A stretch of DNA of 64,000 nucleotides from a virus. Taxonomy: Duplodnaviria > Heunggongvirae > Uroviricota > Caudoviricetes. The stretch is from the IMG/VR virus record IMGVR_UViG_2711768037_000005, positions 3,040 to 67,039 of that record, one strand, 5' to 3'. Positions within the stretch are counted from its first letter, which is position 1; each line of letters starts with the position of its first letter. The notes under the pieces are model-generated. The model searched no databases, was not told the origin of the DNA, and saw only the letters and a list, made by a program, of their open reading frames with translations. Below, one piece after another: positions 1 to 64,000 of this stretch. The translations under genes and the position numbers were made by a program.

Positions 1-11
1 GGAACTCTCCA

Positions 12-680
12 ATGACCAAGATCTTTGTGGTTGGCGGCACAAAGGGCGGGCCTGGCAAATCCACCGTTGCCCAGCAAATTGCCGTTTGCCTGAAAGTCAA
101 AAAGAAGAAGAAGGTTTATATTACCGATATAGATATTCAGCGCACGACAACGAGCTGGTGTGAAGACCGTCGACAGAACGAAAACCTTGAGCTGATTCCT
201 TTTGCATATGTTCAGGATGACATCATTAAGCATCTAAAATCGCTTCAGGGTAGAGCTGAGTTTGTAGTGGTAGATGCTGGTGGCTTCGACTCCGAAATTC
301 AGCGACAAGCGATGCTGATGGCTGACGTTATCATTATCCCGCTGCGTCCTAAGCGTCGTGATTTGAAATCTTTACGTGACATCGATCCTATTATCGACAA
401 TGTTCGCAATGTAAACGATAAAGTGAAGGTCCGTGCGGTCATGAACCAGTGCCCGGCTTTGCCATCACAAGTGTCTCGCATTCTGGCGGCTAAAGAGATT
501 GTCGAGACGTTTGGCATCGAGCCTGCGCCTGTCAATCTATATAACCGCAACGTCTACGATGATGCGGAAGAGTCTGGTCGTTCTATCTTTGAAATGACCG
601 GTAGCGAGCGCGACAAAAAGGCGGAAGCCGAGTTTGAAGAATTTGTAGATTATCTATTGAGTCTGGAGGAAGAAGAATAA
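12..680 (+). CDS. parA: ParA/ParF-type partition ATPase
   Basis: 222 aa; N-terminal deviant Walker A VVGGTKGGPGKST typical of ParA/MinD ATPases; small size fits type Ib partition ATPases; stop overlaps start of next ORF (TAATG). Confidence 0.75.
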   Translation: MTKIFVVGGTKGGPGKSTVAQQIAVCLKVKKKKKVYITDIDIQRTTTSWCEDRRQNENLELIPFAYVQDDIIKHLKSLQGRAEFVVVDAGGFDSEIQRQAMLMADVIIIPLRPKRRDLKSLRDIDPIIDNVRNVNDKVKVRAVMNQCPALPSQVSRILAAKEIVETFGIEPAPVNLYNRNVYDDAEESGRSIFEMTGSERDKKAEAEFEEFVDYLLSLEEEE

Positions 681-1039
681 TGTCCATGAAAATGGGTGAC
701 CTAGCAAAGCGCAAAGAACCAGATGCACTGGCCAAGAACACAACTCCTTTGCGCCAACCAGTCAGACCACAGGGACGCCCGACTCGTGGCAAAGAGAAAA
801 TTAAAAGCCGCACAATGTCGCTGGAGGACGAATACTTTGAACTTCTGGAAATGATGAAGTGTATCCCTCGCTTCGAGAAGTTCACCCGTTCTGATGTGAT
901 TCGCGCAGCCATTTTCCATCTGGCAGAGAAGTCACCGCAGGAAATCGAGGACATTGTGAAACTTAACGAGGCGATCACAGCTGCCGATGTAACGATGCGT
1001 ACCGATGAAATCAAGCGAGAACTCATGAAAAAAGGCTGA
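680..1039 (+). CDS. small partition partner, ribbon-helix-helix-like (ParG-like) DNA-binding protein
   Basis: 119 aa; basic disordered N-terminus then short strand/helix segment (TMSLEDEYFELLEMM...SDVIRAAIFHL); translationally coupled to parA; call by position and composition. Confidence 0.5.
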   Translation: MSMKMGDLAKRKEPDALAKNTTPLRQPVRPQGRPTRGKEKIKSRTMSLEDEYFELLEMMKCIPRFEKFTRSDVIRAAIFHLAEKSPQEIEDIVKLNEAITAADVTMRTDEIKRELMKKG

Positions 1040-1069
1040 CAACTTCCGGTCTGGCAGCTTCAATCAGAA

Positions 1070-1120
1070 CCTGTTTCTGTATATAAATAATAAGTAACTT
1101 ATTATTTATACGGAAGCAGG
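1070..1120. repeat. 51-bp imperfect palindrome (CCTGTTTCTGTATATAAATAATAAGT / ACTTATTATTTATACGGAAGCAGG), copy 1; terminator-like hairpin after the par operon
   Basis: arms read directly from sequence; followed by TCTTTTAAAAG; closely related second copy at 47792-47847. Confidence 0.6.
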
Positions 1121-1228
1121 TCTTTTAAAAGAAACCCACCAGAACAACTCCCTTCCGTTTTCACTTCCAAAAACTGACACCAGTCGCTATCATCCGCTCA
1201 TTGCAATAAGTAAGTAACAACCTACCTG

Positions 1229-1978
1229 GTGAGCCACATGAGCCAAATCTTTTTCGATACCATCGACAACGACCAGTACGACTTCATGACAGAGTGGAAT
1301 ACCGCTGTTATGGACAAGTGGGTCGCTGAAAACATTGGTTTGTCGCGCTGTAAAGACGAGGCTGAACTCTTCGAGACGAAGTGGTTTGATTACCGCGACA
1401 TGCATCCTCTGATGGCCACCTGTCTTTTTACGGAGGCATACAAACGTCAGTACTCAAATATCATGCTGACGCACGGTCGTGAACACTTTGAAACAGCTCC
1501 GTTCACCACCGGGTTAAAACGCCTGCCTTATCAGGAGTTGTCGACTGCTAATAAAACGTCGCTATGGAAAGCACGCCAGTTTGCGGATCGCTATTGCTGC
1601 TCATACGACTACTTTATCTCCACCGTTCTTTCCGCAGCTGCACGACGGCTGTGGGACAAGCTGCCGCGCCCACAGCATTTATGGCAGCCAGAGCTGGTTG
1701 AGATATTCGAAGAGAAATTAGCCAGACGCGCAACAACACGTCTAGATGATTCTCTGATTAGCTTTAAGCATATGGGAGACATGCAGTTCAACCCGATTCA
1801 GGAAAGCTATTTTGAGTGGATTCTGGAGCGTTTGCGCACTATCCCTCGCAGCAAGCGCATACGCGCAATTTTCTCCGCTATCTGGTTAATGGAAATCGTT
1901 CCAGAACGCCTTATTTCCGCCCACTTTCCAGAAGAACTGGAAGAAGCACGGCGGTTTATTGATCCCCTATCTAATTAA
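1229..1978 (+). CDS. hypothetical protein
   Basis: 249 aa ORF; no recognisable motif. Confidence 0.5.
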   Translation: MSHMSQIFFDTIDNDQYDFMTEWNTAVMDKWVAENIGLSRCKDEAELFETKWFDYRDMHPLMATCLFTEAYKRQYSNIMLTHGREHFETAPFTTGLKRLPYQELSTANKTSLWKARQFADRYCCSYDYFISTVLSAAARRLWDKLPRPQHLWQPELVEIFEEKLARRATTRLDDSLISFKHMGDMQFNPIQESYFEWILERLRTIPRSKRIRAIFSAIWLMEIVPERLISAHFPEELEEARRFIDPLSN

Positions 1979-2021
1979 CTAATGCTAGAAAACAATTTGT
2001 TTAAAAAACAAAGGAAAGCAC

Positions 2022-3362
2022 ATGACAGAACTTTGCCATACAGGACGCGGGCTGTCCGAAGAATTTGATGAAGATTTTCAGAACAGATTGACGGCCTATT
2101 TTTGTCGTGATCACGAGTTTCTTACTCGTGCGGGAGATCTTGTTGTGCCTAGCCAATTTGCCAATGCGGCCAATGCCATATTGGTTAATATGGTTTCGGG
2201 CTATTATCGTATGTACAAGAGCGCGCCCTCTTCATCTGCAATTCTGGATATGCTTAAGCGTGCGAAACGCGATAAGACTATCCGTGAGGAACTATTCGCC
2301 GATGTTGTTGCTGCGTTTAAGCGCATTCTTGCAGAAAAATTGTCCGATACCTCGTACATGGTTGACCAGGTATCAACCTTCGCAAAAAGCGTAGCGTTTG
2401 ATGATGCTCTGATTAAGGCTGCTGAACTGAAAGAGAAAGGCGACTTTCAGGGGGCGATGGCAATCATGGCCAAGGTTCAGCAGATTGGATCGAACGAAGC
2501 GACCGGAATCTATGACTACTACACCTCCGCAAGTGAGCGATTGAAAGCGCGTGAATATGAGGCTTCAGAGGAGTATGTGCCAAACAGCATTACAACTGGA
2601 CTCCCTCTGCTCGATAGGTTGCTGTACCAAAAAGGCTGGGCGAAGCGTGAAATGGTGCTCTTCATGGGGTTCGCTAAATCCGGTAAATCGACCGCAATGG
2701 GTGAGTTTTCCATAAACGCAACGCTTGCTGGCTACAATGTTCTGTATCTCTCGCTGGAGGTTCACACCAACATTTTGTCCGACCGTTTTGATGCAAGATT
2801 GTCGGAGACGGAAATGTCCAAGTTGGTGGAACGGCGCGATGAAGTTCATCGTAAGTTGGCAGAGTTGGGAGCCTCTAAGGGGATTGGTAGTTTGTGGGTT
2901 GTTGAGCGTCCGTCAGGAAGTATGTCACCGGCAGATCTGGACCGTATGCTTAACAGTATGAAAGCCAATGGCATGGTGCCTGACATGGTTGTTGTCGACT
3001 ACGCAGATTTGATGCGTGCCAGTTATGACCTTCGTGATGATCGCGCCAACATTCGTAGTATCTACACCGATTTACGTGCTCTTTATGACAAGCATAACGT
3101 TGCTGGGATCACGGCATCGCAGACAAACCGTGAAGGTGGCGCGTCAGAAGTTGCCACAATGATGCACGCTGCTGACAACATCGAAAAAGTACGTATTGCT
3201 GACCTGGTAATAACGATCAATAAAACCGAAGAAGAAGAAGCGAAAGGAGAGGCTCGTCTCTACTTTGCCGGTTCACGTAACCAGCAGGGAGGGATCAGCA
3301 TTCGCGTTAAACAAAACCTCGAACAAATGCGCTTCATTCAGCGAATCTTAGACGTTACCTAA
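2022..3362 (+). CDS. DnaB-family replicative helicase (RecA-fold C-terminal domain)
   Basis: 446 aa; Walker A GFAKSGKST followed by LYLSLEV (DnaB 'SLEM'-like), Walker B-like MVVVDYADL; immediately upstream of primase; conserved AAAGGAAAGCACATG initiation region. Confidence 0.7.
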   Translation: MTELCHTGRGLSEEFDEDFQNRLTAYFCRDHEFLTRAGDLVVPSQFANAANAILVNMVSGYYRMYKSAPSSSAILDMLKRAKRDKTIREELFADVVAAFKRILAEKLSDTSYMVDQVSTFAKSVAFDDALIKAAELKEKGDFQGAMAIMAKVQQIGSNEATGIYDYYTSASERLKAREYEASEEYVPNSITTGLPLLDRLLYQKGWAKREMVLFMGFAKSGKSTAMGEFSINATLAGYNVLYLSLEVHTNILSDRFDARLSETEMSKLVERRDEVHRKLAELGASKGIGSLWVVERPSGSMSPADLDRMLNSMKANGMVPDMVVVDYADLMRASYDLRDDRANIRSIYTDLRALYDKHNVAGITASQTNREGGASEVATMMHAADNIEKVRIADLVITINKTEEEEAKGEARLYFAGSRNQQGGISIRVKQNLEQMRFIQRILDVT

Positions 3363-3443
3363 AAAATAAGCGTGGAGAACACCTCCACGCTTGATTCATT
3401 GGTGAAACAACTTTTCTTTTGCCAAACCACAAAAGAAAAACAC

Positions 3444-4625
3444 ATGAGCCTTTATGTTATATCAACATTTAGGTTGGTCACAATATTGCCTGTTAAAAGT
3501 GGAATTATCGTGAGCGAGCTGAAAGAGCTAATTGCCGAATTAGATTTTGAACAATGGTTGGATACTGAAGGTATCGTTTATCGACGTGGAGGCGTGAGTG
3601 CTCGCGGTCGTGAAGTGAATATCAAGGAGTGTCCGGTATGCGGCAGCTCCAACTGGAAGGTATATTTCAATCTGACCAGTGGCGTCGGCAAATGCTTCGC
3701 TGGTGATCATCCCGAAGAGATTCAGTTCAATAAGCTGGTCTTCCTCAAGCACTACAGCGGTAAATCACGACGACAGTTCGAGGAATATGTGCAGAACGCT
3801 CTTCTTTCCCAGGGGTGGGCACCAAAGAAAGAAGAGATAGTGCTTGCAAGCACAGTCGAGTTAGAGGGACCACTTGCACTCCCTCGTCATTACGAACTTC
3901 CTATAGATGGCCGTCTTCCAGACTATCTGGTTGAACGAAACATATCGCCTGAAATGGCAAAGTATTTTGACCTACGATACTGCGTCGAAGGCAAGCACGC
4001 TTATGTAGATCCGTATACAGATCAGGTTAAAGGACAGATATTCGATATGCGAATACTGATACCGGTTTACGATCTGGATGGGGTAATGAAGACATTTCAG
4101 GGACGAGACATTACCGGTACAGCAGAACGCCGCTACCTCTTTCCTATGCAGCTTCCAGCTTCAGGTAAGTTTCTCTACAACGGCCATAATGCAGTCGGCA
4201 AACAGACTGTAGTTGTCTGTGAGGGGGCGTTCGATGTTATGGGGGTTAAACGAGCTATTTTTTACGAAGAAACATTACGTGATTACGTGGAACCAATAGG
4301 AACGTTCGGGATGCATCTATCTGGTAACACCACTCAGGATGCAGAAGATCAGTTAGGCGCGTTCCTGACGCTCAAGGCGCGTGGGTTACGTAATGTGATC
4401 ATGATGTGGGATAGTGAAAAGCAAGCTATACGCAACACTATGGCCGCAGCCAGGCGACTGACCAGTATCGGTCTTAATGTCAAAGTTGCGTGTTTGGGTG
4501 AGGAAGGACTCGACCCGGGCGGTGCAACGCCAGAACAAATTATCAAAGCCTATTATCGGGCAAAACCGTATACCAAACAGTTGGAGTTGCAAAGCAAGAT
4601 TTTGGGCATTAAGGCGCTATCGTAA
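3444..4625 (+). CDS. DNA primase (zinc-ribbon + Toprim)
   Basis: zinc ribbon CPVCGSSNW...KCFAGDH; Toprim motifs VVVCEGAFDVMG and MMWDSEKQA; start placed at ATG 3444 after the conserved AAAAGAAAAACACATG region (ORF track extends to 3372). Confidence 0.65.
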   Translation: MSLYVISTFRLVTILPVKSGIIVSELKELIAELDFEQWLDTEGIVYRRGGVSARGREVNIKECPVCGSSNWKVYFNLTSGVGKCFAGDHPEEIQFNKLVFLKHYSGKSRRQFEEYVQNALLSQGWAPKKEEIVLASTVELEGPLALPRHYELPIDGRLPDYLVERNISPEMAKYFDLRYCVEGKHAYVDPYTDQVKGQIFDMRILIPVYDLDGVMKTFQGRDITGTAERRYLFPMQLPASGKFLYNGHNAVGKQTVVVCEGAFDVMGVKRAIFYEETLRDYVEPIGTFGMHLSGNTTQDAEDQLGAFLTLKARGLRNVIMMWDSEKQAIRNTMAAARRLTSIGLNVKVACLGEEGLDPGGATPEQIIKAYYRAKPYTKQLELQSKILGIKALS

Positions 4626-4700
4626 CAAGCGCCGCCAAAATAAGTAGATGGTTACTTATCTTTCTGTAAGAATACTTTCATCTGTTAGCTAGGAGTTGGT

Positions 4701-5483
4701 ATGAAAGACGAAATTCAGAAATTAGCCTGCGACATCATTGATAAAACTGGTTTAGAAATCAGCGAGAGCAATCGGCTAGACATCATTGAAAAAGCCGTCA
4801 ATACGGCAATGGATCATATCGCCACTCGTTTGGTCGAGATCCCGCTACCGGGGCTACCTTATCTGAAGGTTAAGTTGTGCGTATGGGGCGAACCTGCACA
4901 TGCACGACGTTCTGCATTAGTTGTTTTTGTACGCAAAGAAAACTTACGAACTCTAAAAGTGCAGGTTGGGGCGTGGTTTGATGGCAGAGTCATCTATACA
5001 GATACCATTATCTGTCCTCCAGGTGACGAACATATTGAAGCCGTCATTCGAGAATCAATTCGAGCTATGCGCAGTTTAGCTTTGCTGGAAGACAAGCAAA
5101 ACTTTGAAGATTACTTGCTGTCGGTAAAAGCTGAACCAACATTGTCTCTGAAAGCCGATTTCGTAACTCCGACAAACCTGTTGGATGTTTTGATTAATAA
5201 AGGTGCTAGTGATGCCGTAAATGTAATCAGGGAGAGCGAATATTCGACTCTTTGCGACATGTGCAGAAGTCAGTTGGATCTTGTGCATATCGTTGTTGAT
5301 GCGGGGAAGGCATGTGATGGAGTAATAGCGGAATTTGCTGGGAAGATGGTCAGGATTGCTAACGAATTACCGATGATAGAGCAAGAGGCTAAATCATACG
5401 CCACCAATCATGTCACAGAGCTTCTTGCCCCCTATCGCTTAGAAAGCGATCAGCGCAAGATGATTAGCTGGGGAAGTTGGTAA
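4701..5483 (+). CDS. hypothetical protein
   Basis: 260 aa ORF, RBS GGAG upstream. Confidence 0.5.
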   Translation: MKDEIQKLACDIIDKTGLEISESNRLDIIEKAVNTAMDHIATRLVEIPLPGLPYLKVKLCVWGEPAHARRSALVVFVRKENLRTLKVQVGAWFDGRVIYTDTIICPPGDEHIEAVIRESIRAMRSLALLEDKQNFEDYLLSVKAEPTLSLKADFVTPTNLLDVLINKGASDAVNVIRESEYSTLCDMCRSQLDLVHIVVDAGKACDGVIAEFAGKMVRIANELPMIEQEAKSYATNHVTELLAPYRLESDQRKMISWGSW

Positions 5484-5550
5484 GCTCTCTGTGTGTCGTT
5501 TTTTACGCAAATAATGATAGGTAAGCACAAGATTATTTCTGGCGGTAATT

Positions 5551-6021
5551 GTGAAAGCTGATTTGTCAAAAATCCCTTCTATTTCAGGAAATAACGGTTA
5601 TTCACTTCGTTGTGAGGAAGTAAAGATAAACGGTGAGTCGGCATATTGCAGCTATTCCGTTTGCCAGCACACCATTCTTGCCTTCAAAGAAAACCGTCTT
5701 CCTCGAACTTCTTTCCAGTCGTGCGCAACCGCTATTAAAGCAGGCAAATGCAAGGCGTTAAAAATGATGGTTGAAGAGATTCGTAAAGGAGAATCTCTGT
5801 ATTTCGAAGATATGACCGCACTCATTAAGGAGGTTGAAGAACGGAATAAACAAGCCAGAACTATAAAACGAAAACGTGACAGTGTAACGATTAATGACAT
5901 GGTTAAGAAGAGCGCCACATCACAAACAACGATCACTGACGTGTATGCGGCGTTGCTTGAAGAAACAACAAAAGAAACACATGAGCAAATCGATCAACAT
6001 ATGGAGGCAAAACAACAATGA
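5551..6021 (+). CDS. hypothetical protein
   Basis: 156 aa ORF; stop overlaps start of ligase gene. Confidence 0.45.
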   Translation: MKADLSKIPSISGNNGYSLRCEEVKINGESAYCSYSVCQHTILAFKENRLPRTSFQSCATAIKAGKCKALKMMVEEIRKGESLYFEDMTALIKEVEERNKQARTIKRKRDSVTINDMVKKSATSQTTITDVYAALLEETTKETHEQIDQHMEAKQQ

Positions 6022-7340
6022 AAAAGTTGATCGCACTTAAGCATAAGCTGGACGAAATGAAAGCTATGGGAACCAATGCAAAAAAAGAGGCATTGGCCAA
6101 CATGGATGACTTTGAACAAAGCATGGTTTCATTGATGCTCAACCCTTTCATCCGTTTTGGGGTAAAGAAATACAAAGTGGCAGAGCCGCTTAGTGAGTCC
6201 GTCCCAAGTGACGAAAAAGCCATTGATATACTGAATAAGCTGGCCTCTCGCGAGCTGACGGGGAACGCAGCAATAGCAGCTGTTGAGTCTATCGTGGCGT
6301 CAATGTGCGCCGATGGGCAGGACGTGTTCCGTCGTTTCCTCTTAAAAGACCCGAAAGCAGGTGTTGGGATTAGCCTATGCAACAAGGTTTTTGAAAATCC
6401 CATTCCGAAATTCGAGGTGCAGCTGGCGTCACCGTATAAAGAAAAAGGCGACAAATACCCCTTCAAGCCAAATGCTAAAGCAAAATGGCCGATGATTGGC
6501 AGTCTTAAGCTCGATGGTTTGCGAGTAATTTGCGAGGTTATTGTTGACGAGGAAGAGGTTAACTTCCTTTCTCGTACTGGTAATCCAATCACGTCTCTCG
6601 ATCACCTAAAGCCAGCCATGCTCGAATTAGGCAAACTTTCAGGCCACAAACACATCTTCTTCGATGGTGAAGGAACTGCCGGTTCATTTAACCAGTCCGT
6701 ATCTGCATTGCGCAAAAAGAACGTGCAGGCAATTGGCGCTATTTATCATGTTTTCGACTTCTTCCTACCGGAATGGCGAGCACAGGCTAAATCCAAAGAG
6801 TATGCAAAGACAGGTATGAAGCTGAAAGAGCGCCTGGCTATGCTGGTGGCGTTGTTCAAAAACGATCGCAGTGAAGGCTACACACAAGACATTCACCTGC
6901 ATCCGTTCTATATCATCCATAGCCACGAAGACTTCATCGAACGCTTCATGAAACGCCTGGACGATAACGAAGAAGGGGAGATGGGCAAAGATCCGAACTC
7001 TGTTTACGAGTTTAAACGTACCCGCAGCTGGTGGAAGTTAAAAGACGAAGATTCAGAAGATGGTGAAATTATCGACTTTGAGCCGGGCGATCCGGACTCT
7101 GGTTTTGCCAACACGCTTGGAAAAATTGTTATTCGTCTTGAAAACGGCGTCATCGTTCGTGCGAGCGGTATTAAGCATAAATATCTGGACGAGATCTGGA
7201 ACAACAAAGAGAAGTACCGTGGTCGTATTGTTGAGGTTCATTGTCACGAGAAAACACCGGATGGCAGCTTACGCCACCCACGACTGAAATGGCCGCGTTG
7301 CTTACGCGATACAGAAGATCGAATCGGAGATAAAGAATGA
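6018..7340 (+). CDS. DNA ligase (ATP-dependent type, by size)
   Basis: 440 aa; adenylation motif GSLKLDGLRV (KxDG); size fits phage ATP-dependent ligases rather than ~670 aa NAD-dependent LigA. Confidence 0.65.
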   Translation: MKKLIALKHKLDEMKAMGTNAKKEALANMDDFEQSMVSLMLNPFIRFGVKKYKVAEPLSESVPSDEKAIDILNKLASRELTGNAAIAAVESIVASMCADGQDVFRRFLLKDPKAGVGISLCNKVFENPIPKFEVQLASPYKEKGDKYPFKPNAKAKWPMIGSLKLDGLRVICEVIVDEEEVNFLSRTGNPITSLDHLKPAMLELGKLSGHKHIFFDGEGTAGSFNQSVSALRKKNVQAIGAIYHVFDFFLPEWRAQAKSKEYAKTGMKLKERLAMLVALFKNDRSEGYTQDIHLHPFYIIHSHEDFIERFMKRLDDNEEGEMGKDPNSVYEFKRTRSWWKLKDEDSEDGEIIDFEPGDPDSGFANTLGKIVIRLENGVIVRASGIKHKYLDEIWNNKEKYRGRIVEVHCHEKTPDGSLRHPRLKWPRCLRDTEDRIGDKE

Positions 7341-7517
7341 TGCTCGGCTGGATGATTGCATTTTTAGCAGTTGGTTTTTTCATAGGTATTGTGGTGATGT
7401 CCAGTTGCATCAATGACTACATTAAAAGCGGTGTTATAGAAAGACGCGGTCGTATTTATCGCATTGTAGAAATAACCAACACCCTGAAGGAGATTAAGGA
7501 TGATCGTATTAAGTAAA
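7338..7517 (+). CDS. small membrane protein (59 aa)
   Basis: ATGA overlap with ligase stop; N-terminal hydrophobic helix MMLGWMIAFLAVGFFIGIVVM; C-terminal motif GRIYRIVEIT shared with neighbouring small ORFs; below the 60-aa ORF-track cutoff. Confidence 0.4.
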
Positions 7518-7860
7518 CGGGAGAAGGAAACGCTTCATGAAATCAGTAAGTGGCCGGAGTTCCCTGAGTACTGGAAGCCTAAAACGCGAGCTTAGTTAGA
7601 GCGTTTAGGGTTGGTTGCAAACGTTTCTGAAACGTGGTGTTCGGCCAACTACCAGTTAACTGATAAAGGGAAAGTATTGCTACAGCAATTAGTAGAATCA
7701 GGAGCGTTAAAATGATTCCATATATCTCATTAGCTTTTATGGGGCGCTTCCTTATCGGCTTCGGCATCTGTCGTGACTTAATTAAGCAGGAACTTAAAAC
7801 CAAAACACTGTGCATCGGAAAGCGTGTGTATCGGGTAGTTCATGAAACAAAGGTTAGAAA

Positions 7861-8151
7861 ATGAGCAATTTAACTTCTTGGGACCGGTGGTTGGCCACCT
7901 ATTTCTTAGCGGCCGGAGTCGCATTCGCCTTTTACGTAGGTCAGTTAGTCGTAAAACTGTTGCTGATTAAATTTGCTAGTCATAAACGTATCGATGATGG
8001 TCTGTGGCGTCTTGGCACCCTGGTGGAAACTCGCTACGGGCAACTTAAGGAGAACGAAACCATTACTATCCAAGCGAAACGATTCACTGCCACCATCACA
8101 AGAACACCTAGTCGTAGAGTGGCCTTGATCAAAAAAGTTACAACCGAATAA
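7861..8151 (+). CDS. small membrane protein
   Basis: 96 aa; predicted N-terminal TM helix (YFLAAGVAFAFYVGQLVVKLLLI). Confidence 0.45.
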   Translation: MSNLTSWDRWLATYFLAAGVAFAFYVGQLVVKLLLIKFASHKRIDDGLWRLGTLVETRYGQLKENETITIQAKRFTATITRTPSRRVALIKKVTTE

Positions 8152-8918
8152 AAACATATCGATAAGTGTTTACTTACTTATCCTTTGTGTATAAGATGAC
8201 TTTGTTTTCGTTGAGACGCGACTGTTTGAACTTAAATACAAGTGCAAACGAAGAAGTCTATCTGGCAGTAGCCTAATAAGCCAAACACCAGCGAGGTCAG
8301 TTTCCAGCCTCGTTACCGAAATGGGACACACTGAGCGAGTGTGATTGCAGAACGCAGGAGGGAACATGAGTGTTCCCTCCGATGAAGTAACAAAATGGGC
8401 GGTCGGTATATTTTCAACTCCATATGACTCCCGGATTCTTAGCCACTGACCGCCCATTCTGTTACGTCATTTTGTTCAATTATGTCGTTTATACTGGGTT
8501 AAAAAGCGGCGACGTAGCCCGGCTGGTATGGTTAGCCAGCACACAACGTTGAGGCCATTACATTTTTATCAATTCTAAGGTTCTATTCACAGAGATACCG
8601 GCGAGCGTTGATATGTAACATGTTGGGCAAACATTTAATCGGAGTAGTGGCCTCAACATTGTGAAGACGGGATTGTTGTGTAGGTTTAACCACTGTTGCC
8701 TGTTTTCACAACAAATGATTCCATACATCACATTGTATAAATTACAAAGTAGGTGCTGTCCTCAGAAACATCATCTACTTAAAGATTTAGCCTTCTATTG
8801 AGCGAAGTCGAAAGCGTCTGGCACTAACGAAAAGTGCAAGTAGCGGTGCGTTTCCTGGCAGAAACTAACACCGCCGCGATTAGCACTGTTGAGTAATAAA
8901 TACTGTCAGTGCTGAATT

Positions 8919-8993
8919 GATGGTGTAGCTCAGCGGTAGAGCAGTTGGCTGTTAACCAACTGGTCGGTGGTTCGAATCCACCCACCATCGCCA
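8919..8993 (+). tRNA. tRNA-Asn (anticodon GTT)
   Basis: cloverleaf traced by hand: acceptor GATGGTG/CACCATC, D-arm GCTC-AGCGGTA-GAGC, anticodon arm GTTGG-CTGTTAA-CCAAC, T-arm GGTGG-TTCGAAT-CCACC, encoded CCA. Confidence 0.85.
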
Positions 8994-8998
8994 ATTTA

Positions 8999-9085
8999 GG
9001 GGAGTTAGTCCGTAGAGGTAGCGGTGTAGACTGTAAATCTACTGTCATGGCGACTCGGGTGGTTCGACTCCATCACTCCCCACCA
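8999..9085 (+). tRNA. tRNA-Tyr (anticodon GTA), long variable arm
   Basis: acceptor GGGGAGT/ACTCCCC; anticodon arm GTAGA-CTGTAAA-TCTAC; long variable arm; T-arm GGTGG-TTCGACT-CCATC; encoded CCA; D-arm atypical. Confidence 0.7.
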
Positions 9086-9089
9086 AATT

Positions 9090-9165
9090 GCCGGTTTAGC
9101 TCAGTTGGTAGAGCGGCTGCCTTGTAAGCAGGATGTCAGCGGTTCGAGTCCGTTAACCGGCACCA
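9090..9165 (+). tRNA. tRNA-Thr (anticodon TGT)
   Basis: acceptor GCCGGTT/AACCGGC; D-arm GCTC-AGTTGGTA-GAGC; anticodon loop CTTGTAA; T-arm AGCGG-TTCGAGT-CCGTT; encoded CCA; one mismatch at the base of the anticodon stem. Confidence 0.75.
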
Positions 9166-9656
9166 ACATAATATTGAGAACATTGGCGTAACGGGTTCAT
9201 ATCCCAATTTATGAATAAATGTTGCGTTGCCGCGTGACAACCAGTGTTCTCAACATTGTGGTGAATGCACAGGCTGATGTGCCGCAACTACAGTAGTGCG
9301 CGCTTTGCGGGGCTTGCTACAACCCTGTGTCGGAGATCAGCGCCGACCATCACAATTTGGCTCTCTTGCAACAGCATAACGCTGAAATATGTCCAATCTG
9401 GTGCGGCCTGTTCACCCGCCGTTAGCTCCACGAAACGGAGCGCACAACAGGAAAGAGCATTGAGAACCGCCGACTGCCCTGTTTGAAGCGTAAGTCCGTG
9501 CAAACGTCATACAGTGCTCTTTTCGTTGTGGTTGATGCGCAGACTGATGCGCGGAAAGAAATGCCCCAGCGACACACGAGGCGAGTTCACACACTGCATT
9601 GCAGTCAGTAGCCGGGGTCGCTAAGCCGGAGATCAGTACCGGTAACCACAACAATT

Positions 9657-9743
9657 GGAGAGTAGGGAGCATGGTGCTCAAGCGGTCTTGAAAGCCGTCC
9701 CATTGCGCAAGCGATGATGGTTCGATTCCATTACTCTCCGCCA
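9657..9743 (+). tRNA. tRNA-Ser-like (anticodon TGA), type II with long variable arm
   Basis: acceptor GGAGAGT/ACTCTCC; anticodon arm GCGGT-CTTGAAA-GCCGT (two G-U pairs); T-arm GATGG-TTCGATT-CCATT; encoded CCA; D-arm short and atypical, so could be degenerate. Confidence 0.55.
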
Positions 9744-9744
9744 G

Positions 9745-9824
9745 ACACAGCGTTGAGCGGTTTGGCCTTTTAATCAACCAGATTAAGACTCCGCTAACAT
9801 AAACCAAACCGCTCAACGCTGTGT
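9745..9824. repeat. perfect 21-bp inverted repeat hairpin (ACACAGCGTTGAGCGGTTTGG ... CCAAACCGCTCAACGCTGTGT) immediately 3' of tRNA-Ser
   Basis: arms read directly; ~38-nt loop; one of a family of (A/G)TTGAG...CTCAA hairpins in the tRNA region. Confidence 0.7.
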
Positions 9825-20700: not shown

Positions 20701-21274
20701 TAAAGCCTCACGTCCGTTTGAGATGAACCCCAAACGTTCGGCTGAAATTAACGTACTCATGACGCGGATGGCGGCTGAAATGGGCTTAGGTGATGAACTA
20801 ATCCGCCCCAGCATTGGTATTAAGCCGAAAATCATGATCATTCTGGACAATGCGAACGGCAATGATACTCGAACCGGTTACTTCATGGAAAACGGATACG
20901 ACGATTTTAAGGCCAAGCTATTGACGGCTGGAGATTTACGCATGGGCGATCTCTATGTCACAGGAGTTTGCAAGAAGGTTAAAGACAAAGAAAAAGACTA
21001 CACCAAAGACGAGATCGGCCAGTTCACCGACTTTATGCGTGAAGAGATCAATCTGGTGCGTCCGACCTATGTGCTGACGTGTGGCAGCCGGGCAACTTCA
21101 TTGTTTAACAACAAAAACAAGCCATCCGATTTGGTCGGCAGGAAGGAGTATCTTCCAGACCTTGACGTTACTGTCTTTTACGGGTTTAACCCCAACATTC
21201 TTTACTTCAGACCTGAAGAGGGAGAACGACTAGAAGCTATATTAGCCGACGTAGCAGAAACTATTAAGACGTGA
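17756..21274 (+). CDS. dnaE: DNA polymerase III alpha subunit (DnaE-type, PHP + polymerase core)
   Basis: 1172 aa; N-terminal PHP-like segment MVRTDFSLGESALK; conserved GLIKLDVLGL block; length typical of DnaE. Confidence 0.9.
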   Translation: MKALMVRTDFSLGESALKAENAVKIAREAGYTAVISADSMNIASVIPLQRAAGDDMAVICGVKLNIVDDPTYEHRAKLAKESKRCMESLERGRNYSFTALIKNEQGYRDICELMTVANTREQFYFVPRLSLEQLVSTYAKGNIILLTSDIGSVFQRNDFAKIISTLITAGGKDNFYSVVYPHPTPFYDQINVRAMKVASALKIEPVAFYPAYYESIDDADIKDIAHMVTNNIKIDQPHRLRIPHQRDNAINGRRHLLEALKTFSVRMDVPVTAAMASTTQDTIIDACTWRWHELPPALPKMADDEPATLMKLAVAGLRKRLTTKEFGYTPPASENRVYVERLKYEMDTLTRLGFCGYFLMVRDLMNHSRETGIPVGPGRGSSAGSLVAWCIGITNVDPIRHGLLFERFINPERLDLPDADLDFSQARRHEVIEYLNERYGEDYVAGIPNFTYLGAASALRDTARIYGVESADMAVSKELKNVEDDSLPLEELREQLASLDKYATKYPDAFNAACKLQSLMRGFGRHAAGMIVAGVPLTERTPVERRGDARCIAFDKRYCEAMGLIKLDVLGLATLDLLDSAKRYIKESTGEDINLDAISLEDRKVLDGFAAGYTQGVFQLESGPMRKLLKDLGGGIEPMSFKTVVATTALFRPGPIQSGMLDDYVSVAKGFMTPESLHPVLDELTAETNGVILYQEQTMNATRLLAGFTMAEADGVRSAIGKKNMEKMKSMGEKFIVQAQAGWIDVELEDGTTQRIHRAEHFKCEDGTLKTVEEALEYGAKLPINAVRVTASHPGLSEMKAKEIWTAFEKNGAYQFNKSHSVAYSLISYQSMWLKTHYPAEFFAAALTILGEDKHQGLVKDALTYGIRVLPPDVNMSSNRIEIRTLEDGSQVLYAPFSAVKGCSENGCQAIMRAREKVGGKFESLAQFEEAVEKRACNSRVRESLQKVGAFASIEPGSLPATDPERLRDQAELMGNLVIDAVKASRPFEMNPKRSAEINVLMTRMAAEMGLGDELIRPSIGIKPKIMIILDNANGNDTRTGYFMENGYDDFKAKLLTAGDLRMGDLYVTGVCKKVKDKEKDYTKDEIGQFTDFMREEINLVRPTYVLTCGSRATSLFNNKNKPSDLVGRKEYLPDLDVTVFYGFNPNILYFRPEEGERLEAILADVAETIKT

Positions 21275-21282
21275 TCCAATAA

Positions 21283-21308
21283 ACATGGCCTCTATGGCCA
21301 TGTTTTCC
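21283..21308 (+). terminator. rho-independent terminator after dnaE
   Basis: hairpin ACATGGCC-TCTA-TGGCCATGT followed by TTTCCC. Confidence 0.55.
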
Positions 21309-21399
21309 CTTATCCCCTCATATCCCCTATCCTCGAACTCCTTGCCTTATCATCACAATGATATAATCAATATAAAATGATAAGTAAAAAGGAAAGCAC

Positions 21400-21831
21400 A
21401 TGATCACCGATATTTACGAGAAAATAATGTCTGATCTCGAGTTTGACCGAGACAATCTGGAGGAAGTCTGGCGTAGACAACCCCGCCTTTTAATGGAGTA
21501 TGGCTCAAAACTCGCTCATGCAGAAAGAAGTGTCGCAGAGGCAAAACTTAACCTTGAAGCTGTTGAAGCAAAGCTATACGACACAGAGCGTAAGAACTTG
21601 AGTATGAACGGCATTAAGTTCAACGAGTCTGTACTGGACGCTAAGGTTAAAACAAACCCACAGTATCTGTCTAAACGGCAGAAGTTGGATGAAGCACGGC
21701 ACATCGCAGACATATACAAACATGCTGTCGCCGCCTTTTCGCATCGCCGAGACATGATCGTTCAGGCGTCAAAGATGGCCATCGTTGAATTAGAGCGATT
21801 AGGCTCTGAACGCTTTATTACCCCCCGTTGA
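21400..21831 (+). CDS. hypothetical protein (helical/coiled-coil)
   Basis: 143 aa ORF after conserved AAAGGAAAGCACATG region. Confidence 0.5.
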   Translation: MITDIYEKIMSDLEFDRDNLEEVWRRQPRLLMEYGSKLAHAERSVAEAKLNLEAVEAKLYDTERKNLSMNGIKFNESVLDAKVKTNPQYLSKRQKLDEARHIADIYKHAVAAFSHRRDMIVQASKMAIVELERLGSERFITPR

Positions 21832-21948
21832 TTTTTGATAGATAATAAGTAAGTACTGATCTATCATTTAACAACTCAAAAGAGCCACGAATGAACGAAA
21901 GCCCAACGCGCATAGCGCCATCGGCCAAATCACAACAAGGAGAAACAC

Positions 21949-22977
21949 ATGTCTAAGACATTACTTGATTTGCTTAACAAAACTCGTGAAGACATTGCCG
22001 CCAAACGTGGTAACAACGTTGATCTGACTCGTTTAAAAGATGGCGTCAACTATATCCGTATCTTCCCGAATAAAGACGACCCAAACGGTAAGTTCTTCCA
22101 GACTTTCGGTATGCACTACGTTAAGTATCAGAACGAGGAAGGTAAAGAAGCAACCAACGCTTATATTTGTGAGCAACATACTCACGGTCGCGCTTGTCAG
22201 CTATGCGAAATGGTGATGGAAGGTCGCGCTCGTCACAAGGGTAACAAAGCAATGGAAGAACGCATCGGTCAAATGCGTGCCACTCCTCGCTACCTGGTCA
22301 ACGGCATTCTTTCTGCTCGTGAGGATTTCGCAGATGCTGAGAAATGCCAGTTAATCGAGCTGCCGTCTACTGTATTCGATGATATCTGCAAAGCAATCAC
22401 CGAAGACATCGCTGATGATATCGGCAATCCACTGAGCAAAGAGGAAGGCTACGCATTCCTGATTAAACGTACTGGCTCTGGTCGCGATACCAAATATGAC
22501 GTCTCGCCTAAGCGTAAAGTCTACAAAGGCGATATCGAAGATAAATTCTGGAACACCCAGCATGATCTGATCGCATACGCAAATCAGGCTGATGAAACTC
22601 GTCTTCTGTCGACAGTTCGCACTATGGGTCGTCTGATTGGCATCGCTGCACCAACTGCCGCAGCATCTGCACCAGCAATTTCCTCAACCGCGAAAACATC
22701 GGCCGCGGCACTGCCTGGATTTGGCTCTGTCACTGGTCATACGGAGGGTGCGACTGCTGTAGCTACCGCTCACACCCCAGCTTCTGAACCAACCAGTCTG
22801 GTTGATGAAGAAATCCTCCGTGCCGTTGAAACTGAATTTAAACCAGAAGCAAGTTCCGCTGCCGTTGCAGTATCAGTCAAAGAGTCTGAAGCAGTCGCAG
22901 CGACATCTGTAGCAGCCGCATCTGCGACGGAAGATGAAGGTCTGGATGACCTACTGAGAGAGCTGGACTCTCTGTAA
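21949..22977 (+). CDS. single-stranded DNA-binding protein, T4 gp32-like
   Basis: 342 aa; NYIRIFPNKDDPNGKFF resembles gp32 AVIRFLPSKNDEQAPF; zinc ligand cluster CEQHTHGRACQLCE; Ala/Ser-rich linker and acidic C-terminal tail DEGLDDLLRELDSL like gp32. Confidence 0.7.
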   Translation: MSKTLLDLLNKTREDIAAKRGNNVDLTRLKDGVNYIRIFPNKDDPNGKFFQTFGMHYVKYQNEEGKEATNAYICEQHTHGRACQLCEMVMEGRARHKGNKAMEERIGQMRATPRYLVNGILSAREDFADAEKCQLIELPSTVFDDICKAITEDIADDIGNPLSKEEGYAFLIKRTGSGRDTKYDVSPKRKVYKGDIEDKFWNTQHDLIAYANQADETRLLSTVRTMGRLIGIAAPTAAASAPAISSTAKTSAAALPGFGSVTGHTEGATAVATAHTPASEPTSLVDEEILRAVETEFKPEASSAAVAVSVKESEAVAATSVAAASATEDEGLDDLLRELDSL

Positions 22978-23037
22978 TCCCATTACGTGACCAGTAAGGC
23001 GTCTACGGACGCCTTACTTTTTGGAAGGAATGTACCG

Positions 23038-23982
23038 GTGAATTATCTCTTCGTAGATGGCAATAGCCTGGGTTATTACCACCAACAATCTGACAAATTG
23101 CACAACGGCGAAATGGAAGTACAGGCTGCTTTCGGCTTTGTTAAGAACGTCCGTCGTTATGCCTCCATCCTCCATGCCCGACCTATGATTCTTTGGGATG
23201 GATTTAGTGACAAGCGTCGCGACTTTTACCCGGACTACAAAGCAAATCGCGACGACGATCCTGATATGAAAAAGATGAAGGAAGGCTTTGCTATCCAGAA
23301 GCCATACATCCTCAAAATGATGACCGCGCTTGGAGTTACCCAACTCATTGCAAAAGATGCAGAAGCGGATGATCTGGCCGGGCTGCTGGTAGCCAGCATT
23401 GCACCGCAGCCAATCGTTGAACACATCTATCTGTTAACAGGCGATAGCGACTGGCTTCAGTTAGTTCGCGAAAACGTAAGCTGGGTAAGCCTGCGCGAAG
23501 ACGCCAAAAACAAGCAGGTTAATTTTGAGCAATTTGCGGAGCTGACAGGATTCGCTACTCCTCGCGCATTTTTGGAAGCAAAAGCATTACAAGGCGATAA
23601 ATCGGACAACATTAGCGGTGTTGGTGGCATTGGTGCTGGCGGTGCGAAAGAGCTGCTGCATGAATGGGGAAGTGTCGCAACGATGGTACGCGGCATCAAC
23701 GACGGCTCAATCGTGGTTAATAAAGGGCGTCATAAGACCGCCTTCAACAAACTAGCGAAGAATGCCTTCAACGAGAAAACAGGCTGTCGAATGCTCGAAG
23801 CGTTCAAGAGAAACATCACGCTAATGAACCTGATTGAGACGAAGTTTCCGCCTACCGAAATCGAAACAATCAAAGGCAATCGTGACGTGAAAGCATTCGA
23901 GCAACTGTGCTACGAGCTGAATTTCCGTTCGTTCCTTGAAGACCTTGAAGTGTTTGTTCTTCCATTCGAAAGGTATTGCTAA
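23038..23982 (+). CDS. 5'-3' exonuclease / flap endonuclease (T4 RNase H / Pol I 5'-exo family)
   Basis: H3TH motif LQGDKSDNISGVGGIGAGGAKELL; acidic PIN-like N-terminal region; start moved to GTG 23038 because a terminator hairpin (22993-23023) lies inside the longer ORF from 22987. Confidence 0.75.
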   Translation: MNYLFVDGNSLGYYHQQSDKLHNGEMEVQAAFGFVKNVRRYASILHARPMILWDGFSDKRRDFYPDYKANRDDDPDMKKMKEGFAIQKPYILKMMTALGVTQLIAKDAEADDLAGLLVASIAPQPIVEHIYLLTGDSDWLQLVRENVSWVSLREDAKNKQVNFEQFAELTGFATPRAFLEAKALQGDKSDNISGVGGIGAGGAKELLHEWGSVATMVRGINDGSIVVNKGRHKTAFNKLAKNAFNEKTGCRMLEAFKRNITLMNLIETKFPPTEIETIKGNRDVKAFEQLCYELNFRSFLEDLEVFVLPFERYC

Positions 23983-24248
23983 TGCTTAAATCGATTATTA
24001 ATGGCGCTACAACCACCCCTGCCCAACTGGCAAAAGAGATTGTCTTTTATCACGGTGAGTACGCTGTCATCGCACTGCCGTCAATTCTAGGCGCTGCCGG
24101 AATGAAAGCGACAGATCGCGAGTTTGGATTAGTCAGCGAGCAGGTCGTAAAAATCCTCGCTCGTGTATCCAGACTCCTTAACCACGATGCGATTGTATTC
24201 GACGAATCCGTCGCTTTAAAACGAATCAACGAAACAAAAGGAGCCTGA
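23976..24248 (+). CDS. hypothetical protein
   Basis: 90 aa ORF between exonuclease and recombinase. Confidence 0.4.
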   Translation: MLMLKSIINGATTTPAQLAKEIVFYHGEYAVIALPSILGAAGMKATDREFGLVSEQVVKILARVSRLLNHDAIVFDESVALKRINETKGA

Positions 24249-24250
24249 TC

Positions 24251-25324
24251 ATGGCAAAAGCAAAATCCGCACTGGCACTTGCTCTGAAAAAGAAAATCGG
24301 TAGCAACGACGAAATTCAGAAAGTAACTCATTGGATTGATACAGGCTTTCCACCGTTAAACAAAGCTATTTCTGGTCGTTACGATGGCGGCTTCCCATGT
24401 GGTCGTATCGTCGAAGTATTCGGTCCTCCAAGTGCAGGGAAAACGTTCCTTGCAACAGCAGCGATGATCTCCGCTCAAAAACAAGATGGTCTGGCGGTAT
24501 TCCTCGATCATGAAAACAGTTTTGACGTTGGCCTGGCTGTAGCCAATGGCCTGAACGCAGATGAGGATGACGGTCAGTGGGTATACAAGCAGCCTGACAC
24601 CTTCGAAGACTCTGTAGAGTTGATCGGCACAATACTTAAATTGGTACGTGATGAAGAGCTTATCCCTGAATCAGCACCTATCTGTATCGTGGCTGACTCT
24701 CTTGCGTCTATGGTTCCGAACTCCAAAGCCGAGAAGTTCGAAAAGATGGCTGAAGGCACTGCCAAAGACAAAGATCAGCTAAACATGAACGACAATACGG
24801 CACTGGCTCGTGCGACGAGTGCGAACTTCCCTACTCTGGCTTTGTGGGCACGCAAATACAACGCCTGCATCATATTCTTGAATCAGGTTCGCACAAAAAT
24901 CGGTGTAATGTTTGGCGACCCTACTACGTCGCCAGGTGGAGATTCACCGAAGTTCTACGCTTCTGTACGTATCCGTCTTGGTGCATCGGTGATGAAGGAT
25001 GGTAAAGAGAAGATCGGCCAGGACGTAGGCGCAGAGTGCATCAAAAACAAAGTTGCACCACCTTATGGCAAATGCACCTGGAAATTCTACTTCGATCCTA
25101 CTCGTGGCCTCGACGTTATCGAATCGCTCGTCGAGTACATGCTGGAAGAAGGATACCTGCCAAAGAACGCCAGCGGGCGAGTTGAAATTGGTGACAAGAA
25201 ATACACCAAATCGCAGATCGTCGAGATGTATCGGGAGAAGCCACTGGCTGAAATCATTGCGGCTTTGCAGGCAATCGACGACCGAAGAGCAAAAGACAAC
25301 CCCACCGAGTCAGTAGAAGAGTAA
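24251..25324 (+). CDS. RecA-family recombinase (RecA/UvsX-like)
   Basis: 357 aa; Walker A GRIVEVFGPPSAGKT; RecA-like core with Walker B-like ICIVADS. Confidence 0.8.
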   Translation: MAKAKSALALALKKKIGSNDEIQKVTHWIDTGFPPLNKAISGRYDGGFPCGRIVEVFGPPSAGKTFLATAAMISAQKQDGLAVFLDHENSFDVGLAVANGLNADEDDGQWVYKQPDTFEDSVELIGTILKLVRDEELIPESAPICIVADSLASMVPNSKAEKFEKMAEGTAKDKDQLNMNDNTALARATSANFPTLALWARKYNACIIFLNQVRTKIGVMFGDPTTSPGGDSPKFYASVRIRLGASVMKDGKEKIGQDVGAECIKNKVAPPYGKCTWKFYFDPTRGLDVIESLVEYMLEEGYLPKNASGRVEIGDKKYTKSQIVEMYREKPLAEIIAALQAIDDRRAKDNPTESVEE

Positions 25325-25328
25325 ACAC

Positions 25329-25354
25329 AAGGCGTCCATAGGACGCCTTTTTTA
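25329..25354 (+). terminator. rho-independent terminator
   Basis: AAGGCGTCC-ATA-GGACGCCTT followed by TTTTTAT. Confidence 0.65.
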
Positions 25355-25416
25355 TCTCTTGAAAATATATAAGCACTTACTTATTATTTTCGCATAACAA
25401 CCACATAGGAAAACAC

Positions 25417-25617
25417 ATGATCAAAATCTATCTATTGGCAGTAGCCACAGGCCTTTCAGTGGCTCTCATCTACGGTTTACTGGTTCCGTCGCTGATTTCT
25501 ACCAAGAGTGATTTAGCCGTCATGTTTGGAGTTATCGTTGGTTTTGGTGCTCCTGTAATCGGTCTTATTGCTGGTCGTAAGTTTATCAACTCATTAATCA
25601 AAGCAAAGGGGAAATAA
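25417..25617 (+). CDS. small two-helix membrane protein
   Basis: 66 aa, two hydrophobic segments; directly precedes SPFH gene. Confidence 0.5.
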   Translation: MIKIYLLAVATGLSVALIYGLLVPSLISTKSDLAVMFGVIVGFGAPVIGLIAGRKFINSLIKAKGK

Positions 25618-25620
25618 GTA

Positions 25621-26451
25621 ATGAAGAAAGGTTTACTTGCAGTTGCTCTGGCGGCTATTTGCACAATGGGTCTTACTGGCTGCGATCGCGTGGAGCCTGG
25701 ATACGTTGGCATCAAAGTAAACAAATTAGGTGAAGACAAAGGGATTGGTGAAGTAGTTGGCGTTGGTCGCCAATGGACAGGTCTTAACACCGAACTTTAC
25801 GTATTCCCGACCTTCAAACAAATGAAGACCTACGACGAGCCGTTCACATTCCAGATGAGTGACGGTACTGCTATTGGTCACAAAATTGGCGTTGCGTATC
25901 TGGTTAATCGTGACAAGGTAACGACGGTGTTCCAGACCTATCGCAAAGGCGTAGACGATATCACCGAATCAGATCTGCGTCAGAAAATTGCCGACTCTCT
26001 AAACCGTTTGGCAAGCCGTATGACCACTGACTCATTTATCGACGGTGGTAAGGCGCAATTGCTGGACAACGCACTGAAAGATATTCAGAAAGAGATGTCT
26101 CCGGTTGGTATTGAGGTACTGAGCCTGTCATGGGTTGGAAAGCCTGATTACCCAAAAACCGTCATTGAATCTATCAACGCCAAAGTAACGGCTAACCAGC
26201 GTACTCTGCAACGTCAGCAGGAAGTTGAACAGCGTAAAGCTGAGGCGAATATGCTACGTGAACAGGCTAATGGTGAAGCTGATGCTATCCGTGCTCGTGC
26301 GCAAGCAGAAGCCGACGCCATTCGTCTGCGCGGTGAAGCTCTGCGTCAAAACCCGAACGTTATGGAGCTGGAAGCCATCAATAAATGGAATGGCCAGTTA
26401 CCGCAGTACATGACTCAAGGGGCTAACACTCCTTTCATTACAGTGAAATAA
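25621..26451 (+). CDS. SPFH/band-7 domain lipoprotein
   Basis: 276 aa; lipobox LTGC after signal peptide; C-terminal coiled-coil QRQQEVEQRKAEANMLREQANGEADAIRARAQAEADAIR typical of SPFH proteins. Confidence 0.65.
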   Translation: MKKGLLAVALAAICTMGLTGCDRVEPGYVGIKVNKLGEDKGIGEVVGVGRQWTGLNTELYVFPTFKQMKTYDEPFTFQMSDGTAIGHKIGVAYLVNRDKVTTVFQTYRKGVDDITESDLRQKIADSLNRLASRMTTDSFIDGGKAQLLDNALKDIQKEMSPVGIEVLSLSWVGKPDYPKTVIESINAKVTANQRTLQRQQEVEQRKAEANMLREQANGEADAIRARAQAEADAIRLRGEALRQNPNVMELEAINKWNGQLPQYMTQGANTPFITVK

Positions 26452-26468
26452 CTCTCATTAAGAAGATC

Positions 26469-26496
26469 AGGCGTCCAGTTGGACGCCGTTTTATTC
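26469..26496 (+). terminator. rho-independent terminator
   Basis: CAGGCGTCC-AGT-TGGACGCCG followed by TTTTATT. Confidence 0.65.
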
Positions 26497-26546
26497 TCGT
26501 TATTATCACACACAAGAAAACAATTTGTTAAAAGGTTAAGTTAATT

Positions 26547-27371
26547 ATGCCCAACCACATTACAAACGAAATCCGAGTCATAGGTGGTACAAATAAACAA
26601 CGCTTAGATTTCATACGTTCCATAACTAACAAAAAAGGTCTAATTGACTTTAATACCATTTGCAGACGTCCGAAAAGTATAGAAATGGAAGAAAACAATC
26701 ATATCAGGCGCATGGCCTCTGCAATGGCGGGCGAAACAGTTTACGACCACATGTTCGGTGAATTAAAGACTCCAGAACAGGTCGAATTAGCTATGCGTGA
26801 ATCAGGAATGACACGCAAGGAAATTCGCAAAATCAAAGAGCAGGCTCTTATGCGGCTTGAGAATTATCGTCGCTATGGCTATTACTCATGGTTTGACTGG
26901 TCGCGAGCTAATTGGGGAACAAAATGGAATGCCTACAACATCGAAATGCCCGTAAAACGTATCCCTACACGTATTAAGTACGGCCATAATTTCCGCCATA
27001 CACACGTTCGAGCATATGCAAAACGAATCTATAAAAAACGTCTTGCAAGACATGCCGCAACTGGTGGTGAGTTGGTGATTCGCTTTGAAACAGCCTGGTC
27101 TATGCCAAAACCAATTTATCAAGCGATGGCTAGAAAGTTCCCGCACCTTGAGTTTGTAATACGTTATGCAGACGAAGACTTCGGCAATAACTGCGGATTC
27201 ATTTTACTTCGCAACGGCAAATGGGAATATGACTACATTGCACCGGCGAATAACAAACAATCGTCAGAAGAAAAAATCAAATGGCGCAAGTTCGCCTTTG
27301 AGTTATGTTGTCCTGGTATCACTCCACAAGAATACGGTCTAAATGAAGAATACGAATACGCCGGATATTAA
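26547..27371 (+). CDS. hypothetical protein
   Basis: 274 aa ORF. Confidence 0.5.
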   Translation: MPNHITNEIRVIGGTNKQRLDFIRSITNKKGLIDFNTICRRPKSIEMEENNHIRRMASAMAGETVYDHMFGELKTPEQVELAMRESGMTRKEIRKIKEQALMRLENYRRYGYYSWFDWSRANWGTKWNAYNIEMPVKRIPTRIKYGHNFRHTHVRAYAKRIYKKRLARHAATGGELVIRFETAWSMPKPIYQAMARKFPHLEFVIRYADEDFGNNCGFILLRNGKWEYDYIAPANNKQSSEEKIKWRKFAFELCCPGITPQEYGLNEEYEYAGY

Positions 27372-27418
27372 AAAAAATTGTCATTTAGCTTTACGCATGA
27401 AGCATAGAGGTTAATAAG

Positions 27419-28159
27419 ATGAAAAGAAAAATTGAAGAACCAAAAACGACCCTTAATAAACATGGGGAAAAAATTCAAACACATCCAGCGTTCGGTCTTG
27501 TGAAAACAAGCCGTGTTAGCACAACTGGCATTCGCCTATTTGATTCAGAACTGGAACATAGAGACTATATTGAAATAGGCGTTTACGAGGCGGAACTGTC
27601 CTTAGACAATGAACGAACCCGCCCACAAAGAAGTTGCAATAGACGGCCTTTAGTTGAAATTAGACTTAGCCAGGCACAATGGGCTGCTATGGTTAGCAGT
27701 TTTGGAGTGGGCGAAGGTGTGCCATGCACTATTTCATATAAAACCATTGGAGACTCAATTAGAGTTCATGATATTGCCGAGCAAAAAAGTATTCGGCAAA
27801 AATTCAACGATCAAATAAAGGCCGCTACGAATAGTGAGATTGATCGACTTAATCAGCAAGTTTCAGAGCTAGGTGAACTTGTGAAAAAAGGAAGAGCTGG
27901 AAAACGTGACCTTGAAGAACTATATAGAAAACTAGCATCTGCTGTAGCTAACCTTCCTGAAAATCTGTGCTTTGCTACCGAATTAATGCAGGAACAAATG
28001 GATGAAATTGTCTCATCTGGAAAGGCGGAGATTGAGGCGTATGTTGCGGGCACGGTTATGCGTAAAGGGTTAGCAGCATTAGGCACAGAATCATGCATTA
28101 ACGATGATCCTACTGTCTCTATCACCAAAATGGAAAGCGGTAAAGAATTACTGCCATAA
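27419..28159 (+). CDS. hypothetical protein
   Basis: 246 aa ORF. Confidence 0.5.
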   Translation: MKRKIEEPKTTLNKHGEKIQTHPAFGLVKTSRVSTTGIRLFDSELEHRDYIEIGVYEAELSLDNERTRPQRSCNRRPLVEIRLSQAQWAAMVSSFGVGEGVPCTISYKTIGDSIRVHDIAEQKSIRQKFNDQIKAATNSEIDRLNQQVSELGELVKKGRAGKRDLEELYRKLASAVANLPENLCFATELMQEQMDEIVSSGKAEIEAYVAGTVMRKGLAALGTESCINDDPTVSITKMESGKELLP

Positions 28160-28179
28160 ATGCATCTGAGGTACTGACA

Positions 28180-28569
28180 ATGCTTTTAATTCAACCTGGG
28201 TTCGGTTTAAAGATAAAAAAAGGACATATGTTCGGTTTCAAAGAATCGAAACGAAAAATTCTGTCCATTAGATTGCCGTTTATCACCATTCATTGGTTAA
28301 ACAGAGAGTCAACCGATTATTGGTATAAATGTGCTCTGGCCGCATTTAACGACCCTGACTGGTTTATAAAAAACCACCATGCTGTTCGTCAGGCAAAGAG
28401 AAAAGCTAATACGACATACATGAAGGCGTATCGGAAGGCATGGAAAGAACACCGCGATCGATACCAAAAAGACATGGAGAAACTTGAATTGGAAAATATG
28501 GATCTAAGAAGGAAGCTCGGTGAAGCACGGCGAGATATTGAAGCATATAAACGTCTTGTATCGGAGTGA
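28180..28569 (+). CDS. hypothetical protein (basic, coiled-coil C-terminus)
   Basis: 129 aa ORF. Confidence 0.4.
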   Translation: MLLIQPGFGLKIKKGHMFGFKESKRKILSIRLPFITIHWLNRESTDYWYKCALAAFNDPDWFIKNHHAVRQAKRKANTTYMKAYRKAWKEHRDRYQKDMEKLELENMDLRRKLGEARRDIEAYKRLVSE

Positions 28570-28632
28570 ATATATCTTTGCTTTATTTTTTTCAAAGGTG
28601 ATTATTTTCCTATTTATAAGGAGAAGTAAAAC

Positions 28633-29094
28633 ATGGCAGCAATTAAGAAACTCTACGATGCCGCAAACGCGGCTCTGGATGTTATTGATGATGAAGTATC
28701 AAAAGGCTTTCCTGAACCTGATTGGGCGCATCAGCTACGAAACGCTATCGCCGAAATGAATCCACCAAATCCGACAACCGACGAGACAGACTGGCAGCGA
28801 TTTATCCGTATGTACGCTCAGGAAATAGGTCCAACGCCAACGGCAGAGCAAGCAATGCTGCTGAAATACTTCAAAGAGGCGGGAAAGGATTTACCAATTG
28901 ATGACTCAGCATATTGGTTCCACTGCGCATGGCGTAAGTTTGACGTGATATTCACACAAGGCATGGGGAGCAAAGATATGGTTGTGTGGCATCTACTCCA
29001 TATAGACACAGCCGTTGACAGAGTTATTGAACAGTTTTCCCTAAACAAGAAGATTGATCGCCTATTCATAACTAACAAAATAAGTAAACACTAA
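28633..29094 (+). CDS. hypothetical protein
   Basis: 153 aa ORF, RBS AAGGAG. Confidence 0.5.
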   Translation: MAAIKKLYDAANAALDVIDDEVSKGFPEPDWAHQLRNAIAEMNPPNPTTDETDWQRFIRMYAQEIGPTPTAEQAMLLKYFKEAGKDLPIDDSAYWFHCAWRKFDVIFTQGMGSKDMVVWHLLHIDTAVDRVIEQFSLNKKIDRLFITNKISKH

Positions 29095-29112
29095 CCACAA
29101 AAGGAAAAACAC

Positions 29113-29388
29113 ATGAGAGTTTTAGTTCGAATCGTTACCAGCACTGTCTATGACGCATTTCCGCTTTTTATCGTCAAAGCCGATGGCCTTAACGACGAAG
29201 AAACTGACGCGCTGATCCAGCGTATTCTCGTTGAATATACAGGTCATGACGCTGATTCAGTGATGGTTGATGATGATGGTGTTTGTTGGCATAACGGCAA
29301 CTGTTGGTACGTAGAAGAGACTCAACAAATCAGTGATGAAGATGCCGCACATATTGAGCGTATTTTAAGCATCAGCACTTTTGAGTGA
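29113..29388 (+). CDS. hypothetical protein
   Basis: 91 aa ORF after AAAAGGAAAAACACATG. Confidence 0.45.
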   Translation: MRVLVRIVTSTVYDAFPLFIVKADGLNDEETDALIQRILVEYTGHDADSVMVDDDGVCWHNGNCWYVEETQQISDEDAAHIERILSISTFE

Positions 29389-29603
29389 GTTTACAGTAAA
29401 ATTTATATAAGTTAGTATCTACCTATCATGAAGATTTTTATTGAATACTTGTTGCTCATCGTATCAATAGCTTTTGTCATCGACTGCATTTTCACTGGTG
29501 TCATTCGTAAAGTCTTTTCCCCGGTGAACGACGTAGTCATAAACGCTTTGGCTATCGTGCTCGTATTTAATTCAGCATTTGATGTAATCAAAGAGGTGGC
29601 AGC

Positions 29604-29939
29604 ATGAAGGCCATCCCATTCGCGCTGTTGTTCCTTTCTTCGATCGTTGTGGCCGACACCACTGTTTATCAGTGTGAAATGTCTGTAGCCGACGTTAAGA
29701 ATGGCGCTCTTACCGACGTCATAAAAGCACCATATGGAGCGATGGTCGTAGACAGCGGCGACCAGTTCTATGTTGTGCGTGACGATCGAGTATTGTCATC
29801 CCCATATCTCACAAACCGTAATGGCAAATTAACCGGCGTCGGAGAAGACCACTTCGTATACAACAAATACAAGGGCTTCTATGGCGTTCACGCTTCTCAG
29901 CAAAGCTACCTTTTCGATGACTGCAAGGAGGTTGGATAA
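29604..29939 (+). CDS. secreted/periplasmic small protein
   Basis: 111 aa; N-terminal signal-peptide-like MKAIPFALLFLSSIVVA. Confidence 0.5.
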   Translation: MKAIPFALLFLSSIVVADTTVYQCEMSVADVKNGALTDVIKAPYGAMVVDSGDQFYVVRDDRVLSSPYLTNRNGKLTGVGEDHFVYNKYKGFYGVHASQQSYLFDDCKEVG

Positions 29940-30151
29940 TGGCATTAACACTGGCAGGTCTGGAAATCGAGAAAACAAGCGGATACTGGCGTGCTAAGGG
30001 TTTCAAGCAGCCTGGCATTCTTGAGCGTCTGGAACGTGAAGATGGGTATATCGTCCACCAGCGGCGTGAATGGCGTATGTACGATCCAGAAACAGGAAAA
30101 CTGACTACAAAAGCCGGAACACTTTGGGGTCTGTTGAAGAAAATACACTAA
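29939..30151 (+). CDS. hypothetical small protein
   Basis: 70 aa, ATGG overlap with previous stop. Confidence 0.4.
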   Translation: MALTLAGLEIEKTSGYWRAKGFKQPGILERLEREDGYIVHQRREWRMYDPETGKLTTKAGTLWGLLKKIH

Positions 30152-30198
30152 ATGCAAACTGACTGCGGCACGTTCCGCAGTCATATTTCATAGTCGTC

Positions 30199-30731
30199 AC
30201 CGCTGACAGCATACACAATCAACTGCCGCTGATAGCATATCGAGAGTCTATCTCACCGCTCACAGCATACTTTACTCGATTTTTTACCGCTGACAGCATA
30301 CTTAAGACATTGCATGAATAATGTGTACCGGTATGGGTATAACCAGAACAAAATTACCGCTGGCAGCATACGAAGGTCTGACATATGCCATTAATTACCG
30401 CTGATAGCATATCCAAACAAAAATTCCTCAATAAAACACCGCTGACAGCATACGTTCTATCAGGGAGCAGCAGGCAATAAATGCCTTTCACTACAAGCAA
30501 TCAGCGCAATAGCAATAGAATGTTAGTGAGCGCAAACCTATATGGAATGCACTCTTCGAGGTTAGTAACCACTGGGGAGGTATGACAGAGCATTGAGTGG
30601 TGATAGATGATTTACCGCTCACAGCATACGTTCATCTCACTATACCGCTGGTAGCATATCTTTAACCGTTCACAGCATACATTTCAGAAAAATAGCCGCT
30701 GATAGCATACATTTCACCGCTGACAGCATAT
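30199..30731. repeat. downstream iteron array (12 copies of 16-bp ACCGCTGACAGCATAC-type repeat in two groups); incA-like copy-control locus
   Basis: copies counted by eye at about 30199, 30225, 30255, 30286, 30356, 30397, 30438, 30614, 30644, 30665, 30695, 30716; variants CTGATAGCATAT, CTCACAGCATAC; ~160-bp spacer between the groups. Confidence 0.85.
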
Positions 30732-31825
30732 CAAAGCAGTTTGAGACTATTGGAAAGGATCTCAATCATCTTGATATTTTCAGGCGTCAAATTCTGCGAA
30801 AGTTCAGTTATCTTGTTGATAATGTTCTGTTTAGCATCAATTTCCCCGGCTTTCTCATCTGGTTTTTTGGGTTCGATGTCTTCAGGTTTTGGCGGTGCGA
30901 CTTTAAGTTTTGGATTACGGCTGTGAATCTGGATATAGATCGACCGCCCTCGCTTAATCTCGCTGTATTCGAGATAGCCCAAATCTTGGAGAGCTTTTAA
31001 GCCGTTACGTATAGTCTGATTCTGCGAGCTTACATTCCTGCTACTCAAATTGAGTCGCGCACGCAATCGAGCAAGCGATACCGGCGCAGGCTTGGTTGGA
31101 AGACTTTCGATGAAGGTGTACAGAGCCTGTGCTGTTTCTTTGCGTGGTAGCTTATTGATAACCTTTAACTGCAAAAGAACCTTATGGTCAAAGCGATATA
31201 GTTCGGCCAGCTTCGGTTCTGCATAGAACACCACCGTATCTTTCTGCTCGTTGTAGTCCACGCTATTGATGAGGTGCACCATCAGAAGCGAGATCTTGTT
31301 AGAGCCGTCGACGTTCTTTTCTTCATACGTTCTCTGGAAAGACAGAGTTGTACGCATGATCTTCAAAAGACTGTTTGTAAGCCGGTCGCGGAGTGTTTTG
31401 CGGATCTGTGACGATGGATAGCCACAAAACTTCGCAAATTTCGTGATGCTTAACTCGACACGACCATTAGGTTCGCCGTATTCTGCCAGCGAACGCACAA
31501 CGCCCACCCACGTTTTGAAATCATGATCCATGTCCAGGCGAGGACCGGTTATCTTGATATCGGAATAGCCTTCAGAACGGGCTACTTCGAGCTGGACAAG
31601 CTCCTTTGAAGCATCGATCTCATTTGGCTTGTTACGTTTACTGTATTTTGTTCCCTTAAGCGTGGGGACGAACAACCCCAGTCGCATCAACGCAATTGGT
31701 TGGACTGTATTGTTGCTATTAGGGACAAGTTCCCCTGTGTACAATTCAAGGGAACCTTCTTCAAAGTTGTCGATGTTATCTTCTACTTCTTTGTTATTTT
31801 TACCTTTTTTATTTTTTGTGGACAT
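30731..31825 (-). CDS. repA: RepFIB/P1 RepA-family iteron-binding replication initiator
   Basis: blocks NSNNTVQPIALMRLGLFVP, ITGPRLDMDHDFKTWVGVV, AQALYTFIESLPTKPAPVSLARLRARLNLSS, GYLEYSEIKRGRS match RepFIB RepA as remembered; start placed at internal Met (MSTKNKKG) because the longer ORF to 31945 runs through the upstream iterons; RBS AAAGG 7 nt upstream. Confidence 0.85.
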   Translation of the reverse strand: MSTKNKKGKNNKEVEDNIDNFEEGSLELYTGELVPNSNNTVQPIALMRLGLFVPTLKGTKYSKRNKPNEIDASKELVQLEVARSEGYSDIKITGPRLDMDHDFKTWVGVVRSLAEYGEPNGRVELSITKFAKFCGYPSSQIRKTLRDRLTNSLLKIMRTTLSFQRTYEEKNVDGSNKISLLMVHLINSVDYNEQKDTVVFYAEPKLAELYRFDHKVLLQLKVINKLPRKETAQALYTFIESLPTKPAPVSLARLRARLNLSSRNVSSQNQTIRNGLKALQDLGYLEYSEIKRGRSIYIQIHSRNPKLKVAPPKPEDIEPKKPDEKAGEIDAKQNIINKITELSQNLTPENIKMIEILSNSLKLL

Positions 31826-31844
31826 GTGGACACCTTTGTCATTC

Positions 31845-31947
31845 AACCGCTGACAGCATACTTGATTTGCCGCTGACAGAATACCAAAAACAGTTGGCAG
31901 CATACGGTGAACCGCTGACAGACTATCAATTACCGCTGACAGCATAC
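31845..31947. repeat. upstream iteron array (4-5 copies of the same 16-bp repeat); origin-proximal (incC-like)
   Basis: copies at about 31845, 31869, 31911, 31931 plus one partial copy. Confidence 0.8.
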
Positions 31948-31987
31948 ATGAACATGGCTTCAGACCAGTCGTGGCGCGGCTTACAGC

Positions 31988-32060
31988 GATCGGGGATCTT
32001 ATTTGATCTATACAAGGATCTATCTATGGATCTCTTTATTAGGATCTATCCTGTGGATAT
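31988..32060. promoter_or_regulatory. origin-like segment: six GATC sites in ~60 bp with GGATCTAT-type repeats and a DnaA-box-like TGTGGATAT
   Basis: GATC at 31988, 31996, 32005, 32017, 32029, 32043; TGTGGATAT at 32052-32060; position relative to repA and iterons mirrors P1 oriR / RepFIB origins. Confidence 0.6.
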
Positions 32061-32146
32061 GTGAATAATTAAAACAGGCATTTACTACCTTCGGCGCACC
32101 TGGTGGGTTATCGTTGCCTCGGCTAACAATCACAGAAAAATGACAT

Positions 32147-32791
32147 ATGGATCTAAAACGCACGCGCTGGTTTCGTCGTCTTGAAGACGGCTCCTACACT
32201 ATCGAATCAAATTCCAACCTGAATAAGCAGAAATTGCTTTGTGACATCTGCGGTATAGCGGCGAAGTGCCCGATCTACGAAACCAGAATTAAACTTGATA
32301 AGGCTGGTGTGAATTTTCATTTAAACAGTTGCATCAGGTACGTTCCATTACTCGCATTTCGTAAACCGATCATCGGATTGGATGCTCCCTACTTCAACAC
32401 ACTCCGTTCAGGTGTGACGTGGCGAGATCGTTTATCACCAGACAAGCTGATTTGCCTCGTATCCGCAGACACAGGGAAAATCATCCGTTTTGGGAAAGTA
32501 GACAAGGTTTACTCAGGCCCAGTAGACGAAATGTTGCGGAAACACAGCCGGTTTAATCATCTCTGTATGGGTGGTGAGAAAATCGAGAAGGTAGAAGAAG
32601 TGATCCGCAAATCCTACGGACACTTTCTGACCAAAGATAGCCTGCTCACCGCAATCTACATCAGACATGTAAAACGTGAGTTCGACCTCGAATACCACAG
32701 CGAAGAAGAGCTTAACCTTGTTGACCCACGTCCAAAAGCTGGCGTCATAAGCATAAACGCAGCGCGTAAAAAGCCCACTGACGCGCTGTAA
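32147..32791 (+). CDS. hypothetical protein
   Basis: 214 aa ORF. Confidence 0.5.
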   Translation: MDLKRTRWFRRLEDGSYTIESNSNLNKQKLLCDICGIAAKCPIYETRIKLDKAGVNFHLNSCIRYVPLLAFRKPIIGLDAPYFNTLRSGVTWRDRLSPDKLICLVSADTGKIIRFGKVDKVYSGPVDEMLRKHSRFNHLCMGGEKIEKVEEVIRKSYGHFLTKDSLLTAIYIRHVKREFDLEYHSEEELNLVDPRPKAGVISINAARKKPTDAL

Positions 32792-33045
32792 CCCTCCAGA
32801 TCGTATATTGGCGTAGATAGAATCTACGCCCCCTCAAAATAGCTCTCATAGCGTTCTACAGTGATCCTGTCTTATTTTTAGTCATACAGACAAGCAAAGT
32901 TGCGCCACGATAAATAGGTATATACTTACTTATAAATTTTGTATATTAAGGCGCTCGTTTCATTCCTAACATACCGTTATGCATAGTTGTTTACCTCCTC
33001 ATTGCTCTTAGAATTTGTATCAAAATAAACACAAAGGAAAAATAC

Positions 33046-34131
33046 ATGACTTTGCCATACGGCGTCATTTCTGACTGCCACTACCACAAATGGGATGCGT
33101 TCTCCACGACGAACGCTGAGGGGCTTAACTCCAGACTTGAAATACAGTTGGAAGCAACGAAAGAAGCAGCCATCGCCATGAAGAAGGCCGGTTGTAAGTA
33201 CATGTTGGTTGCCGGTGATACATTTCACGTCCGAGGAACTGTGTCCCCTTCTGTTTTGCATTACGTAACTGAAACGTACAAGTGGATTATCAACGAGCTT
33301 GATCTGACAGTAGTAATGCTGGCCGGTAATCACGATCTTGAAACCAACGATTCAGTATATAGCGCCAACGCAGCAGCATCGCTGAGTTCTATCGGCGTGG
33401 TAATCGTATGTGGCAAGCGCCCACACTCAATAAAAATTGGTGATGTAACTGTCCACCTGATTAGCTGGCGTAACAATCATGCAGAGCTTATCAGCGATCT
33501 GAAAGCATTACGTAAGAGCGTAGAAGGTGATAATCATGACGTTGTTATCCATACATCCATTAACAAAGCCATTCCAACAATGCCTGACGTCGGTATCGAT
33601 GCGCAGGAGTTAAAGGATATCGGCTTTCGTCTCGTGCTTAGTGGGCATTACCACAACCACAAAGAGGTCATTCCTGGAGTTATCAGTGTCGGTGCACTGA
33701 CCCATCAAAATTGGGGAGATGTTGGATCTCTGGCTGGTTACATGATCGTAAACCCGGACGGCAGTTTCAGTCACTACGAAACCAGTGCGCCTAAATTCAT
33801 TAACCTAGAAGATTATGTTGCCGATGACCAAATTCGCGGCAACTACGTGCGTTTCCGCGCCGTAATTGAGAACGATGAAGAAGGCATTAAGTACCAGAAT
33901 ATCCTCAAAACAATGGGCGCAAAAGGTGTCGTGTGCAACTTCATCCGTAAGTCATCAATGATGGAAGGTACAGCAAGCACAACGGAAACCAGCAAAATCG
34001 ATAGCTTGGGAGAGTCGGTATCTGCTTATTGCAAGATTGTCCACGATACTGACGGCGGATTTGATCTGAGCAAGTTGGATATTTTGTGTCAGGAAATCCT
34101 CACCGAAGCGGAGAGTTCGGAGTCTGTGTGA
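33046..34131 (+). CDS. SbcD/Mre11-like DNA repair nuclease (calcineurin-like phosphoesterase; T4 gp47-like)
   Basis: 361 aa; metallophosphatase motifs ISDCHYH, LVAGDTFH, LAGNHD, SGHYHN. Confidence 0.75.
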   Translation: MTLPYGVISDCHYHKWDAFSTTNAEGLNSRLEIQLEATKEAAIAMKKAGCKYMLVAGDTFHVRGTVSPSVLHYVTETYKWIINELDLTVVMLAGNHDLETNDSVYSANAAASLSSIGVVIVCGKRPHSIKIGDVTVHLISWRNNHAELISDLKALRKSVEGDNHDVVIHTSINKAIPTMPDVGIDAQELKDIGFRLVLSGHYHNHKEVIPGVISVGALTHQNWGDVGSLAGYMIVNPDGSFSHYETSAPKFINLEDYVADDQIRGNYVRFRAVIENDEEGIKYQNILKTMGAKGVVCNFIRKSSMMEGTASTTETSKIDSLGESVSAYCKIVHDTDGGFDLSKLDILCQEILTEAESSESV

Positions 34132-34360
34132 GGCAAAGTCGTTATGGAAGCTTTCGAGACTTTGCCATCACGATGAAAAGACTTGAACGAGGCCAGACGG
34201 TGATGTTTCACAAGCCCTACCCGCCACAAGGAAATCCCGTAGCGTTTTATCTTGGAAGGTTAACCAGAAAAGGCGTATTGAGGCGCAGATCCTTCCCAGC
34301 GCATACGGAGTTCAGATTGAAAGAAGGCCAAAAACTAACACACGGTATCAGAGGTGTTAT

Positions 34361-36277
34361 ATGAAGTTTTTAAAACTCCAGGTTGAGAATTTTATGGCTA
34401 TCGCCAGCGCGGAGGTCGAGTTAGATCAGCGTGGTTTAGTGCTCATTCAGGGTGTTAATAGTGATGATAGTTCCGCATCAAGTAATGGCTCTGGGAAGTC
34501 AACTCTAATGAATAGCCTGATGTGGTGTCTTTATGGCGAAACAGCTCATGGTGTGAAGGGTGACGATGTGTTGTCTACCGACCATGAAAAGAACTGTCGT
34601 GTTGCAGTAACCATCGAGGATGAAGGCAAGAGATATGCGATCATTCGTCACCGTAAACACAAAGAGTTCAAAAATCGTCTTATCGTTCGTGGTGAAGATG
34701 GCGATATGACGAAAGGCAAAGATGCGCTGACGCAGGAGTTCGTCGAGCGTCTGATCGGTGCATCTAAAGAGGTTTTCATGGCTTCCATCTATGCGAGCCA
34801 AGAAGCTATGCCAGATCTACCTGGAATGTCCGACAAAAACCTCAAAACCATCGTAGAAGAAGCCGCTGGCGTTGACAGACTGACACGCGCCTACGCTATT
34901 GCTCGTGAGCGAGCTAATGCAGCTGCCGCACGTATGGATGTGGTTAAAACCAAATTGGAGTCGACAATCTCGACCATTGAGGCAACACAGTCAGAAATTG
35001 AGTCCGCGAAAGCCTCCTCTGAATCATGGGAACAAGAGCGTTCTAAACGTTATGACGATGCCTTGGCTGGGCTGGCAAGTGCCGAAGTTGAGTTAACGGA
35101 AGTTGAACTTGAGATCCGCACTCTTCCCGAACAGATCCGTGATACCGAGAAGGCAATCGAAAGTGAGCGCAAAAAGTTAGCCTCAAAAGAAGAACATGAC
35201 GCCAAGTTGCTCAAAGTGCGTGGTGCGATAACTGATATTCGGGCAAGCATCAAAGCTACAGAAAATAGTCAGGCTGATGCAATGAACCGCGCGCGTAATT
35301 TTAAGACCAAAGCAGAAGAGGTTGGTACTAAAGTGGGATCACCATGCCCTACTTGTGGCAAAGCCTACTGCGAAGAAGATCTATCAACGGTGAAGGAGAA
35401 TTTCATTGAACAAGCACGTCAGGAAATTGGTCAGGCGAAGACACTTGCAGAGGCAATGGCTAAACACAAAACGAATCTTGAGAAAGCGTTAAGCATTGAG
35501 TCTGCCCTTGTTAAAACGACACCTGATGTAACGGCTATCATTGCCCGGATTGAAGAGCTTACGAAACAACTCTCATCTTTGCGTCATCGTGAGAAGGAGG
35601 TTGTTGCTATTGAGTCTCTTGTGACTCGTGCTCGTACTGAGGTCGATCGTATATCAAAAGAGATTAATCCGTTTATTGCTCTTATCGCCAGACACGAAGA
35701 TAACTTGGTATCCAGTAAGTCTACCTTCAAGTCCTTAAAAGATGAGTTGAAGGCTATTCAGGAACAAACGTTGCTATTGGAAAAAGCTCGTCAGGTCTAC
35801 TCTCCTGCCGGGGTGCGTTCTCATATTTTGACGTCTGTTACGCCTTTCCTGAATACACGCACTGCCGAGTATCTCAATACGTTGTCTGACGGGAATATTA
35901 CTGCTGAGTGGTCGACGATGGATGTCACTAAAAAAGGTGAGTATCGCGACAAATTCAACATTAGTGTGCAGAAGAAAGGTTCAAGTAAGTCGTTCCAGAC
36001 CCTCTCTGGTGGTGAGAAGCGGAAGGTTCGCATTGCGTGTTCTTTGGCATTGCAGGATCTGGTTAGTAACCGGGCGAGTAAAAACATCGATTTGTTTATC
36101 GGCGACGAAATTGACGATGCACTCGATACAGCCGGTCTTGAACGCCTCATGGGTATTCTGGAGTCCAAAGCTCGCGAGCGAGGTACTGTGCTGATTATCT
36201 CCCATAAAGAGATGAAGTCATGGTTCCGGGAAACTATTACGCTGGAAGTTAAAGAGGGGCGCAGCTATGTCGTTTAA
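34361..36277 (+). CDS. SbcC/Rad50-like ATPase (T4 gp46-like)
   Basis: 638 aa; Walker A NGSGKSTLMNSL; central coiled coil with zinc-hook-like CPTCGKAYC; ABC signature LSGGEKRKVRIA; Walker B DLFIGDEIDDALD. Confidence 0.8.
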   Translation: MKFLKLQVENFMAIASAEVELDQRGLVLIQGVNSDDSSASSNGSGKSTLMNSLMWCLYGETAHGVKGDDVLSTDHEKNCRVAVTIEDEGKRYAIIRHRKHKEFKNRLIVRGEDGDMTKGKDALTQEFVERLIGASKEVFMASIYASQEAMPDLPGMSDKNLKTIVEEAAGVDRLTRAYAIARERANAAAARMDVVKTKLESTISTIEATQSEIESAKASSESWEQERSKRYDDALAGLASAEVELTEVELEIRTLPEQIRDTEKAIESERKKLASKEEHDAKLLKVRGAITDIRASIKATENSQADAMNRARNFKTKAEEVGTKVGSPCPTCGKAYCEEDLSTVKENFIEQARQEIGQAKTLAEAMAKHKTNLEKALSIESALVKTTPDVTAIIARIEELTKQLSSLRHREKEVVAIESLVTRARTEVDRISKEINPFIALIARHEDNLVSSKSTFKSLKDELKAIQEQTLLLEKARQVYSPAGVRSHILTSVTPFLNTRTAEYLNTLSDGNITAEWSTMDVTKKGEYRDKFNISVQKKGSSKSFQTLSGGEKRKVRIACSLALQDLVSNRASKNIDLFIGDEIDDALDTAGLERLMGILESKARERGTVLIISHKEMKSWFRETITLEVKEGRSYVV

Positions 36278-37010
36278 ATTAAGCCGCTCGCAGTTTTTGC
36301 AGGTATTTGCAGTGATGCAGTCGATAAAACTGATCAATGGGCATACTTCCAATGGTGCGGCTCCACGTATTCTGTGGGGCAGCAACAATATTGACGGAGT
36401 ACAATTCGCCGCGTTGCTTGGTCTAATATCCGAGACACCATTGATGCAAAGTTTGAAATCACTACCACCTGGATGTATTGCGCCGATCCTGATTAATCCT
36501 TTTGTTGAGGGGGGATATCTTCCCAACGTCGGGCCTGGGTTTATTGCATCCCATGAAACTGAAGATCTTAACATTAATAGCGAAGGGTTCTTTGGGGGAA
36601 TGGGTGCGCATCACTGTATGGCTTTCACGAACCTTATTCGACTTGCCAATAAGCGGGTGGATAGTTTGGCATCGCCAGGTGATGCTTTTACTGGTTTCCT
36701 TATCCAAAGGAGGGATAAAAAGTACAGTGCGGACAAACTACAGTTTGTTGGTAAGTATGGAGAAATGGTAGAAATCGAACTTCAGCTCCCTCATGTTTTA
36801 GCAAACGATAGTGCAGACAGTCGGAGGCTGTTGGGCATCATGCGTCATTTCATAGCAAGTGGCGTTAAACATGCCGTAGATAAACGTGTCACGCAGGAAA
36901 ATGAGTATTCAGACTTTGCAAACTATCCCCAACCAACGTTGCAAACGGCAATAGTAACCAATTCGTTGGAGGCGAGATTATTGGAAAACCCTATATGGGG
37001 AACATGGTAA
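36267..37010 (+). CDS. hypothetical protein
   Basis: 247 aa ORF overlapping sbcC stop. Confidence 0.5.
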   Translation: MSFKLSRSQFLQVFAVMQSIKLINGHTSNGAAPRILWGSNNIDGVQFAALLGLISETPLMQSLKSLPPGCIAPILINPFVEGGYLPNVGPGFIASHETEDLNINSEGFFGGMGAHHCMAFTNLIRLANKRVDSLASPGDAFTGFLIQRRDKKYSADKLQFVGKYGEMVEIELQLPHVLANDSADSRRLLGIMRHFIASGVKHAVDKRVTQENEYSDFANYPQPTLQTAIVTNSLEARLLENPIWGTW

Positions 37011-37019
37011 GGAGACTAT

Positions 37020-37589
37020 ATGAGTAAAAAAATCAGCGTAGTTGGTGTTGATCCCTCAATGAGTAACTTTGGGCTTGCTGTGGGCACTTTAGACCTTGAA
37101 ACGGACGAACTTGAGATTCACGGCCTTACTCTTGTTGAGACTAAAGCGGGGAGTAACAAAAAGACAGTTCGTGTGAATAGCGACGATCTGCGCCGTGCCA
37201 GTGAAATATGGCGTGTTGCGAAGCCAATCATTGATAAGGCAAATATGGTTTTTTGTGAGCTACCGGTTGGGAGCCAAAACTCTCGTTCGCAGACGTCTTA
37301 CGGTATTTGTATCGGTGTACTTGCGTGTGTGGATAAGCCATTGATCCAGGTCACTCCAAACGAAATCAAGCATTTTGTTGGCAATAAACTTACTACATCG
37401 AAAGAAGAGATTATCCAGTGGGCTACGAAAAAACACCCTAAAGCACCGTGGCTGCGTCGTAAGCAATCGGGACAGGATGTTCTCGTGAACAAAAACGAAC
37501 ATTTGGCTGATGCGGTGGCTGCCATCCATACCGGTATGCAAACGGATCAGTTCCGCCAGGTGCGCGATGTTCTTAAGTCTCTCATTTGA
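37020..37589 (+). CDS. RuvC-like Holliday junction resolvase (RNase H-fold)
   Basis: 189 aa; N-terminal VVGVDPS, later CELPV and HLADAVAAIH consistent with RuvC-family acidic catalytic residues; sits next to recombination genes. Confidence 0.5.
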   Translation: MSKKISVVGVDPSMSNFGLAVGTLDLETDELEIHGLTLVETKAGSNKKTVRVNSDDLRRASEIWRVAKPIIDKANMVFCELPVGSQNSRSQTSYGICIGVLACVDKPLIQVTPNEIKHFVGNKLTTSKEEIIQWATKKHPKAPWLRRKQSGQDVLVNKNEHLADAVAAIHTGMQTDQFRQVRDVLKSLI

Positions 37590-37624
37590 TTTCATTGATA
37601 GGTAAGTGCTTATCTATTAACATG

Positions 37625-37655
37625 GGCCACTATATTTAGTGGCCCTCTTTATTTG
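37625..37655 (+). terminator. rho-independent terminator
   Basis: GGGCCACTA-TATT-TAGTGGCCC followed by TCTTTATTT. Confidence 0.6.
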
Positions 37656-37662
37656 GTGATAC

Positions 37663-39978
37663 ATGATAAGCATCGTAAAACGTAACGGCCAAACAGAGCC
37701 GTTATCCGAAGAAAAATACAACCGCGTCGTAATGTATGGCGTAGAAGGCATTCGTGGCGTAAGCGCATCCGCTGTAGCAATGGGAGCTGCGACCAGCATT
37801 TTTGATGGGATGACCACCAGCCAGTTGCATGAGGCTTTGGTTAAATCTGCCGCTGATTTGATCTCACCAGAAGCACCAAATTACTCACAGGTGGCTGCCT
37901 GCCTGAACATTTTTAAAATCCGCAAAGATGCCTTCGGTCGTTACGACTATCCGAACTTCTACCAACACATTGTCAAGAACGTTAACAAGGGCGTTTATGA
38001 CAAGGATTTGCTGACACATTATTCGTTTGAAGAGATCGAAGAACTCGGCAATTACATTAAGCCGAAACGTGACGATCTTTTTGGCTATGCAGCTACGGTG
38101 CAGTTGCAAAGCAAATACCTCGTTCAAAACCGTGTTACAGGTGAGATTCATGAGGGGCCGCAACATATCTATATGCTGGTAGGCATGTGTCTGTTCCAGA
38201 ATTGGGAAGACGACTGCGCTGGCAAAACACGTATGGAGATGGTCAAAGGTTTCTATGACGTTACAAGTACGTTCAAACTGTCTCTGCCTACACCAATCAT
38301 GGCCGGCGTCCGTACTCCAACCCGTCAGTTCTCCAGTTGTGTGCTGATTGAGTCTGGCGATAGTCTGAAAGGGATTAGTGCAGCTTCAGCCGCAATTATC
38401 GACTACGTTTCACGTCGTGCTGGAATTGGTATTGGTTTTGGCCGTATCCGTGCGCTGGGCAGCGAGATCCGCAATGGTGAAGCCACCCATACCGGAGTTA
38501 TTCCATTCCTGAAGCATTTCCAGACGGCTGTTAAATCTTGTTCGCAAGGTGGTGTTCGTGGTGGCGCAGCAACAGCGTTTTACCCGATCTGGCATCTTGA
38601 AGTTGAAAGTCTGCTGGTGGTGAAAAATAACCGTGGTATTGATGAAAACCGCGTTCGCCATCTTGATTACGGCGTCATGAGTAACCGTCTAATGTACCGT
38701 CGACTCGTCAGAAGCGAGAACATCACTCTGTTCAGCCCGCATGATGTGCCTGATATGTACGAAGCCTTCTTCACAGACCAGGATCTGTTTGAAAAGCTGT
38801 ACCATAAATACGAAGCCGATGATTCAATTCGCAAGAAGTCAGTACCTGCCATTGAGCTGTTCTCATCTCTGATGCAGGAACGAGCGTCCACGGGCCGAAT
38901 TTATATTGCGAACGTCGATCATATTAATGAGCATGGCGCTTTCATTCCTGCTCTTGCACCTGTCCGCCAGTCAAACCTGTGCATGGAGATCACTCTACCC
39001 ACTCGTCCACTGGCATTTACCGACGACCCGAACGGTGAGATCGCGCTATGCACTTTATCCGCTTTTAACCTCGGAGCCATCCGTTCACTGGAGTCTCTTA
39101 AAGAGGTGGCGTTCTATGCCGTTGCTGCACTGGATTCGTTACTGGATTATCAAGACTATCCGATGGAGGCAGCCGAAGTGCCTGCCAAAGCTCGTCGTAG
39201 CTTGGGAATTGGTGTAACCAACTTTGCTTATTACCTGGCAAAGAATGGCGTTCGTTATTCTGATACCGCTGGCAATAAACTGGTGCATGAAACGTTCGAA
39301 GCTATCCAGTATTACCTTCTTGACGCCAGCTGCCGACTTGCCGAAGCAAAAGGTGAGTGTGACTGGTTTGAGCAGACCAAGTACGCAATTGGTCAGTTGC
39401 CGATCGACCATTACCGTTCTTCATTAGACGAAAGTGGCGAAACCAACTTTGAGTTAAAGATGCCGTGGGAAGAACTGCGTGAACGTATTGCAAAATACGG
39501 CCTTCGCAACTCCACACTGACGGCACAAATGCCATGCGAGACTTCCAGCCAGATCACTAATTCCACCAACGGCATCGAACCGCCTCGTGGCCCGGTGTCA
39601 GTGAAATCTTCTAAGGACGGCATCGTCAAGATGGTCGTGCCTGAGTTTGAAAAACTGAAGGAACAGTATGAATACCTGTGGGATATGCCGGACAACCGCG
39701 GCTATCTGACAAAGGTGGCGATCATCCAGAAGTTCTTTGACCAGGCTATTTCAGCCAATACCAACTATGACCCTTCTCGCTTTGAAGGCGATAAAGTCCC
39801 AATGATGACGCTACTGTCAGATTTGCTTCTCGCCTACAAGATGGGAGTTAAAACGCTTTACTACCACAACACCAGAGATGGGGCAGGAAAGCGTGATGAC
39901 GACGAACCGCAGAATCCACTGACGCAAGCTGTAGCCGTCGAGCCAGAAGATGAGTGCGACGGGGCCTGCAAAATCTGA
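37663..39978 (+). CDS. nrdA: ribonucleoside-diphosphate reductase alpha subunit (class Ia)
   Basis: 771 aa; N-terminal ATP-cone; long collinear blocks match remembered E. coli NrdA (ISLPTPIMAGVRTPTRQFSSCVLIE, GGVRGGAATAFYPIWHLEVESLLV, C-terminal CDGACKI). Confidence 0.95.
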   Translation: MISIVKRNGQTEPLSEEKYNRVVMYGVEGIRGVSASAVAMGAATSIFDGMTTSQLHEALVKSAADLISPEAPNYSQVAACLNIFKIRKDAFGRYDYPNFYQHIVKNVNKGVYDKDLLTHYSFEEIEELGNYIKPKRDDLFGYAATVQLQSKYLVQNRVTGEIHEGPQHIYMLVGMCLFQNWEDDCAGKTRMEMVKGFYDVTSTFKLSLPTPIMAGVRTPTRQFSSCVLIESGDSLKGISAASAAIIDYVSRRAGIGIGFGRIRALGSEIRNGEATHTGVIPFLKHFQTAVKSCSQGGVRGGAATAFYPIWHLEVESLLVVKNNRGIDENRVRHLDYGVMSNRLMYRRLVRSENITLFSPHDVPDMYEAFFTDQDLFEKLYHKYEADDSIRKKSVPAIELFSSLMQERASTGRIYIANVDHINEHGAFIPALAPVRQSNLCMEITLPTRPLAFTDDPNGEIALCTLSAFNLGAIRSLESLKEVAFYAVAALDSLLDYQDYPMEAAEVPAKARRSLGIGVTNFAYYLAKNGVRYSDTAGNKLVHETFEAIQYYLLDASCRLAEAKGECDWFEQTKYAIGQLPIDHYRSSLDESGETNFELKMPWEELRERIAKYGLRNSTLTAQMPCETSSQITNSTNGIEPPRGPVSVKSSKDGIVKMVVPEFEKLKEQYEYLWDMPDNRGYLTKVAIIQKFFDQAISANTNYDPSRFEGDKVPMMTLLSDLLLAYKMGVKTLYYHNTRDGAGKRDDDEPQNPLTQAVAVEPEDECDGACKI

Positions 39979-40083
39979 CATATGGTGGGGTATAACCCCA
40001 CCTTCTCTTTGATTTGTAAGCCTTGTTTAAACAAATAAGATAACAACTTGTTTAAACACATCAAAAAGCAAAAGGAAAAACAC

Positions 40084-41226
40084 ATGTCATATTCAACGTT
40101 CCGTTTGGGTGCTAATGATGCAACCAAAGAGCCTATGTTCCTCGGACAATCTGTCAACGTGGCACGTTACGATCAGCAAAAATACCGTGATTTTGAAAAG
40201 TTGATTGAACGTCAATTGTCTTTCTTCTGGCGGCCGGAAGAAGTTGATATTTCGAGCGATCGTATCGACTTCAACACGAAGCTGCGGGACCACGAACGTC
40301 ACATTTTTCTGAGCAATCTCCGTTATCAAACGTTACTCGATTCAGTTCAGGGACGTAGCCCAAATGCAACGCTGCTGCCGCTTATCTCTATTCCTGAACT
40401 GGAAACGTGGGTTGAAACATGGTCTTTCTCTGAGACTATCCATAGCCGCAGCTACACCCACATTATTCGTGGCATGGTGGACGATCCGAGCATTGTTTTT
40501 GACGGTATTGTTACGGATGAAGAAATCATCAACCGAGCGATCAGTATCTCTGCTGAATATGACAGGCTTTATGGGATGACCTGCGAGCGCCAGTCGTTAG
40601 GTGAGAAAGAGTTTGAACGTCTGTACGTAAATGAATATGGCTGGGAGCCATATCCTTTGCACCGTCAGCTTTTCCGCACGTTGGTGTCCATTAATGCGCT
40701 TGAGGCGATCCGTTTCTATGTAAGTTTTGCATGTACGTTTGCCTTTGGCGAACGGAAGTTGCTTGAGGGTAACACCAAAATTATGCGCTTTATTGCCCGT
40801 GATGAAGCTCTGCATTGCGAAGGAACTGAACGCATGATCCGCTTCATGCGTACCGGTCGCGAAGGTTTATTGTGGAAAGAGATTGCTGCTGATGAAGAAA
40901 ACGTCATTTACGACACCATGAAATCAGTCGCCGAACAAGAAATGAACTGGGCAGACTATCTCTTCAAAGACGGTTCGATGATTGGTTTAAACGCGGATAT
41001 TCTCAAAACCTATGTAAAATACCGCACCAATCTGGCTATGAATCGTCTTGGCCTGAAGGCTTTATTTCCAGAAGTTACCACTGATCCGCTGGTCTGGATG
41101 AACAAGTGGTTGTTAACCGACACACTGCAAATTGCACCACAAGAGGCAGAGCAAAGCACATATCTGGTAGGTCAGATCGATTCTACCGTGGATAAGGCTT
41201 CTCTAAGCCAGTTTGCAGACCTGTAA
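40084..41226 (+). CDS. nrdB: ribonucleoside-diphosphate reductase beta subunit (class Ia)
   Basis: near-collinear with remembered E. coli NrdB ([33 protein letters not shown]); start at ATG 40084 after AAAAGGAAAAACACATG (ORF track extends to 40048). Confidence 0.95.
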
Positions 41227-41303
41227 ACCGATACAAAGCATTATGTGGCCTGGCAACGCTGGGCCACAATGGATCACAAGAATTAAGAAGGAACAAAACT
41301 AGC

Positions 41304-42182
41304 ATGAACTTTACCAAACTGACTGACCACCTGAAACTTGCCACCGATCGACTCATTGGATTTAAGCCAGAACCATATGAGTTGCATGAAGGTCATGGTG
41401 TAGCTACTGAAAGTATTTACAAGATGGTCGATCAGTTTCATGAACTCTTCCAGCATCCGAGACGCGTTATGCCGACACCAGAGCTGCTTCGTCTCCGTGC
41501 AAGCCTGATTCATGAAGAAGCTGTAGTGGAAGGTATTCCAGCCGCAATGAATGGGGATATTGAGCAACTGCTGGATGCAATGGCCGACTTTTTATACGTT
41601 GGTATTGGTACGATGGTCGCCATCAAAGGTGGTATTTCTACCGGCATGACCTATTACACGCAGGAACAGAGCATTGATCGCTTTATGCAGACAATTTTTG
41701 TGCCTGGTAACACTGTTTTCGATGATATGGCAATGCCATTTCAGGAAGCTCGTGAGGCGTCATGTATGCTCGAAGAGCTGGCAGATAAACTTGAGAACAA
41801 GACTGTTAAGGATTCTGAGCTGATTCAGGAACTGCGCCGTGTCATGAACAAAATCTATGTGGCGTGCATGATGACCTATCGACTGGCTGATTTCCTCGGT
41901 ATCAATGTAGTTGAGCTGGTTGGCGAAATTCATCGGTCTAACATGACAAAATTATGGCCTGCTGATGTCGAGGAACGTCGCCAGGCTGTGGCCAACTGCA
42001 AATACGACTCTTCAGATCTGGGATTCCGCCATGCTGATGGCACCGATAAGATGATCGGTTTTCGAATTTCCGATGGAAAGATTCTGAAGTCTCCAACCTA
42101 TAGTGATGTAGATTTATCCTCCTTTGTTGAGCAAGCTAAAGCCTCTGCAATGTATGAAATGATAAAAAATAATTGTAGGTGA
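41304..42182 (+). CDS. hypothetical protein, possibly all-alpha MazG-like NTP pyrophosphohydrolase
   Basis: 292 aa; acidic helical segment EEAVVEGIPAAMNGDIEQLLDAMADFLYV loosely resembles MazG/HisE EExxE...D metal-binding helices; tentative. Confidence 0.3.
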   Translation: MNFTKLTDHLKLATDRLIGFKPEPYELHEGHGVATESIYKMVDQFHELFQHPRRVMPTPELLRLRASLIHEEAVVEGIPAAMNGDIEQLLDAMADFLYVGIGTMVAIKGGISTGMTYYTQEQSIDRFMQTIFVPGNTVFDDMAMPFQEAREASCMLEELADKLENKTVKDSELIQELRRVMNKIYVACMMTYRLADFLGINVVELVGEIHRSNMTKLWPADVEERRQAVANCKYDSSDLGFRHADGTDKMIGFRISDGKILKSPTYSDVDLSSFVEQAKASAMYEMIKNNCR

Positions 42183-42239
42183 TTATCTATTAGTGTATAT
42201 TTGATTTGCGTATAAAACTCTGGAACGACTATTCTTTTT

Positions 42240-42267
42240 GGTGGCCTATGGCCACCATTTTTTTTAT
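42240..42267 (+). terminator. rho-independent terminator
   Basis: GGTGGCC-TAT-GGCCACC followed by ATTTTTTTTAT. Confidence 0.7.
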
Positions 42268-42342
42268 CTATCTGGCCTTGTTCCCTCAATAAATGTAAAC
42301 TCACGCAATGAATAAGTGGTTACTTATCTTTGTGAGGTTTTT

Positions 42343-43446
42343 GTGTCACTCCTTTTGAATCGTGAGCATACGAACGGTCAGGTAACAAACGCATCGTATG
42401 CAAAAGTTATTGAGACGGTGCTTAAAAGCGGCGTGCAGGCTGATGATCGCACAGGCACTGGTACTTTAAGCACCTGCTACGTTCCCTCTTACTACATGCT
42501 TACTGGTGGGACTGTGCCGCTTATTTCTGGAAAGGCGGTAAATCTTAAGCCACTGCTTGTCGAACTTGAGTGGTATCTGAAAGGCACGGGCAACATCCAA
42601 TTTCTCAAGGATAACGGCGTTAAGATTTGGGATGCATGGGCCGATGAGAATGGCGATTTGGGGCCGGTTTACGGTAAGCAGTGGCGTCGATGGGAAGATA
42701 CCCGCATCGTGAGCCATAGTGAATATCTGAGCAAGATCGCTACTTTCCGTGAACGCGGGTACAAAGTCGAGGGATACCTGGGTATCAGTGAAGATCGCGT
42801 AGTGCTGTCCCGTGAAATCGATCAGCTACAGCGTATTGTCGATACACTGCGCACGAACCCTACCGATCGTCGCATCATGCTTAACGCATGGAACGTAGGC
42901 GAGCTTGAGGATATGAAACTGCCACCTTGCCACTTTGTCTTCTCTTTGTGGAGTCGTGAGCTGGATTTTGAAACCCGTTTAACGATGGCAACTGACATTG
43001 GTCTTCAACACAGTCGCCTCGGTTACGAGTCTATCTACACCAAGATGCTATACGATCTGGAGATGGACGGCAGTGTTACTGAAGCTGAACTGGATGAACT
43101 TGGAATCCCCAAACGCATCCTCAACTCCTGCCTCGTACAGCGTAGCGTAGACACTTTTGTTGGTATGCCATTCAATATTGCTGGCTATGGCATTCTCACT
43201 CATTTTCTCGCGAAGATTACGGGTCACATGGCCGGTGCATTTGTGCATTTTGGCTTTGACGTGCATTTGTACAACAACCACATGGAAGGTGTGTGTGAGC
43301 TAATGAAACGACAGGCTCCAGAGCATTCAGATCCGGTCGTTATTTTCCCTCATGAATGGTCAGAGTTGGATGATTTCAAATGGGACGAGGTTTTAATTCT
43401 TGGCTATGACCCTCTACCGTGGATCAAGGTTCCAGTGGCGGTGTGA
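42343..43446 (+). CDS. thyA: thymidylate synthase with internal insertions
   Basis: blocks DRTGTGTLS, IWDAWADENGDLGPVYGKQWRRW, RRIMLNAWNVGELEDMKLPPCHFVF, VGMPFNIAGY, YDPLPWIKVPVAV collinear with E. coli ThyA; ~45-aa insertion after the catalytic PCH; start set to GTG 42343 with RBS GAGG. Confidence 0.85.
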   Translation: MSLLLNREHTNGQVTNASYAKVIETVLKSGVQADDRTGTGTLSTCYVPSYYMLTGGTVPLISGKAVNLKPLLVELEWYLKGTGNIQFLKDNGVKIWDAWADENGDLGPVYGKQWRRWEDTRIVSHSEYLSKIATFRERGYKVEGYLGISEDRVVLSREIDQLQRIVDTLRTNPTDRRIMLNAWNVGELEDMKLPPCHFVFSLWSRELDFETRLTMATDIGLQHSRLGYESIYTKMLYDLEMDGSVTEAELDELGIPKRILNSCLVQRSVDTFVGMPFNIAGYGILTHFLAKITGHMAGAFVHFGFDVHLYNNHMEGVCELMKRQAPEHSDPVVIFPHEWSELDDFKWDEVLILGYDPLPWIKVPVAV

Positions 43447-43447
43447 T

Positions 43448-43861
43448 ATGGCAAGAGGTATGTATGTCTTATGCGAAATTGAAGGTGTGCTGGCAAATGC
43501 CAGCCATCGTAAATCAGTATCTGACGCGGATGCAGGCCAGCTCATTGCCGGTGATGAACTCATTTTCCCCACCAGCCGTATGTTGCGTGGTTTTGCTCGC
43601 TCAGGGGCTGAAGTGGTGCTTATCAGTAGCCGCTCTGAAACTCTTGAAGCGCCAACTAAACGATGGCTGAAAGATTTTGGCGTTGATTATGACTGGCTTC
43701 ATCTCGTACCGAATGGCACCAGTTATGAGAAGCATATTAAGCGCACATTAGCGGAGCATAAAGGCGATCTGCTTATCGCTGCGCTGGTGCACGATCCTCG
43801 ACTCCGTGCCGCTTTAGCCGACTCTCACCATCGACCGGTCATCTATGAGGTGAGCAAATGA
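43448..43861 (+). CDS. hypothetical protein in nucleotide-metabolism cluster
   Basis: ~137 aa from internal Met (MARGMYVLCEIEGV); overlaps thyA stop; function not assignable. Confidence 0.4.
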   Translation: MARGMYVLCEIEGVLANASHRKSVSDADAGQLIAGDELIFPTSRMLRGFARSGAEVVLISSRSETLEAPTKRWLKDFGVDYDWLHLVPNGTSYEKHIKRTLAEHKGDLLIAALVHDPRLRAALADSHHRPVIYEVSK

Positions 43862-44334
43862 AGATGATCGCTGCTGTTGGCCGTAACTATGAGATCGGCA
43901 TAGCGAATGAACTCCCCTGGCGTTGTTCTACCGATCTGAAGCTATTTAAGAGACTCACCAAAAACGCCACTGTCGTTATGGGGCGTAAAACGATGGAAAG
44001 TCTCAAACGCCCTCTTCCAGAGCGTCATAACCTCGTTTTGACGCGCTCTCATGGCTTTGTACCAAATGGATTCTACCCTGCTGGTGTGGATGATGTGTTG
44101 CGATTACCAGAGCCTGTGTGGGTGATTGGCGGGGAACAAATTTACTCGCTATTCATGCCGCATGTTGAAGAGATTTGGCTCTCCCACATCGGCGTTGATG
44201 TACCAAACGCCGATGCATTCTTCCCGGCAAGCATGATGCGTAACTTAGGCTTTGTGCCTGTTGAAACAGCTTATACCCAACGAGCCAGCGAGGAAGAGCC
44301 TGGCTTTTCGCAGATCGTATACAGAAGGTCGTAA
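43858..44334 (+). CDS. folA: dihydrofolate reductase
   Basis: 158 aa; N-terminal MIAAVGRNYEIGIANELPWRCSTDLKLFKRLTKNATVVMGRKT matches DHFR NADPH/folate-binding region; ATGA coupling to previous ORF. Confidence 0.85.
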   Translation: MKMIAAVGRNYEIGIANELPWRCSTDLKLFKRLTKNATVVMGRKTMESLKRPLPERHNLVLTRSHGFVPNGFYPAGVDDVLRLPEPVWVIGGEQIYSLFMPHVEEIWLSHIGVDVPNADAFFPASMMRNLGFVPVETAYTQRASEEEPGFSQIVYRRS

Positions 44335-44978
44335 TGGATTACCGGATTGGGATCACTGGTGCTCAGGGCAGTGGGAAAACAACCCTGGCTAAATATATCG
44401 ACAAACATTACGGAATCCCTTACGTGGATGCTGGTGTCGGAAGTTTGATGAGCCGCCTCGGTGTTCGAGTAGGTGATTCTATGCCTCTATATGAGCGGCT
44501 TCAGATTCAAATGGAAATAGCAAAGCATATAGAGCTACTTACGCGTGGTGTTGAAGGCTTTGTTATCGATCGCACACCTGCTGATGTTATGGCCTACACG
44601 TTGGATTTGGTCGGCCATACAAATGAAGATCGGTGTATTGAGTTAGCCCTCGATATCGAAAAGTTTTGCCACAAAACTGCTATTTCAAACTTTAACGCCA
44701 TTGCTGGCCTACGTCCGGGGGTCGCTCTCTCAGAGCGAGATTACTTGCGGTCACAACGAGCATCATTAGACCGTCTGTATGTCGCTCGTATTGATGCGTT
44801 GATGTGCGGGGAACTGACAAAAATTCACCTGCATCCGCAAAGGGGAGATCTGCAAACCTTCGTCGTTTCCAACCGGTATCGCACAGTTGAAGCAAGAGCC
44901 AGATCAGTGATGAGAATGCTAGATAACGCTGTAGAAAAGATAGAAAACCGGTTCTGTGGCCGAGTGACCGTTCATTAG
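44334..44978 (+). CDS. P-loop nucleotide/nucleoside kinase-like protein
   Basis: 214 aa; Walker A GITGAQGSGKTTLAKY at N-terminus; location between DHFR and exonuclease suggests dNMP/nucleoside kinase. Confidence 0.5.
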   Translation: MDYRIGITGAQGSGKTTLAKYIDKHYGIPYVDAGVGSLMSRLGVRVGDSMPLYERLQIQMEIAKHIELLTRGVEGFVIDRTPADVMAYTLDLVGHTNEDRCIELALDIEKFCHKTAISNFNAIAGLRPGVALSERDYLRSQRASLDRLYVARIDALMCGELTKIHLHPQRGDLQTFVVSNRYRTVEARARSVMRMLDNAVEKIENRFCGRVTVH

Positions 44979-45039
44979 AAATTGTTCGCCTCTTCGACAT
45001 TGCGACAATAAAACTCTCAAAATGGGTTAAGGATAAAAA

Positions 45040-45459
45040 ATGTTTAGTGAAATGTTGCTTGAAGATGAACTGGATCGGAAAACAACAGAGGCTTTGATTC
45101 GTGTAGCGGACGAACATTCCCGGTCGCTTATGAGCGATCGAGAGGCTCGTCTGGCTATTCGTGCCATATTCGAAACTGCGCAGGGGCTTGTTGGTACACA
45201 AGTGGGTGAAGCCATTAACATCGCCATGTCTCAGTTCAGTGAAGGCAGTAAAAAGCCTCTGTTTCCTATGCATTTGATGCTGGCTGGTGGCACGGTGCTT
45301 TATATCTCTGTTTGTCTGGATAGCAACCAAATCAATATTCTCAACACTGTGTCAGGTAAGTGGAAAGATCCGATTGTCTGTGAAACCAGTGAAGAAACTT
45401 TGAAAAAAGCGGCTCAATTTGTACGTAGCGCACTACTTAAGGGCGCTAAGAAGTTGTAA
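45040..45459 (+). CDS. hypothetical protein
   Basis: 139 aa ORF. Confidence 0.45.
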   Translation: MFSEMLLEDELDRKTTEALIRVADEHSRSLMSDREARLAIRAIFETAQGLVGTQVGEAINIAMSQFSEGSKKPLFPMHLMLAGGTVLYISVCLDSNQINILNTVSGKWKDPIVCETSEETLKKAAQFVRSALLKGAKKL

Positions 45460-45468
45460 GGAGTTCTG

Positions 45469-46023
45469 ATGACAACGATTGTTGCAGGCATCGATATCGA
45501 GTCTACGGGACTGGATTTCCTTGCTGGTCATAAAATTATTGAAATCGCAATTACCCGCTATGAACTGGAGACACAGAGACATATTGATAGTTTTGTAATG
45601 CGGTTCAACCCGCGTCGCAGTATCGATCCGAAAGCGCAAGCGGTACACGGCATCAGTCTTGAAGATTTAGCCGCCGAGCCGTTACTAGCCGATCACGCTT
45701 CATCTGTCGCTTCGTACCTCTCTTCTTCCGATATTTGGATAGCCCACAACGGCGAAGCGTTCGATATTCCGTTTATTAGGCATGAGCTGAAAAGTTACGG
45801 TTTTTCGCTTCCAGACATCCCATTGATTGACACTCTATTTTCCCTGTGGGCCACAGAAGACGGTAAACGTCCCCGCCTTGAAGAGTTGGCCTTCTCTCTT
45901 GGCTTTATATACGATCATGCCAAAGCACATAGTGCCTTATATGACACAAACTTAATGATGCAATGCTTCTTTAAGGCACGTAATAAGTACGGATTTTTTA
46001 AATTACCCTCTGAAATTGTGTAA
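45469..46023 (+). CDS. DnaQ-like 3'-5' exonuclease (DEDDh; Pol III epsilon-like)
   Basis: 184 aa; Exo I VAGIDIESTGLD, Exo II IAHNGEAFDIPFI, Exo III AHSALYDT. Confidence 0.85.
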   Translation: MTTIVAGIDIESTGLDFLAGHKIIEIAITRYELETQRHIDSFVMRFNPRRSIDPKAQAVHGISLEDLAAEPLLADHASSVASYLSSSDIWIAHNGEAFDIPFIRHELKSYGFSLPDIPLIDTLFSLWATEDGKRPRLEELAFSLGFIYDHAKAHSALYDTNLMMQCFFKARNKYGFFKLPSEIV

Positions 46024-46183
46024 AGCAAAAGCCTACTTTAAAGAGAGTTTAAAGTAGGCTTTCTTTTAAAGAACAGTCGCCTTTCAATCATTTCCTGCCT
46101 GTATTTAATACTTTTCCGCCTGACAGGTTTAGTCAAAATGTAGCCATCGAAACGCAAATGTAACCAAACAGAAGGAGACTTAC

Positions 46184-46993
46184 ATGAGTTCGGTTGAAAA
46201 TGTAATGACAAATGATGATCTGGACGAGCTGACAGCCATGTTGCAATCACTTGATGAACCAGTAAAAAAAGCTGCACAGGTTGAAAATACTGATGATATT
46301 GACGATCTGCTGCTCGGCCTCGATGCTGGCGTAGCCATGAGTTCTGATGATGTTGCCGAAGAACTGTTCAATGAAGAAAAAGCAGGTGATTTCAGCTCTG
46401 CTTTAAATGAGTTGGAGTTAGCGCATGAGCCTATAAACGTAATTAACGCTGAAAGTGTTGAATCTGCCGAAAACGAGCCAGAACAATTGGGATTGATTGA
46501 GGTTGAAGACTGTGTTGAGGTTAATGATGAATTAAAAGTTCAACAGTCAAATGATAGCAATACAAATAAAAAAGCTCGTACTGCAAGAGGTCCTCGTTTT
46601 ACTTTAAGTGATAAAGATGATTCGTTTTTCAATAAAGCAGGCTTAGAAAAAGATATTTTCTTAGACGCTTACGATAACGCGCCTGTCAAAGCAAAGGATA
46701 AGATATTAAACCTTCTTAATTGGTTTAGCGGAGGTCCAGATATTAGTGTTTACACGGTAATTTCCATGAGACACCTTCTCACAGAAAAGAAGGCTACAAG
46801 TAATAGTATTAAGATTGCTTTAATGAGCAATCCAGAAAAACCGTATCCGCTTAACACTGCGTCAACTCAGGCTGGGCAAATGATGGCTGTATTTCCAGCG
46901 ACAGGAATTGCTGTTAGAGACGGTGGAAATCTAACATTGAACGAAGAATCACCGATCGTTAAGAAGTTTGTCGCGGAGTACACTATTGGATGA
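46184..46993 (+). CDS. hypothetical acidic protein
   Basis: 269 aa; highly acidic N-terminal half. Confidence 0.5.
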   Translation: MSSVENVMTNDDLDELTAMLQSLDEPVKKAAQVENTDDIDDLLLGLDAGVAMSSDDVAEELFNEEKAGDFSSALNELELAHEPINVINAESVESAENEPEQLGLIEVEDCVEVNDELKVQQSNDSNTNKKARTARGPRFTLSDKDDSFFNKAGLEKDIFLDAYDNAPVKAKDKILNLLNWFSGGPDISVYTVISMRHLLTEKKATSNSIKIALMSNPEKPYPLNTASTQAGQMMAVFPATGIAVRDGGNLTLNEESPIVKKFVAEYTIG

Positions 46994-47069
46994 TGTTCCC
47001 CTACTGAAAATAAAGCCCATAGAGAGCTTTATAGTGCTGGGTACGCTAACCCATACCCAGCACCACAAA

Positions 47070-47115
47070 AACGCGCCAGAGAGCTTCTTGTTCGCATTTC
47101 TGGCGCGTTTTATTT
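47070..47115 (+). terminator. rho-independent terminator (long stem)
   Basis: AACGCGCCAGA...TCTGGCGCGTT followed by TTATTT. Confidence 0.6.
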
Positions 47116-47163
47116 GATTGCCATACATAAAATCAAATGCAAAAATAGGTAATCACTTACCTA

Positions 47164-47769
47164 TTGATAAAGAAGATGATTGCAGCCGAAAAAATCAAAA
47201 AGCGAAAGCGCGACAACTCTCTTCGTGACCTCTGGAGAACACCTGACTGGCTGTTTAATGCCATTCAACGTTATCTGGGAGTGACATTTGATGTTGACGT
47301 TGCCTGCAATAAGGACAATGCAAAGCTGCCTATTTTCATAGGCGTTGAGCGCGATGCTTTGAAATCTGAATGGGGGCAGCCAGGTACAATTGCCTTCCTC
47401 AATCCACCCTACTCCAAAATTTCCCCCTGGATTGATGCGGCTATACGTGAGCAGGCTCGCGGAGTTACAACAGTGATGCTAATTCCTCAATCCCTCGATA
47501 CAAAGTGGTATGAGCGTGCAACAGAGTGTGCGAATGAGACGATTATTCTGTCTGGTGGCCGCGTAGCGTTTGTCGAGCCTGACGTCAATCTGGGTCAGGT
47601 AGAAGTAAACATCAACCCCGGTGGCAGTATGCTCGTTGTTTTTCGCGGATTCTGTCAGGACGCTGGGCACTCTATAAGCAAGATCCCTTTGGACGTCATG
47701 AAAAGTCTGGGAGGGTATGATCCTGCGAATGTGATCAGGAAAAAAAGACCATCAAAGAAGGCAGCTTAG
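47164..47769 (+). CDS. dam: phage-type DNA N6-adenine methyltransferase (Dam-like)
   Basis: 201 aa; catalytic NPPYS motif (FLNPPYSKISPW) with WRTPDW motif upstream; typical small phage Dam. Confidence 0.75.
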   Translation: MIKKMIAAEKIKKRKRDNSLRDLWRTPDWLFNAIQRYLGVTFDVDVACNKDNAKLPIFIGVERDALKSEWGQPGTIAFLNPPYSKISPWIDAAIREQARGVTTVMLIPQSLDTKWYERATECANETIILSGGRVAFVEPDVNLGQVEVNINPGGSMLVVFRGFCQDAGHSISKIPLDVMKSLGGYDPANVIRKKRPSKKAA

Positions 47770-47791
47770 TTTGTTCTGGCGTCTGTAATTA

Positions 47792-47847
47792 GCCTGCTTC
47801 TGTATATAAATAACTACATATTAATTATTAATATACGGAAGCAGGCT
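47792..47847. repeat. 56-bp imperfect palindrome, copy 2 (GCCTGCTTCTGTATATAAATAA / TTATTAATATACGGAAGCAGGC); terminator-like
   Basis: arms read directly; followed by TGTTTTGTATC; related to element at 1070-1120. Confidence 0.6.
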
Positions 47848-47953
47848 GTTTTGTATCAGAGACTCCAGACCTGAACATCACTACAGAATCCACTAGAACC
47901 CCTTCCCAGACGCTTTAAAATCGATTTTATGAACCACTTTAAGGAAAACTAAC

Positions 47954-48184
47954 ATGCCATACCCGACCAATGTTGTTGCGCTCGTAGAGAGCGATTTTCT
48001 GGCTAAGGCTCGTGAAATGATGAAAGATCGCGAGCAGGCTTTCAACTTGTACGAATGGGCAATTAAGTGCTTGCATCTTGGGGAGCATCGCGAACTTGTT
48101 GAACAGCTTTTAGGTGAGTTGATCAACGAGGTGTTTGCCTTGAATGTTCAACTACATGGTCGAGAAAATAATCAATCGAAATGA
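47954..48184 (+). CDS. hypothetical small protein
   Basis: 76 aa ORF with RBS AAGGAAA. Confidence 0.4.
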   Translation: MPYPTNVVALVESDFLAKAREMMKDREQAFNLYEWAIKCLHLGEHRELVEQLLGELINEVFALNVQLHGRENNQSK

Positions 48185-48703
48185 TAGATAAGTACAAACT
48201 ATTCATAAGATAAATTGTAAGTGCTAAGATCTGATAGTTTCCAGTCGTAGACTGGAGACTCGACCTGATGGGTGGGGGTAAGCGTCACTGGCGTCAGGTT
48301 TAAAAAAGCTCACTACCAGCGTAGAACCGGTGCCGTTTAGGTGTCGGGAAAGGGGGAACCAAAGTGAGCGGAGACAAGGGTCACTTTATGATTGTCGAGT
48401 CTGGGGTGTTTCGAGAGGTTGAATCCAGTACTCCCCTTCATAAAGTGTGGGAAGATCTCGGTTCTGGGGTGCTGTCATCCATAACTTCCCAAGTCTAAGC
48501 TGGCAGTAGACTTAGACCATAACTTTTCAGGTTATGAAACGACCAGGTTGGTGAGAGATTTTTATACTCACCTCCCTGGGAGAGTATTACCTGAAAAGAC
48601 AACCTCTCACTTCGTTCGAGGTGAACTTCACTCACTTCGTTCGTTCAGTTCAGGTTTATAAAAACCTGTTCTGGGAAGTAATTTGTTTATTTTAATAATT
48701 ATT

Positions 48704-48728
48704 AACACGCACGCGTGTGCGCACGCGC
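48704..48728. other. 25-bp alternating pyrimidine-purine tract (ACACGCACGCGTGTGCGCACGCGCG), Z-DNA-prone, in rnhA upstream region
   Basis: strict Py-Pu alternation read directly; GC-rich; partly palindromic around ACGCGT. Confidence 0.6.
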
Positions 48729-48768
48729 GAGGAAAAAAATCGGCGCGGCGCTTGATTCAGGAGTTTAT

Positions 48769-49359
48769 ATGACGACGAAGACACCAGCCCGATCGCAAGC
48801 AAAAACTCGCAAAAAAGCCAAAAACAAAAATTCTCCCCGCACCAATCCCACAACGCCTGTCGTAGAGTTCAATCCCCAGCTGAAAACCGTGAAAATCTTC
48901 AGTGATGGCTCTTGCCTTAAAAATCCGGGTGGCCCGGGCGGTTACGGTATCGTTCTTCAGTATCGTGGAGAGGAACGCGAGTTCTCAGATGGTTTTCATA
49001 GCACCACCAATAACCGCATGGAGATGATGGGGGCACTTATCGGGCTGGAGCGTTTGAAATATCCATGCAACGTTATTTTGCACTCTGATAGCCAGTATCT
49101 GAAAAACGGCATGACACAGTGGATGAAATGGTGGAAACGCAATGGATGGATGACTTCTGACAAAAAACCGGTAAAGAATGTTGATCTGTGGAAGCGTCTG
49201 GATGAGGCCGCAAGTCGACATAATGTTCGCTGGAAGTGGGTTAAAGGTCACGCCGGGCATCGTGAAAATGAAATATGTGATCGACTCGCGAAGATCGCAG
49301 CTTTTTCAGCAGCAGATATGCCTCACAAGAAAGATATTGGTTTTGTTTATAACAAGTAG
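48769..49359 (+). CDS. rnhA: ribonuclease HI
   Basis: core [26 protein letters not shown]...[16 protein letters not shown]...[15 protein letters not shown]...[20 protein letters not shown] collinear with E. coli RNase HI; basic N-terminal extension; start at ATG 48769 with RBS AGGAG (ORF track extends to 48715). Confidence 0.85.
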
Positions 49360-49507
49360 TAAGTAAGTGTTTACTCATCACTTTAAATCATGTATCTTAT
49401 CGGCGTCAGGATGACAATGTGTCGGTAAGACACAGTTCCAGGATGGAACAAGAAAGGCGGCTGGCAATCGCCAGCCGCAACTCTTTCTGACACTGGATGG
49501 GGTCCAT

Positions 49508-50002
49508 ATGGCACGTCAAACCTATTTCACTTCTGCAACTAAACGTCCTCGTTCTTTACGTCAAATTTTGGCCGAATTATTTAGCGGTCGTGTTATGTCA
49601 CGTCTTGATGAACTAGAGACTACCGTTAGGTTGCTGAATGAACGTTTAGATAATCAAGCGTCAGTTGTTGCGAACGTGGGGGCGATTGTTGCCTCTGGTT
49701 CTTCACGCGAAGCGAAAAGTACACGGCCTTTAGTGAAGGAGAAAAACAACAAGGACAGTTCGAATGGAAAATTTTCAAAGAAAGAGGCTGAAACCAATGG
49801 CCTACGTTCTCATTATAGTTTCACTGGCGACGGTAGCCGTTCCAGCCGGCCAGAGCCTTTTGATGCCGGATTCATCCATCACCACACCTCCGTCGACGAC
49901 AATTACCACCACTCCAGTAGAGCGTCCTGTCACTCTGGATGGGATGACGGTGGATGCGATACCTCAAGTTCATCCAGTTACTCAGGATCATGTTGTGATT
50001 AA
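49508..50002 (+). CDS. hypothetical protein (C-terminal half low-complexity; extent uncertain)
   Basis: 164 aa ORF; overlapped in another frame by ORF 49764-50015. Confidence 0.35.
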   Translation: MARQTYFTSATKRPRSLRQILAELFSGRVMSRLDELETTVRLLNERLDNQASVVANVGAIVASGSSREAKSTRPLVKEKNNKDSSNGKFSKKEAETNGLRSHYSFTGDGSRSSRPEPFDAGFIHHHTSVDDNYHHSSRASCHSGWDDGGCDTSSSSSYSGSCCD

Positions 50003-50015
50003 GGCGGTTGTATGA
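49797..50015 (+). CDS. small secreted/membrane protein (Thr/Pro-rich)
   Basis: internal ATG with RBS AAGAGG 9 nt upstream; signal-like MAYVLIIVSLATVAVPA; stop overlaps start of next ORF (ATGA). Confidence 0.35.
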   Translation: MAYVLIIVSLATVAVPAGQSLLMPDSSITTPPSTTITTTPVERPVTLDGMTVDAIPQVHPVTQDHVVIKAVV

Positions 50016-50200
50016 ATTTTTTTTCAAATCACATCGGGAAAATTTGGTTGGCGATTCTAATCCTCATGTCTTCTGGTTGGGTATCGAACATTATAAAACT
50101 CGTTTGCTCTGGTGATCTCCAGTTCCAGGCTGGCATGACTCTGGCTCGTGTAGTTGGGATTTTTGTTTTTCCAGTCGGTTCGGTACTTGGTTATTTCTGA
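50012..50200 (+). CDS. small membrane protein
   Basis: 62 aa with two hydrophobic segments. Confidence 0.4.
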   Translation: MNFFSNHIGKIWLAILILMSSGWVSNIIKLVCSGDLQFQAGMTLARVVGIFVFPVGSVLGYF

Positions 50201-50293
50201 CGGCTGTTAGACCAAATGCATTGACCATCTTTGCGTAAGCAATTTATGTAACTAAAAAACAACTTGTTTTAACAAATAACAAAAGGAAAACAC

Positions 50294-50722
50294 ATGTTAG
50301 GTTTCTTCAAAAAGAAAACTCGTAAAGCTGTTATCGAAGTTAAAAAAATGGAGAACCGTGATGCGGTTGAAGCAACCGTGTGGGGCGCGTACATGATCTC
50401 CTATTCAGACGGCACATGTGATGCAAAAGAAATTGCCATTCTTGAGAAGACAATTTCTGCTCTGCCTGAGTTTTCTCCGTTTGCAGGTGAGATTGCCCAG
50501 ATGAGCGCAAACATTCGCTCTCAATACGAAGCATCACCACGCCGAGCTAATGCACAGGCTTTACGTGAGCTGGCTGATGTATCCGGGACCAATGATGCAG
50601 TAGATGTTCTGTGTCTGTGCATTGATATTGCCGATCAGGATGGTATTGGCGAACAAGAGGAGCTGGTGCTGAAAAAGATTGCCCAGGCACTTCAGTTGTC
50701 GCTGGATGCTTATCTCCAATGA
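50294..50722 (+). CDS. TerB-like domain protein
   Basis: 142 aa; all-helical with acidic patches (ISYSDGTCDAKEIAILEK ... DIADQDGIGEQEELVLKKIA) resembling the TerB fold; tentative. Confidence 0.4.
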   Translation: MLGFFKKKTRKAVIEVKKMENRDAVEATVWGAYMISYSDGTCDAKEIAILEKTISALPEFSPFAGEIAQMSANIRSQYEASPRRANAQALRELADVSGTNDAVDVLCLCIDIADQDGIGEQEELVLKKIAQALQLSLDAYLQ

Positions 50723-50878
50723 TCGAGAGATTCCGGCTTGTGATCGTCATTGCTCTTTTGGTGATGGCTGTGTTGGTGGATTTTACGGGAAAGATGATGT
50801 CTGTCATTTCTGATGGCGTCCTTATTGGTCTGGCGATCTACTTCGTTTATCCATTAGTCCGTAAAGCAACGTGTTAAT
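50720..50878 (+). CDS. small membrane protein (52 aa)
   Basis: overlaps TerB-like stop (ATGA); two hydrophobic helices; below ORF-track cutoff. Confidence 0.35.
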
Positions 50879-50879
50879 G

Positions 50880-50909
50880 ACAAGGGCCAGATGGCCCTTG
50901 TGTTTCGTT
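50880..50909 (+). terminator. rho-independent terminator
   Basis: ACAAGGGCC-AGA-TGGCCCTTGT followed by GTTTCGTT. Confidence 0.55.
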
Positions 50910-51016
50910 GACCGAAATAGATAGTTTGCGCCTTTACGTTTAGCTTTCTCCCCTTTTATGCAACATCACAATAAAGCCAATAAGAAAACAACTTGTTTAA
51001 CCATTAGGAAAAACAC

Positions 51017-51586
51017 ATGTGCAAGAAATGCAAAGCGATAGCTGATGAACAAAACGCCCTATTAGAAGAAATGGATGCTAATGAACTGGTCAAAATGTTA
51101 GCCATTCTTCGAGGAATAGAAGACGTTTCCATATTTGAGAGAGTGGTTACAGCACTTAATTTTGAGTCCACCTTTGAAGAGCCAACTCAGGTTGTAGCTT
51201 TAGCACATCATTTCGGTGTTCATTACCTTGCTGAAAAAGAGAGAGCCGATAAGTTGCAAGCGACTTTGGATATGGTGAGCGAGACTCAAGGAACTCATGA
51301 CGGTAACAAAAGTGAGACGATTATTGCCAGCAAAGATCGTGAAATTGCCGGGCTTAAATCCTCTCTAACGATGTTGATGTCTGCATTCAATCTGATGTCT
51401 TCTCAGGCGGGTTATAAAATGCCATCACTAAACAGCGACGATCCGATGGTAGTTCGTCAGCTTTTAGGAGCAATGGCTGACCAACTCGACGACACAAAGA
51501 GTCGCCTTGAAGACATGATGCGTGAGTTAAGCCATCGACATAACCTCGCAACACAACCACACAAAGCCTTTCAAAGCTCTAATTGA
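51017..51586 (+). CDS. hypothetical protein
   Basis: 189 aa ORF after AACAACTTGTTTAA motif and GGAAAAACACATG. Confidence 0.5.
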   Translation: MCKKCKAIADEQNALLEEMDANELVKMLAILRGIEDVSIFERVVTALNFESTFEEPTQVVALAHHFGVHYLAEKERADKLQATLDMVSETQGTHDGNKSETIIASKDREIAGLKSSLTMLMSAFNLMSSQAGYKMPSLNSDDPMVVRQLLGAMADQLDDTKSRLEDMMRELSHRHNLATQPHKAFQSSN

Positions 51587-51640
51587 TCTGATATGGCCGC
51601 ATGATCGGCCATATTATGTTGATAAAAACAAGGATGAAAA

Positions 51641-51922
51641 ATGGCATACGGTACAGGGATCTACAATAATAAGGGAGTTAACGTTACTGGCTTCCTTACT
51701 CCTATTTTTTTTCTTGATCGATTTACAACCACGTCAGGCTCTAAGACTTACCCAAATCCACCACCTGGCAAATCATTACATGCCGTGTGCTCATTGATGC
51801 CTTTAAATAACGATAACCATGTAAATATACCTACACCAACTATCAATATTAACGGCAATACAGTCAGTTGGTCAAATTTATACAAGGGACTTGGATCTTA
51901 TATATATACATATTGGGGATAA
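51641..51922 (+). CDS. hypothetical protein (AT-rich island)
   Basis: 93 aa ORF; strongly AT-rich codon usage unlike neighbours. Confidence 0.4.
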   Translation: MAYGTGIYNNKGVNVTGFLTPIFFLDRFTTTSGSKTYPNPPPGKSLHAVCSLMPLNNDNHVNIPTPTININGNTVSWSNLYKGLGSYIYTYWG

Positions 51923-51928
51923 CAATAA

Positions 51929-52542
51929 TGTTCGGGATGTCAATTACTCAGTCAAATGGTAATGTGTGGATGAGTCCAGAATTTACACCGCAAAATTTGA
52001 TTAATAGGGGGACAATGTCCACGTCTAAAGGTTCTGTTTTTAAGACTTCAATACCGTCAAACAAATCATGTTTTTTCTTTATAAAAAGCAGTAATAAGGC
52101 GAATATGATGTTCGTTCATGAATTTAGAGATGGGTATAATGCTCTCAGACTGAATCAGGTTGGAGGAAACCCCGGAACGATAACAGTTTATGCTTTTTCT
52201 GATATGGTGTTACCACATTCAGGATATGGTATTGCCATGTATAATCGTGCAGGTGAAATGGTATATCACGGTGAGATGATGCCTCTTGATGCAGAGATTA
52301 TCACTATTACAAATCCTCAATTTACCATAAATATGGGATACCCGTGTGCGATAATGCCTGCAATGGTTGGAGTATATAACTACAGACGAACACCTTACGA
52401 CAGACCTGTATACGTAACAATGACAGGCGCAACGGGAAACCAAATATATAATGGTGAATGGTATTCAAGTAATGTTACATGGGATGTAAAAAAACTATAT
52501 ACAAATAAAGTCCTGGTTATAAATACATCCAAGTATGATTAG
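51929..52542 (+). CDS. hypothetical protein (AT-rich island)
   Basis: start set at ATG 51929 just after previous stop with RBS GGGGA (ORF track extends to 51868); Asn/Tyr/Thr/Gly-rich, beta-rich composition. Confidence 0.45.
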
Positions 52543-52645
52543 TCAATGCCTTTATTTTAAGTATTGCCTGTTAATTTCTATTTAGCACCTTTTTATTTTT
52601 GAAATAATTGCATCATTAAACAAATCATTTCTTAATGGTGCAATT

Positions 52646-54331
52646 ATGAATACAGCCCTTTCCATCATGGACGATGCCAGCTCAAACACTGCTATCGACT
52701 ATCGACAGGAAATGAACGTCATCCACGAAATTGTGGCCGAGTGCGAGAAAGAGATCTCCTTCATGTATCAGGTACACGACTTCGTTTATGGCGATGAACG
52801 CCACAACATGATTAATCGCCTGCTTCGACTAAACCACCGACCAGATGAAGATCGCTCACGTTTGAATCGAGTCTGGCTGGATAACGTCGATCTGGAATGG
52901 GTGAAACAGAATATTTGGGCCGAGTACTGGAGGAAGGTCACGGACATGACTAACGTTTTGCTGATCATGCCAGCTTCCCGTCGAGATGAGTGGCGCGAGC
53001 AGTTTATAGAGGGCAAACAGGAAGTCACCAAAACTGACAGAACAGGCTACCAGATGAAGGTTAAAGAGTTCGTTGGTGTACCGGAGTTCAAAGCAGAAAC
53101 GGTCATACCCACGATGCTTAATTTGCTGAATGACAGGCACAAATATCTCTCTGAGCGCGTGTATGGCTTGTTTAAGGCGCTGAGTCCTGCGCACAAGACA
53201 AATAAGACAAACGGTTTCAGCGAGCGGCTGATAATCGCTGACTGCATTTCTGATTTCTGGCGGGACAGCGTTAGCGTGAACTATCGCAAAGAGGACTACA
53301 TCGACGATCTGCGTGTCTTGCTTCATTTCTTCGCGCACAAAGAATTTATTACCATCAACCGCACTGCTGAGGTGTTATCAGCTGCGTATCGGGCAAACGA
53401 CTGCCAGACCGGTGACTGGATGAACGTCGATGGAAATCTGATGCGCGTGAAGATGTTCAAGAACGGCAACGTTCACTTTGAAATACATCCTGACGTGGCT
53501 TGGAAGTTGAATGAGGTGCTGGCTTACAGTATGCCTGCTGCAATCCCCGCGCCATGCCGAACTGCGCCAAAAACACGGGCACCAAAGCAGTTCGGGTTAA
53601 TCCAGAAGACGATCTCCGTGCCGGTTCGCACTGCGCTTCGTGACGGGCGATTAAGCAAAGACAAAGGCGTATGGTACTTCTCTGATTCAGCTCTCCAGAA
53701 GTCGCAGATGGAAGAGCTTGAGCGCACACTGAGCTTCATTGGCGGCGTGCAGGAGAAAAAGCACTGGCAGTTCCCGTATGAGATCGACCATACGCTAAAT
53801 ACGATTGTGGCTACCGGTTTAATACCGGATACAAAATCACACCAGTTCTACCCTACCCCACGCTTGATTGCTGAGTACGTTGCCAGAGCCACTGAATTGA
53901 AGCCTGGTGAGAAGCTGCTTGAGCCTCACGCCGGACGTGGGGATCTTCTGGCCTATATTAACGCCGATCTGGAAGATGTTACCTGTATAGAAATCGCACC
54001 TCTCTTCGCTGATATCCTGCGTGGAAAAGGGTATACGAACACGATTTGCTGCGACTTCATAAAGTGGTCTGAGGACAACGCAGGTTATCAGTTCGACAAA
54101 ATCGTTATGAACCCGCCGTACTCGCTTGGTCGTCATAGAGTGCACACACTGGCTGCGCTGGGGCATCTGAAAGTCGGCGGGCGTCTTGTAGCAGTATTGC
54201 CGGGCACTGCGCCAATACTGGACTGGATGACGATGGATAATTACGTTTATGCCAGAGGGAAGTCGTTTACCAACGAGTTTGAAGACACAGGGATCACAGT
54301 CAGCGTATACGTTTTCAAACGCGTTAAATAA
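52646..54331 (+). CDS. DNA methyltransferase-like protein: N-terminal ~430-aa unknown domain + C-terminal N6-adenine MTase-like catalytic domain
   Basis: C-terminal motifs in order FYPTP (motif X-like), LLEPHAGRGDL (SAM-binding motif I-like), IVMNPPYSLG (motif IV). Confidence 0.5.
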   Translation: MNTALSIMDDASSNTAIDYRQEMNVIHEIVAECEKEISFMYQVHDFVYGDERHNMINRLLRLNHRPDEDRSRLNRVWLDNVDLEWVKQNIWAEYWRKVTDMTNVLLIMPASRRDEWREQFIEGKQEVTKTDRTGYQMKVKEFVGVPEFKAETVIPTMLNLLNDRHKYLSERVYGLFKALSPAHKTNKTNGFSERLIIADCISDFWRDSVSVNYRKEDYIDDLRVLLHFFAHKEFITINRTAEVLSAAYRANDCQTGDWMNVDGNLMRVKMFKNGNVHFEIHPDVAWKLNEVLAYSMPAAIPAPCRTAPKTRAPKQFGLIQKTISVPVRTALRDGRLSKDKGVWYFSDSALQKSQMEELERTLSFIGGVQEKKHWQFPYEIDHTLNTIVATGLIPDTKSHQFYPTPRLIAEYVARATELKPGEKLLEPHAGRGDLLAYINADLEDVTCIEIAPLFADILRGKGYTNTICCDFIKWSEDNAGYQFDKIVMNPPYSLGRHRVHTLAALGHLKVGGRLVAVLPGTAPILDWMTMDNYVYARGKSFTNEFEDTGITVSVYVFKRVK

Positions 54332-54392
54332 TAGGTAAATACTTACCTAATTTGTGTAAGAATGTAGTTACTAAACGATAAGAGAAAAACAC

Positions 54393-55097
54393 ATGAACAA
54401 CCTCCAGTTAGAGCATTTTAACGTCACAGGCCATTCTGATTTTCCTTTCAAGTTTACATTGAAAGGTTATGCAGAGGATGCGGTAGGCCAGATCATTATT
54501 GATAAAGGCATCGTTAAGTTTGAGGGGGATTTTGATGAATCCGCGAAAACATTCATAGACTTCGTTGCCAAACGTTGGAGCGAGCAATGGAAAAACCTGG
54601 AAAAGCGCGCCAATGAGTTTGATCGGTTCATGGATGCAATGGATGCAGCAAAAGAGGCTCTTGATGCCGGGACTCCGTTAGATCTGGAGTCACTTTTCAA
54701 CGGCGAAGTGGCCTCTGCGATGTTCGCCACCATGTTCGCGGGTGAGTTCGTCCGCAGCGGTGCCAAAAACTACCTTGAGCTGGATTACAACGTCCCTGCA
54801 ATTGGCGATTTCGTCGTTACCATCCAACGCAAAGAAGGTAAGACGCCAGGTGAACGCGTCGCAGAGCTTGAGGCCGTTGTGGATCAGCGTAACGGAGAGT
54901 GTGACCGTTTGATCAACGAGCTTCATGCACTTCGGGAAGAAAGAATATGCGCGGGTAGTAATACACGTAATGCAGCGGATATCTACTTCCAGTTAGTTGA
55001 GGAATGCCAGATTCCACCAGGTGGCTCTCTTGTCGATTACGTAAGACATTTAATGGCGGAAGTTAGCTCCAGCCATAAAGATGGTGAGGTGCGCTGA
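54393..55097 (+). CDS. hypothetical protein
   Basis: 234 aa ORF after motif-A palindrome and GAGAAAAACACATG. Confidence 0.5.
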   Translation: MNNLQLEHFNVTGHSDFPFKFTLKGYAEDAVGQIIIDKGIVKFEGDFDESAKTFIDFVAKRWSEQWKNLEKRANEFDRFMDAMDAAKEALDAGTPLDLESLFNGEVASAMFATMFAGEFVRSGAKNYLELDYNVPAIGDFVVTIQRKEGKTPGERVAELEAVVDQRNGECDRLINELHALREERICAGSNTRNAADIYFQLVEECQIPPGGSLVDYVRHLMAEVSSSHKDGEVR

Positions 55098-55477
55098 TGT
55101 TTGGCATTGATGCACAGCGTATAGCAGCTTTTGCAAAAAGCCCTCTTGATAATCTCTTGTCTCGTAGTGAGCAAATGGCGCTGGCAAGGCTTTTTCTTCA
55201 CATTCAAAAACAGGCAGACATTTTCAATAACATGCCTGATCAACCTATTCTGGATGGTCACATCCAGATGGTCATTAACAGTCATGAGAAAGGCTGGGCT
55301 GCAATCGTCCCCTGCACAATTACATACAAGTTGGCGAAAGAGGTTCAAGAGTTTCGAAAAGCCAGTGTCGAATCGGAGTCTACCAAAGCCGCAATAAACA
55401 CTCTTATTCGCATGGGGTTCACATGGAACGGTGGGGCCTACTGGCAAGCACCTCACCCCATTTTATCCGGCAATTAG
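55097..55477 (+). CDS. hypothetical protein
   Basis: 126 aa, start overlaps previous stop. Confidence 0.45.
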   Translation: MFGIDAQRIAAFAKSPLDNLLSRSEQMALARLFLHIQKQADIFNNMPDQPILDGHIQMVINSHEKGWAAIVPCTITYKLAKEVQEFRKASVESESTKAAINTLIRMGFTWNGGAYWQAPHPILSGN

Positions 55478-55507
55478 ACGCTACAAATCCTTCGGCATGA
55501 ATAAATA

Positions 55508-55575
55508 AAGGCCATAAGTTGTGGCCTTAAATAAATTGTTTTCTACCTTTTCTTGTTTGTGAAAATAACCACGAC
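55508..55575. repeat. ~65-bp direct repeat unit, copy A (GC hairpin AAGGCCATAAGTTGTGGCCTT + AAATTGTTTTCTACCTTTTCTTGTTTGTGAAAAT)
   Basis: ~85% identical by eye to copy B at 61781-61853; hairpin plus T-rich tract looks like terminator plus promoter/operator. Confidence 0.6.
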
Positions 55576-55596
55576 TAGAAAACAACGGAGTTAAGA

Positions 55597-56238
55597 ATGT
55601 CTAGTATTTCCGAAGCACATATGTTCGCCGCTGGCGCTCATGGTGGCGTTGGTCAGAAAAGAAAATATACCGGCGAAGACTACATCAACCACCCGGTTGC
55701 TGTCCGAGATATTGTTGCATTGCATGACGGAACCGTGGAGATGCAGATCGCGGCGCTTCTGCATGATGTGGTCGAAGACACCAATGTAACCATAGAGATG
55801 GTTCGTGATCACTTCGGTGAGCGCGTAGCTGAAATGGTTCAGGCTCTGACCAACATTGCAAGGTCAGAAGACGGCAATCGAATACAGCGTTTCATCATCA
55901 ATGTCCGGGAGCTGGAGCAAAATCTCGACATGCAGACGCGCATGATCAAGCTGGCTGACCTGCTCGACAATACCTCTTCTATTGTGAGTCGCGATCCTGA
56001 GTTTTCAGCTATCTACCTTGCAGAGAAAGAGCTGATGCTGGACGTACTTTTTAACGGGAAGGAGATTGGTGCCAACGCTGATGTTGTCGAGTACATGGAG
56101 AGGATAGGTATAGAACACCCGTTGTTATTAAGCGCAAAGGCGAAAGTCACTGAAGGTATTGCGCTTCTGAAACCGGTACACATCAAACGTTATGAAAAAC
56201 ACAAATCGCTGATCTGGAGCGCGTGGGAGGCTGCATGA
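55597..56238 (+). CDS. HD-domain phosphohydrolase, SpoT/RelA-hydrolase-like (small alarmone hydrolase candidate)
   Basis: 213 aa; HPVAVRDIVA...AALLHDVVEDT matches the H...HD motif of (p)ppGpp hydrolase HD domains; no synthetase domain. Confidence 0.55.
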   Translation: MSSISEAHMFAAGAHGGVGQKRKYTGEDYINHPVAVRDIVALHDGTVEMQIAALLHDVVEDTNVTIEMVRDHFGERVAEMVQALTNIARSEDGNRIQRFIINVRELEQNLDMQTRMIKLADLLDNTSSIVSRDPEFSAIYLAEKELMLDVLFNGKEIGANADVVEYMERIGIEHPLLLSAKAKVTEGIALLKPVHIKRYEKHKSLIWSAWEAA

Positions 56239-56777
56239 AGGTAGAAAAAATAGATGTTCTTTCCTTTGTGTTGACAGAGCTGGAGCGTCTCGATCCGGTT
56301 CGAGTGATGATTGAAAACTACGAACCTGGTAAGGGAAGAATCACCATCACCTGCTACGGAAAAGCCTGGACAGCGGCTTGGTTTGCTATGGGCGGTGATG
56401 ATGTGCAGACGTTCATTAAGCGAGTTAGCAACGACTATCTAATCGACAATTTCGACCCTCAACTGCTAAGCACGGTCGACGATGACAACGATGCAAATCT
56501 GCTTTTCGTGAAGTCAGAAATCATAAAGTTACGAAGAGAGAGAGAAATCGACGCCGTACAGGCTCGCGAAATGTGGGACGAGGCGGAAAACGCTGATGAC
56601 GTAAAAGAAAGCTGCTGTTGTTTCGGCGTCGGTAACAAACTGCTGAATCTCTTTGGTGATGATCCGTGGTATGCCGACTGGCCAACTGTACCAAACCCGA
56701 AATACCAGTATCTGGAACGCATTGTGAACGCGGTACGTGAAGGGCTGAAAGAGTTAGACAAGTTAGAGGCATCGTAA
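56223..56777 (+). CDS. hypothetical protein
   Basis: 184 aa ORF. Confidence 0.45.
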   Translation: MGGCMKVEKIDVLSFVLTELERLDPVRVMIENYEPGKGRITITCYGKAWTAAWFAMGGDDVQTFIKRVSNDYLIDNFDPQLLSTVDDDNDANLLFVKSEIIKLRREREIDAVQAREMWDEAENADDVKESCCCFGVGNKLLNLFGDDPWYADWPTVPNPKYQYLERIVNAVREGLKELDKLEAS

Positions 56778-57313
56778 TGAGAGAGAAAATCAAGAACCCG
56801 GTCGTCGTATTGTATAAACGGGAAACCAGCGATTCTTATGCGGTATCCATCACTGATGGAAGCCAGAACATGCACGATGGTCTGCTAATGGCCTCCGTAT
56901 CTCCTGATGATTCGGACTACCCTTTCGCCACTTTCGCTATGGTTGGTTACTACATGGCTGCCGAAATTGAGAAGTTGCGGGCGCAGAGAGACGCATTAGC
57001 GGCGGAGAATGTGGCATTGCGATCTAAGGCTGCGGAACTGGCACATGAAGCGTCAAAAATTTACTCGGCATATAACGCCACTATCACAGAGCCTGACGGG
57101 GATTTTATGGACATGCAGACATTGCATGAAATGCAGTGCATAGAAACCCCAGCCACCGATGCTTTCCTGGCTGAAATTGAACGCAAAGCAATCCGCAAGT
57201 TCATTAACAGCATTGAACACATCCTGCGTGACAAGCTGTCACCGTATGACACCGAAGAGATGCTTGAGGCTATGCGTATTTTTCTGGAAGAACAGGGAGG
57301 TGAGCAAAAATGA
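56777..57313 (+). CDS. hypothetical protein with coiled-coil (lambdoid Ea22-like region protein?)
   Basis: 178 aa; coiled-coil LRAQRDALAAENVALRSKAAEL; family assignment tentative. Confidence 0.4.
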   Translation: MREKIKNPVVVLYKRETSDSYAVSITDGSQNMHDGLLMASVSPDDSDYPFATFAMVGYYMAAEIEKLRAQRDALAAENVALRSKAAELAHEASKIYSAYNATITEPDGDFMDMQTLHEMQCIETPATDAFLAEIERKAIRKFINSIEHILRDKLSPYDTEEMLEAMRIFLEEQGGEQK

Positions 57314-57624
57314 CAATCACAAAACAACGGGTAGAAAAAATCATATATCGCCATGAAATGGGACTGAACAGCGATGTCACTGCCGAAGAGGTTTATGACC
57401 TAGCTGTACTGGCGCTGAATTTATCAAATATCGCAAACCTGAAGCGATACGAGCTTGATATGGATGGTTGCGACTCGTGCGGTCAGGATTGTGGCGCTGA
57501 CATGACTGAAGATCCTGATGGTGATTATGTCCTGTTTGATGACGTGGTTAAGTTGTTTGAATTTGATACAACCACTCAAAAGTTAGAAAGCCCAGCAAAG
57601 GAGTCATCCAGTGAGCAAGATTGA
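57310..57624 (+). CDS. hypothetical protein
   Basis: 104 aa; contains CDSCGQDCG. Confidence 0.4.
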   Translation: MTITKQRVEKIIYRHEMGLNSDVTAEEVYDLAVLALNLSNIANLKRYELDMDGCDSCGQDCGADMTEDPDGDYVLFDDVVKLFEFDTTTQKLESPAKESSSEQD

Positions 57625-58126
57625 CTATCAGGCACTGCGTGAGGCGGCAGAGCGTGCAATTCCGGCAATGGAACGCCTGTTAATGTTGCCAGTTGATGAT
57701 GAGCTGATAAGCGAACAGGAACTTAAAGATAGCGGTGTTGATATTGATGCGCTCAACGCCTTCAAATTTCTGGCCGGACCAGAAACCGTGCTGGCGCTAC
57801 TGGATGAGAGCAACGCATTAGAGGAAACGCGTATCAACGATGTTTGTCGTATTGCAGAACTAACAAAACAACTGGAGTTGGCAAAATCAAAACTCAACGA
57901 GCAGCGTGAGTATTACGAGGGCGTTATCTCGGATGGAAGTAAGCGTATTGCTGAACTGGAAGCGCGGGAAGTTCAATTACCGACTCGCTACGACCTTCGA
58001 TATGGACACCCGATAAATGCAGATGAGCGACATGTCATGATACCTAAAGAAAATGGCAGTTGGCTTTACCTGATTGACCTAGAACACGCATTACGCGTCG
58101 CTGGCATTCGCATCAAAGGAGAGTGA
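57611..58126 (+). CDS. hypothetical protein (Ead/Ea22-like N-terminus?)
   Basis: 171 aa; N-terminus [16 protein letters not shown] resembles lambdoid Ead/Ea22-like proteins as remembered; tentative. Confidence 0.4.
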
Positions 58127-58127
58127 G

Positions 58128-58451
58128 ATGGCCACATCGCATTATGCAATCACCCAGGAAAAAGTATTTCGCTTGCTCGAACGTCTGGAGGCGCTCGCCA
58201 CGGAGGAAGATATATCCCCGGAGATGCTGGTTGAGTGCAGCCGTGTGATATTGCGTCACAAGAACGACATCGCGCGGCTGACATCTGGCGCACCATCCGT
58301 ATCAGCCAGTCCAACGCTTTATTGCAGCTTCTGCAACAAATCCCAGCACACCGTTAAAAAGTTAATTGCCGGGGACAACGTTTTCATCTGCAACGAGTGC
58401 GTGAAAGATTGCAACAACATTATCCAGGAAGATCAAAGGGAATCAGCATGA
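58128..58451 (+). CDS. protein with C-terminal ClpX-type C4 zinc-binding domain (ZBD) fused to a novel N-terminal region
   Basis: C-terminal [39 protein letters not shown] is ~75% identical by eye to the E. coli ClpX N-domain [39 protein letters not shown], including all four Cys; no AAA+ module follows. Confidence 0.75.
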
Positions 58452-59002
58452 AATTTTCCAAATTTTCTGAGTTGGTGAATCGTATTTTGTCCAACAACCA
58501 CAGCCATCGTCGCGATATGGATGTAACGATCGTTGTTCATTCGCCTGGTCGCATCGGTTCAACACCATCAGTTGAGGTTCAGTCAATTCAGGCGGGTTTT
58601 GATTGGGATGCCGGGCAAGTGATGATTTTTCCAGCACAGCCACTGACCACGCTAACACCAGAGCAGGTTGCTGATATCACTGATAGTGTGCGCAAAGGTC
58701 AGTCTTGGCACGCGTATCAGGAATACAAGAAGCATAAAGAGCAGTTGGAAAAATTGTCGATGGAGTTGGAAGCCGCTAAACAGCGGGAAAAAGATCTGTT
58801 TATGGAAAATGTTCGACTTAAGTCAGGTATAGCCGGTCTGATACACCTCGGTATTCGATATGCGGATGTTGAGGTCATGAAAATTGCTGGAGATGCCCAG
58901 CTTTCTACTCCATGCACTGACAGCATCATAAACAGCATTGCAGCAGGCATTTTCACCAAAGAGGGGGGTCAGCACGATGAGAACACTAGAAGTTCGCGCT
59001 GA
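58449..59002 (+). CDS. hypothetical protein
   Basis: start at ATG 58449 with RBS AAGGGAA (ORF track extends to 58397). Confidence 0.45.
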
Positions 59003-59161
59003 AGACGTAATCCCTGGTGATGTGCTCATAACATCTAAAGGTCAACAATGTGCGGTTAAATCTTTTTGGATGGAAGATGACAAAGTGACTCTGTTCGGTA
59101 CGGATGGTTCCGAAACTGATTATGACTACGACGAATTGCTTGTTGTTGAGAGAGCTGCCTA

Positions 59162-59584
59162 ATGACCACCTTAACCAAAGAACAGTTAATCTCCCATGCA
59201 CGCGAAAGCGTTAGTTATCTGGAAGACTTGAAAGGACGTGTTAGTAAAGAAGGTGCGGACTGCAAAGTTGTTATTGAGATGGTTGAACGAGATCTAAAAC
59301 TGGCACGAATTGCACTGGCCTCGCTGGAAGCAAAACCAATAGGTGCTTTCCACATTGCAGAACAGCAGGTCGATGGCACAAGTGACTACATCAAGGATGG
59401 AGAATGGCCTATTGATAATGGAATTATTGAGGTCTACGCCGCTCCACCCGTTCCAGTAGTACCGGAAGAAAAACCAATGCCTAATCCTCTTAGCATGTAC
59501 GCGGTTGATGCTGTTGCCGCTATTGCAGAGGTGAGAGGCTGGAACGCCTGCCGTGCCGCTATGCTTCAGGGAAAAGGAGAGTGA
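59162..59584 (+). CDS. hypothetical protein
   Basis: 140 aa ORF. Confidence 0.45.
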   Translation: MTTLTKEQLISHARESVSYLEDLKGRVSKEGADCKVVIEMVERDLKLARIALASLEAKPIGAFHIAEQQVDGTSDYIKDGEWPIDNGIIEVYAAPPVPVVPEEKPMPNPLSMYAVDAVAAIAEVRGWNACRAAMLQGKGE

Positions 59585-59585
59585 T

Positions 59586-60161
59586 ATGACCACTATAACC
59601 GATAAGAAACAGTATCCAGGCGAGCAATATCTTAATGAGCTGATCACCAACATAGAGTTTGCTGCAAGGGCACCAGTTGAAGTCGTGAGAGCAATGGCAG
59701 CAGAGCTACAGAAGCGGCGCGAAGCTGATAGTGCCGAACCTGCAAGTAATCATGAAGAGTTGCCGCTTGATTATCTCCAAGGTCAAAAAGATGGTCTTGA
59801 ATGGGCTGCGCAGCTTGCAGAAGCAAATCACCCACAAACTGGCGACTGGCTTTACGATGACCCGCTGGAGCTGGCTAAAGCTATCAGAAAAGGTCCTGAC
59901 ATGCCCGAATTCGATGGACCAACTCCGGTAACTCCGGATGGCTGGATAAGCTGTAGTGAGCGAATGCCGAAAAAGAATCAGAACGTACTTATTTCGGTGA
60001 ATTTCGATAGTGATCTGGTTGAGCCGCTAATATGCTCCGCACGCTATACCGGAAGCACCTTTCGGCGAGGAGAAGCAACGATTAAGCCGGGCAATGGTGT
60101 TGAGCAGGTAACACACTGGATGCCGCTACCAGAACCGCCGCAGGAGTCGAAGAGTGAATAA
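59586..60161 (+). CDS. DUF551-like protein (lambdoid accessory-region family)
   Basis: C-terminal DGWISCSERMPKK...VTHWMPLPEPP matches the characteristic W-x-P-L-P-E-P-P end of DUF551 proteins as remembered; start at ATG 59586. Confidence 0.5.
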   Translation: MTTITDKKQYPGEQYLNELITNIEFAARAPVEVVRAMAAELQKRREADSAEPASNHEELPLDYLQGQKDGLEWAAQLAEANHPQTGDWLYDDPLELAKAIRKGPDMPEFDGPTPVTPDGWISCSERMPKKNQNVLISVNFDSDLVEPLICSARYTGSTFRRGEATIKPGNGVEQVTHWMPLPEPPQESKSE

Positions 60162-60375
60162 AGCAGAGTTATTTCAGAAAATATCGGCTCTCGCGACTGA
60201 ATGCCACGCTATAGCATCTGAGCTTGATGTTGGCGATGAACGAACCGAGATGTTCGAAATATACAGTGTGCTGCGCAATCTCTGTCGGCGTGGCTACGCC
60301 ACTCAGGTAGGGCGAATAACTAACCCACTGCTCACCTCCTTTGGTGATGATGACTCGAATGAGGATGAAGAATGA
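60154..60375 (+). CDS. hypothetical small acidic protein
   Basis: 73 aa ORF. Confidence 0.35.
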   Translation: MNKAELFQKISALATECHAIASELDVGDERTEMFEIYSVLRNLCRRGYATQVGRITNPLLTSFGDDDSNEDEE

Positions 60376-61226
60376 TGCATAAATCATTAGCCGGTGAGCT
60401 TCAGGAGGAAGTAGATAATACTACCGTTCTATTGGACGATATTATAAGCATTCTTGCGCTTCTTGAGGCTGGCGATTGGTCAGAACATTGCACTAAAACA
60501 GAGCTAGGCGGTCGGCTTGAAAGAGAGATTACACGACTTATTGATGATGCGCAGGAAGCTACAGTCACTAGTTATGAGTTAATCGCTGAAGCCTGGCGTT
60601 TGATGGATGGACAAGATCCTAAAACCAGCGATTGGCATAGCAAGGCTTCGAAGTATTTAAATTCCGATAGGGTAGAAAAAGTTGATGATGTGAAACCGAA
60701 GCCAGTAGACCACGGTTTCCGCGATAACTGCGAATGCTCTAGTTGCCAGACCACGGCCCGTATTTGTTCCGAATTGACAGATAAGTCCAGCCTAATCTAC
60801 GAAGTTAATGTAGGCGGTAATACATGGGGCGAATGCACAAGAGCTGCATACGTAAGAGCAAAAGACAAGGGTGAATTAACCAGAGTTGTTACCCATCACC
60901 CAAATAATGAGCTTAAAGATCAACAGATTAGAGAACTGGTGAACGAGTTGCGGGATATTGCGGTTCAGTACCACGGAACGCAGCAATTGCGGGAGAAAAT
61001 TGCCAGAGCAGTGAATAACTCGCTCAAAGGTGGACAATTTCAACCGAAACGTATACGAATTACGCATATAGGTGAAAACGGCGTAGAAATCCCCCAATTC
61101 TCTGTTGGGGACATCTTTGATGTGTATGGAGAAGAGTTTGGCGAGCCTCACATCACCATGCCTAGTGGCCATGTTTACTGGCTAAGAGCTATGGAGAAAT
61201 ATGGTGATAAATGGGAAGTGTTATGA
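60372..61226 (+). CDS. hypothetical protein
   Basis: 284 aa; contains CECSSCQ. Confidence 0.45.
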   Translation: MMHKSLAGELQEEVDNTTVLLDDIISILALLEAGDWSEHCTKTELGGRLEREITRLIDDAQEATVTSYELIAEAWRLMDGQDPKTSDWHSKASKYLNSDRVEKVDDVKPKPVDHGFRDNCECSSCQTTARICSELTDKSSLIYEVNVGGNTWGECTRAAYVRAKDKGELTRVVTHHPNNELKDQQIRELVNELRDIAVQYHGTQQLREKIARAVNNSLKGGQFQPKRIRITHIGENGVEIPQFSVGDIFDVYGEEFGEPHITMPSGHVYWLRAMEKYGDKWEVL

Positions 61227-61764
61227 GGGATGCGAAGTTATGACTAAATTTGGAAAGCTGGAAGCTCATTTGCTAACTCGTAACTACCGCCATGATGTGC
61301 ATCCATATAGACAGTGGATCGATGAAAGCGAAGGAGTTGTTACATTCCCTCTATACAGGTTTGATGGGATGTTGGCCGGGTATCAGACATACAGACCAGG
61401 CGCTCCTAAGCAGCATAGCAATCCGAAGATGGCCCGGTATTTCACACGAGCGCACGGCAGACAGCTACTATGGGGAACCTATCTTCCTTTGAAAGATGGA
61501 CCTATATGGATAACTGAGTCGATTTTTAAAAGTGCAGCAGTGCACAACGCTGGCGGAAATTCGTGGGCGCTGTTAGGTTCGACTTTCTCAGCAGGATTAC
61601 GTCGTCAACTGGCAATGCTGCCGTATGACTTTCGTGTTATAGGTGACAATGATGCGGCTGGTGAATCACTTGTGAAGTCTTTCGGAAAAGGTTTTGTGGC
61701 ACCGGATCTTGACGAGCTACAACCACATGAAGTGTCTAATTTGATTTTTAGCCATAGCCAATAA
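61201..61764 (+). CDS. Toprim-domain protein
   Basis: 187 aa; conserved Glu (IWITESIFKS) and DxD (VIGDNDAAGE) spaced as in Toprim folds. Confidence 0.4.
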   Translation: MVINGKCYEGCEVMTKFGKLEAHLLTRNYRHDVHPYRQWIDESEGVVTFPLYRFDGMLAGYQTYRPGAPKQHSNPKMARYFTRAHGRQLLWGTYLPLKDGPIWITESIFKSAAVHNAGGNSWALLGSTFSAGLRRQLAMLPYDFRVIGDNDAAGESLVKSFGKGFVAPDLDELQPHEVSNLIFSHSQ

Positions 61765-61780
61765 GCATCCCTTCTCCATT

Positions 61781-61853
61781 AAGGCCACAACTAGTGGCCT
61801 TAAACAATTTGTTTTCTACGTTTTCTTATTTGAGAAAATCACGTTGCTGGCAG
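61781..61853. repeat. ~65-bp direct repeat unit, copy B (hairpin AAGGCCACAACTAGTGGCCTT + AAACAATTTGTTTTCTACGTTTTCTTATTTGAGAAAAT)
   Basis: paired with copy A at 55508-55575. Confidence 0.6.
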
Positions 61854-62043
61854 CTCATAGGCTTGTTGTTATACATAGCTGTATAGATTATGAGCGTAAA
61901 TTATTAGCAGCTAATTCCTTATTAACTGATTGGCAACGAGGTTACGCTGATCCGTTGGTGATGAATAGTAGCAAAGAGCACAAAATCATCAGCGGTGGTT
62001 GATGTGCGTAACGCGTTTGCACCAAAGGTGCTTCTTTAATGTA

Positions 62044-62063
62044 TACTGTATAGATGAACAGTA
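62044..62063. promoter_or_regulatory. LexA (SOS) box TACTGTATAGATGAACAGTA upstream of the umuD'-like gene
   Basis: matches CTGT-N8-ACAG consensus with flanking TA; sits 19 bp upstream of the start codon. Confidence 0.75.
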
Positions 62064-62081
62064 TTTTGGAGTAAAAACGCT

Positions 62082-62471
62082 ATGGCCTTCCCTTCTCCTG
62101 CGGCGGATTATGTTGAAAGCAGAATTTCTCTTGATCAGCAACTAATCAGGCATCCATCAGCGACCTACTTCATGCGGGCAGCTGATAGTCATCATCGTGA
62201 GGGAATATTACAGGGTGCATTGCTGGTGGTCGATTCCTCACTTACCCCGGTTGATGGTTCTCTGCTTGTATGCGCTCTGGATGGGGAATATCGCGTAAAA
62301 AGATACCGGAAGTATCCACGTCAGCATCTGGAGGATTTAAGAACTGGTAAGAAGGAAGCATTGCCAAAGGATGACGATGGATGCACGGGCAGCAATGCCG
62401 TGTTTGGTGTGATCACTCACATTATCAACGACGCAAGAAGTGGCGAGTTTGATGATTGTCCTGTGATGTAG
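62082..62471 (+). CDS. UmuD'-like protein (LexA/S24 peptidase fold, pre-truncated; P1 HumD-like)
   Basis: 129 aa; begins [30 protein letters not shown], matching UmuD from just after its RecA-mediated cleavage site ([29 protein letters not shown]); Ser and Lys of the dyad present. Confidence 0.75.
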   Translation: [129 protein letters not shown]

Positions 62472-62484
62472 GAGAACTGTTTAG

Positions 62485-62510
62485 GTGGTGCATTGCACCA
62501 CCTTTTTATC
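62485..62510. terminator. bidirectional terminator hairpin between convergent umuD'-like and apbC
   Basis: GGTGGTGCA-T-TGCACCACC followed by TTTTTAT. Confidence 0.6.
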
Positions 62511-63609
62511 ACACTGCGCGGAATGCGATTTCGCTAGGTATTACTTCACCTTGCCAATACATTTGGGCAGCAACGCGATCTGCGAGGTCACGATAAATAG
62601 CCGTAAATTCGCTATCTGGACGACTAATAACGGTTGGTGTTCCGTTATCCAGATCTTCACGAAGTGAGATATGAAGTGGCATTTGGCCTAACAACTGCGT
62701 GTTGTATTTCTCGGCCAGTTTCTCTGCGCCACCGGTGCCAAAAATTGGCTCGTGATGACCGCAGTTACTGCAAATATGCACACTCATGTTTTCGACGATA
62801 CCCAGTACCGGCACTTCGACTTTTTCGAACATCACAATGCCTTTCTTCGCATCGATCAGCGCGATGTCTTGCGGCGTAGTTACCACAACCGCACCAGTTA
62901 CAGGAATGTTCTGCGCCAGCGTCAACTGAATATCACCAGTGCCCGGCGGCATATCGAGAACGAGATAGTCCAGATCAGGCCATAGAGTTTCCTGCAACAT
63001 CTGCATCAGCGCCTTGCTGGCCATCGGTCCACGCCACACCATTGCATTGTCGTCGGTGACCAGATAACCAATAGAGTTGGTTGCCAGGCCATGAGACATG
63101 ATAGGTGCCATGTGAGTACCGTCAGGTGAGGTTGGACGTTGGTTTTCCGCGCCCAGCATGGTTGGAATTGATGGACCATAGATATCGGCATCCAAAATAC
63201 CAACTTTCGCACCTTCAGCAGCCAACGCCAGTGCCAGGTTTACCGCCGTGGAGGATTTACCCACGCCGCCCTTGCCTGAGCTGACGGCGATAATGTTCTT
63301 AACGCCATTAATGCCTGGTTGGTTTTTGACGCGCTTAAGCGTGGCAATGTTGTACGACAGCTTCCAGTCAATAGCCTTTGCGCCAGTGATACGGAGCAGA
63401 TCACTACTACATTGCTCTTTCAGGTCTTCAAAAGGCTTATTCCACACGAAAGGCATGATTAGTTCGACATGCAGTGTGTCATCCATCAACGCAACATGGT
63501 GTAACGCTTTAAGCGTAGTCAGGTTGTGTTTCAGGGTTGGGTGCTGAAAATTAGCCAGCGTACCGGCTACCATTGCTCTCAGGGCATCCGGCGATTTGGA
63601 CTCGCTCAT
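62509..63609 (-). CDS. apbC: Fe-S cluster carrier ATPase ApbC/Mrp (chromosomal housekeeping gene)
   Basis: 366 aa; near-identical to remembered E. coli Mrp over most of its length (AVSSGKGGVGKSSTAVNLALALAAEGAKVGILDADIYGPS, ICSNCGHHEPIFG). Confidence 0.95.
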   Translation of the reverse strand: MSESKSPDALRAMVAGTLANFQHPTLKHNLTTLKALHHVALMDDTLHVELIMPFVWNKPFEDLKEQCSSDLLRITGAKAIDWKLSYNIATLKRVKNQPGINGVKNIIAVSSGKGGVGKSSTAVNLALALAAEGAKVGILDADIYGPSIPTMLGAENQRPTSPDGTHMAPIMSHGLATNSIGYLVTDDNAMVWRGPMASKALMQMLQETLWPDLDYLVLDMPPGTGDIQLTLAQNIPVTGAVVVTTPQDIALIDAKKGIVMFEKVEVPVLGIVENMSVHICSNCGHHEPIFGTGGAEKLAEKYNTQLLGQMPLHISLREDLDNGTPTVISRPDSEFTAIYRDLADRVAAQMYWQGEVIPSEIAFRAV

Positions 63610-63766
63610 CCCGTCTCCTTTATTTTAATTTGCGCAATTATCGCCTTGTAGTGTACTCCAGCTACGACATTTAATCATTTATGAGAAATGCTGTTATCAC
63701 ATGGCAGACATAAGGCCATTTTGTTACTATCAAGCCCCTTTTCACTACAAAGAAGTAATGCCTACT

Positions 63767-64000
63767 ATGACCCAAGTCGCGAAGAAAATTCTGGTGACGT
63801 GCGCGCTGCCGTACGCTAACGGCTCAATCCACCTCGGCCATATGCTGGAGCACATCCAGGCTGATGTCTGGGTTCGTTACCAGCGAATGCGCGGCCACGA
63901 GGTTAATTTCATCTGTGCCGACGATGCCCACGGTACGCCAATCATGCTGAAAGCACAGCAGCTTGGTATCACACCGGAACAGATGATTGGCGAAATGAGT
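63767..64000 (+). CDS. metG: methionyl-tRNA synthetase, 5' partial (runs off window)
   Basis: [44 protein letters not shown] with HIGH-type motif; divergent from apbC as in E. coli. Confidence 0.95.

Follow-up and report, generated by a model that had tools for sequence, protein, structure and literature searches.

What do the two short sequences that recur ahead of many genes in this viral DNA do, and do they form a single element? The initial annotation proposed that a palindrome and a near-invariant start-codon context together make up a shared translational operator or promoter-leader cassette. The window (the whole 64,000-nucleotide stretch analyzed here) is an SSU5/pHCM2-like phage-plasmid with 97-98% identity to Escherichia phages CMS-2020a and PhiR41_1, and its genes are nearly all co-oriented, with intrinsic terminators between them. 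Two conserved control sequences, though of a familiar kind, are an aid to understanding the little-studied SSU5-like plasmid-phages.

Enrichment and conservation of the two motifs

The palindrome, AAACAAnTTGTTT, has 13 bases. Allowing up to one mismatch, AAACAAYTTGTTT gave 12 strand matches at eight loci in the window (1990, 14104, 26518, 40041, 50257, 50986, 55529, and 61802), compared with an expectation of 0.58 (maximum, 2) from 100 dinucleotide shuffles, none of which reached the observed count. The eight loci originally named were borne out to within 0 to 3 nt. All eight are intergenic, and since only 12.6% of the window is intergenic, the probability of this placement is about 6e-8. The interval from the end of the palindrome to the ATG, originally put at 10 to 25 nt before the start context, measures 16 to 30 nt.

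The start context, or leader, AAAGGAAAAACAC-ATG, spans about −16 to +3. With up to two mismatches, AAGGAAARCACATG gave 11 matches in the window versus 1.2 expected (a count again reached by none of 100 shuffles), and the exact 9-mer AAACACATG occurs ten times on the + strand and never on the − strand. Weight matrix scores are bimodal, with 13 gene starts at 14.8 to 21.5 bits and every other start at 2.7 bits or below, which sets 13 promoter-proximal early genes apart as a discrete class; the earlier figure of more than 14 genes was slightly high, with partial leaders at 14136, 7861, 51641, and 46184 besides the 13 clear members. All leader copies are on the + strand, and none lies within the structural-gene region.

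Both motifs are non-random and strand specific. Their positions relative to start codons are kept in SSU5, Cyrano, Klebsiella pneumoniae AR_0096, and a Logan contig, and so they are not a trivial consequence of AT-rich Shine-Dalgarno spacing. Palindrome sites persist even in the divergent AR_0096 and Logan contig, and PhiR41_1, SSU5, and Cyrano each carry 16 to 20 of them, upstream of parA, helicase, cobT, nrdB, terS, and many accessory genes. A comparison of 42 unique helicase-upstream sequences showed invariant palindrome arms, a free center base, and variable flanks.

Table 1. Coordinates of control elements and candidate partition genes in the window
Feature	Position	Strand	Sequence	Context
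ParA gene	12-680			small Walker-type ParA (type Ib, 222 aa)
ParA partner gene	680-1039	+		119 aa; directly follows ParA gene
Helicase −10-like hexamer	1970-1975		TCTAAT	TATAAT in PhiR41_1
Operator-like palindrome	1987-2004	+	AGAAAACAATTTGTTTAA	upstream of DnaB-like helicase gene
Helicase leader/start	2006-2024	+	ACAAAGGAAAGCAC-ATG	ATG 2022; example of the 13-member class
Primase leader	3428-3446	+	ACAAAAGAAAAACAC-ATG	ATG 3444
Inverted repeat	14050-14058 / 14074-14082			upstream of CobT-like palindrome
CobT-like −10-like hexamer	14086-14091		TACATT	
Palindrome	14104-14116	+	AAATAATTTGTTT	upstream of CobT-like gene, ATG 14136
Intrinsic terminator	26470-26487			before palindrome 26518
−10-like hexamer	26501-26506		TATTAT	before palindrome 26518
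Palindrome	26518-26530	+	AAACAATTTGTTA	upstream of gene 26547
Hairpin with T-rich tail	39984-40002			before nrdB sites
nrdB site, whole	40023-40053	+		upstream of nrdB, ATG 40084
nrdB inverse half-site pair	40023-40034	+	TTGTTTAAACAA	
nrdB palindrome	40041-40053	+	TAACAACTTGTTT	
nrdB leader	40068-40086	+	AAAAGGAAAAACAC-ATG	ATG 40084
Palindrome	50257-50269	+	AAACAACTTGTTT	upstream of TerB-like gene, ATG 50294
Intrinsic terminator	50880-50901			before palindrome 50986
−10-like hexamer	50967-50972		CACAAT	before palindrome 50986
Palindrome	50986-50998	+	AAACAACTTGTTT	upstream of gene 51017
Full dual-site cassette	55508-55596	+		ATG at 55597
Hairpin of dual-site cassette	55508-55528			
Upstream mirrored palindrome	55529-55546		AAATAAATTGTTTTCTAC	follows hairpin
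Extended −10	55558-55566		TGTGAAAAT	
Downstream half-site	55577-55586		AGAAAACAAC	then SD GGAG, then ATG
Truncated copy of dual-site cassette	61781-61842	+	GAGAAAAT	hairpin, palindrome, then the sequence given
Palindrome of truncated copy	61802-61819	+	AAACAATTTGTTTTCTAC	
Leader-class ATGs	2022, 3444, 16340, 17756, 21400, 21949, 25417, 29113, 33046, 40084, 50294, 51017, 54393			13 genes

The palindrome lies in putative terminator-promoter cassettes

The palindromes do lie upstream of genes, as first described, but each is more precisely the core of an oriented element of 17 to 18 bp, (T/C)AAGAAAACAAnTTGTTT(A/T), which follows a −10-like hexamer (in many cases TGnGATAAT) at a distance of 12 to 14 nt. 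The cassettes run from the intrinsic terminator of the preceding unit through the −10-like hexamer to the palindrome. In 24 anchored sites taken from three genomes, the information content is high over AAGAAAACAA-n-TTGTTTA, with conserved taaTaAc.C positions upstream of the core. In 16 of 26 sites, a −10-like hexamer (A2, T6, and at least 4/6 positions) stands at a constant offset (−20 to −17), and seven of the 16 also have TGn; in the window, a convincing −10 stands at the canonical offset in only three of six gene-proximal sites. A two-hexamer sigma-70 scan of the window did not call the cassettes as promoters, because no −35 is present.

Some cassettes in PhiR41_1, SSU5, and Cyrano are dual, carrying a further copy in mirror image exactly 51 bp upstream. 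The window cassette around 55535 has the same geometry: the would-be palindrome center of its half-site is 51 bp from the center of the first palindrome, and the same architecture in SSU5 and PhiR41_1 has two full palindromes at that distance. The palindromes at 55529 and 61802 are both the mirrored upstream copy, following a GGCC hairpin. At nrdB, the arrangement of half-site pair and palindrome is kept in SSU5, PhiR41_1, and Cyrano, and the SSU5 orthologue of the CobT-like site (42735) is a perfect palindrome.

The suggestion of an RNA operator did not survive for the palindrome. The motif is found in both orientations, some copies precede the predicted −10, its leader RNAs fold no better than shuffles (z, −0.09 to +0.94), and an Rfam search found no family. 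Compensatory changes affect 0 pairs, and 16 cells break pairing. Conserved arms, a free center base, and the absence of compensatory changes make up a pattern of variation that fits a DNA operator recognized by a dimeric protein, not an RNA hairpin.

The leader is a separate element

The two motifs are separable and do not form one cassette, since nine of the 13 leaders have no palindrome and the leader also stands behind promoters carrying a different palindrome, ATAGGTAA-N4-TTACCTAT. Conversely, a full leader follows the palindrome at only four of eight sites (helicase, nrdB, TerB-like, and 51017); that at 14104 is partial, and 26518 has none. The description as a promoter-leader cassette thus came close for the palindrome but not for the pair.

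The leader combines an AAGGA Shine-Dalgarno sequence with a 7-nt spacer, corresponding to an aligned spacing that we take, from 16S pairing, to be about 5 nt. It is C/A-rich (A+C of 0.81 versus 0.52 at other starts; p = 6e-8) and weakly structured (mean folding energy of −3.35 versus −5.94 kcal/mol at other starts; p = 0.006), and orthologous genes of SSU5 and AR_0096 keep it, even those whose Shine-Dalgarno part is different. Ten identical copies of AAACACATG exceed what A/C richness alone would give, and a specific trans-acting factor is therefore possible. The leader also upholds two earlier choices of start codon, ATG 3444 over GTG 3372 for primase and ATG 40084 over TTG 40048 for nrdB; the equivalent starts are annotated in PhiR41_1 for primase and in PhiR41_1 and Cyrano for nrdB.

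A model with two cis-elements

From the observed architecture, enrichment, conservation, and absence of RNA covariation, we lean toward a model of two separable cis-elements, a repressor-type operator within terminator-promoter cassettes and a class-specific leader; promoter activity, transcription start, protein binding, and repression at the cassettes are predictions made from sequence. Each cassette would be driven by a sigma-70 −10 hexamer, often extended (TGnGATAAT), without a recognizable −35, with the predicted transcription start at a conserved CCA, the palindrome center near +14 (at the helicase promoter the palindrome would overlap +1), and a short leader and start codon at its end. 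The palindromes would be occupied by a DNA-binding dimer, most likely of a repressor, that would block initiation or promoter escape; where a mirrored second copy 51 bp upstream covers the presumptive −35 region, the bound protein may loop the DNA. Were one repressor to act on all sites, 16 to 20 dispersed promoters would fall under a single regulator, its targets including parA, helicase, cobT, nrdB, terS/late operon, and many accessory genes. The leader, ACAAAGGAAAAACAC-ATG, would act as a class-specific translation initiation region for 13 replication, recombination, and nucleotide-metabolism genes, and its C/A-rich, essentially unstructured sequence should favor strong, uniform initiation on leaders of about 20 to 30 nt.

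The palindrome cassettes CYRAN_102 and CYRAN_109 are modestly expressed in lysogens (PMC9928086), so repression, if any, is not tight. Both motifs are kept in Salmonella and Klebsiella relatives, but the Moellerella relative largely does without either, which speaks against the model; its plasmid keeps a half-site at the parA promoter, and nearly all other sites are gone.

Alternative explanations

Lying downstream of the −10, the palindrome is placed as expected for a repressor site, but such a position would also suit an antiterminator loading site. The palindrome might be recognized by a positive factor: an activator, or an antiterminator of the Q or N type that would render polymerase from each cassette termination resistant, so that it reads through terminators during lytic growth. 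The missing −35 and several poor −10 hexamers suggest factor dependence, and the co-oriented genes separated by terminators are in keeping with antitermination, as are the two palindromes of the late operon, followed by a terminator-like hairpin just before terS, and a conserved TAAGAA beside the predicted start that in our reading looks like a −10-like element within the sequence transcribed first. We nevertheless consider a positive factor unlikely: no homologue of Q, N, or another antiterminator turned up, the palindrome RNA has neither stable structure nor covariation, and mirrored copies upstream of the −35 region, 51 bp away, are typical of paired operators and not of known antiterminator sites.

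A second possibility is that the leader, alone or together with the palindrome, is an RNA-level operator, at which a translational repressor binding C/A-rich AAGGAAAACACAUG co-regulates early genes. T4 RegA, gp32, and the C/A-rich targets of GcvB are precedents, and the candidate factors would be a RegA-like protein, the gp32-like SSB (21949-22977), host CsrA/Hfq, or a small RNA such as GcvB. In T4, RegA and gp32 operators overlap initiation regions; likewise, early DNA-metabolism mRNAs here share an unstructured sequence in the Shine-Dalgarno/AUG region, and the encoded gp32-like SSB carries the leader on its own gene. Near-identity over 15 to 16 nt at 13 genes extends past the Shine-Dalgarno sequence and exceeds the prediction from A/C composition, and the class is limited to early DNA-metabolism genes and absent from late ones. 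However, the consensus is C/A-rich (AAGGAAAACAC), unlike the U/A-rich RegA sites, the RegA/RegB family had 0 matches among the 40 window proteins scanned, and the window holds no convincing anti-leader (only two reverse-strand near-matches with two mismatches, inside coding regions). As an unstructured leader with good Shine-Dalgarno spacing explains selection without any factor, and the palindrome behaves in a DNA-type manner, a binding site in the leader is putative and this explanation, too, is improbable.

More doubtful still is the idea that the repeats are mainly recombination scars or module boundaries, with cassettes copied along with "moron" genes and alike through descent or exchange rather than through a shared regulator. 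In its favor, a 6-kb ea22-like module lies between the two copies of a 65-bp direct repeat (55504-55569 and 61777-61842), and relatives differ in sequence downstream of the second copy; in PhiR41_1, SSU5, and Cyrano, the cassettes are concentrated in the variable accessory region, and in the Moellerella relative they are almost absent. Temperate-phage morons consist of promoter, gene, and terminator, and the accessory genes here resemble them in having their own promoter and intrinsic terminator, variable positions, and, for some, expression in lysogens; unlike in morons, the same design and operator also serve the core genes helicase, cobT, nrdB, parA, and terS. Against it, cassettes share only the arms of the palindrome, the −10, and a few bases at the start site, with unrelated spacers, and at core genes with diverged flanks the palindrome does not vary from clade to clade, which indicates purifying selection on the site itself. 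Lastly, single exact matches to the 17-base core do arise by chance in many unrelated AT-rich genomes, but an origin by chance or from AT-rich Shine-Dalgarno contexts is refuted by counts that 0 of 100 shuffles reached and by the strand-specific, exclusively intergenic, and orthologously conserved sites.

Known dispersed regulons and a candidate binding protein

The preferred repressor-operator reading has counterparts in the P1 C1 operators, the KorA/KorB system of RK2 (OA and OB, palindromes of 12 to 13 bp), and the dispersed SopB sites of N15. As in these, a short site is repeated at many promoters around the genome, including those of partition and replication genes, at or just downstream of the core promoter and sometimes paired, and like OB it is a 13-bp odd palindrome, whereas P1 C1 operators are asymmetric. 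The sequence is unrelated to theirs, the regulon is putative, and most sites are placed after the −10 and before the Shine-Dalgarno sequence, inside terminator-promoter cassettes.

In type Ib partition systems (ParF/ParG of TP228 and delta/omega of pSM19035), the parA promoter is the target of a small ribbon-helix-helix protein, and omega also binds other promoters. The operon here is similar in that the gene for a 222-aa Walker ParA directly precedes that for a small, basic protein whose N-terminal tail is disordered, but it has a single 13-bp palindrome instead of an array of 4- to 7-bp repeats. As the gene follows a type Ib ParA and the parA promoter carries a site in every relative examined, the 119-aa partner is the best candidate for the palindrome binder, and it may be a centromere/operator-binding protein; a ribbon-helix-helix fold for it is putative, and we infer its tie to the other sites. 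The protein has an invariant N-terminal MGDLAK and an invariant core, IKSRTMS...FTRSDVIRAAI, and its gene is transcribed at 9 times background in LF82 lysogens (PMC9928086).

Phage-plasmid context

By megablast, the window falls within the SSU5/pHCM2 phage-plasmid group, with 97 to 98% identity to Escherichia phages CMS-2020a and PhiR41_1, 95% identity to Cyrano (pLF82, the phage of strain LF82), and about 80% identity to Salmonella phage SSU5 and Klebsiella phage-plasmids. It carries partition genes, a replication, recombination, and nucleotide-metabolism region, and part of an accessory region, with almost all genes on the + strand. Elements of this group are common in clinical Escherichia, Salmonella, Klebsiella, and Enterobacter, and they bear dfrA-type genes and toxin-antitoxin systems; a query with the protein encoded directly after parA (here called the ParA partner) alone retrieved 797 plasmid records. 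How these elements regulate their genes is essentially undescribed in the literature that we searched. That literature, on SSU5, pHCM2, and phage-plasmid promoters, contained no publication on the palindrome or leader described here and no transcription-start data for SSU5-like elements. Our analysis yields a concrete map of predicted promoter-operator cassettes, a putative second operator type, and a defined early-gene leader, through which the lysogeny-versus-lysis and plasmid-maintenance circuitry becomes directly testable, with better start-codon annotation and compact regulatory parts as further gains. These motifs do not overturn current concepts; their main value is that they open the regulatory circuit of a phage-plasmid family common in the clinic to experiment.

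Regulatory features of the window and its relatives (window positions unless a genome is named)
Feature	Position	Remarks
parA (small Walker ParA)	12-680	Matches NF041546 and MipZ/AAA_31
ParA partner gene (119 aa)	680-1039	Directly after parA, overlapping its stop codon
13-bp palindrome	1990, 14104, 26518, 40041, 50257, 50986, 55529, 61802	
Second palindrome	1207, 4641, 8159, 13604, 21846, 25366, 29408, 32915, 37599, 47146, 49360, 54332	
Early-gene leader		Helicase, primase, cobS, dnaE, ORF 21400, gp32-like SSB, ORF 25417, ORF 29113, sbcD-like, nrdB, TerB-like, ORF 51017, ORF 54393
Dual-site centers	PhiR41_1 30183/30234; SSU5 88325/88376, 93668/93719; Cyrano 93120/93171	
Palindrome pair before terS	PhiR41_1 (L003) 10676-10760; SSU5 56-130; Cyrano 57-130	Outside the window
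Intrinsic terminators (+)	25329-25349, 26470-26487, 37624-37645, 42239-42257, 50880-50901	Terminator scan; 26470-26487 and 50880-50901 directly 5' of in-window cassettes

A palindrome within predicted promoter cassettes

With one mismatch allowed, the palindrome AAACAAYTTGTTT gave 12 strand matches at eight loci, against 0.58 expected from shuffles, confirming its presence at the loci listed in the initial annotation. All eight loci are intergenic, although intergenic DNA makes up only 12.6% of the window (P of about 6e-8). Scanning the complete genomes of PhiR41_1, SSU5, and Cyrano, we found that a longer, oriented site, (T/C)AAGAAAACAAnTTGTTT(A/T), has the 13-mer as its core and is present in 16 to 20 copies per genome upstream of parA, the helicase gene, cobT, nrdB, the TerB-like gene, the terS/late operon, and many small accessory genes. 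Among the matches listed in a GTDB scan, the 17-base core occurred mostly as single chance matches in AT-rich genomes, and multiple copies were confined to SSU5-like replicons, such as a Kluyvera contig.

An alignment of 24 copies anchored on the palindrome revealed a common layout: a GC-rich hairpin and its T run, a stretch rich in T, a -10-like hexamer (GATAAT, TATTAT, GAAAAT, or CACAAT, often with TGn just 5' of it), AAC-n-CCA, the palindrome, a leader of 0 to 20 nt, a Shine-Dalgarno sequence, and ATG. Position 6 of the hexamer is a nearly invariant T. Hexamers with at least four of six matches, including the A of position 2 and the T of position 6, began 17 to 20 nt ahead of the palindrome in 16 of 26 sites, 7 of which carry TGn; only three of the six in-window gene-proximal sites passed the strict criterion. 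The cassettes have no recognizable -35 element, and hence a two-hexamer sigma-70 scan calls none of these sites. Two of the intrinsic terminators lie directly upstream of in-window cassettes, and the GGCC hairpins at 55508 and 61781 have no canonical + strand T run. The initial annotation had proposed a promoter-leader cassette, and this shared architecture supports its promoter-operator portion. The proposed pairing of palindrome and start context held for only four of the eight palindromes; the other four lack a full leader.

Upstream of the cobT cassette lies an inverted repeat, CTGCGCGAA...TTCGCGCAG (14050-14058 and 14074-14082). Its SSU5 counterpart differs in sequence and keeps the pairing (CTGTACGAACAG...CTGTTCGTACAG), making this a conserved hairpin without a T run. 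A decayed palindrome, AAACAAATCATTT, is found at 52618 to 52630 upstream of gene 52646, and its SSU5 ortholog at 82468 is a perfect cassette, indicating turnover of sites between close relatives.

Mirrored and duplicated sites

In several cassettes the palindrome is accompanied by a mirror-oriented copy, AAACAAnTTGTTTTCTAC, that lies upstream of it at a distance of exactly 51 bp. The palindromes had initially been treated as one class, from which 55529 and 61802 must now be separated as a different, mirrored class. The 55529 site is the upstream mirrored copy of a dual cassette whose downstream partner has been reduced to a half-site, AGAAAACAAC, at 55577 to 55586 with the same 51-bp geometry, and the 61802 site is a truncated duplicate of that cassette. 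The duplication is visible as a 65-bp direct repeat of about 86% identity (55504-55569 and 61777-61842) that includes the hairpin, the palindrome, and the -10 region and flanks a 6-kb ea22/eaA-like module. Downstream of the second repeat copy the window and PhiR41_1 differ, which suggests that this copy is a recombination boundary.

Two palindromes 25 bp apart precede the terS/late operon. Downstream of them comes a conserved hairpin that is GC-rich, carries a GTGTGTTTT tail, and lies about 10 nt ahead of the terS Shine-Dalgarno sequence; this terminator-like hairpin could make late expression dependent on read-through.

A probable DNA site rather than an RNA element

The palindrome could in principle act as DNA or, as a hairpin, in the transcript. 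Across 42 unique sequences upstream of helicase homologs, neither arm (AGAAAACAA or TTGTTT) varies, the center base is free, and the putative -10 region differs among three clades. Symmetric conserved arms, a free center, conservation above that of the flanks, and a promoter location were thus all observed. No compensatory base-pair change was found among 21 distinct site variants, in which 16 cells merely break pairing, and the folding energies of the predicted leaders, -1.3 to -4.1 kcal/mol, do not improve on those of shuffles (z of -0.09 to +0.94). Further, the element occurs in both orientations, with its AGA extension always facing the promoter core, and an Rfam scan of the whole window at the gathering threshold returned only tRNAs. 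The lack of covariation and of stability led us to reject the RNA hairpin, and together these observations indicate that the palindrome is a predicted binding site of a symmetric, dimeric DNA-binding protein.

Relative to the predicted transcription starts, most cassettes have the palindrome centered near +14, and at the helicase promoter it overlaps +1; the paired sites in some cassettes are five helical turns apart. Based on this positioning and pairing, we favor a repressor as the binding protein. In an informal comparison with consensus sequences, none of the host factors KdgR, PhoP, NrdR, 434 repressor, Cra, Fur, and RcsB fits the palindrome.

The ParA partner as a candidate binder

The ParA partner has a disordered basic N terminus, an invariant MGDLAK motif, and an invariant IKSRTMS...FTRSDVIRAAI core. 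In sequence pattern it resembles ribbon-helix-helix proteins, and the evidence for this fold is weak: Pfam gave no match, the aCcr1 family matched at 20 bits (below threshold), the AlphaFold2 model (pLDDT of 65.6) has helices at the expected places, and no significant structural or PDB sequence match was obtained. A palindrome is present at the parA promoter in every relative examined, as a single site, and an array of short repeats was not found upstream of parA. In the distantly related Moellerella wisconsensis plasmid pW18-2-b, gene order is conserved and perfect palindromes are absent; it has only two cassette-like half-sites, and parA is preceded by one of them (ATAAGAAAACAAT). This pattern suggests an ancestral parA site and a regulon that expanded in the Enterobacteriaceae lineage. 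In LF82 lysogens, CYRAN_29, the Cyrano ortholog of the ParA partner, is transcribed at 9x the local background, and the genes listed as expressed do not include helicase, cobT, or nrdB (PMC9928086). The conservation of the parA site and the expression in lysogens are compatible with the ParA partner as a candidate binder, a matter of fit rather than proof. Homologs at 63% and 48% identity keep the IKSRTMS (or IQSRTMS) strand, the putative DNA-reading strand, and the palindrome is likewise unchanged alongside them; as both are constant, covariation of protein and site is uninformative about the binder. A 43% identical homolog on an IncF plasmid is an IS-disrupted remnant.

We consider it unlikely that both parts of a joint reading hold, namely, that the ParA partner binds the palindrome and that the AAGGAAAACAC-AUG leader is a translational operator for a phage factor. 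If they did, the 16 to 20 dispersed palindromes would serve as both centromere-like sites and operators, and the plasmid-state partition system would directly repress the helicase, cobT, nrdB, late-operon, and accessory promoters. Such a global circuit, in the style of KorB, omega, or N15 SopB, would be a new expansion, within the Enterobacteriaceae SSU5 lineage, of an ancestral parA operator. The closest analogues are the dispersed-operator regulons of P1 C1, RK2 KorA/KorB, and the N15 SopB sites, type Ib partition autoregulation by ParG and omega, phage "moron" cassettes, and the T4 translational control of early genes; these comparisons are analogies and imply no membership in a protein family.

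Just 3' of the par operon (approximately 1069 to 1122) is a long, AT-rich imperfect palindrome (CCTGTTTCTGTATATAAATAATAAGT / ACTTATTATTTATACGGAAGCAGG), possibly serving as a bidirectional terminator, centromere, or packaging-related site. A similar one lies upstream of the terS palindrome pair at approximately 10575 to 10640 of L003, a PhiR41_1 sequence. The interval between the par operon and the helicase gene (1040-2021) is about 0.9 kb longer in PhiR41_1 (5633-7522 of its sequence L001), where the extra DNA includes a minus-strand ORF; this interval is an indel hotspot adjoining a palindrome cassette.

An independent early-gene leader

The start context AAGGAAARCACATG has 11 matches against 1.2 expected, and the exact 9-mer AAACACATG has 10 occurrences, all on the + strand. 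A weight matrix separated 13 gene starts (14.8 to 21.5 bits) from all others (at most 2.7 bits), with the consensus (A)ACAAAGGAAAAACAC-ATG. The near-invariant start context that had been noted is therefore real, and the claim of more than 14 genes sharing it comes down to 13 clear members. These early mRNAs form a bimodally separated class with a shared sequence overlapping the Shine-Dalgarno/AUG region. In 12 of the 13 cases, an intergenic gap precedes the gene. The leader is found in palindrome cassettes, behind second-palindrome promoters (25417 and 54393), and behind an ordinary sigma-70-like promoter (33046); its occurrence behind three promoter types argues that it is an independent module, and the idea of one shared cassette of palindrome plus leader is not borne out.

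The leader is absent from the structural-gene region. It is kept at orthologous genes of SSU5 (12 A[AG]CACATG sites, 11 of them at gene starts), K. pneumoniae AR_0096 (seven sites in 40 kb), and a Logan contig, including genes at which the Shine-Dalgarno part is not the same. The Moellerella plasmid lacks it. A and C make up 81% of the 20 nt before ATG in leader genes versus 52% in other genes (p=6e-8), and folding from -30 to +20 is weaker (-3.35 versus -5.94 kcal/mol; p=0.006). We prefer to read the leader as an initiation region that is class-specific, optimized, and unstructured and that serves early genes with short leaders. A dedicated trans-acting factor is a live rival explanation, as ten identical copies of the 9-mer exceed what composition explains. 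A Pfam scan of 40 window proteins gave no RegA/RegB homolog.

A full leader, AAGAAACAC-ATG, also lies inside the 3' end of ORF 5551-6021, where it opens a 19-codon ORF (MSKSINIWRQNNNEKVDRT; 5975-6040) overlapping the DNA ligase start at 6018. SSU5 has a leader copy at the same place, and given this conservation, the short ORF may be an upstream ORF or a coupling device.

A second palindrome and a putative master repressor

A second, more abundant palindrome has the consensus TAGGTAAGTACTTACCTA (ATAGGTAA-N4-TTACCTAT), with 18-bp sites lying over the -35/spacer region of promoters with TAAGAAT-type -10 hexamers. Each genome has about 20 to 25 copies, some of which, in SSU5 and PhiR41_1, lie in the structural-gene region. 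This palindrome is also conserved in the Moellerella relative, and it is probably the motif that the initial annotation had listed first. CYRAN_45, the putative master repressor of Cyrano, is 98% identical to the product of window ORF 13190-13576 (- strand), and the copy CTGGTAAGTGCTTACCGA at 13604 adjoins the start of this gene. Because of this location, we assign the second palindrome, not the 13-bp palindrome, to the helix-turn-helix (HTH) repressor, provisionally as its putative operator.

Two further observations concern other parts of the window. In the tRNA cluster at 8919 to 9743, ARAGORN calls Asn, Tyr, Thr, and Ser tRNAs, of which Rfam at the gathering threshold confirms all except Ser (9657-9743), a call that overlaps a minus-strand ORF (9412-9855). 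At 62040 to 62081, directly 5' of the gene for a UmuD/LexA-like S24 peptidase (62082-62471), there is a LexA-box-like sequence, TACTGTATAGATGAACAGTA (CTGT-N8-ACAG).

Follow-up and report, generated by a model that had tools for sequence, protein, structure and literature searches.

A dispersed 20-bp palindrome is probably a repressor operator in an SSU5/pHCM2-type phage-plasmid, with an XRE-like protein as the best candidate binder

The window analyzed here, a 64,000-nucleotide stretch of a Caudoviricetes record from IMG/VR, is part of an SSU5/pHCM2-type phage-plasmid and carries a palindrome that is dispersed over the element. The recurring site is one fixed-register 20-bp palindrome, designated here as the dyad, with ATAGGTAAGT as the left half and ACTTACCTAT as the right half. 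The core is an 8-bp AAGT·ACTT without a central base, the whole consists of four TARGT-like pentamers over 20–26 bp, and flank logos show two-fold symmetry that runs through the centre and out to ~26 bp. Sequence is conserved in both half-sites, which vary independently of each other. As one sequence, the candidate operator reads ATAGGTAAGTACTTACCTAT. An earlier note on this DNA had described two arms around a variable spacer of 4–8 nt; this variability is an artefact of the internal TAGGT/TAAGT repeat, and the spacing is fixed in the true register. The exact pattern TAAGT-N2-10-ACTTA has only four matches. All ten places cited in the earlier note match the 20-bp palindrome with scores of 14–18 out of 20, and six further sites had been overlooked (1206, 5517, 13603, 29407, 32914 and 49359).

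Seventeen intergenic sites score at least 14/20, against 0.38 expected from intergenic composition only, with AT content corrected. In the whole window, 7 sites score at least 16/20 (0.03 expected). After correction for AT content, sites scoring at least 14/20 are 21 times as dense in intergenic as in coding sequence. TAAGTAA is the top 7-mer for intergenic enrichment.

Dyads are found on units for replication, nucleotide metabolism, lysis and DNA methylases, on a tRNA/non-coding unit and at several points within the structural operon. A dyad at 1206–1225 (15/20, left half 9/10) lies 3 nt upstream of ORF 1229–1978 and has orthologues in PhiR41 (75254), SSU5 (33600) and pJN2 (74983); this ORF precedes dnaB-like and primase genes. 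Fourteen nucleotides past the primase stop codon, the dyad at 4640–4659 (14/20) is conserved across four genomes, whereas its upstream flank is not. It is followed on the plus strand by an extended −10-like element, TGTAAGAAT (4665–4673), whose hexamer begins 8 nt past the dyad and thus places the dyad at about −40 to −21; TGTAAnAAT is kept at this point in the window, PhiR41, SSU5 and pJN2, and the downstream sequence diverges. Upstream of ORF 5551–6021 is a weak dyad or half-site (5517–5536; 14/20, left half 9/10) with an SSU5 orthologue at 39087. The dyad at 8162–8181 (15/20) lies upstream of the non-coding/tRNA unit; a −10-like TATAAGAT (8190–8197, plus strand), a conserved non-coding RNA-like block just downstream of it and tRNA genes at 8919–9743 follow, and the minus-strand ORF 8170–8457 that overlaps this dyad is probably spurious.

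The XRE-like helix-turn-helix (HTH) gene (13190–13576, minus strand, 128 aa) has a dyad (13603–13622, 15/20) 27 nt upstream of its start codon. This dyad overlaps a predicted minus-strand promoter, TTTACA (13648–13643)-16-TAATAT (13626–13621), and would therefore be an autoregulatory operator. Before ORF 13824–14036 is a half-site, ATAGATAAGT (13750–13769, left half 9/10), with TATAAGAT directly after it; this weak site may lie on the rightward side of a divergent switch region. Further sites are found between cobT-like and cobS/MoxR-like genes (16262–16281, 14/20) and 84 nt upstream of a gp32-like single-stranded DNA-binding protein (SSB) gene (21845–21864, 17/20). The conserved 5′ leader of the SSB gene starts ~12 nt past the latter dyad, which is conserved in Escherichia, Salmonella, Klebsiella, Kluyvera, Buttiauxella and Yersinia.

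Just past a terminator (25329–25349) is a plus-strand sigma-70-like promoter, TTGAAA-17-TATTAT (25359–25387), whose spacer and first three −10 bases are the dyad at 25365–25384 (16/20). The dyad at 29407–29426 (16/20) abuts the start codon (29428) of a small membrane-protein ORF, and that at 32914–32933 (17/20) is upstream of the sbcD-like gene (33046–34131) and has a conserved TG-extended −10 after it (TGtATATTA in the window, TGyCATAAT in SSU5 and pJN2). Eight nucleotides past a stop codon, the dyad at 37598–37617 (18/20) has an intrinsic terminator (37624–37645) directly downstream, with the nrdA start at 37663. The thyA-like gene is preceded by a dyad at 42308–42327 (14/20), downstream of which a CTTyGTGAGGTT block is conserved. 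At 47118–47164 on the plus strand, a conserved promoter, TTGCCA-17-(TGc)AAAAAT, is joined to a dyad (47145–47164, 18/20) whose first two bases are the last two −10 bases, so that the dyad spans about −8 to +12; four genomes retain both this −35 and the extended −10, in the general form TTGCCA-17-TGnAAAAAT, and a methylase ATG lies 11 nt past the dyad. A half-site at the start of a 588-bp non-coding region (48184–48203; 14/20, left half 9/10) corresponds to a full dyad (17/20) in SSU5. Likewise, the dyad overlapping the stop codon of the RNase H-like gene (49359–49378, 14/20) has orthologues in relatives that score 16–18/20. The dyad at 54331–54350 (18/20) overlaps the stop codon of a 561-aa methyltransferase-like gene; TGTAAGAAT recurs on the plus strand at 54355–54363, before ORF 54393–55097, with its hexamer beginning 8 nt past the dyad, and is conserved as TTTRTGTARGAAT in four genomes. 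A canonical LexA box at 62046–62061 is separate from the dyads.

Two accessory observations of the earlier note fared less well. The trailing TTTGTGTAAGAAT is real but does not occur often, being present at about four loci only (4665–4673 and 54355–54363, with variants at 8190–8197 and 42328). For the palindrome at 1070–1120, the proposed relation to the dyad found no support. It is a 51-bp hairpin of −27 kcal/mol that shares its outer arms with a paralogue at 47790–47850, but not the TAAGT core; both look like terminators.

Complete relatives possess 25–28 sites per genome, ~85% of which are intergenic. Klebsiella pJN2-26 has two 20/20 matches to the consensus built from the window, and SSU5 has a 19/20 match; among 2.9 M IMG/VR contigs exact copies of the dyad were found only in the SSU5/pHCM2-type family. 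A site for a host global regulator such as LexA or CRP was rejected on this confinement to SSU5-like contigs. An intrinsic terminator was likewise rejected: the stem of the dyad is rich in A+T and lacks a consistent T-run, and the real terminators are separate, sometimes 1–11 nt downstream.

When genomes are compared, conservation is confined to the dyad and to a −10 or extended −10 close by, and the position of the dyad relative to the conserved −10 differs by locus (about −40 to −21, −29 to −10 or −8 to +12). A conserved −10 or extended −10, sometimes with a −35, overlaps or adjoins the dyad at 4640, 8162, 25365, 32914, 47145, 54331 and the XRE promoter, and at some sites (37598 and 29407) no promoter is evident. 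The same is true of an SSU5 dyad that abuts the start codon of the portal gene and of the dyad at the locus past the capsid gene, which, like that at 37598, sits between a stop codon and an intrinsic terminator. A −35-like hexamer abuts the dyad at two loci only, most sites having no −35 element; the lack of a −35 is also how activator-dependent promoters look. Because the conserved −10 elements sit at differing offsets, we read the dyad as an operator rather than as a promoter class. The element-specific promoter class offered by the earlier note also does not agree with the scarcity of −35 elements or with the −10-like hexamer at the dyad edge, which is as frequent on the non-coding strand (30 vs 33 of 62). 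Its other proposal, an operator for a single dimeric regulator, is supported by the symmetry, the independent variation of the half-sites, the family specificity and the varied promoter offsets.

The earlier note had named the XRE-like protein as a possible regulator, and its gene distribution, the dyads upstream of its own gene and the co-variation of helix and dyad make it the best candidate for a dyad-binding repressor. It is a homologue of the "putative repressor" CYRAN_45 of Cyrano, which is reported to be expressed in lysogens (PMC9928086). Essentially no plasmid-state relative lacks the gene, and its plasmid taxon counts mirror those of the family SSB gene. Dyads lie upstream of it in all lineages examined, and a dyad overlapping its predicted promoter was found in the window, pJN2 (90499), pHCM2, Klebsiella CP027615 and both Acinetobacter lineages. 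Proteins with the recognition helix NANN(L/I)SLIKSG or NPNILSLIKKG accompany the common ATAGGTAAGT dyad, even at 39% protein identity. In Acinetobacter, the helix RPNVLSMIKSG is accompanied by ATCAGTCAGT and ACTGACTGAT as left and right halves (12 sites vs 0.13 expected) and the helix NQNMVSFIVRG by ATTAGTAAGC and GCTTACTAAT (8 vs 0.20 expected), each genome being enriched solely for its own variant. The assignment combines co-occurrence with three lineage contrasts, and any co-diverging family protein would fit equally.

The predicted fold of the XRE-like protein resembles dimeric operator binders of the Cro/CI/XRE type, such as lambda repressor (1lmb), at a Foldseek E value above 0.1, and its HTH family matches fall short of the curated cut-offs (Pfam HTH_19, 18.9 bits where 30.2 are required). 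A fully conserved site of 20–26 bp is long for a single XRE dimer. No S24 autocleavage domain was found in the protein, so induction would probably take another route. The lytic isolate SSU5 possesses no XRE-like gene; the whole int-XRE block, present in the 95%-identical pHCM2, is missing. SSU5 nevertheless keeps 25 high-scoring sites, which would require a recent loss of the gene. Its absence from SSU5 was considered and rejected as a refutation of the XRE-like binder, SSU5 being an exception among its relatives.

Among other readings, the one with the most in its favour, though we regard it as unlikely, is that the dyad is an activator site marking a middle or late promoter class, where a bound phage protein replaces the −35 contact and recruits host RNA polymerase to the nearby −10, as at the P1 Lpa box. 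The absence of a −35 at most sites would fit, as would about five loci where a TG-extended −10 follows the first base of the dyad at a fairly constant 27–30 nt. Like the 11 late promoters of P1 (PMC10695390), the sites are scattered over many units, among them the structural operon. The P1 "−22 box", AAGT(G/T)ACTT followed by a −10, is nearly the dyad core. However, the geometry varies: at 47145 and 25365, the conserved −10 precedes the dyad or lies on its margin. The dyad is also fully symmetric and has no strand bias. A tblastn search with P1 Lpa against the window, PhiR41_1, SSU5 and pJN2 gave no homologue (best E value, 1.1). In addition, lytic genes are silent in lysogens, the state in which the leading candidate is reported to be expressed (PMC9928086), and SSU5, a lytic phage, grows despite having no XRE-like gene. 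It is less probable still that the dyad is the operator of another DNA-binding protein of the element, the XRE-like gene being one of its targets. In favour of this, SSU5 keeps its sites with no XRE-like gene, many conserved small proteins have no recognizable domain, and the HTH assignment is sub-threshold; but the control region of the XRE-like gene bears dyads in every lineage, helix and dyad co-vary, and this near-universal gene of plasmid-state relatives is lost only in the lytic isolate. Screens of ~25 conserved small proteins revealed no further regulator except an FljA-like protein.

That protein belongs to the reading we find hardest to credit, in which the dyad acts as an RNA hairpin in polycistronic transcripts, where it would serve their processing or stability or else be a translational operator to which the FljA-like protein binds. 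FljA is reported to bind the fliC mRNA leader and block translation, and acts post-transcriptionally (PMC4122451, PMC2652032). The family encodes a strong Flag1_repress/FljA homologue (E value, 3e-81), the verified fliC leader holds ATACGTAATC, an 8/10 half-site match, and the dyads fold as 9–10 bp hairpins of −7 to −8 kcal/mol (z about −3.7) just past stop codons and sometimes abutting start codons. The fliC match, however, is a direct, not an inverted, repeat with an estimated chance probability of ~0.05, no dyad lies near the FljA-like gene, and no Rfam match was found. The symmetry runs through the centre, where a hairpin loop needs none. Across 77 distinct sites, the ten mirrored pairs give no sign of compensatory covariation, with Watson-Crick counts as expected from independent columns and A-C as frequent as G-U (pair 4/17: G-C 18, A-C 17, A-T 13 and G-T 12). 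Given this lack of covariation, the dyad is read as double-stranded DNA rather than as an RNA hairpin.

We consider it fairly probable that the dyad is a dispersed repressor operator on ~25 promoters, with the XRE-like protein as its most likely binder and with promoter geometry pointing to repression. In the plasmid (lysogenic) state, a dimeric HTH repressor encoded by the element, most likely the 128-aa XRE-like protein, would bind the dyads and occlude host RNA polymerase, since each site would cover part of the −40 to +12 region of a sigma-70 promoter. The promoters under the dyads would rely mainly on a −10 or a TG-extended −10. One small repressor may thereby keep most lytic genes silent during plasmid life, and the site on the promoter of its own gene would confer autoregulation. 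From sequence we infer binding by the XRE-like protein, repression by that binding and the positions of transcription starts.

The arrangement can be set beside several known systems. Middle promoters of T4 consist of a MotA box at −30 and an extended −10; the MotA box is asymmetric and requires sigma appropriation by MotA/AsiA. At about five loci here, the dyad centre is likewise near −30 upstream of a TG-extended −10 without a −35, but this geometry is absent at the other dyad loci. In lambdoid phages, the operators are 17 bp long and few, and they serve two or three promoters. Their Cro/CI systems share with the one proposed here a small HTH protein, palindromic operators over the −35 and −10 and a divergent control region with the repressor gene, whereas here there are ~25 sites genome-wide, the site is longer and the candidate repressor has no S24 autocleavage domain. 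In P1, the C1 operators are asymmetric. P1 is, like the present element, a phage-plasmid, and its one repressor with many scattered operators that overlap sigma-70 promoters at varying positions resembles the arrangement proposed here; the dyad/repressor network may be a new case analogous to the already known C1 network. In the P1 record, 17-bp operators, compared with the 20-bp palindrome here, are annotated at ref, mat, ssb, c4, kilA/repL, lpa and c1, thus including the promoter of the repressor itself, as here. P1 C1 is an unrelated protein of 283 aa, whereas the candidate binder here is of the XRE type. P1 places its late genes under separate control by Lpa; in the present element, one and the same site is also found inside the structural and lysis modules. 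The late promoters of P1 have a short palindrome, AAGT(G/T)ACTT, beside a −10 with no −35, at many dispersed promoters (PMC10695390), and its core is nearly that of the dyad centre. The 9-bp Lpa box, however, has a central base and keeps a fixed distance of 4 bp to a one-sided −10, whereas the dyad is symmetric over 20–26 bp and its geometry is unfixed; the resemblance is probably coincidental or convergent. A bolder reading, to which we give little credence, is that one XRE-type protein is a genome-wide switch of ~25 units, including the late structural operon and terminator-adjacent sites, which represses and possibly also activates as a −35 substitute at extended −10 promoters. If so, the AAGT·ACTT core in common with the P1 Lpa box would mark a way of achieving late transcription that enterobacterial phage-plasmids share or have converged upon.

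The DNA matches Escherichia phage CMS-2020a and PhiR41_1 at 98% identity, Cyrano (the pLF82 plasmid) at 95%, and Salmonella phage SSU5 at 80%, which places it within an SSU5/pHCM2-type phage-plasmid. It contains parA, replication and nucleotide-metabolism genes, a plasmid repA with iterons, and accessory genes, and nearly all of its genes are on the + strand. Clinical Escherichia, Klebsiella, Salmonella, and Yersinia harbour SSU5/pHCM2/pKpn/pMT1-type elements among their commonest phage-plasmids, and resistance genes can be part of the cargo (PMC7969092, PMC9600943). One promoter-discussing preprint aside, no repressor, operator, promoter, or repressor-operator pair for SSU5-type elements was found in the searchable literature. 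The plasmid replication origin module occupies 30185-31945: about 11-12 iterons, (A)CCGCTGACAGCATAC, at 30185-30730 flank a 404-aa ORF on the - strand (30731-31945), which is annotated as a replication protein (RepB family) in PhiR41_1 and in the Klebsiella element pJN2-26.

A palindrome recurs throughout this element, and all ten places at which the earlier note had cited it fit a single register of the 20-bp sequence ATAGGTAAGT-ACTTACCTAT (hereafter the dyad; the hyphen marks its centre, and sites are scored out of 20 and named by their start positions). The variable spacer of 4-8 nt that had been assigned to it is only apparent, because the half-site holds TAGGT and TAAGT four bases apart and the spacer arose from anchoring on TAAGT...ACTTA. 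In the window, TAAGT-N2-10-ACTTA as an exact pattern matched only 4 times; a fixed-register consensus scan used in its place found 24 sites scoring at least 14 (1.4 expected) and 7 scoring at least 16 (0.03 expected). Sites that had been overlooked lie at 1206, 5517, 13603, 29407, 32914, and 49359. When the AT-corrected frequency comparison proposed in the earlier note was run, by a simulation using intergenic composition only (AT 0.596 vs 0.535 for coding sequence), 17 intergenic sites scored at least 14 against 0.38 expected, and the motif withstood it; its intergenic density was 21 times that in coding sequence. TAAGTAA was the most enriched 7-mer in an unbiased word count of intergenic sequence. 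The trailing TTTGTGTAAGAAT, described as following the dyad often, does exist, at about four loci only.

The consensus, built from the window only, was then matched against the complete genomes of SSU5, PhiR41_1, and pJN2-26, and it occurs at 20/20 twice in pJN2-26 and at 19/20 in SSU5. Each of these genomes has 25-28 sites scoring at least 14, about 85% of them intergenic, and some sites in the relatives fall in structural and lysis modules that lie beyond the window. The exact dyad (ATARGTAAGTACTTACYTAT) is found at 39 loci in IMG/VR, all of them SSU5-like, and an element-encoded reader is therefore likelier than a host factor. The dyad is thus a real, strongly non-random, and family-specific regulatory DNA site.

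The earlier note had left open whether the palindrome is an operator or an element-specific promoter class; the latter is not supported, given -10-type elements at varying offsets from the dyad and an edge hexamer that appears on both strands. Dyad positions 18-23 read TATYAT, a -10-like hexamer, and TATYAT on the opposite strand at the opposite edge is equally frequent (30 vs 33 of 62 sites). With this mirroring, a -35-like hexamer abutting the dyad at two loci only, and some start codons too close, we rejected the right-edge TATYAT as a general promoter -10. In orthologous intergenic regions of four genomes, the dyad and one -10-type element close to it are kept in otherwise diverged sequence, and the position of this element relative to the dyad varies by locus. 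TGTAAnAAT lies 8 nt downstream of dyads 4640 and 54331, and similar TG-extended elements are found at dyads 32914 and 8162, so that the dyad sits at about -40 to -21; at dyad 25365 and a portal-internal site, the dyad is the spacer of TTGAAA-dyad-TATnAT; a conserved TTGCCA-17-TGnAAAAAT directly upstream of dyad 47145 makes the dyad span about -8 to +12; and TTTACA-16-TAATAT on the minus strand at the XRE-like gene overlaps dyad 13603. At each of these loci the dyad falls within a predicted RNA polymerase footprint, without fixed geometry, which is an operator pattern rather than that of a promoter class, and the annotated operators of phage P1 C1, a repressor, likewise have no fixed geometry within that footprint. 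Dyad 37598 and the dyad after the capsid gene each have a stop codon on one side and an intrinsic terminator on the other, and dyad 29407 abuts a start codon; these sites are unexplained by any promoter-linked model.

Canonical sigma-70 -35/-10 pairs are scarcer than in shuffled sequence (13, 21, and 19 vs about 30 expected per 20 kb), and several of the few + strand matches coincide with dyad sites. Within the 3' end of the portal gene, PhiR41_1 (49146), SSU5 (3544), and pJN2-26 (42093) all keep a dyad whose -35-like hexamer is a perfect TTGAAA; it probably serves the scaffold and capsid genes as an internal promoter/operator. In six genera, the dyad at the SSB locus is followed after about 12 nt by a strongly conserved leader, an arrangement suggesting that transcription would begin just downstream of the dyad. 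This 5' leader (AAGAGCCACGAA...GCGCATAGCGCC...CACAACAAGGAGAAACACATG, 21880-21948) precedes the gp32-like SSB gene in Escherichia, Salmonella, Klebsiella, Kluyvera, Buttiauxella, and Yersinia, and may be a gp32-style autoregulatory translational operator. A scan of genome contigs with the SSB protein returned close relatives only.

Other sequence elements are distinct from the dyad. The palindrome at 1070-1120, which had been regarded as related to it, is a different object, a 51-bp hairpin (-26.8 kcal/mol, z -8.6) that shares common outer arms (CCTGYTTCYGTATAT...ATATACGGAAGCAGG), and not the TAAGT core, with a paralogue at 47790-47850 (-32.2 kcal/mol, z -7.5). Both follow a gene end, precede a U-run, and are probably strong terminators; the paralogue lies between convergent genes and may be bidirectional. 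A second dispersed palindrome, GAAAACAAnTTGTTT, of the form (T/C)AAGAAAACAAnTTGTTT, occurs in the window at 1991, 26519, 40042, 50258, 50987, 61803, and other positions, and genome-wide in PhiR41_1 and SSU5. Its approximately 20-25 copies per genome lie 15-30 nt upstream of start codons, ahead of terS (two copies), parA, dnaB, cobT, nrdB, and numerous small accessory genes; this palindrome and the dyad hardly ever occur in one intergenic region, their gene sets being complementary, and the palindrome may mark a further regulon or be an element of the 5' UTR. The S24-peptidase (UmuD-like) gene of ORF 62082-62471 has a canonical LexA box (CTGTATAGATGAACAG, 62046-62061) 20 nt upstream and would form an SOS-controlled unit with it; the element is inducible by ciprofloxacin in LF82. 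Four + strand tRNA genes (Asn, Tyr, Thr, and Ser; 8919-9743) follow some 700 nt of non-coding sequence (8198-8918), the start of which, TTTGTTTTCGTTGAGACGCGACTGTTTGAAC, is conserved in SSU5 and pJN2-26; this region had no Rfam match, and the minus-strand ORFs called in 8198-9743 are probably spurious. A G+C-rich, ORF-free, structured-looking stretch of 588 bp (48127-48714) between a minus-strand ORF and an RNase H-like gene starts with a dyad half-site, is partly conserved in SSU5, and also had no Rfam match.

The candidate reader of the dyad, already pointed to in the earlier note, is an XRE-like protein of 128 aa (13190-13576, - strand). It is a homologue of CYRAN_45, a 'putative repressor' reported to be expressed in LF82 lysogens (PMC9928086). 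A profile search related it to phage immunity repressors at an E value of about 0.06, and its predicted fold (a single-sequence model, pLDDT 74) resembled lambda repressor with a Foldseek probability of 0.99 and a TM of 0.63, but with E > 0.1; no match in the fold search had an E value below 0.1. These predictions would place the protein, weakly, among the Cro/CI/XRE-type dimeric operator binders. Among about 25 conserved small proteins screened against Pfam and PHROG, no further regulator was found apart from the FljA-like protein described below.

The gene is absent from SSU5. We withdrew this absence as a refutation, since the taxon counts of the gene in PLSDB (Klebsiella 348, Escherichia 230, Enterobacter 92, Yersinia 63, Salmonella 49, and Citrobacter 25) mirror those of the family SSB gene (347, 224, 92, 63, 49, and 25, respectively), and since pHCM2, which shares 95% identity with SSU5 across the genes on either side, has the int-XRE block that is wholly missing from SSU5. 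A dyad lies 29 nt upstream of the XRE gene in pHCM2. SSU5 was obtained as a phage and has a use in phage cocktails (PMC7969092); that such an isolate has lost the gene therefore fits a lysogeny-repressor role.

Regulator and site also vary together across lineages, each genome being enriched for its own dyad variant only. The window and pHCM2 (66% XRE-like identity to the window) have the recognition helix NANNLSLIKSG and the ATAGGTAAGT-type dyad, with 11 sites scoring at least 15 in the 64 kb of the window only (0.07 expected). The same dyad type accompanies NPNILSLIKKG in pJN2-26 (58-59% identity; 21 such sites in 110 kb, 0.23 expected) and NANNISLIKSG in Klebsiella CP027615 (39%; 5 in 40 kb, 0.10 expected). 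Acinetobacter CP029570 (40%) combines RPNVLSMIKSG with ATCAGTCAGT-ACTGACTGAT (12 in 40 kb, 0.13 expected), and Acinetobacter CP087336 (38%, a local tblastn match) combines NQNMVSFIVRG with ATTAGTAAGC-GCTTACTAAT (8 in 28 kb, 0.20 expected); their XRE-upstream regions contain three and at least two own-variant sites, respectively. A change from Asn to Arg at the first recognition-helix position goes with a change from A-T to C-G at dyad positions 3 and 7, which, as a single contrast, would be in the expected direction.

The logo of 62 sites is symmetric to about 26 bp (AWR-ATAGGTAAGT-ACTTACCTAT-YWT), the central GT-AC included. The sites can form 9-10 bp hairpins because they are palindromes; among 77 distinct sites, Watson-Crick combinations at every mirrored pair equal the independent-column prediction (pair 4/17: G-C 18, A-C 17, A-T 13, and G-T 12), and thus there is no selection for pairing and G-U is not preferred over A-C. 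This pattern indicates selection on the double-stranded sequence, recognised by a symmetric protein. The family's other conserved regulator-like protein, encoded outside the window, is a strong FljA/Flag1_repress member (Pfam, E 3e-81) annotated as a 'transcriptional repressor' (SSU5 L002:46897-47343 and PhiR41_1 37192-37710, both - strand), and FljA reportedly targets fliC mRNA and blocks its translation (PMC4122451, PMC2652032). That this protein reads the dyad as an RNA operator is unlikely, given the lack of covariation at mirrored pairs, a gene with no dyad in its vicinity, and the only marginal resemblance of the verified fliC leader to a half-site; instead of controlling phage genes, the protein might act in lysogenic conversion by silencing host flagellin.

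An activator that uses the dyad would suit the lack of a -35 at most sites, and P1 late promoters carry AAGT(G/T)ACTT, strikingly like the dyad core, adjoining the -10. The geometry differs from that of the dyads, tblastn detected no homologue of the P1 late-promoter protein Lpa, and we regard an activator site as rather improbable. We consider it the likelier case, with moderate confidence, that the dyad is a dispersed operator of the element's XRE-like repressor, which would bind the sites during plasmid carriage and directly silence most lytic units. The P1 C1 network follows the same logic, although here the site is palindromic and the protein unrelated.

These results supply the family with a defined operator sequence and a named candidate repressor, and they map about 25 putatively controlled units; two Acinetobacter groups add lineage-specific operator variants. 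The control of lysis and lysogeny in SSU5-type elements thereby becomes directly testable. Loss of the candidate repressor would account for the lytic behaviour of SSU5, and the Acinetobacter variants provide a specificity-swap system for repressor-operator co-evolution and immunity groups.

Follow-up and report, generated by a model that had tools for sequence, protein, structure and literature searches.

What kind of replicon surrounds the repA gene of this virus, and does it maintain the element as a plasmid? The window analysed here, the whole 64,000-nucleotide stretch, contains a minus-strand repA gene with 17 iterons of 16 bp, ACCGCTGACAGCATAY, on both sides of it and in one orientation throughout (Table 1). 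Judged on its sequence, this repA locus is the replicon for plasmid maintenance in an SSU5-like E. coli phage-plasmid and a close structural and sequence relative of the phage P1 / RepFIB origin. More specifically, we consider it very probable that this is a low-copy plasmid-prophage replicon built like, and homologous to, P1 oriR-repA-incA and RepFIB. The initial annotation had called the locus RepFIB/P1-style, a reading upheld by a Rep3_N-type RepA, by its identity to the P1 and RepFIB initiators, by the P1 order of parts and by a homologous origin core. The replicon is real and was correctly read, yet it is ordinary, of a kind already known and catalogued.

Table 1. Coordinates of the features of the replicon, its flank and the element's methyltransferase gene (positions in the window)
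Feature	Position	Strand	Details
GC-rich terminator-like hairpin, both strands	30160..30183		9-bp stem, 6 GC pairs; also detected as inverted repeat
Distal downstream iteron cluster (incA-like), 7 iterons	30193..30457	+	cores 30200, 30226, 30256, 30287, 30357, 30398, 30439
162-bp spacer splitting the downstream array, without iterons	30453..30614		no feature recognised
Proximal downstream iteron cluster, 5 iterons	30608..30735	+	cores 30615, 30645, 30666, 30696, 30717
repA, replication initiator, predicted iteron-binding, 364 aa (short form)	30731..31825	-	Pfam Rep3_N, phrog_775, P1/IncFIB RepA homology
Tandem TGTGGACA TGTGGACAC across repA start codon	31817..31833	+	each 7/9 match to DnaA box TGTGGATAA
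repA leader, Shine-Dalgarno-like AGGTG	31826..31846	-	5 nt upstream of ATG at 31825
Five origin iterons (incC-like)	31840..31951	+	cores 31847, 31870, 31891, 31912, 31933
Best candidate repA promoter, within origin iterons	31899..31929	-	TTGATA, 19-nt spacer, TATGCT
GC-rich block, 70% GC	31966..31995		conserved with P1 oriR; GTGGCGCGGC identical in both
Six GATC sites in NGGATCT-type repeats, AT-rich DNA (30% GC)	31988..32051		homologous to P1 origin core heptamers
Two tandem DnaA-box-like 9-mers, one base in common	32052..32068	+	align with P1's annotated 18-bp DnaA-binding site
Phage-type Dam-family N6-adenine methyltransferase, outside replicon	47164..47769	+	PF05869 2.4e-37; TIGR01712 1e-32

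The Rep-family HMM search that had been suggested as a check matched RepA to Pfam Rep3_N (3.9e-9, above cut-off), and the protein also matches phrog_775 at 5e-133. It is 43.5% identical to the RepA of P1/P7 over 278 residues (32-309; E 2e-64), about 50% identical over residues 24-309 to the RepFIB initiators of IncF plasmids (F, P307 and ColV type, and Klebsiella IncFIB(K); at least 4,500 plasmid records), and 47.9% identical to SSU5 RepA. RepFIB replicons have iteron arrays on both flanks of repA; their initiators are often annotated as 'RepFIB replication protein A' or 'RepB family'. The likeness to these relatives, which are carried on conjugative plasmids, rests on RepA, and coverage ends near residue 309: residues 310-364 form a 55-residue C-terminal extension that is absent from both P1 RepA and IncFIB RepA. 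The Pfam match is what suggests a winged-helix fold; searched by sequence against the PDB, neither RepA by itself nor a six-sequence profile retrieved an initiator structure, and no NCBIfam model matched either RepA or the neighbouring 214-aa ORF. The label 'replication helicase' that RefSeq and PHROG give to P1-type RepA is a mis-annotation.

Where does RepA begin? The longest repA ORF (30731-31945) encodes 404 aa, and its first 40 codons are translated iterons that read as MLSAV repeats. The proposal that translation really begins at the internal Met at 31825, giving 364 aa, gains support from four sides: the nature of this extension, the stop codons that SSU5 carries where the extension would be, the N-termini of homologues, which align with the short form, and the AGGTG placed 5 nt upstream of the internal ATG, whereas the ATG of the long form has no Shine-Dalgarno sequence. 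The 404-aa RepA start in RefSeq is therefore probably 40 codons too long. As for transcription, a standard promoter scan found no sigma-70 site on the repA strand in the origin iterons, and a relaxed scan gave a weak candidate there, with 9/12 matches and an over-long spacer of 19 nt. In P1 the promoter PrepA is located within incC. A promoter inside the iterons would give RepA autorepression, as at PrepA. At the other end of the locus, the hairpin separates the first iteron from the converging + strand genes, whose Cra-like ORF stops at 30151, and is probably a replicon boundary or insulator.

With up to 2 mismatches allowed, the 14-nt iteron core CCGCTGACAGCATA matches 16 times, always on the + strand, always within 30200-31946 and nowhere else in the window; the expectation from shuffled sequences is 0.36 (sd 0.64, largest 3). 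The 17th iteron is a weaker copy, CAGTTGGCAGCATA at 31891, which has 3 mismatches and stands in register with its neighbours. An inverted iteron-like 15-mer within repA (31477-31491), considered as an internal operator, was rejected as probably due to chance: it has 3 mismatches to the core, and the window contains six more matches of this quality at a distance from the replicon. Twelve downstream iterons had been described in two groups with a spacer of about 160 bp, and they resolve into seven (30200-30452) and five (30615-30730) on either side of 162 bp, the last of them adjoining the repA stop codon. The four or five copies described upstream prove to be five, at 31847-31946, spaced 23/21/21/21 bp, or about two helical turns. 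By analogy, the distal cluster of seven would control copy number, both by titrating RepA and by handcuffing the origin. The number of downstream iterons differs among close relatives (12, 9 or 8), as expected for a dosage-type control array; in phage PhiR41_1, for example, three iterons of the distal cluster are deleted and the spacer is about 97% conserved. In Rfam, 29500-32800 matched no RNA family with E values of up to 1 allowed, and antisense-RNA control is therefore not recognised; likewise, the IHF consensus WATCAANNNNTTR has 0 matches between 30100 and 32200.

Could the repeats be something other than replication iterons? The record of the Klebsiella phage pJN2-26 names two of them attL and attR, and some par centromeres also have direct-repeat arrays around a promoter. 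We nonetheless give almost no credence to the idea that these are attachment sites or a partition centromere: the copies number 17, not 2, and bracket a P1-RepA homologue at the positions of P1 incC and incA, in a circular plasmid that is never chromosomal. In addition, no ParA or ParB gene lies next to the replicon, in contrast to P1. An attL/attR pair consists of two direct repeats bounding an integrated element beside an integrase, and the assignment was rejected here, where 17 copies stand around repA in circular DNA; the 'attL/attR' features of pJN2-26 are a mis-annotation.

If the repeats are replication iterons, how far does the likeness to P1 extend? The annotated order of P1, nine incA iterons, repA, five incC iterons, five Dam sites and a DnaA site, is the order found here. 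The incC iterons of P1 are spaced 22/21/21/21 as compared with 23/21/21/21, and incA copy 9 adjoins the repA stop codon in the same way as the last control iteron of our replicon. The origin core (31947-32075, 129 bp) is 74% identical to P1 oriR, scoring 57 against -6.8 +/- 4.6 for shuffles, whereas the iteron segment is not alignable (-5 against -9.3 +/- 4.2). The six GATC sites within the core, at 31988, 31995, 32005, 32017, 32029 and 32043, span 59 bp (31988-32046), in good agreement with the six in 60 bp first reported; the background is 4.4 GATC per kb, and nowhere else in the 64 kb do 80 bp contain more than 3. All five annotated Dam sites of P1 oriR are conserved in position, and the sixth GATC falls where P1 has GGACC. 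By analogy with P1, the repeats would be both the DNA-unwinding element and the target of Dam and SeqA.

The DnaA-box-like sequence of the initial annotation is TGTGGATAT at 32052-32060, and it is followed by a second tandem 9-mer, TGTGAATAA at 32060-68, which had been missed. DnaA-like 9-mers with at most 1 mismatch occur at chance level (19 found, 15.8 expected), and what makes the boxes credible is solely their tandem pairing and their alignment with the annotated DnaA site of P1. P1 has two DnaA-box arrays (PMC4980987). In our replicon the first iteron is only 21 bp from the ATG, and a second array is therefore at best degenerate. The tandem TGTGGACA TGTGGACAC across the start codon is tentatively a possible counterpart of it; in the Klebsiella relative this place is occupied by TGTGGGCA TGTGGATAC.

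The replicon also departs from P1 in its iterons. That of P1 is a 19-mer, unrelated at the level of alignment to ACCGCTGACAGCATAY, and the two replicons should therefore be compatible and of different specificity. The 12 control iterons here form two clusters and are all direct, whereas the 9 of P1 incA comprise 6 inverted and 3 direct copies, and so the control geometry may differ. A conserved core together with divergent iterons is the pattern expected if a host-factor module is kept while a specificity module diverges.

How might this origin work? From the anatomy, its statistics, the RepA and origin-core homology to P1 and the plasmid-only carriage computed here, we infer by homology the following scheme of binding, opening, autorepression, handcuffing and methylation dependence. 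RepA monomers would bind the five phased origin iterons (31847-31946). Assisted by host DnaA bound to the tandem boxes (32052-32068), RepA would open the AT-rich GATC repeats (31996-32051), onto which the host replisome would be loaded. On the origin iterons RepA would also repress its own promoter, and the 12 downstream iterons (30200-30730) would titrate RepA and pair with the origin, which would hold copy number low. The origin would fire only when its GATC repeats are fully methylated by Dam, and the hemimethylated repeats left after firing would be sequestered by SeqA, limiting re-initiation. A DnaE, a DnaB-like helicase and a toprim protein are among the element's own gene products, an observation that we count against the host-replisome step of this scheme.

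The initial annotation took the GATC cluster to point to control by methylation, which accords with the conservation of five of five P1 Dam sites; dependence on methylation would follow by analogy with P1. Vibrio cholerae chromosome II has an iteron-type origin, ori2, whose firing needs Dam methylation, which SeqA sequesters and whose iterons are bound by RctB in a manner that depends on DNA methylation (PMC6090056). Our replicon does not have this RctB-type arrangement, as GATC is absent from all 17 iterons; here, as in P1, the target of methylation would be the unwinding element and not the iterons.

Whose methyltransferase would govern initiation? An element-encoded Dam-like enzyme had been noted at 47164-47769, and the ORF is indeed present and matches both family models (Table 1). 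By these matches it is a real N6-adenine methyltransferase of phage type, and its identity to the VT2-Sakai enzyme is 39%. GATC is the sequence methylated by the characterised members of that family, although the specificity of this enzyme is not readable from its sequence. This enzyme, and not host Dam only, could control initiation through the six origin sites, which are homologous to the Dam sites of P1. Phage Dam made in a burst upon induction, for instance, might remethylate the origin fast, bypass SeqA sequestration and cause oriR to over-initiate. We regard this as quite unlikely. The gene is 15 kb from the origin, in a DNA-metabolism block with rnhA, a 3'-5' exonuclease, DHFR, thyA and nrdAB, which suggests that it is expressed with that block and not with repA. 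E. coli and other enterobacterial hosts are already Dam+, and for P1 oriR the host enzyme is enough, although P1 too encodes a methyltransferase. Furthermore, the SSU5 origin has lost half its GATC sites, with only 3 in the corresponding repeats as compared with six here, and dependence on methylation therefore does not extend to the whole group. Coupling of initiation to the element's own Dam, which would not be needed in a Dam+ host, is speculation.

A related question is whether the RepA/iteron origin is also, or mainly, a lytic origin, to which RepA would bring the DnaB-like helicase, primase and DnaE of the element itself, perhaps by means of its C-terminal extension. The replicon lies among the element's genes for a DnaB-like helicase, DNA ligase, dnaE, a 5'-3' exonuclease and a toprim protein; we recognised no second origin in the window; and the extension is a feature of the SSU5-group RepA that the P1 and IncFIB proteins do not have. 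Against such a role, the 12 inhibitory repeats amount to a control built against runaway replication, and P1 separates its plasmid replication (oriR) from its lytic replication (oriL/repL). We consider a lytic role unlikely. Very unlikely, in our estimation, is a combined scheme in which one origin serves two regimes: in lysogeny a strictly limited, SeqA-sequestered plasmid origin under host control, and after induction an origin that is de-repressed, kept fully methylated by the phage methyltransferase and served by the phage replisome. The RepA extension of about 55 residues would make this possible together with the Dam, DnaB-like helicase, primase and DnaE that the element encodes.

Does the replicon, read as a plasmid-maintenance origin, have the distribution expected of one? 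It is present in 120 of 5,426 complete E. coli genomes, at 185 places on plasmids and 0 on chromosomes, and the carrier plasmids in this set are circular and about 105-115 kb long. An integrated chromosomal origin, considered in view of apbC and metG at the end of the window, was rejected both on this distribution and because the pair is a diverged plasmid-borne copy, 85% identical to the chromosomal pair. That the replicon is an inactive remnant and another origin maintains the plasmid is highly improbable, even though replication genes are numerous in the element: its RepA is intact and matches the p09EL50 protein at 100% identity, the segment is mostly at least 95% identical across the 120 genomes, the origin core retains every P1-defined element, and the sole replicon typed by MOB-suite in p09EL50 is rep_cluster_488. 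Since the RepA proteins are identical, the plasmid-maintenance replicon described here is of the pECOH89 type; pECOH89 is the reference of the PlasmidFinder type IncFIB(H89-PhagePlasmid), a name that is itself attested in published papers. A published comparison gives RepA identities of 100% with p09EL50 and 48% with pLF82, the p09EL50 RepA being identical to that of pECOH89 (PMC3999498). The related SSU5-like phage-plasmid Cyrano is maintained at about 5.5 copies per cell (PMC9928086).

Comparison with closer relatives indicates which parts of the replicon vary. SSU5, pHCM2 and pLF82 (Cyrano) share its backbone and its neighbours (the 214-aa ORF, a metallophosphoesterase and the Cra-like gene), their RepA has a C-terminal extension and their origin core is alignable. 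However, their RepA is only 48% identical, and their iterons are of the CCACTGTAGAGAG type and lie downstream in both orientations. Given these differences and that in GATC number, they represent a second specificity type on the same backbone. In Klebsiella pJN2-26, on the other hand, the iteron sequence is the same, RepA is 85% identical, and the origin likewise comprises five iterons, six GATC and two DnaA boxes. Its downstream iterons, however, number 8 (4+4) as opposed to 12, and its spacer is 66 bp and poorly alignable. Our comparison with the pKPHS1-type replicon was made through pJN2-26, whose membership of IncpKPHS1 is an assumption. IncpKPHS1, the replicon of pKPHS1-type Klebsiella phage-plasmids, has been described with four iterons, downstream of repA (PMC6735626).

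Finally, the value of these results is one of annotation rather than discovery. They fix the replicon boundaries for a common phage-plasmid family of E. coli, Shigella and Klebsiella that is able to carry CTX-M-15 (pECOH89). They also separate two modules, a host-factor module of GC block, GATC repeats and DnaA boxes that is shared with P1, and an iteron/RepA specificity module that has diverged, and this split is a clear example of compatible replicon types arising on one backbone. If changes in repA raise copy number and cause heteroresistance, the mutations concerned would be interpreted on this map of 17 iterons.

What kind of replicon does this phage-plasmid carry? The features collected in the table form an ordered, compact locus at window 30193-32068. 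The 16-bp iteron ACCGCTGACAGCATAY is present in 17 copies, all on the + strand; its 14-nt core, allowed up to two mismatches, gives 16 matches versus 0.36 expected from dinucleotide-preserving shuffles, and has no match outside the replicon on either strand of the whole 64 kb. The seventeenth iteron is a weaker copy at 31891 that lies in register, and the spacing of the origin iterons approximates two helical turns. Past the upstream array come a conserved GC block, AT-rich NGGATCT-type repeats and two DnaA-box-like 9-mers, in that order. Six GATC sites fall within 59 bp (31988-32046), from the end of the GC block through the AT-rich repeats, against a background of 4.4 per kb; any other 80-bp stretch of the 64-kb window holds at most three. 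Every countable detail of the initial annotation, which had described twelve iterons downstream of repA in two groups, four to five upstream and a cluster of six GATC sites, was borne out. It did not mention the second DnaA-like box, the GC block, the tandem at the repA start, the hairpin or the C-terminal extension of RepA. We also note an inverted iteron-like 15-mer, CGCTGGCAGAATACG, inside the repA coding sequence (31477-31491, - strand), complementary at 14 of 15 positions to the iteron variant at 30358-30372; it departs from the core consensus at three positions and is therefore probably a chance occurrence.

Features of the replicon (window coordinates)
Feature	Position	Strand	Description
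Hairpin	30160-30183	both	terminator-like; bounds downstream iteron array
Distal downstream iterons	30200-30452	+	7 copies
Spacer between the two downstream iteron groups			162 bp
Proximal downstream iterons	30615-30730	+	5 copies
repA ORF	31825 (or 31945) to 30731	-	sits between upstream and downstream arrays
Upstream (origin) iterons	31847-31946	+	5 copies, spacing 23, 21, 21, 21 bp
GC block	31966-31995		30 bp, 70% GC; beyond upstream iterons
AT-rich segment after GC block			56 bp, 30% GC; NGGATCT-type repeats
DnaA-box-like 9-mer TGTGGATAT	32052-60
Second DnaA-box-like 9-mer TGTGAATAA	32060-68		abuts the first; absent from the initial annotation

The 364-residue RepA matches Pfam Rep3_N above the curated cut-off (3.9e-9) and PHROG 775 (5e-133); sequence searches detect no solved structure. 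In tblastn comparisons it is 43.5% identical to the P1 and P7 RepA proteins over residues 32-309 (E 2e-64); the value is 47.9% for SSU5 RepA and 85-88% for RepA of Klebsiella phage-plasmids. With the RepFIB initiators that thousands of Escherichia and Klebsiella IncF plasmids encode, it shares about 50% identity. This element, the Klebsiella relative and SSU5, three members of the SSU5 group, share a C-terminal extension, about 55 residues long (RepA residues 310-364, window 30731-30895), a Pro/Glu/Lys-rich linker followed by the helix-like LTPENIKMIEILSNSLKLL. The RepA proteins of P1, RCS47 and JK004 lack the extension, and IncFIB RepA matches end near residue 309. The label "replication helicase" given to P1-type RepA in NC_005856, NC_018843, other RefSeq phage records and PHROG 775 looks like a propagated mis-annotation, since RepA binds the origin as an initiator and is no helicase.

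Where does RepA begin? RefSeq annotates a 404-aa form, whereas the PhiR41_1 record has the 364-aa form. The 40 extra codons of the long form are the iterons read in frame (MLSAV...), and likewise in Klebsiella; in SSU5, whose iterons differ, stop codons lie five codons upstream of the repA ATG. At the N-terminus the short form lines up with RepA of P1, SSU5 and others, AGGTG stands 5 nt ahead of ATG 31825, and ATG 31945 has no comparable motif. These observations support the earlier proposal that the internal Met at 31825 is probably the true start. Many assemblies are rotated to begin exactly at this ATG.

The annotated P1 record AF234172 served as our reference for the origin. It contains, in the same orientation, nine incA iterons, repA, five incC iterons, five "Dam methylation sites" and an 18-bp DnaA-binding site; the order of parts is the same in the window, and the phasing of the origin iterons is nearly equal (22/21/21/21 bp in P1 incC, 23/21/21/21 bp here). 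The 129 bp that follow the last iteron and take in the DnaA boxes are 74% identical to P1 oriR, the origin core aligns with a score of 57 versus -6.8 +/- 4.6 for shuffled sequence, and GTGGCGCGGC is identical in the two. All five P1 Dam sites have GATC at the aligned window position; the sixth window GATC stands where P1 reads GGACC. The iteron segment, however, aligns with P1 no better than chance (score -5 versus -9.3 +/- 4.2), and the downstream iterons, all direct here, are inverted in six of nine cases in P1 incA. That the origin core aligns and the iterons do not argues that, relative to P1, the host-factor module is conserved and the own-initiator module has diverged. Together with RepA homology and the P1 order of parts, the origin core bears out the designation "RepFIB/P1-style replicon".

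DnaA-like 9-mers with one mismatch occur in the window at chance frequency (19 found, 15.8 expected), so the two boxes are credible solely through their tandem arrangement and homology to P1. P1 has a second DnaA-box array (PMC4980987). Its degenerate counterpart may be TGTGGACA/TGTGGACAC, a tandem that overlies the start codon of repA; the Klebsiella relative has TGTGGATAC in the equivalent place.

We propose a mechanism drawn from the P1/iteron-plasmid paradigm, as set out in the feature annotations of the P1 record and in two reviews (PMC4980987, PMC6090056). RepA monomers would occupy the five origin iterons and DnaA the tandem boxes, and the two would jointly melt the AT-rich GATC repeats, where helicase would be loaded. 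Opening would need fully Dam-methylated repeats, and after firing SeqA would bind the hemimethylated repeats. RepA on the origin iterons would repress repA transcription, while the downstream array would titrate RepA and pair with the origin, giving low copy number; in Cyrano, a related phage-plasmid, it is about 5.5 per cell (PMC9928086). The weak points of a P1-like model are the all-direct downstream iterons and the promoter: no good sigma-70 promoter was found within the origin iterons, the best candidate being TTGATA, 19 nt, TATGCT at 31929-31899.

The initial annotation had also pointed to an element-encoded Dam-like methyltransferase. By its matches to PF05869 (2.4e-37) and TIGR01712 (1e-32), the ORF at 47164-47769 encodes a phage-type N6-adenine methyltransferase; the product is 39% identical to the VT2-Sakai enzyme. 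It lies 15 kb from the origin within the DNA-metabolism block, and hosts already have Dam; the suggested link to initiation is possible but unsupported.

Adjoining the origin on the DnaA-box side is a 214-aa ORF (32147-32791, +), which SSU5, Klebsiella pJN2-26 and pAVS0747-B have at the same place and with equal length. Its match is phrog_2105 (unknown function); Pfam and NCBIfam gave none. Just past the iteron array, a 70-aa ORF (29939-30151, +) belongs to the P1 Cra ("Cre-associated") family: it has a phrog_804 match, and its final 52 nt show 100% identity with a Cyrano gene annotated "P1 Cra protein". Four tRNA genes (Asn-GTT, Tyr-GTA, Thr-TGT, Ser-TGA) cluster at 8919-9743 (+); the pECOH89 report lists two only, Thr and Asn (PMC3999498). 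Also present is an apbC (mrp) and metG pair (62509-63609, -, and 63.7-64.0 kb), which brings an aminoacyl-tRNA synthetase onto the phage-plasmid. Its identity to the chromosomal copies of E. coli is no more than about 85%, and a search of 5,426 complete E. coli genomes with a 2.2-kb query gave places of at least 80% coverage in 204 of them; the pair has the look of a chromosomal locus acquired from a different enterobacterium.

At 99% identity, the segment matches 100-115 kb circular plasmids of E. coli, Shigella and others, among them p09EL50 from E. coli O104:H4 and PhiR41_1, an infectious phage. The RepA proteins of the window and of p09EL50 do not differ (100% identity); for the latter, Falgenhauer et al. 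report complete identity to the RepA of pECOH89 and 48% identity to that of pLF82 (PMC3999498). The locus is of a textbook kind and an already catalogued replicon type: IncFIB(H89-PhagePlasmid) is a typing name in routine use, and the SSU5 replication genes have been described as typed "IncFIB" (bioRxiv 10.1101/2025.09.12.675607). Its anatomy holds nothing surprising to a plasmid biologist. We found no written-out account of the fine anatomy in the searchable literature, the nearest description being "four iterons downstream of repA" in the Klebsiella IncpKPHS1 group (PMC6735626). Direct genetics on this kind of replicon may be contained in a preprint about E. coli heteroresistance mediated by phage-plasmids (bioRxiv 10.64898/2026.08.19.745698), in which repA comes up 41 times and copy number 20 times, with citations of SSU5, pHCM2 and pMT1. 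Among the 5,426 E. coli genomes the replicon occurs in 120, at 185 plasmid places and no chromosomal one. The surrounding genes are those of phage DNA metabolism (DnaB-like helicase, ligase, dnaE, nrdAB, thyA, DHFR, rnhA, toprim protein, Dam). By analogy with P1, this would be the lysogenic (plasmid) replicon.

Finally, the pattern of a conserved host-factor module and a diverged initiator module holds within the phage-plasmid family as well. For example, another E. coli plasmid that shares this backbone aligns in the origin core only (79% identity). Klebsiella pJN2-26 has the same iteron as the window, with five copies upstream and eight downstream, six GATC sites and two DnaA boxes; its GenBank record labels two RepA iterons (1378-1397 and 2648-2667) as attR and attL, probably an artefact of direct-repeat detection. 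The iterons of SSU5 differ and stand in both orientations downstream, and its origin (about 1190-1260 of the SSU5 locus) has GATC in only three of its 10-bp-phased GGNTCT repeats, which are otherwise similar; Dam dependence of the origin may have been relaxed in the SSU5 lineage. Downstream iterons vary even among close relatives: twelve in the window, eight in Klebsiella and nine in PhiR41_1, where three are lost to an iteron-to-iteron deletion of 87 bp (about window 30215-30301). The number of iterons is polymorphic in the population, and this variation fits a dosage-type control array.

Follow-up and report, generated by a model that had tools for sequence, protein, structure and literature searches.

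A large structured non-coding RNA conserved in SSU5-like phage-plasmids

The + strand of the window, by which we mean the whole 64,000-nt stretch of viral DNA analysed here, encodes a large, multi-domain structured non-coding RNA of about 450 nt that extends from position 48237 to approximately position 48690. This RNA is a previously undescribed family of the large structured type. The original prediction, made from the sequence, had read the site as a structured non-coding RNA or an elaborate regulatory leader, and that reading is borne out by covariation, by a G-U asymmetry in pairing that singles out the + strand, and by a conserved promoter belonging to the RNA itself. Bacteria have few structured RNAs as large as this, and each discovery of one to date has started a line of work. 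Unannotated and complex in its fold, the RNA described here is the best-conserved non-coding segment of the SSU5-like phage-plasmids. These elements, of which pHCM2 of S. Typhi is one, are frequent in clinical E. coli, Klebsiella, Enterobacter and Salmonella, and some of them carry resistance genes. With SSU5, PhiR41_1 and Cyrano available as cultured phages and a host that is genetically tractable, the function of the RNA is directly testable. As to that function, we tentatively favour, with less than even confidence, a stand-alone RNA that would act as a protein-binding scaffold or decoy in replication or counter-defence, rather than an antisense regulator or a leader of rnhA.

Locus, distribution and promoter

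The window derives from an SSU5-like phage-plasmid of the E. coli lineage, with approximately 98% identity to PhiR41_1 and CMS-2020a and 97% identity to Cyrano, and 722 PLSDB records are related to it. The RNA locus lies between an ORF of 76 aa (47954-48184, + strand) and rnhA (ATG at 48769), within a DNA-metabolism module that includes genes for an epsilon-like exonuclease, a Dam methylase and RNase HI. DnaE, ribonucleotide reductase and ThyA are encoded elsewhere in the window, as are an SbcC-like ATPase (its gene adjoining that of a metallophosphoesterase) and a Rep3-type RepA, and the element already possesses a Rep3/IncFIB RepA replicon. The RNA core occurs in 687 PLSDB plasmids (686 records with at least 80% of the core), distributed by genus over Klebsiella (310), Escherichia (195), Enterobacter (88), Salmonella (49), Citrobacter (24) and Cronobacter (10), with pHCM2 of S. 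Typhi CT18 among the Salmonella carriers. It was also found in 12 phage records and in assemblies of Buttiauxella and Kluyvera. Among complete E. coli genomes in RefSeq, 232 of 5,426 (about 4%) contain a match, beneath which the annotation gives either nothing or rnhA alone. A description of this RNA was not found in the literature on pHCM2, SSU5 and phage-plasmids. A reduced 51.6-kb Cronobacter plasmid was considered as a natural deletion experiment and yielded no information.

A protein-coding gene or small ORF could be ruled out as the source of this conservation, since no open frame is preserved among relatives. The statement that no ORF of 60 aa or more exists on either strand holds for positions 48185-48714, and the small ORFs that the region does contain are interrupted in the alignment of relatives by indels of 1-2 nt. 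One of these, a 44-aa ORF at 48364-48498 that is annotated in phage Cyrano, contains 1- and 2-nt indels in Klebsiella and in relatives L045 and L079/L080. Because frameshifting indels occur in every small ORF, constraint at the protein level is excluded, and a codon-position pattern is absent from the conservation of the region. Far from being poorly conserved in syntenic relatives, the region surpasses the rest of the locus in conservation: in an alignment of eleven relatives from E. coli, Salmonella (SSU5), Klebsiella, Enterobacter and Citrobacter, positions 48260-48680 show 94-100% identity across lineages, compared with 76-89% for the flanking genes and just 55-63% for the 60 nt upstream of that segment.

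Despite this low identity around it, a GTGnTAnnAT block upstream of the RNA is kept in every lineage, and the extended -10 element is found even in the divergent relatives L182, L184 and L185. In the window, the predicted promoter (48202-48230, + strand) consists of a -35-like TTCATA (48202-48207), a spacer of 17 nt and the extended -10 sequence TGcTAAGAT (48222-48230), whose hexamer occupies 48225-48230; judged from this arrangement, transcription would start at about 48237. The alignment of relatives also delineates an operator-like element at 48187-48200, which reads GATAAGTACAAAC in the window and is a perfect palindrome, GGTAAGTACTTACC, in the Salmonella and Enterobacter relatives; most lineages have a palindrome-like motif of this kind, GGTAAGTAnTTACC, ahead of the RNA promoter. 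The pattern TAAGTA-N1-5-TWAC occurs in 7 copies in the window against 0.73 expected, and these copies are mostly intergenic or at an intergenic edge, several of them being followed by an extended -10 hexamer. In P1, the C1 operators are dispersed. By analogy, we infer that the recurrent motif may be the operator of a prophage repressor, in which case the RNA would be an early, derepressed product.

Fold, covariation and distant homologs

The + strand of the region folds with a minimum free energy of -168.4 kcal/mol, compared with -136.2 +/- 5.7 kcal/mol for dinucleotide shuffles (z = -5.7), and none of 100 shuffles folded as well; the - strand reaches -140.4 kcal/mol (z = -3.9). Comparative alignment with related phage-plasmids, which had been put forward as a check, revealed strong covariation. 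From 24 distinct sequences, RNAalifold derived a consensus of 18 helices and 138 pairs. Pairing is intact in 99.4% of its cells, and within the SSU5 group both partners have changed in 11 of the pairs. The observed pairing and compensation values were reached by none of 500 shuffles, and the paired cells of this consensus fall to 36-48% once partners are slid. When the consensus is read on the - strand, the paired share of cells drops from the 99.4% of the + strand to 88.6%, since G-U pairs make up 10.9% of cells; it is because of this G-U-dependent asymmetry that the RNA is assigned to the + strand. Compensated pairs exceed those of both shuffled and slid controls on one strand, the generic mark of a structured RNA. 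Several helices are invariant within the SSU5 group, and helices that do not vary across approximately 20% neutral divergence suggest sequence-specific contacts in addition to pairing.

Because of this invariance, remoter relatives were sought by way of the upstream 76-aa ORF. The homologs recovered were 82% identical (L185), 67% identical over 300 nt (L182 and L183) or without any blastn match (L184), and a covariance model of the central domain (R1, 48382-48522) detected L185, L182 and L184 with E values of 1e-36, 7e-26 and 3e-15, respectively. With the distant relatives included, 26 of the 46 central-domain pairs are compensatory and all six helices are supported in an alignment fitted to the model; in this model-fitted alignment (A4), 96.9% of cells are paired, compared with 33-48% when partners are slid. 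A model of positions 48523-48681 likewise recovers a long hairpin in L185 and L182.

The RNA opens with a terminal hairpin (48238-48259) that is hypervariable in sequence and kept in structure: every lineage forms it, from differing sequences, and three of its six pairs show compensatory changes, which support the perfect hairpin CCAGTC-GTA-GACTGG first noticed at exactly 48241-48255. All of the sequence features listed at the outset exist, some of them one or two bases from the coordinates initially given. Four of the five complementary features are part of the consensus structure, two of these with compensatory support in the SSU5 group, and one was displaced. The latter is a proposed long-range pairing of GGAGACTCGAC, actually located at 48254-48264 and not 48253-48265, with GTCGAGTCT at 48394-48402; it is unsupported, since changes in its 5' arm are compensated within a local hairpin (alignment columns 33-71) that takes its place.

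A long G-rich hairpin (48262-48299) starts the 5' domain (48262-48370) and is joined by an A-run linker to the helix GCUCACU/AGUGAGC, which pairs 48308-48314 with 48363-48369 and encloses two small hairpins. The compensatory pairs of this domain fall at alignment columns 34:70, 35:69 and 83:141, and the stem of the G-rich hairpin changes from CCUGAU/GUCAGG to GCAGAU/GUCUGC in L182 and to GUUACG/CGUAAC in L184. The suggested complementarity of AGCTCACT (48307-48314) and AGTGAGCG (48363-48370) is thereby confirmed, with compensatory changes backing AGCTCACT/AGTGAGC. The central domain (48382-48522), whose six helices are defined by the covariance model and compensatory changes, displays the conserved unpaired motifs UUGUCGA, CCCCU, GAUCUCGGUUC and CAUAAC. 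It is followed by the long hairpin (48523-48598; helices 14 and 15), which contains the predicted GGTGAG (48550-48555)/CTCACC (48567-48572) pairing. This hairpin belongs to the consensus, though it is invariant within the SSU5 group; L185 and L182 keep it with a different sequence (model R2), including in L182 an equivalent of GGUGAG/CUCACC, and in L184 a hairpin of different sequence can be made out there by eye, where the model match is not significant (E about 0.4). In the 3' subdomain (48608-48681), the duplication of UCACUUCGUUCG is joined by a terminal hairpin (48650-48668) that covaries; ACUUC/GAAGU closes the subdomain, and a U-rich stretch comes next. At the DNA level, the duplication of TCACTTCGTTCG was correctly recognized and lies at 48607-48618 and 48632-48643. 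The subdomain varies among distant homologs, and these do not reproduce a conserved switch between alternative pairings that was considered around the UCACUUCGUUCG duplication and dropped.

The Rfam scan that had been suggested was run with Rfam 15 at gathering thresholds; over the whole window it reported only the tRNAs at 8.9-9.2 kb, leaving the RNA region without a match, and a permissive scan of 47700-49500 (E up to 10) gave only noise within the RNA. Families for which no match was obtained here include RNAI, C4, GOLLD, ROOL, OLE, raiA, HEARO and the riboswitches. These scans, together with an ARAGORN search in which no tmRNA was found, agree with the earlier impression that the region is unlike RNase P RNA, tmRNA and 6S RNA.

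A second RNA type, the variable slot and the 3' flank

The 76-aa ORF (phrog_5343, no Pfam match) is always directly upstream of the RNA. Across IMG/VR, all 80 loci with this small ORF hold an adjoining RNA, which is of the type described above (type 1) in 71 and of a second type in 9. The second type was encountered in a Klebsiella sister clade (30 plasmids, for example pCAV1015-111), where the homologous small ORF is followed by another non-coding region, about 480 nt long. It folds at -183 kcal/mol (z about -5), with a consensus of 154 pairs, 20 of them compensatory, from 6 sequences. Type-1 and type-2 RNAs show no homology by local alignment, which scores as shuffles do, or by nhmmer and model R1, and an Rfam scan of the type-2 loci gave no match. 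A second, unrelated large RNA thus occupies the same place in the sister clade. It too is followed by an RNase H gene and by a purine-rich run, with a homology break at the analogous point, and in L098 and L099 the next gene lies on the opposite strand. Morganellaceae elements contain a homolog of the 76-aa ORF and no comparable RNA; a third RNA type considered there was dropped, the region being 72% identical but with z = -0.3 against shuffles. The 76-aa protein is predicted to form three helices (AlphaFold pLDDT 85), and a PDB fold search with this model gave no match with E below 4. As a Rop-like RNA-binding partner it is unsupported, the absence of an informative fold match and its presence in Morganellaceae without the RNA both counting against a partner role.

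On the other side of the RNA, rnhA (48769-49359, + strand) encodes an RNase HI of 196 aa (Pfam RNase_H, E 1e-44) and is preceded by the ribosome-binding site CAGGAG (48758-48763). As a rule this gene is the cargo of a variable downstream slot, and it lies outside the RNA element. The RNA is retained in L011, where JukAB takes the place of rnhA, and stands ahead of a HEC-06/GmrSD-type gene in L009; in L182 the gene after it is not an RNase H and is followed in turn by a Tad2-like gene. L076 and L077 have rnhA without the RNA, in another element. The PLSDB counts point the same way, the core being more widespread (686 records) than a query extended through rnhA (603). Because rnhA is replaced, absent or set in a different gene order in some relatives while the RNA is kept, the stretch from the RNA to the next operator-promoter (about 49360) can be regarded as a variable accessory slot, and the RNA marks the edge of a slot that exchanges defence systems (JukAB, the GmrSD-type enzyme). 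The original description of the region as upstream of rnhA is correct as to position, but the link to rnhA is incidental given the relatives that keep the RNA without it.

These replacements weigh on the possibility that the RNA is a cis-acting leader, the 5' part of an early transcript that would control the slot gene, usually rnhA, by transcript stabilisation, antitermination, processing or an RNase H-sensitive co-transcriptional R-loop at the G+C-/purine-rich 3' flank. We consider such a role, and these means of exerting it, unlikely. The RNA and rnhA are on the same strand; no canonical intrinsic terminator was found between them, so that the RNA could exist solely as a long 5' leader, and neither a promoter scan nor inspection by eye revealed a convincing sigma-70 promoter for rnhA in the A/U-rich spacer that follows the RNA. 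Moreover, 603 of the 686 core records also hold at least 80% of a longer query running from upstream of the 76-aa ORF through rnhA, and an RNase H gene follows the type-2 RNA as well. Ribonuclease genes, for example rne, rnc and pnp, are commonly subject to autoregulation by way of structured leaders. Against a leader function, however, the type-1 RNA is kept ahead of JukAB, a HEC-06/GmrSD-type gene or an unrelated gene (L182), the type-2 RNA is kept ahead of a gene on the opposite strand, and L076 and L077 manage rnhA without it. Complementarity of 8-mer length or more to the rnhA start region is absent, and 450 nt with at least six independently covarying helices is far beyond what known leaders need.

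The 3' flank has features of its own. The A/U-rich spacer (48682-48704, + strand) is unconserved in sequence, with 63-64% identity, and may contain the 3' end of the RNA or a processing site. It is followed by a strictly alternating, G+C-rich purine/pyrimidine tract of 25 nt, which was predicted at 48704-48728 and proved real, though its position is 48705-48729, one base further on. It is the longest alternating run in the window (the runner-up has 15 nt) and is Z-DNA-prone by the sequence criterion alone (an alternating run of at least 12 bp rich in CG and CA/TG). The tract lies outside the folded core and is conserved as a motif with variable length: it is present in the flanks of 54 of 58 distinct relatives, at 14-29 nt, and has shrunk to CGCGCG in L182. 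Next comes the purine run GAGGAAAAAAA (48729-48739, + strand), made up of GAGG and an A-run of 4-10 nt among relatives, of which CGCGCGAG(G/A)(C)AAA is retained in L182, L184 and L185. In L009, L012 and L014, homology breaks after AAAAAAATCG, 3 nt past the A-run, and a different sequence follows. This conserved (YR)n-CGCGCGAGG-A(n) motif is left unexplained if the RNA acts as a stand-alone molecule.

A pre-primer resembling ColE1 RNA II is the sole model that explains both why the module ends at a G+C-rich tract and purine run and why it sits in a replication setting next to RNase HI, and even so we rate it as quite improbable. Once folded, the RNA would form a persistent RNA-DNA hybrid at the alternating tract, be cut by RNase HI at GAGGAAAAAAA, and prime the leading strand at a repressor-controlled (lytic) origin, past which the sequence would be free to vary. 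ColE1-type origins have their promoter about 500-550 nt ahead of a purine-run switch site that follows a G+C-rich hybrid-forming segment. The geometry here would fit, with a -10 at 48225-48230, a promoter about 490-500 nt upstream of the purine run, the tract at 48705-48729 and the run at 48729-48739, which may resemble the GGAAAAA switch site of ColE1; the tract is, however, without a G-run and variable in length. The conserved module stops 3 nt past the A-run in cargo-replaced relatives, CGCGCGAGRAAA persists in lineages with a diverged spacer, and a purine-rich run and analogous homology break also follow the type-2 RNA. The replication module around the RNA (DnaE, the epsilon-like exonuclease, Dam, RNase HI), a promoter that may be operator-controlled, and a GC skew that is positive throughout the window, as would be compatible with unidirectional replication, fit the same picture. 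On the other hand, no antisense gene like that of RNA I was found: there is no conserved minus-strand promoter inside the RNA and no RNAI match. The tract has no G-over-C skew and varies between 14 and 29 nt, being reduced to CGCGCG in L182, while the A-run varies between 4 and 10 nt. The GC skew is unchanged at the site, a Rep3/IncFIB RepA replicon is already present in the element, which can dispense with its own rnhA, and a primosome assembly site is not evident, since coding sequence follows.

Function and comparison with known systems

Two further explanations appear very improbable to us. A DNA-level element (an origin, a packaging or recombination site, or a protein-binding array) with merely incidental RNA-like pairing would account for the many helices that are invariant across lineages, as expected of a sequence-specific DNA site, and for the alternating tract and A-run as typical DNA structural motifs, but it is contradicted by the strand asymmetry of pairing, which rests on G-U pairs, by the 26 of 46 central-domain pairs that change on both sides while identity drops to 67% or lower, and by an inspection by eye that found no iteron-type direct repeats, no GATC clusters and a single DnaA-box-like site with two mismatches. 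Equally improbable is an antisense immunity RNA of the P1 c4, P4 CI or N15 CA type, processed from a leader and pairing with a downstream antirepressor operon: the host element is a phage-plasmid, the RNA heads an early operon with an antirepressor or Rha-type gene in SSU5 and the Enterobacter relatives, and the hypervariable 5' hairpin could be a specificity determinant, but the length of 450 nt is far above that of c4-type RNAs, there is no Rfam C4 match, and complementarity to downstream leaders or elsewhere in the window is no more than expected. Throughout the 64-kb window, 8 complementary 11-mers were counted against 7.9 expected from shuffles, and complementary 8-mers numbered 0 to positions 48691-48900 and 1 to positions 49357-49560, against 1.4-1.5 expected.

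The absence of antisense targets in the window, the size and complexity of the RNA, its invariant helices and its independence from the downstream gene are the reasons why we lean towards a stand-alone protein-binding RNA; so are its terminal hairpin at the 5' end and, at the other, the closing helix with a U-rich stretch behind it. Such an RNA would be transcribed from its own extended -10 promoter, which would share its operator-like palindrome with other promoters of early and replication genes, and would be made with the early, derepressed programme of the phage-plasmid. The hairpin at its start might be protective. The 3' end of the RNA, made by termination or by cutting, would lie in the A/U-rich spacer that follows the final closing helix, with some transcription probably reading through into the variable slot and its usual occupant, rnhA. 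It is also possible, if doubtful, that phage-plasmids of the SSU5 type set aside the position behind the 76-aa ORF for a large 'ornate' RNA, of which there would be at least two unrelated versions, performing a job that is new for an RNA of temperate phages. If this were true, that job could be the RNA II-like pre-priming of a repressor-controlled lytic origin, or the disarming or organising of host factors, by an early-made RNA serving as decoy or scaffold, beside a hotspot of defence and counter-defence.

Several known systems invite comparison. The RNA II of ColE1/pMB1 is similarly a folded transcript of about 500 nt that runs from its promoter to a G+C-rich segment and a GGAAAAA-like purine run, combines a variable 5' stem-loop with a conserved body, and involves RNase HI, which is encoded next door here. 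Unlike ColE1, the present element has no antisense RNA I, no detectable homology and no G-run near the putative switch site; it already contains a Rep3 initiator replicon, and its 3' motif varies in length. The immunity RNAs P1/P7 c4, P4 CI and N15 CA also lie at the 5' end of a phage-plasmid early operon and are processed out, as may be the case here. Those of P1, P4 and N15 measure about 70-80 nt, whereas the RNA described here is about six times larger and has no complementary targets in the window and no match to Rfam C4. The rne 5' UTR and the HK022 put antiterminator RNA, structured leaders that influence the transcript they belong to, resemble it in being placed, without a terminator, between an early promoter and genes that could be controlled. 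In contrast to these, it is much larger and more complex, shares no homology with them, and persists where another gene has taken the downstream position, the type-2 RNA being kept even before a gene on the opposite strand.

The closest likeness in kind is to GOLLD, ROOL, OLE and raiA. Like the RNA described here, these extend over several hundred nucleotides with many helices and multi-way junctions, and show strong covariation together with highly conserved unpaired nucleotides; GOLLD and ROOL are likewise found on phage-type elements, and all four were likewise discovered ahead of any function. In Rfam 15, our RNA matches none of the four in sequence or structure, and it has no adjoining tRNA genes. 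It belongs to phage-plasmids of Enterobacteriaceae rather than prophages of Firmicutes, and its setting differs from theirs in a putative operator-like early promoter and a position bordering the slot in which defence and accessory genes reside.

Sites flanking the 76-aa ORF and the next gene

The Dam methylase gene is followed by a long, perfect, A/T-rich hairpin, AGCCTGCTTC...GAAGCAGGCT, that runs into a stretch of T residues (window 47791-47853). This hairpin is probably a terminator dividing the Dam unit from the unit formed by the 76-aa ORF and the structured RNA, and it also gave rise to spurious microRNA matches in the permissive Rfam scan. Between the hairpin and the 76-aa ORF lies a conserved non-coding stretch that carries repeated CCAGAC and the motif CCAGACGCTnTAnAATCGATTTTATGAAC (window 47855-47930), and this stretch may be a regulatory site. 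Further downstream, a strong hairpin (49457-49478) and several GGA motifs are found in the leader (window 49384-49500) of the next gene, the ORF at 49508-50002; this leader gave a weak CsrB-like match of 17 bits (E 0.04), far under the gathering threshold.

A recurrent operator-like motif

A palindrome-like motif, TAAGTA-N-T(T/A)AC (full form GGTAAGTAnTTACC), occurs seven times in the window, compared to 0.73 copies expected, at positions 1207, 4641, 16263, 29081, 48189, 49360 and 54335. The majority of these copies lie inside intergenic spaces or at their edge, and several precede an extended -10 hexamer. The motif probably serves as the operator for the prophage repressor. Elsewhere on the phage-plasmid, four tRNA genes (Asn, Tyr, Thr and Ser) are clustered at window 8919-9743.

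Annotation of the RNA region and its counterparts in relatives

The RNase H coding sequence of phage SSU5 (SSU5_090, L002:3832-4596) reaches with its 5' end into the non-coding region, and a 'hypothetical protein' of phage Cyrano (CYRAN_81, L004:3562-3696) is annotated within the RNA. Both the upstream extension of SSU5_090 and CYRAN_81 are probably mis-annotations; a GTG at window 48715 yields an over-long rnhA ORF in the same manner as for SSU5_090. On a Buttiauxella gaviniae contig (L012:4782-5163), the RNA copy is 5'-truncated, beginning at the equivalent of window ~48362, and is fused to unrelated sequence, and it is probably a remnant. Moellerella and Xenorhabdus phage-plasmids (L096:3890-4260 and L186:3270-3650) share a non-coding stretch of ~390 nt with 72% identity 3' of the small ORF, which folds no better than its shuffles.

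A second structured RNA and the cargo downstream

Thirty Klebsiella plasmids carry a structured RNA of ~480 nt (type 2) that is unrelated in sequence to the type-1 RNA and occupies the same slot, 3' of a homologous small ORF and mostly ahead of an RNase H gene. It is exemplified by K. oxytoca pCAV1015-111 (L094:3262-3745), with further loci L095, L097-L100 and L172-L181. No Rfam match was found for this RNA, and its consensus from six sequences comprises 154 pairs, 20 of them compensatory. The space immediately 3' of either RNA type is a hotspot for cargo, holding in different relatives JukAB (L011:3655-5267), a HEC-06/GmrSD-type type IV restriction enzyme with an IS110 element (L009:3835-5517), an unknown 200-aa gene with a Tad2-like gene (L182:3329-4416), or an opposite-strand gene (L098:1787-2233, and likewise in L099).

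Follow-up and report, generated by a model that had tools for sequence, protein, structure and literature searches.

Phages and plasmids routinely carry orphan methylases; some homologues of these enzymes are inactive. Those encoded by phages and in the leading regions of plasmids protect against restriction (PMC11541004, PMC7736820). In the case of M.EcoGIX and M.BceJIII, single-strand-specific enzymes encoded in plasmid leading regions protect the entering plasmid from restriction (Fomenkov et al. 2020, PMC7736820), and orphan methylases of the M.EcoGIX type are silent in laboratory culture (PMC7736820). Adenine methylases are also found as modules of polyvalent proteins, where they belong to the EcoKI/TaqI family of DNA adenine methylases and constitute a known hub (Iyer et al. 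2017, PMC5512222). Leading regions, whose genes are among the first to enter a recipient when a conjugative plasmid is transferred, also encode DUF4942/YdiA proteins: a 2024 survey (supplementary file 3) lists two such families, of 2171 and 551 members, and names YdiA as one of the largest uncharacterised families of leading regions (PMC11541004). A DUF4942 protein is also listed for the SRL island, where it comes after the YeeU/YeeV toxin-antitoxin genes, YeeW and a DUF957 gene and is located downstream of a RadC-like gene (PMC6980539). The searchable literature on DUF4942/PF13708, YdiA, Methyltransf_27 and the SSU5/pHCM2 methylases yielded no functional study.

The gene described here encodes both a DUF4942 domain and an adenine methylase. 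The window analysed, a stretch of 64,000 nucleotides, is from an Escherichia coli phage-plasmid of the SSU5/pHCM2 type. The gene lies on the + strand, as do all features given below, and runs from an ATG start at 52646 to 54331 (561 aa and a stop codon; ORF list), exactly as an earlier sequence-only reading had described it. It is 98–99.5% identical at the nucleotide level to copies on E. coli phage-plasmids and 89% identical to Salmonella phage SSU5, whose gp095 is, by sequence, its orthologue. Orthologues with 80–99% nucleotide identity were counted in 555 records of plasmids and 11 of phages, the gene is carried by 251 of the 5426 complete E. coli genomes, and within the SSU5 group it is conserved from Escherichia through Xenorhabdus and Providencia. 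The RefSeq name of the protein is 'DUF4942 domain-containing protein', and PHROG 6263 ('DNA methyltransferase') matches its entire length (3.5e-298). With a whole-gene dN/dS of 0.09–0.10 against the SSU5 and Kluyvera orthologues and such widespread orthologues, the gene is clearly under selection, and no part of it escapes purifying selection. This kind of gene is already known and is common rather than novel, with thousands of copies in databases; as an orphan methylase gene it is of an ordinary type. SSU5-type phage-plasmids carry resistance genes in Enterobacteriaceae, and their methylation marks bear on host range. In the 103-nt AT-rich gap that precedes the start codon, a consensus scan picked out a weak sigma-70-like match (TTGAAA, 18 nt, AATCAT; 52599..52628), a possible promoter of the gene's own. 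It is a lead only, because the promoter and terminator scan of the region found nothing beyond what shuffled sequence yields.

The C-terminal 166 residues (aa 396–561; 53831..54328) form a complete and intact N6-adenine methylase core of gamma order, with the class I Rossmann fold of SAM-dependent enzymes. Motif X, FYPTP (aa 401–405; 53846..53860), is located on the helix preceding the core and is followed by motif I, EPHAGRGD (aa 426–433; 53921..53944), which corresponds to the SAM-binding loop. Next come E449 (53990..53992), the putative acidic residue of motif II in class I methylases, then the DF of motif III (aa 470–471; 54053..54058) and NPPYS, the catalytic N6-adenine motif IV (aa 489–493; 54110..54124). 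Conservation was assessed across 151 representatives of clusters at 50% identity. In this set, Q400, Y402, P403 and T404 of motif X are 91–99% conserved, E426, P427, A429, G430 and G432 of motif I 97–100%, E449 96%, the motif III residues 98–99%, and N489, P490 and P491 of motif IV 99–100%, position 492 being Y or F. The order X, I, II, III, IV is uninterrupted, which is the gamma (EcoKI/TaqI-like) order. The sequence-only reading was therefore right about the order of FYPTP, EPHAGRGD and NPPYS, between which there is no insertion, and the catalytic motifs it had wanted checked by careful alignment are intact among these distant relatives. Nothing supports its other suggestion, a methylase-derived protein that serves a different role, as all SAM-binding and catalytic motifs are retained. 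Sixty-nine residues separate motif IV from the end of the protein and, in the AF2 model, these are the last strands of the core. The C-terminal target-recognition domain of the gamma class is thus absent, and all extra domains are N-terminal. This differs from the solved gamma-class enzymes M.TaqI, M.BseCI and CamA, which have a C-terminal target-recognition domain, and the N-terminal domains of the 561-aa protein do not resemble the recognition domains of these enzymes.

The family HMM matches polyvalent proteins of 3000–3750 aa at 1e-30 to 1e-37 and, more weakly, aa 91–185 of P1 DarB (1.4e-9), with the matching motifs YxTP, EPSAGxG and N(P/V)PF; in tblastn searches, the methylase part also matches phage genes named PLxRFG and 'DarB-like antirestriction'. 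The core appears to share a broad clade with the methylase module found in DarB-like polyvalent anti-restriction proteins. However, compared with the DarB dyad, the protein lacks the C-terminal SF2/SNF2 helicase and the N-terminal LPD36 domain (Pfam), is only 561 aa long, has DUF4942 as its N-terminal partner and shows no sign of virion packaging. The likeness to M.EcoGIX and M.BceJIII is of another kind: they are functional analogues, being orphan m6A methylases of mobile elements that lack a restriction partner, but they are beta-class enzymes with DPPY and no DUF4942, while the 561-aa protein has the gamma order with NPPY. Membership of the M.EcoGIX family was rejected on these grounds, there being no homology beyond the common fold. 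Among defence-database models, the best for the core is PADLOC mad2 (PDLC04134, of the MADS system; 6e-15, aa 395–523), a match confined to the catalytic core. No PADLOC model was matched by any of the ten neighbouring proteins, so that no MADS locus is present.

The N-terminal part is long, as had been noted, but it amounts to about 395–400 residues before the first methylase motif rather than some 430, and it comprises three segments. The first is acidic, helical and the least conserved (aa 1–82, pI 4.9; 52646..52891), with AF2 helices at residues 20–45 and 50–62, low pLDDT at residues 1–16, a family mean pairwise identity of 21% and a dN/dS of 0.24–0.26. The second, under the strongest constraint in the protein and stronger selection than the methylase, is a DUF4942/YdiA-like domain (aa 83–305; 52892..53560). 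Pfam DUF4942 (PF13708) matches aa 130–295, corresponding to model positions 25–187 of 190, with 73.1 bits against a cut-off of 25; residues 121–140 are an insertion within the domain that is missing from most relatives. The signature motif of the DUF4942 core is LSPAHKTN (aa 179–186; 53180..53203), in which L179, S180, H183, T185 and N186 are close to 100% conserved across the 151 fused representatives. The third segment is a variable, basic linker region (aa 306–395, pI 9.4; 53561..53830), predicted to form small alpha/beta units and a candidate sequence-reading element. An assignment of these residues to LPD36 is unsupported, with no Pfam match and the motif IGGV in place of GxG[GAS].

Given the Pfam assignment and the homology to YdiA of plasmid leading regions, the N-terminus is not the novel, unassigned sequence it had been taken for. 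The same reading had also proposed an unusual specificity domain. This is doubtful, because the conservation of DUF4942 equals or exceeds that of the catalytic core (family identity and dN/dS), and because the domain bears no likeness to known target-recognition domains and occurs methylase-free in thousands of plasmids. In structure comparisons, the domain resembled no known DNA-binding or target-recognition fold; sequence searches of the PDB with the single protein and with a DUF4942 profile gave no match below E 0.1, and Foldseek against viral models returned only three uncharacterised proteins of 247–308 aa, two of them named Tenacibaculum phage proteins. A profile search of the protein collection with the DUF4942 alignment returned mostly fragments and revealed no other architectures. 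A His-Me finger (beta-beta-alpha) at residues 262–295 (DG...NGNxHxExHP...N) was considered and dropped, since it found no structural match and E279, H281 and D262 are not retained in YdiA.

RNase H, exonuclease, Dam and HD-domain genes surround the gene, which belongs to the early/replication region of the phage. Both further features mentioned by the sequence-only reading are present: a small Dam-like gene (PF05869; 47164–47769 of the window) and an AT-rich two-gene insert (36–39% GC; 51641–52542) directly upstream. Neither the neighbours nor the protein itself include the cognate nuclease gene or fused nuclease domain of a type II or IIG restriction-modification system, and the description of the methylase as an orphan holds, the neighbours including no restriction or defence partner. 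The DUF4942–methylase architecture is found in at least 364 sequence clusters from prophages, phages and IncHI2 plasmids, again with no restriction partner nearby; the family extends over lambdoid prophages, Pseudomonas and Aeromonas phages and IncHI2 plasmids. In prophages, full-length relatives occupy early regions beside YdaS/YdaT, DnaC-like, Q antiterminator, NinG and Ant genes and are adjoined by other methylases, often several, and on IncHI2 plasmids a Dam gene adjoins the family member. An operon partner was rejected, as no neighbouring gene is conserved across 32 chromosomal loci.

Since the motifs are intact, no restriction or defence partner is nearby and the contexts are early regions of phages and plasmids, the best reading is that of an orphan methylase of a mobile element, and the gene probably encodes a self-protective, SAM-dependent N6-adenine DNA methyltransferase of the phage-plasmid. 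The orphan anti-restriction methylase of the earlier proposal is thus retained as the preferred reading, without its unusual specificity domain. On this account, the mildly basic DUF4942 domain and the variable basic segment 306–395 would engage the nucleic-acid substrate or bring the acidic core to it (family median pI 8.85 for DUF4942 and 5.96 for the methylase core). The enzyme would methylate the element's own DNA during replication, working together with the small Dam-family enzyme encoded 5 kb upstream, so that methylated progeny or newly established copies could escape host restriction. Because DUF4942 is as conserved as the core across the whole family, its members probably have a single target in common, short or relaxed, and not a range of specificities. 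Two results speak against DUF4942 as the putative DNA-engaging part: it resembles no known DNA-binding or target-recognition fold, and it is found methylase-free in more than 5000 plasmids.

The stand-alone YdiA proteins bear on what DUF4942 itself may do. Residues ~83–305 are homologous to YdiA of IncL/M and IncI1 plasmids (hhalign 99.4–99.5%, E 1.5e-22 and 4.5e-22), and the pattern LS..(H/Y).TN, DDL, G.xH, LN, P..(I/L)P is common to YdiA and the fused family; in the alignments, YdiA retains L, S, T and N of the signature, with Y in place of H. YdiA differs in standing alone, with 282–286 aa and no methylase domain, and its identity to the window protein is 18–22%. As with the fused gene, the mobile-element genes around it serve establishment and anti-restriction. 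In IncI1 plasmids, it lies in the leading region beside oriT/nikA and near ArdA and PsiA; in IncL/M plasmids, it is again a leading-region gene, with an antirestriction gene, ssb, Hha and DUF1380 nearby. Resistance plasmids of the IncI1 and pOXA-48 types carry it either adjacent to oriT or in the company of ArdA, KlcA, Ssb and PsiB genes. In all, more than 5000 plasmids have a DUF4942 match, 3900 of them conjugative, and further relatives occur in CP4-like genomic islands (L0010). The 561-aa gene differs in its location, since its host replicon is typed as non-mobilizable and the gene is not in a conjugative leading region.

The fusion of DUF4942 to an intact adenine methylase hints at the function of YdiA. 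It is possible, and we suggest it tentatively, that DUF4942/YdiA constitutes a module in its own right, acting in establishment or against defences and having a fold not represented among solved structures; the fusion in this protein and its hundreds of relatives would then provide a 'Rosetta-stone' link to the DNA adenine methylation pathway. If so, YdiA might, for example, act on DNA that has just entered or is being replicated, either by loading or retaining a methylase there or by shielding that DNA, and the members of the fused family would be protective methylases of low specificity that DUF4942 directs to their target, not sequence-specific enzymes. A somewhat more doubtful alternative makes the protein a bivalent establishment factor, comparable to a small polyvalent protein, in which DUF4942/YdiA acts autonomously against defences or in establishment, e.g., by binding a host factor, or DNA that is entering the cell or being replicated, and the methylase is an independent second activity. 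The fusion would then mark YdiA as serving in the same conflict, i.e., escape from restriction or DNA sensing, and not as a specificity domain. The leading-region YdiA genes near anti-restriction genes, the plasmid counts given above, the survey families of 2171 and 551 members (PMC11541004), the SRL-island neighbours (PMC6980539), the hub role of the methylase module among polyvalent proteins (PMC5512222) and the position of DUF4942 as the most constrained part of the protein are all consistent with such a factor. However, the structure searches gave no informative match for the DUF4942 fold, the residues common to YdiA and the fused family form no obvious catalytic set, and the acidic catalytic core would still require a nucleic-acid holder.

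An epigenetic role was also considered, in which the methylase, instead of evading restriction, would mark phage-plasmid sites that control replication, packaging or lysis-lysogeny, much like the Dam sites of P1, whose record annotates such sites in the cre and kilA regulatory regions. The early/replication setting of the gene, its conservation from Escherichia to Xenorhabdus and Providencia and a uniformly conserved non-catalytic domain, as fits a single fixed target, agree with this role. Yet unrelated elements with other replication and packaging systems, namely lambdoid prophages, phages of Pseudomonas and Aeromonas and IncHI2 plasmids, have members of the family too, and the several methylases that are often adjacent look like an anti-restriction set, which makes such a regulator unlikely.

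Returning to the preferred DNA methyltransferase, DNA methylase models outscore rRNA methylase models for the core, and an RNA adenine methyltransferase that modifies rRNA, tRNA or phage transcripts, either countering RNA-targeting defence or altering translation, is very improbable. The core does share structural similarity with rRNA methylases (Erm/KsgA, METTL5), but this is confined to the common core, and Erm/KsgA match only at ~1e-3, far behind mad2 and MTase_II (2.5e-10). These sequence matches lie far below the cut-offs (RrnaAD 12.9 against 24 bits, Erm37 18 against 350, ksgA 16.4 against 171). DarB-like proteins, which are linked to DNA restriction, contain the same module, and QFYPTP ... 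EPxAGxG is the pattern of the EcoKI/TaqI DNA methylases (PMC5512222). Finally, it is extremely improbable that the methylase fold has lost its catalytic activity and now serves as a binding protein, since the SAM-binding and catalytic residues are all intact and nearly invariant across the family and the dN/dS of the core is 0.10.

The gene at 52646-54331 (+ strand, ATG start) encodes a 561-aa protein, as the sequence-only reading proposed; in it, a YdiA-like domain is joined at its C-terminal end to an adenine methylase core that is intact and of gamma order. That reading also described about 430 residues of unassigned N-terminal sequence. The stretch ahead of the first methylase motif in fact spans ~395-400 aa, and residues 130-295 are recognized as Pfam DUF4942 (PF13708; score 73 bits, cut-off 25), so that the supposedly large novel domain is DUF4942/YdiA. 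The match to PHROG 6263 ('DNA methyltransferase') runs over the full length of the protein. The finding holds up, but the protein is no new object: it belongs to a large, already catalogued family. What gives it wider interest is its tie to YdiA, one of the commonest unexplained genes in the leading regions of resistance plasmids; the fusion provides a testable hint on the role of YdiA.

The two-gene AT-rich island reported just upstream is present as an insert at 51641-52542 (GC 36-39% versus 48-52% within the methylase gene), with matches to PHROG 557 ('outer membrane protein') and PHROG 425 ('membrane associated protein', moron category). Since Salmonella phage SSU5 has other genes at this position, namely an anti-repressor and a hypothetical gene, the site is a slot whose cargo varies. 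Apart from this AT-rich pair, the gene order is common to the window and SSU5: AAA ATPase, exonuclease, small adenine methylase, RNase H, DUF4942-methylase and HD-domain protein. In the window, the small Dam-like enzyme noticed earlier is indeed a Dam-family gene (47164-47769; PF05869, 2.4e-37) located ~5 kb upstream, and the flanking genes encode an RNase H (48715-49359), a TerB-family protein (50294-50722) and an HD_4 phosphohydrolase (55597-56238). Immediately downstream, the 234-aa and 126-aa genes (54393-55477) match only PHROGs without known function, and none of the 10 neighbour proteins in the window matches any defence model. The gene shares 98-99.5% DNA identity with those of the E. 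coli phage-plasmids PhiR41_1, Cyrano and the 109-kb plasmid of O104:H4 2009EL-2050, and 89% with SSU5 gp095. Among 5426 complete E. coli genomes, 251 carry it, nearly always on a plasmid, and its orthologues reach Klebsiella, Enterobacter, Citrobacter, Cronobacter, Xenorhabdus, Providencia and Morganella. Compared with the SSU5 and Kluyvera orthologues, dN/dS is ~0.10; the gene is real and under purifying selection.

This solitary methylase is thus borne by mobile elements, sits in the early regions of phages and plasmids without a restriction partner, and is strongly constrained. Together with the intact core, these features make an orphan anti-restriction methylase, one of the options raised from the sequence, the best-supported reading, its activity being predicted. 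Judging from sequence, the enzyme probably acts in self-protection: it would methylate the element's own DNA, which would allow phage progeny, or plasmid copies that have just become established, to withstand host restriction. Such a mode of action may be likened to that of protective orphan methylases from phages and plasmid leading regions, of which M.EcoGIX is a studied example (PMC7736820). M.EcoGIX is not a relative, however, as it is a beta-class enzyme with DPPY, unlike the protein described here.

A tblastn search with residues 82-312 matches over 5000 plasmids (3900 conjugative), and the matches fall into two classes. IncHI2 plasmids encode a full-length 563-aa relative (33% identity) adjoining a Dam-family methylase, while IncI1 and IncL/M (pOXA-48-type) plasmids encode a DUF4942-only protein of 282-286 aa. 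In the IncI1 locus (L083), YdiA (5722-6570) adjoins oriT/nikA, with ArdA and PsiA nearby; ~650 bp and one small opposite-strand ORF separate it from nikA. In the IncL/M leading region (L082), YdiA (1850-2710) lies downstream of a DGQHR-domain gene and is surrounded by an antirestriction gene, ssb, Hha and DUF1380. A DUF1380 protein is encoded both in the SSU5 early region (L001, 13903-14139) and in this leading region (L082, 4185-4595), and the early regions of phage-plasmids seem to have several small genes in common with the leading regions of conjugative elements. Profile comparison confirms that the N-terminal part is homologous to stand-alone YdiA (probability 99.4-99.5%, E ~1e-22), although the gene itself lies outside any conjugative leading region. 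Two 'Uncharacterized; DUF4942; Methyltransferase' families, of 2171 and 551 members, are named YdiA among the tabulated leading-region families (Samuel and Burstein 2024 supplementary table, PMC11541004), in keeping with the label 'YdiA' that the S. Typhi pHCM2 orthologue bears. In the SRL island, a DUF4942 protein is found downstream of RadC-like and YeeU/YeeV genes (PMC6980539). In the literature searched, no function is reported for YdiA/DUF4942. Residues common to the fused family and YdiA (L179, S180, T185, N186, D221, L222, G274, H277, N289, P297 and P301) include no evident catalytic set. A beta-hairpin insertion (aa 121-140, window 53006-53065; predicted strands 124-130 and 136-142) within the DUF4942 region is present in SSU5-group proteins and missing from ~78% of the wider family.

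The suggestion that the N-terminus is an unusual specificity domain fares poorly in its classical form. Mean pairwise identity across the family is 45.5% for DUF4942 and 43.2% for the core, compared with 28% for aa 306-395 and 21% for aa 1-82; dN/dS among close orthologues is 0.04 for DUF4942 versus 0.10 for the core; Foldseek against viral models with DUF4942 returns only uncharacterised 247-308 aa proteins; and DUF4942 also occurs without a methylase. Its uniform conservation predicts one common, short or relaxed target family-wide rather than many specificities. With a family median pI of 8.85, DUF4942 is mildly basic beside an acidic core (5.96) that has no other partner, which favours a domain engaging nucleic acid. 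Together with the variable basic stretch at 306-395, DUF4942 might hold or target the substrate, yet this part of the self-protection mechanism is much less certain. The methylase-free occurrence may also suit an independent establishment or anti-defence module, which would make the protein bivalent; this is a minority possibility.

The fused architecture is widespread. Scanned in full with HMMER, 1.84 billion cluster representatives yield 7170 matches, 364 of them below 1e-30; among the best 150 matches listed, nearly all are 500-600 aa long and align over aa ~90-557, and DUF4942 followed by a weak methylase match is found in all 10 relatives checked. The loci come from Serratia, Pseudomonas, Noviherbaspirillum, Hydrogenophaga, Halomonas, Methyloversatilis, Shewanella and others. 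Across them no conserved neighbour was found, and around them lies the usual set of early prophage genes (YdaS/YdaT, DnaC-like, Q antiterminator, YqaJ, lambda-type integrase, a second methylase). A role for the methylase as an epigenetic regulator of the element itself appears unlikely. In Aeromonas phages the member lies between Ant and NinG, while the 543-aa member of Pseudomonas phage MR15 is annotated 'restriction alleviation' and has other methylases on its flanks. In IncHI2 (L084), the Dam-family methylase (3144-3956) lies ~1.8 kb from the full-length DUF4942-methylase, and the window, IncHI2 and MR15 share what looks like a recurring multi-methylase set. A single in-frame stop interrupts two distant members, from a Sulfuricella MAG (L010, 2058-3704) and Geminicoccus (L013, 5692-7575), one within DUF4942 and one between DUF4942 and the methylase; sequencing errors, pseudogenization or a naturally split form could each account for this.

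The methylase motifs read from the sequence stand in the expected order with zero insertions (FYPTP, aa 401-405; EPHAGRGD, 426-433; NPPYS, 489-493). They remain intact on alignment, key residues being 91-100% conserved among 151 representatives of clusters at 50% identity: motif X Q400, Y402, P403 and T404, motif I E426-P-x-A-G-x-G432, E449, D470-F471 and N489-P-P-[Y/F]. A dead methylase fold is therefore hardly credible. DNA methylase models match the core (PADLOC mad2, 6e-15; MTase_II, 2.5e-10), while rRNA methylase models score far under their cut-offs on the protein, and an RNA adenine methylase is quite improbable. From its motif, model and HMM matches, the core is classed as a gamma-order DNA-type adenine methylase; it has the motifs and fold of gamma-class DNA adenine methylases but lacks an M.TaqI-like C-terminal recognition domain, as the chain stops 69 residues past motif IV. 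The family-core HMM finds this module in ~550-aa proteins fused to DUF4942, in small methylases of 250-400 aa and mid-chain in giant proteins of 3000-3750 aa. It also matches the methylase part of P1 DarB (aa 91-185, 1.4e-9), and tblastn with the C-terminal 234 aa recovers phage genes annotated PLxRFG or 'DarB-like antirestriction'. The core is related to the DarB/polyvalent-protein methylase, but without the helicase and LPD36 that define the dyad. Iyer et al. 2017 (PMC5512222) assign the methylase modules of these polyvalent proteins to the EcoKI/TaqI family of DNA adenine methylases. The 3000-3750 aa ORFs carrying the module near their middle, some of which extend past the end of the fetched locus, occur in eight loci (L042, L048, L050, L056, L057, L071, L072 and L080) from Marinobacterium, Dyella, Endozoicomonas, Marinomonas, a Clostridia MAG and others, and are presumably polyvalent proteins of a conjugative element or phage.
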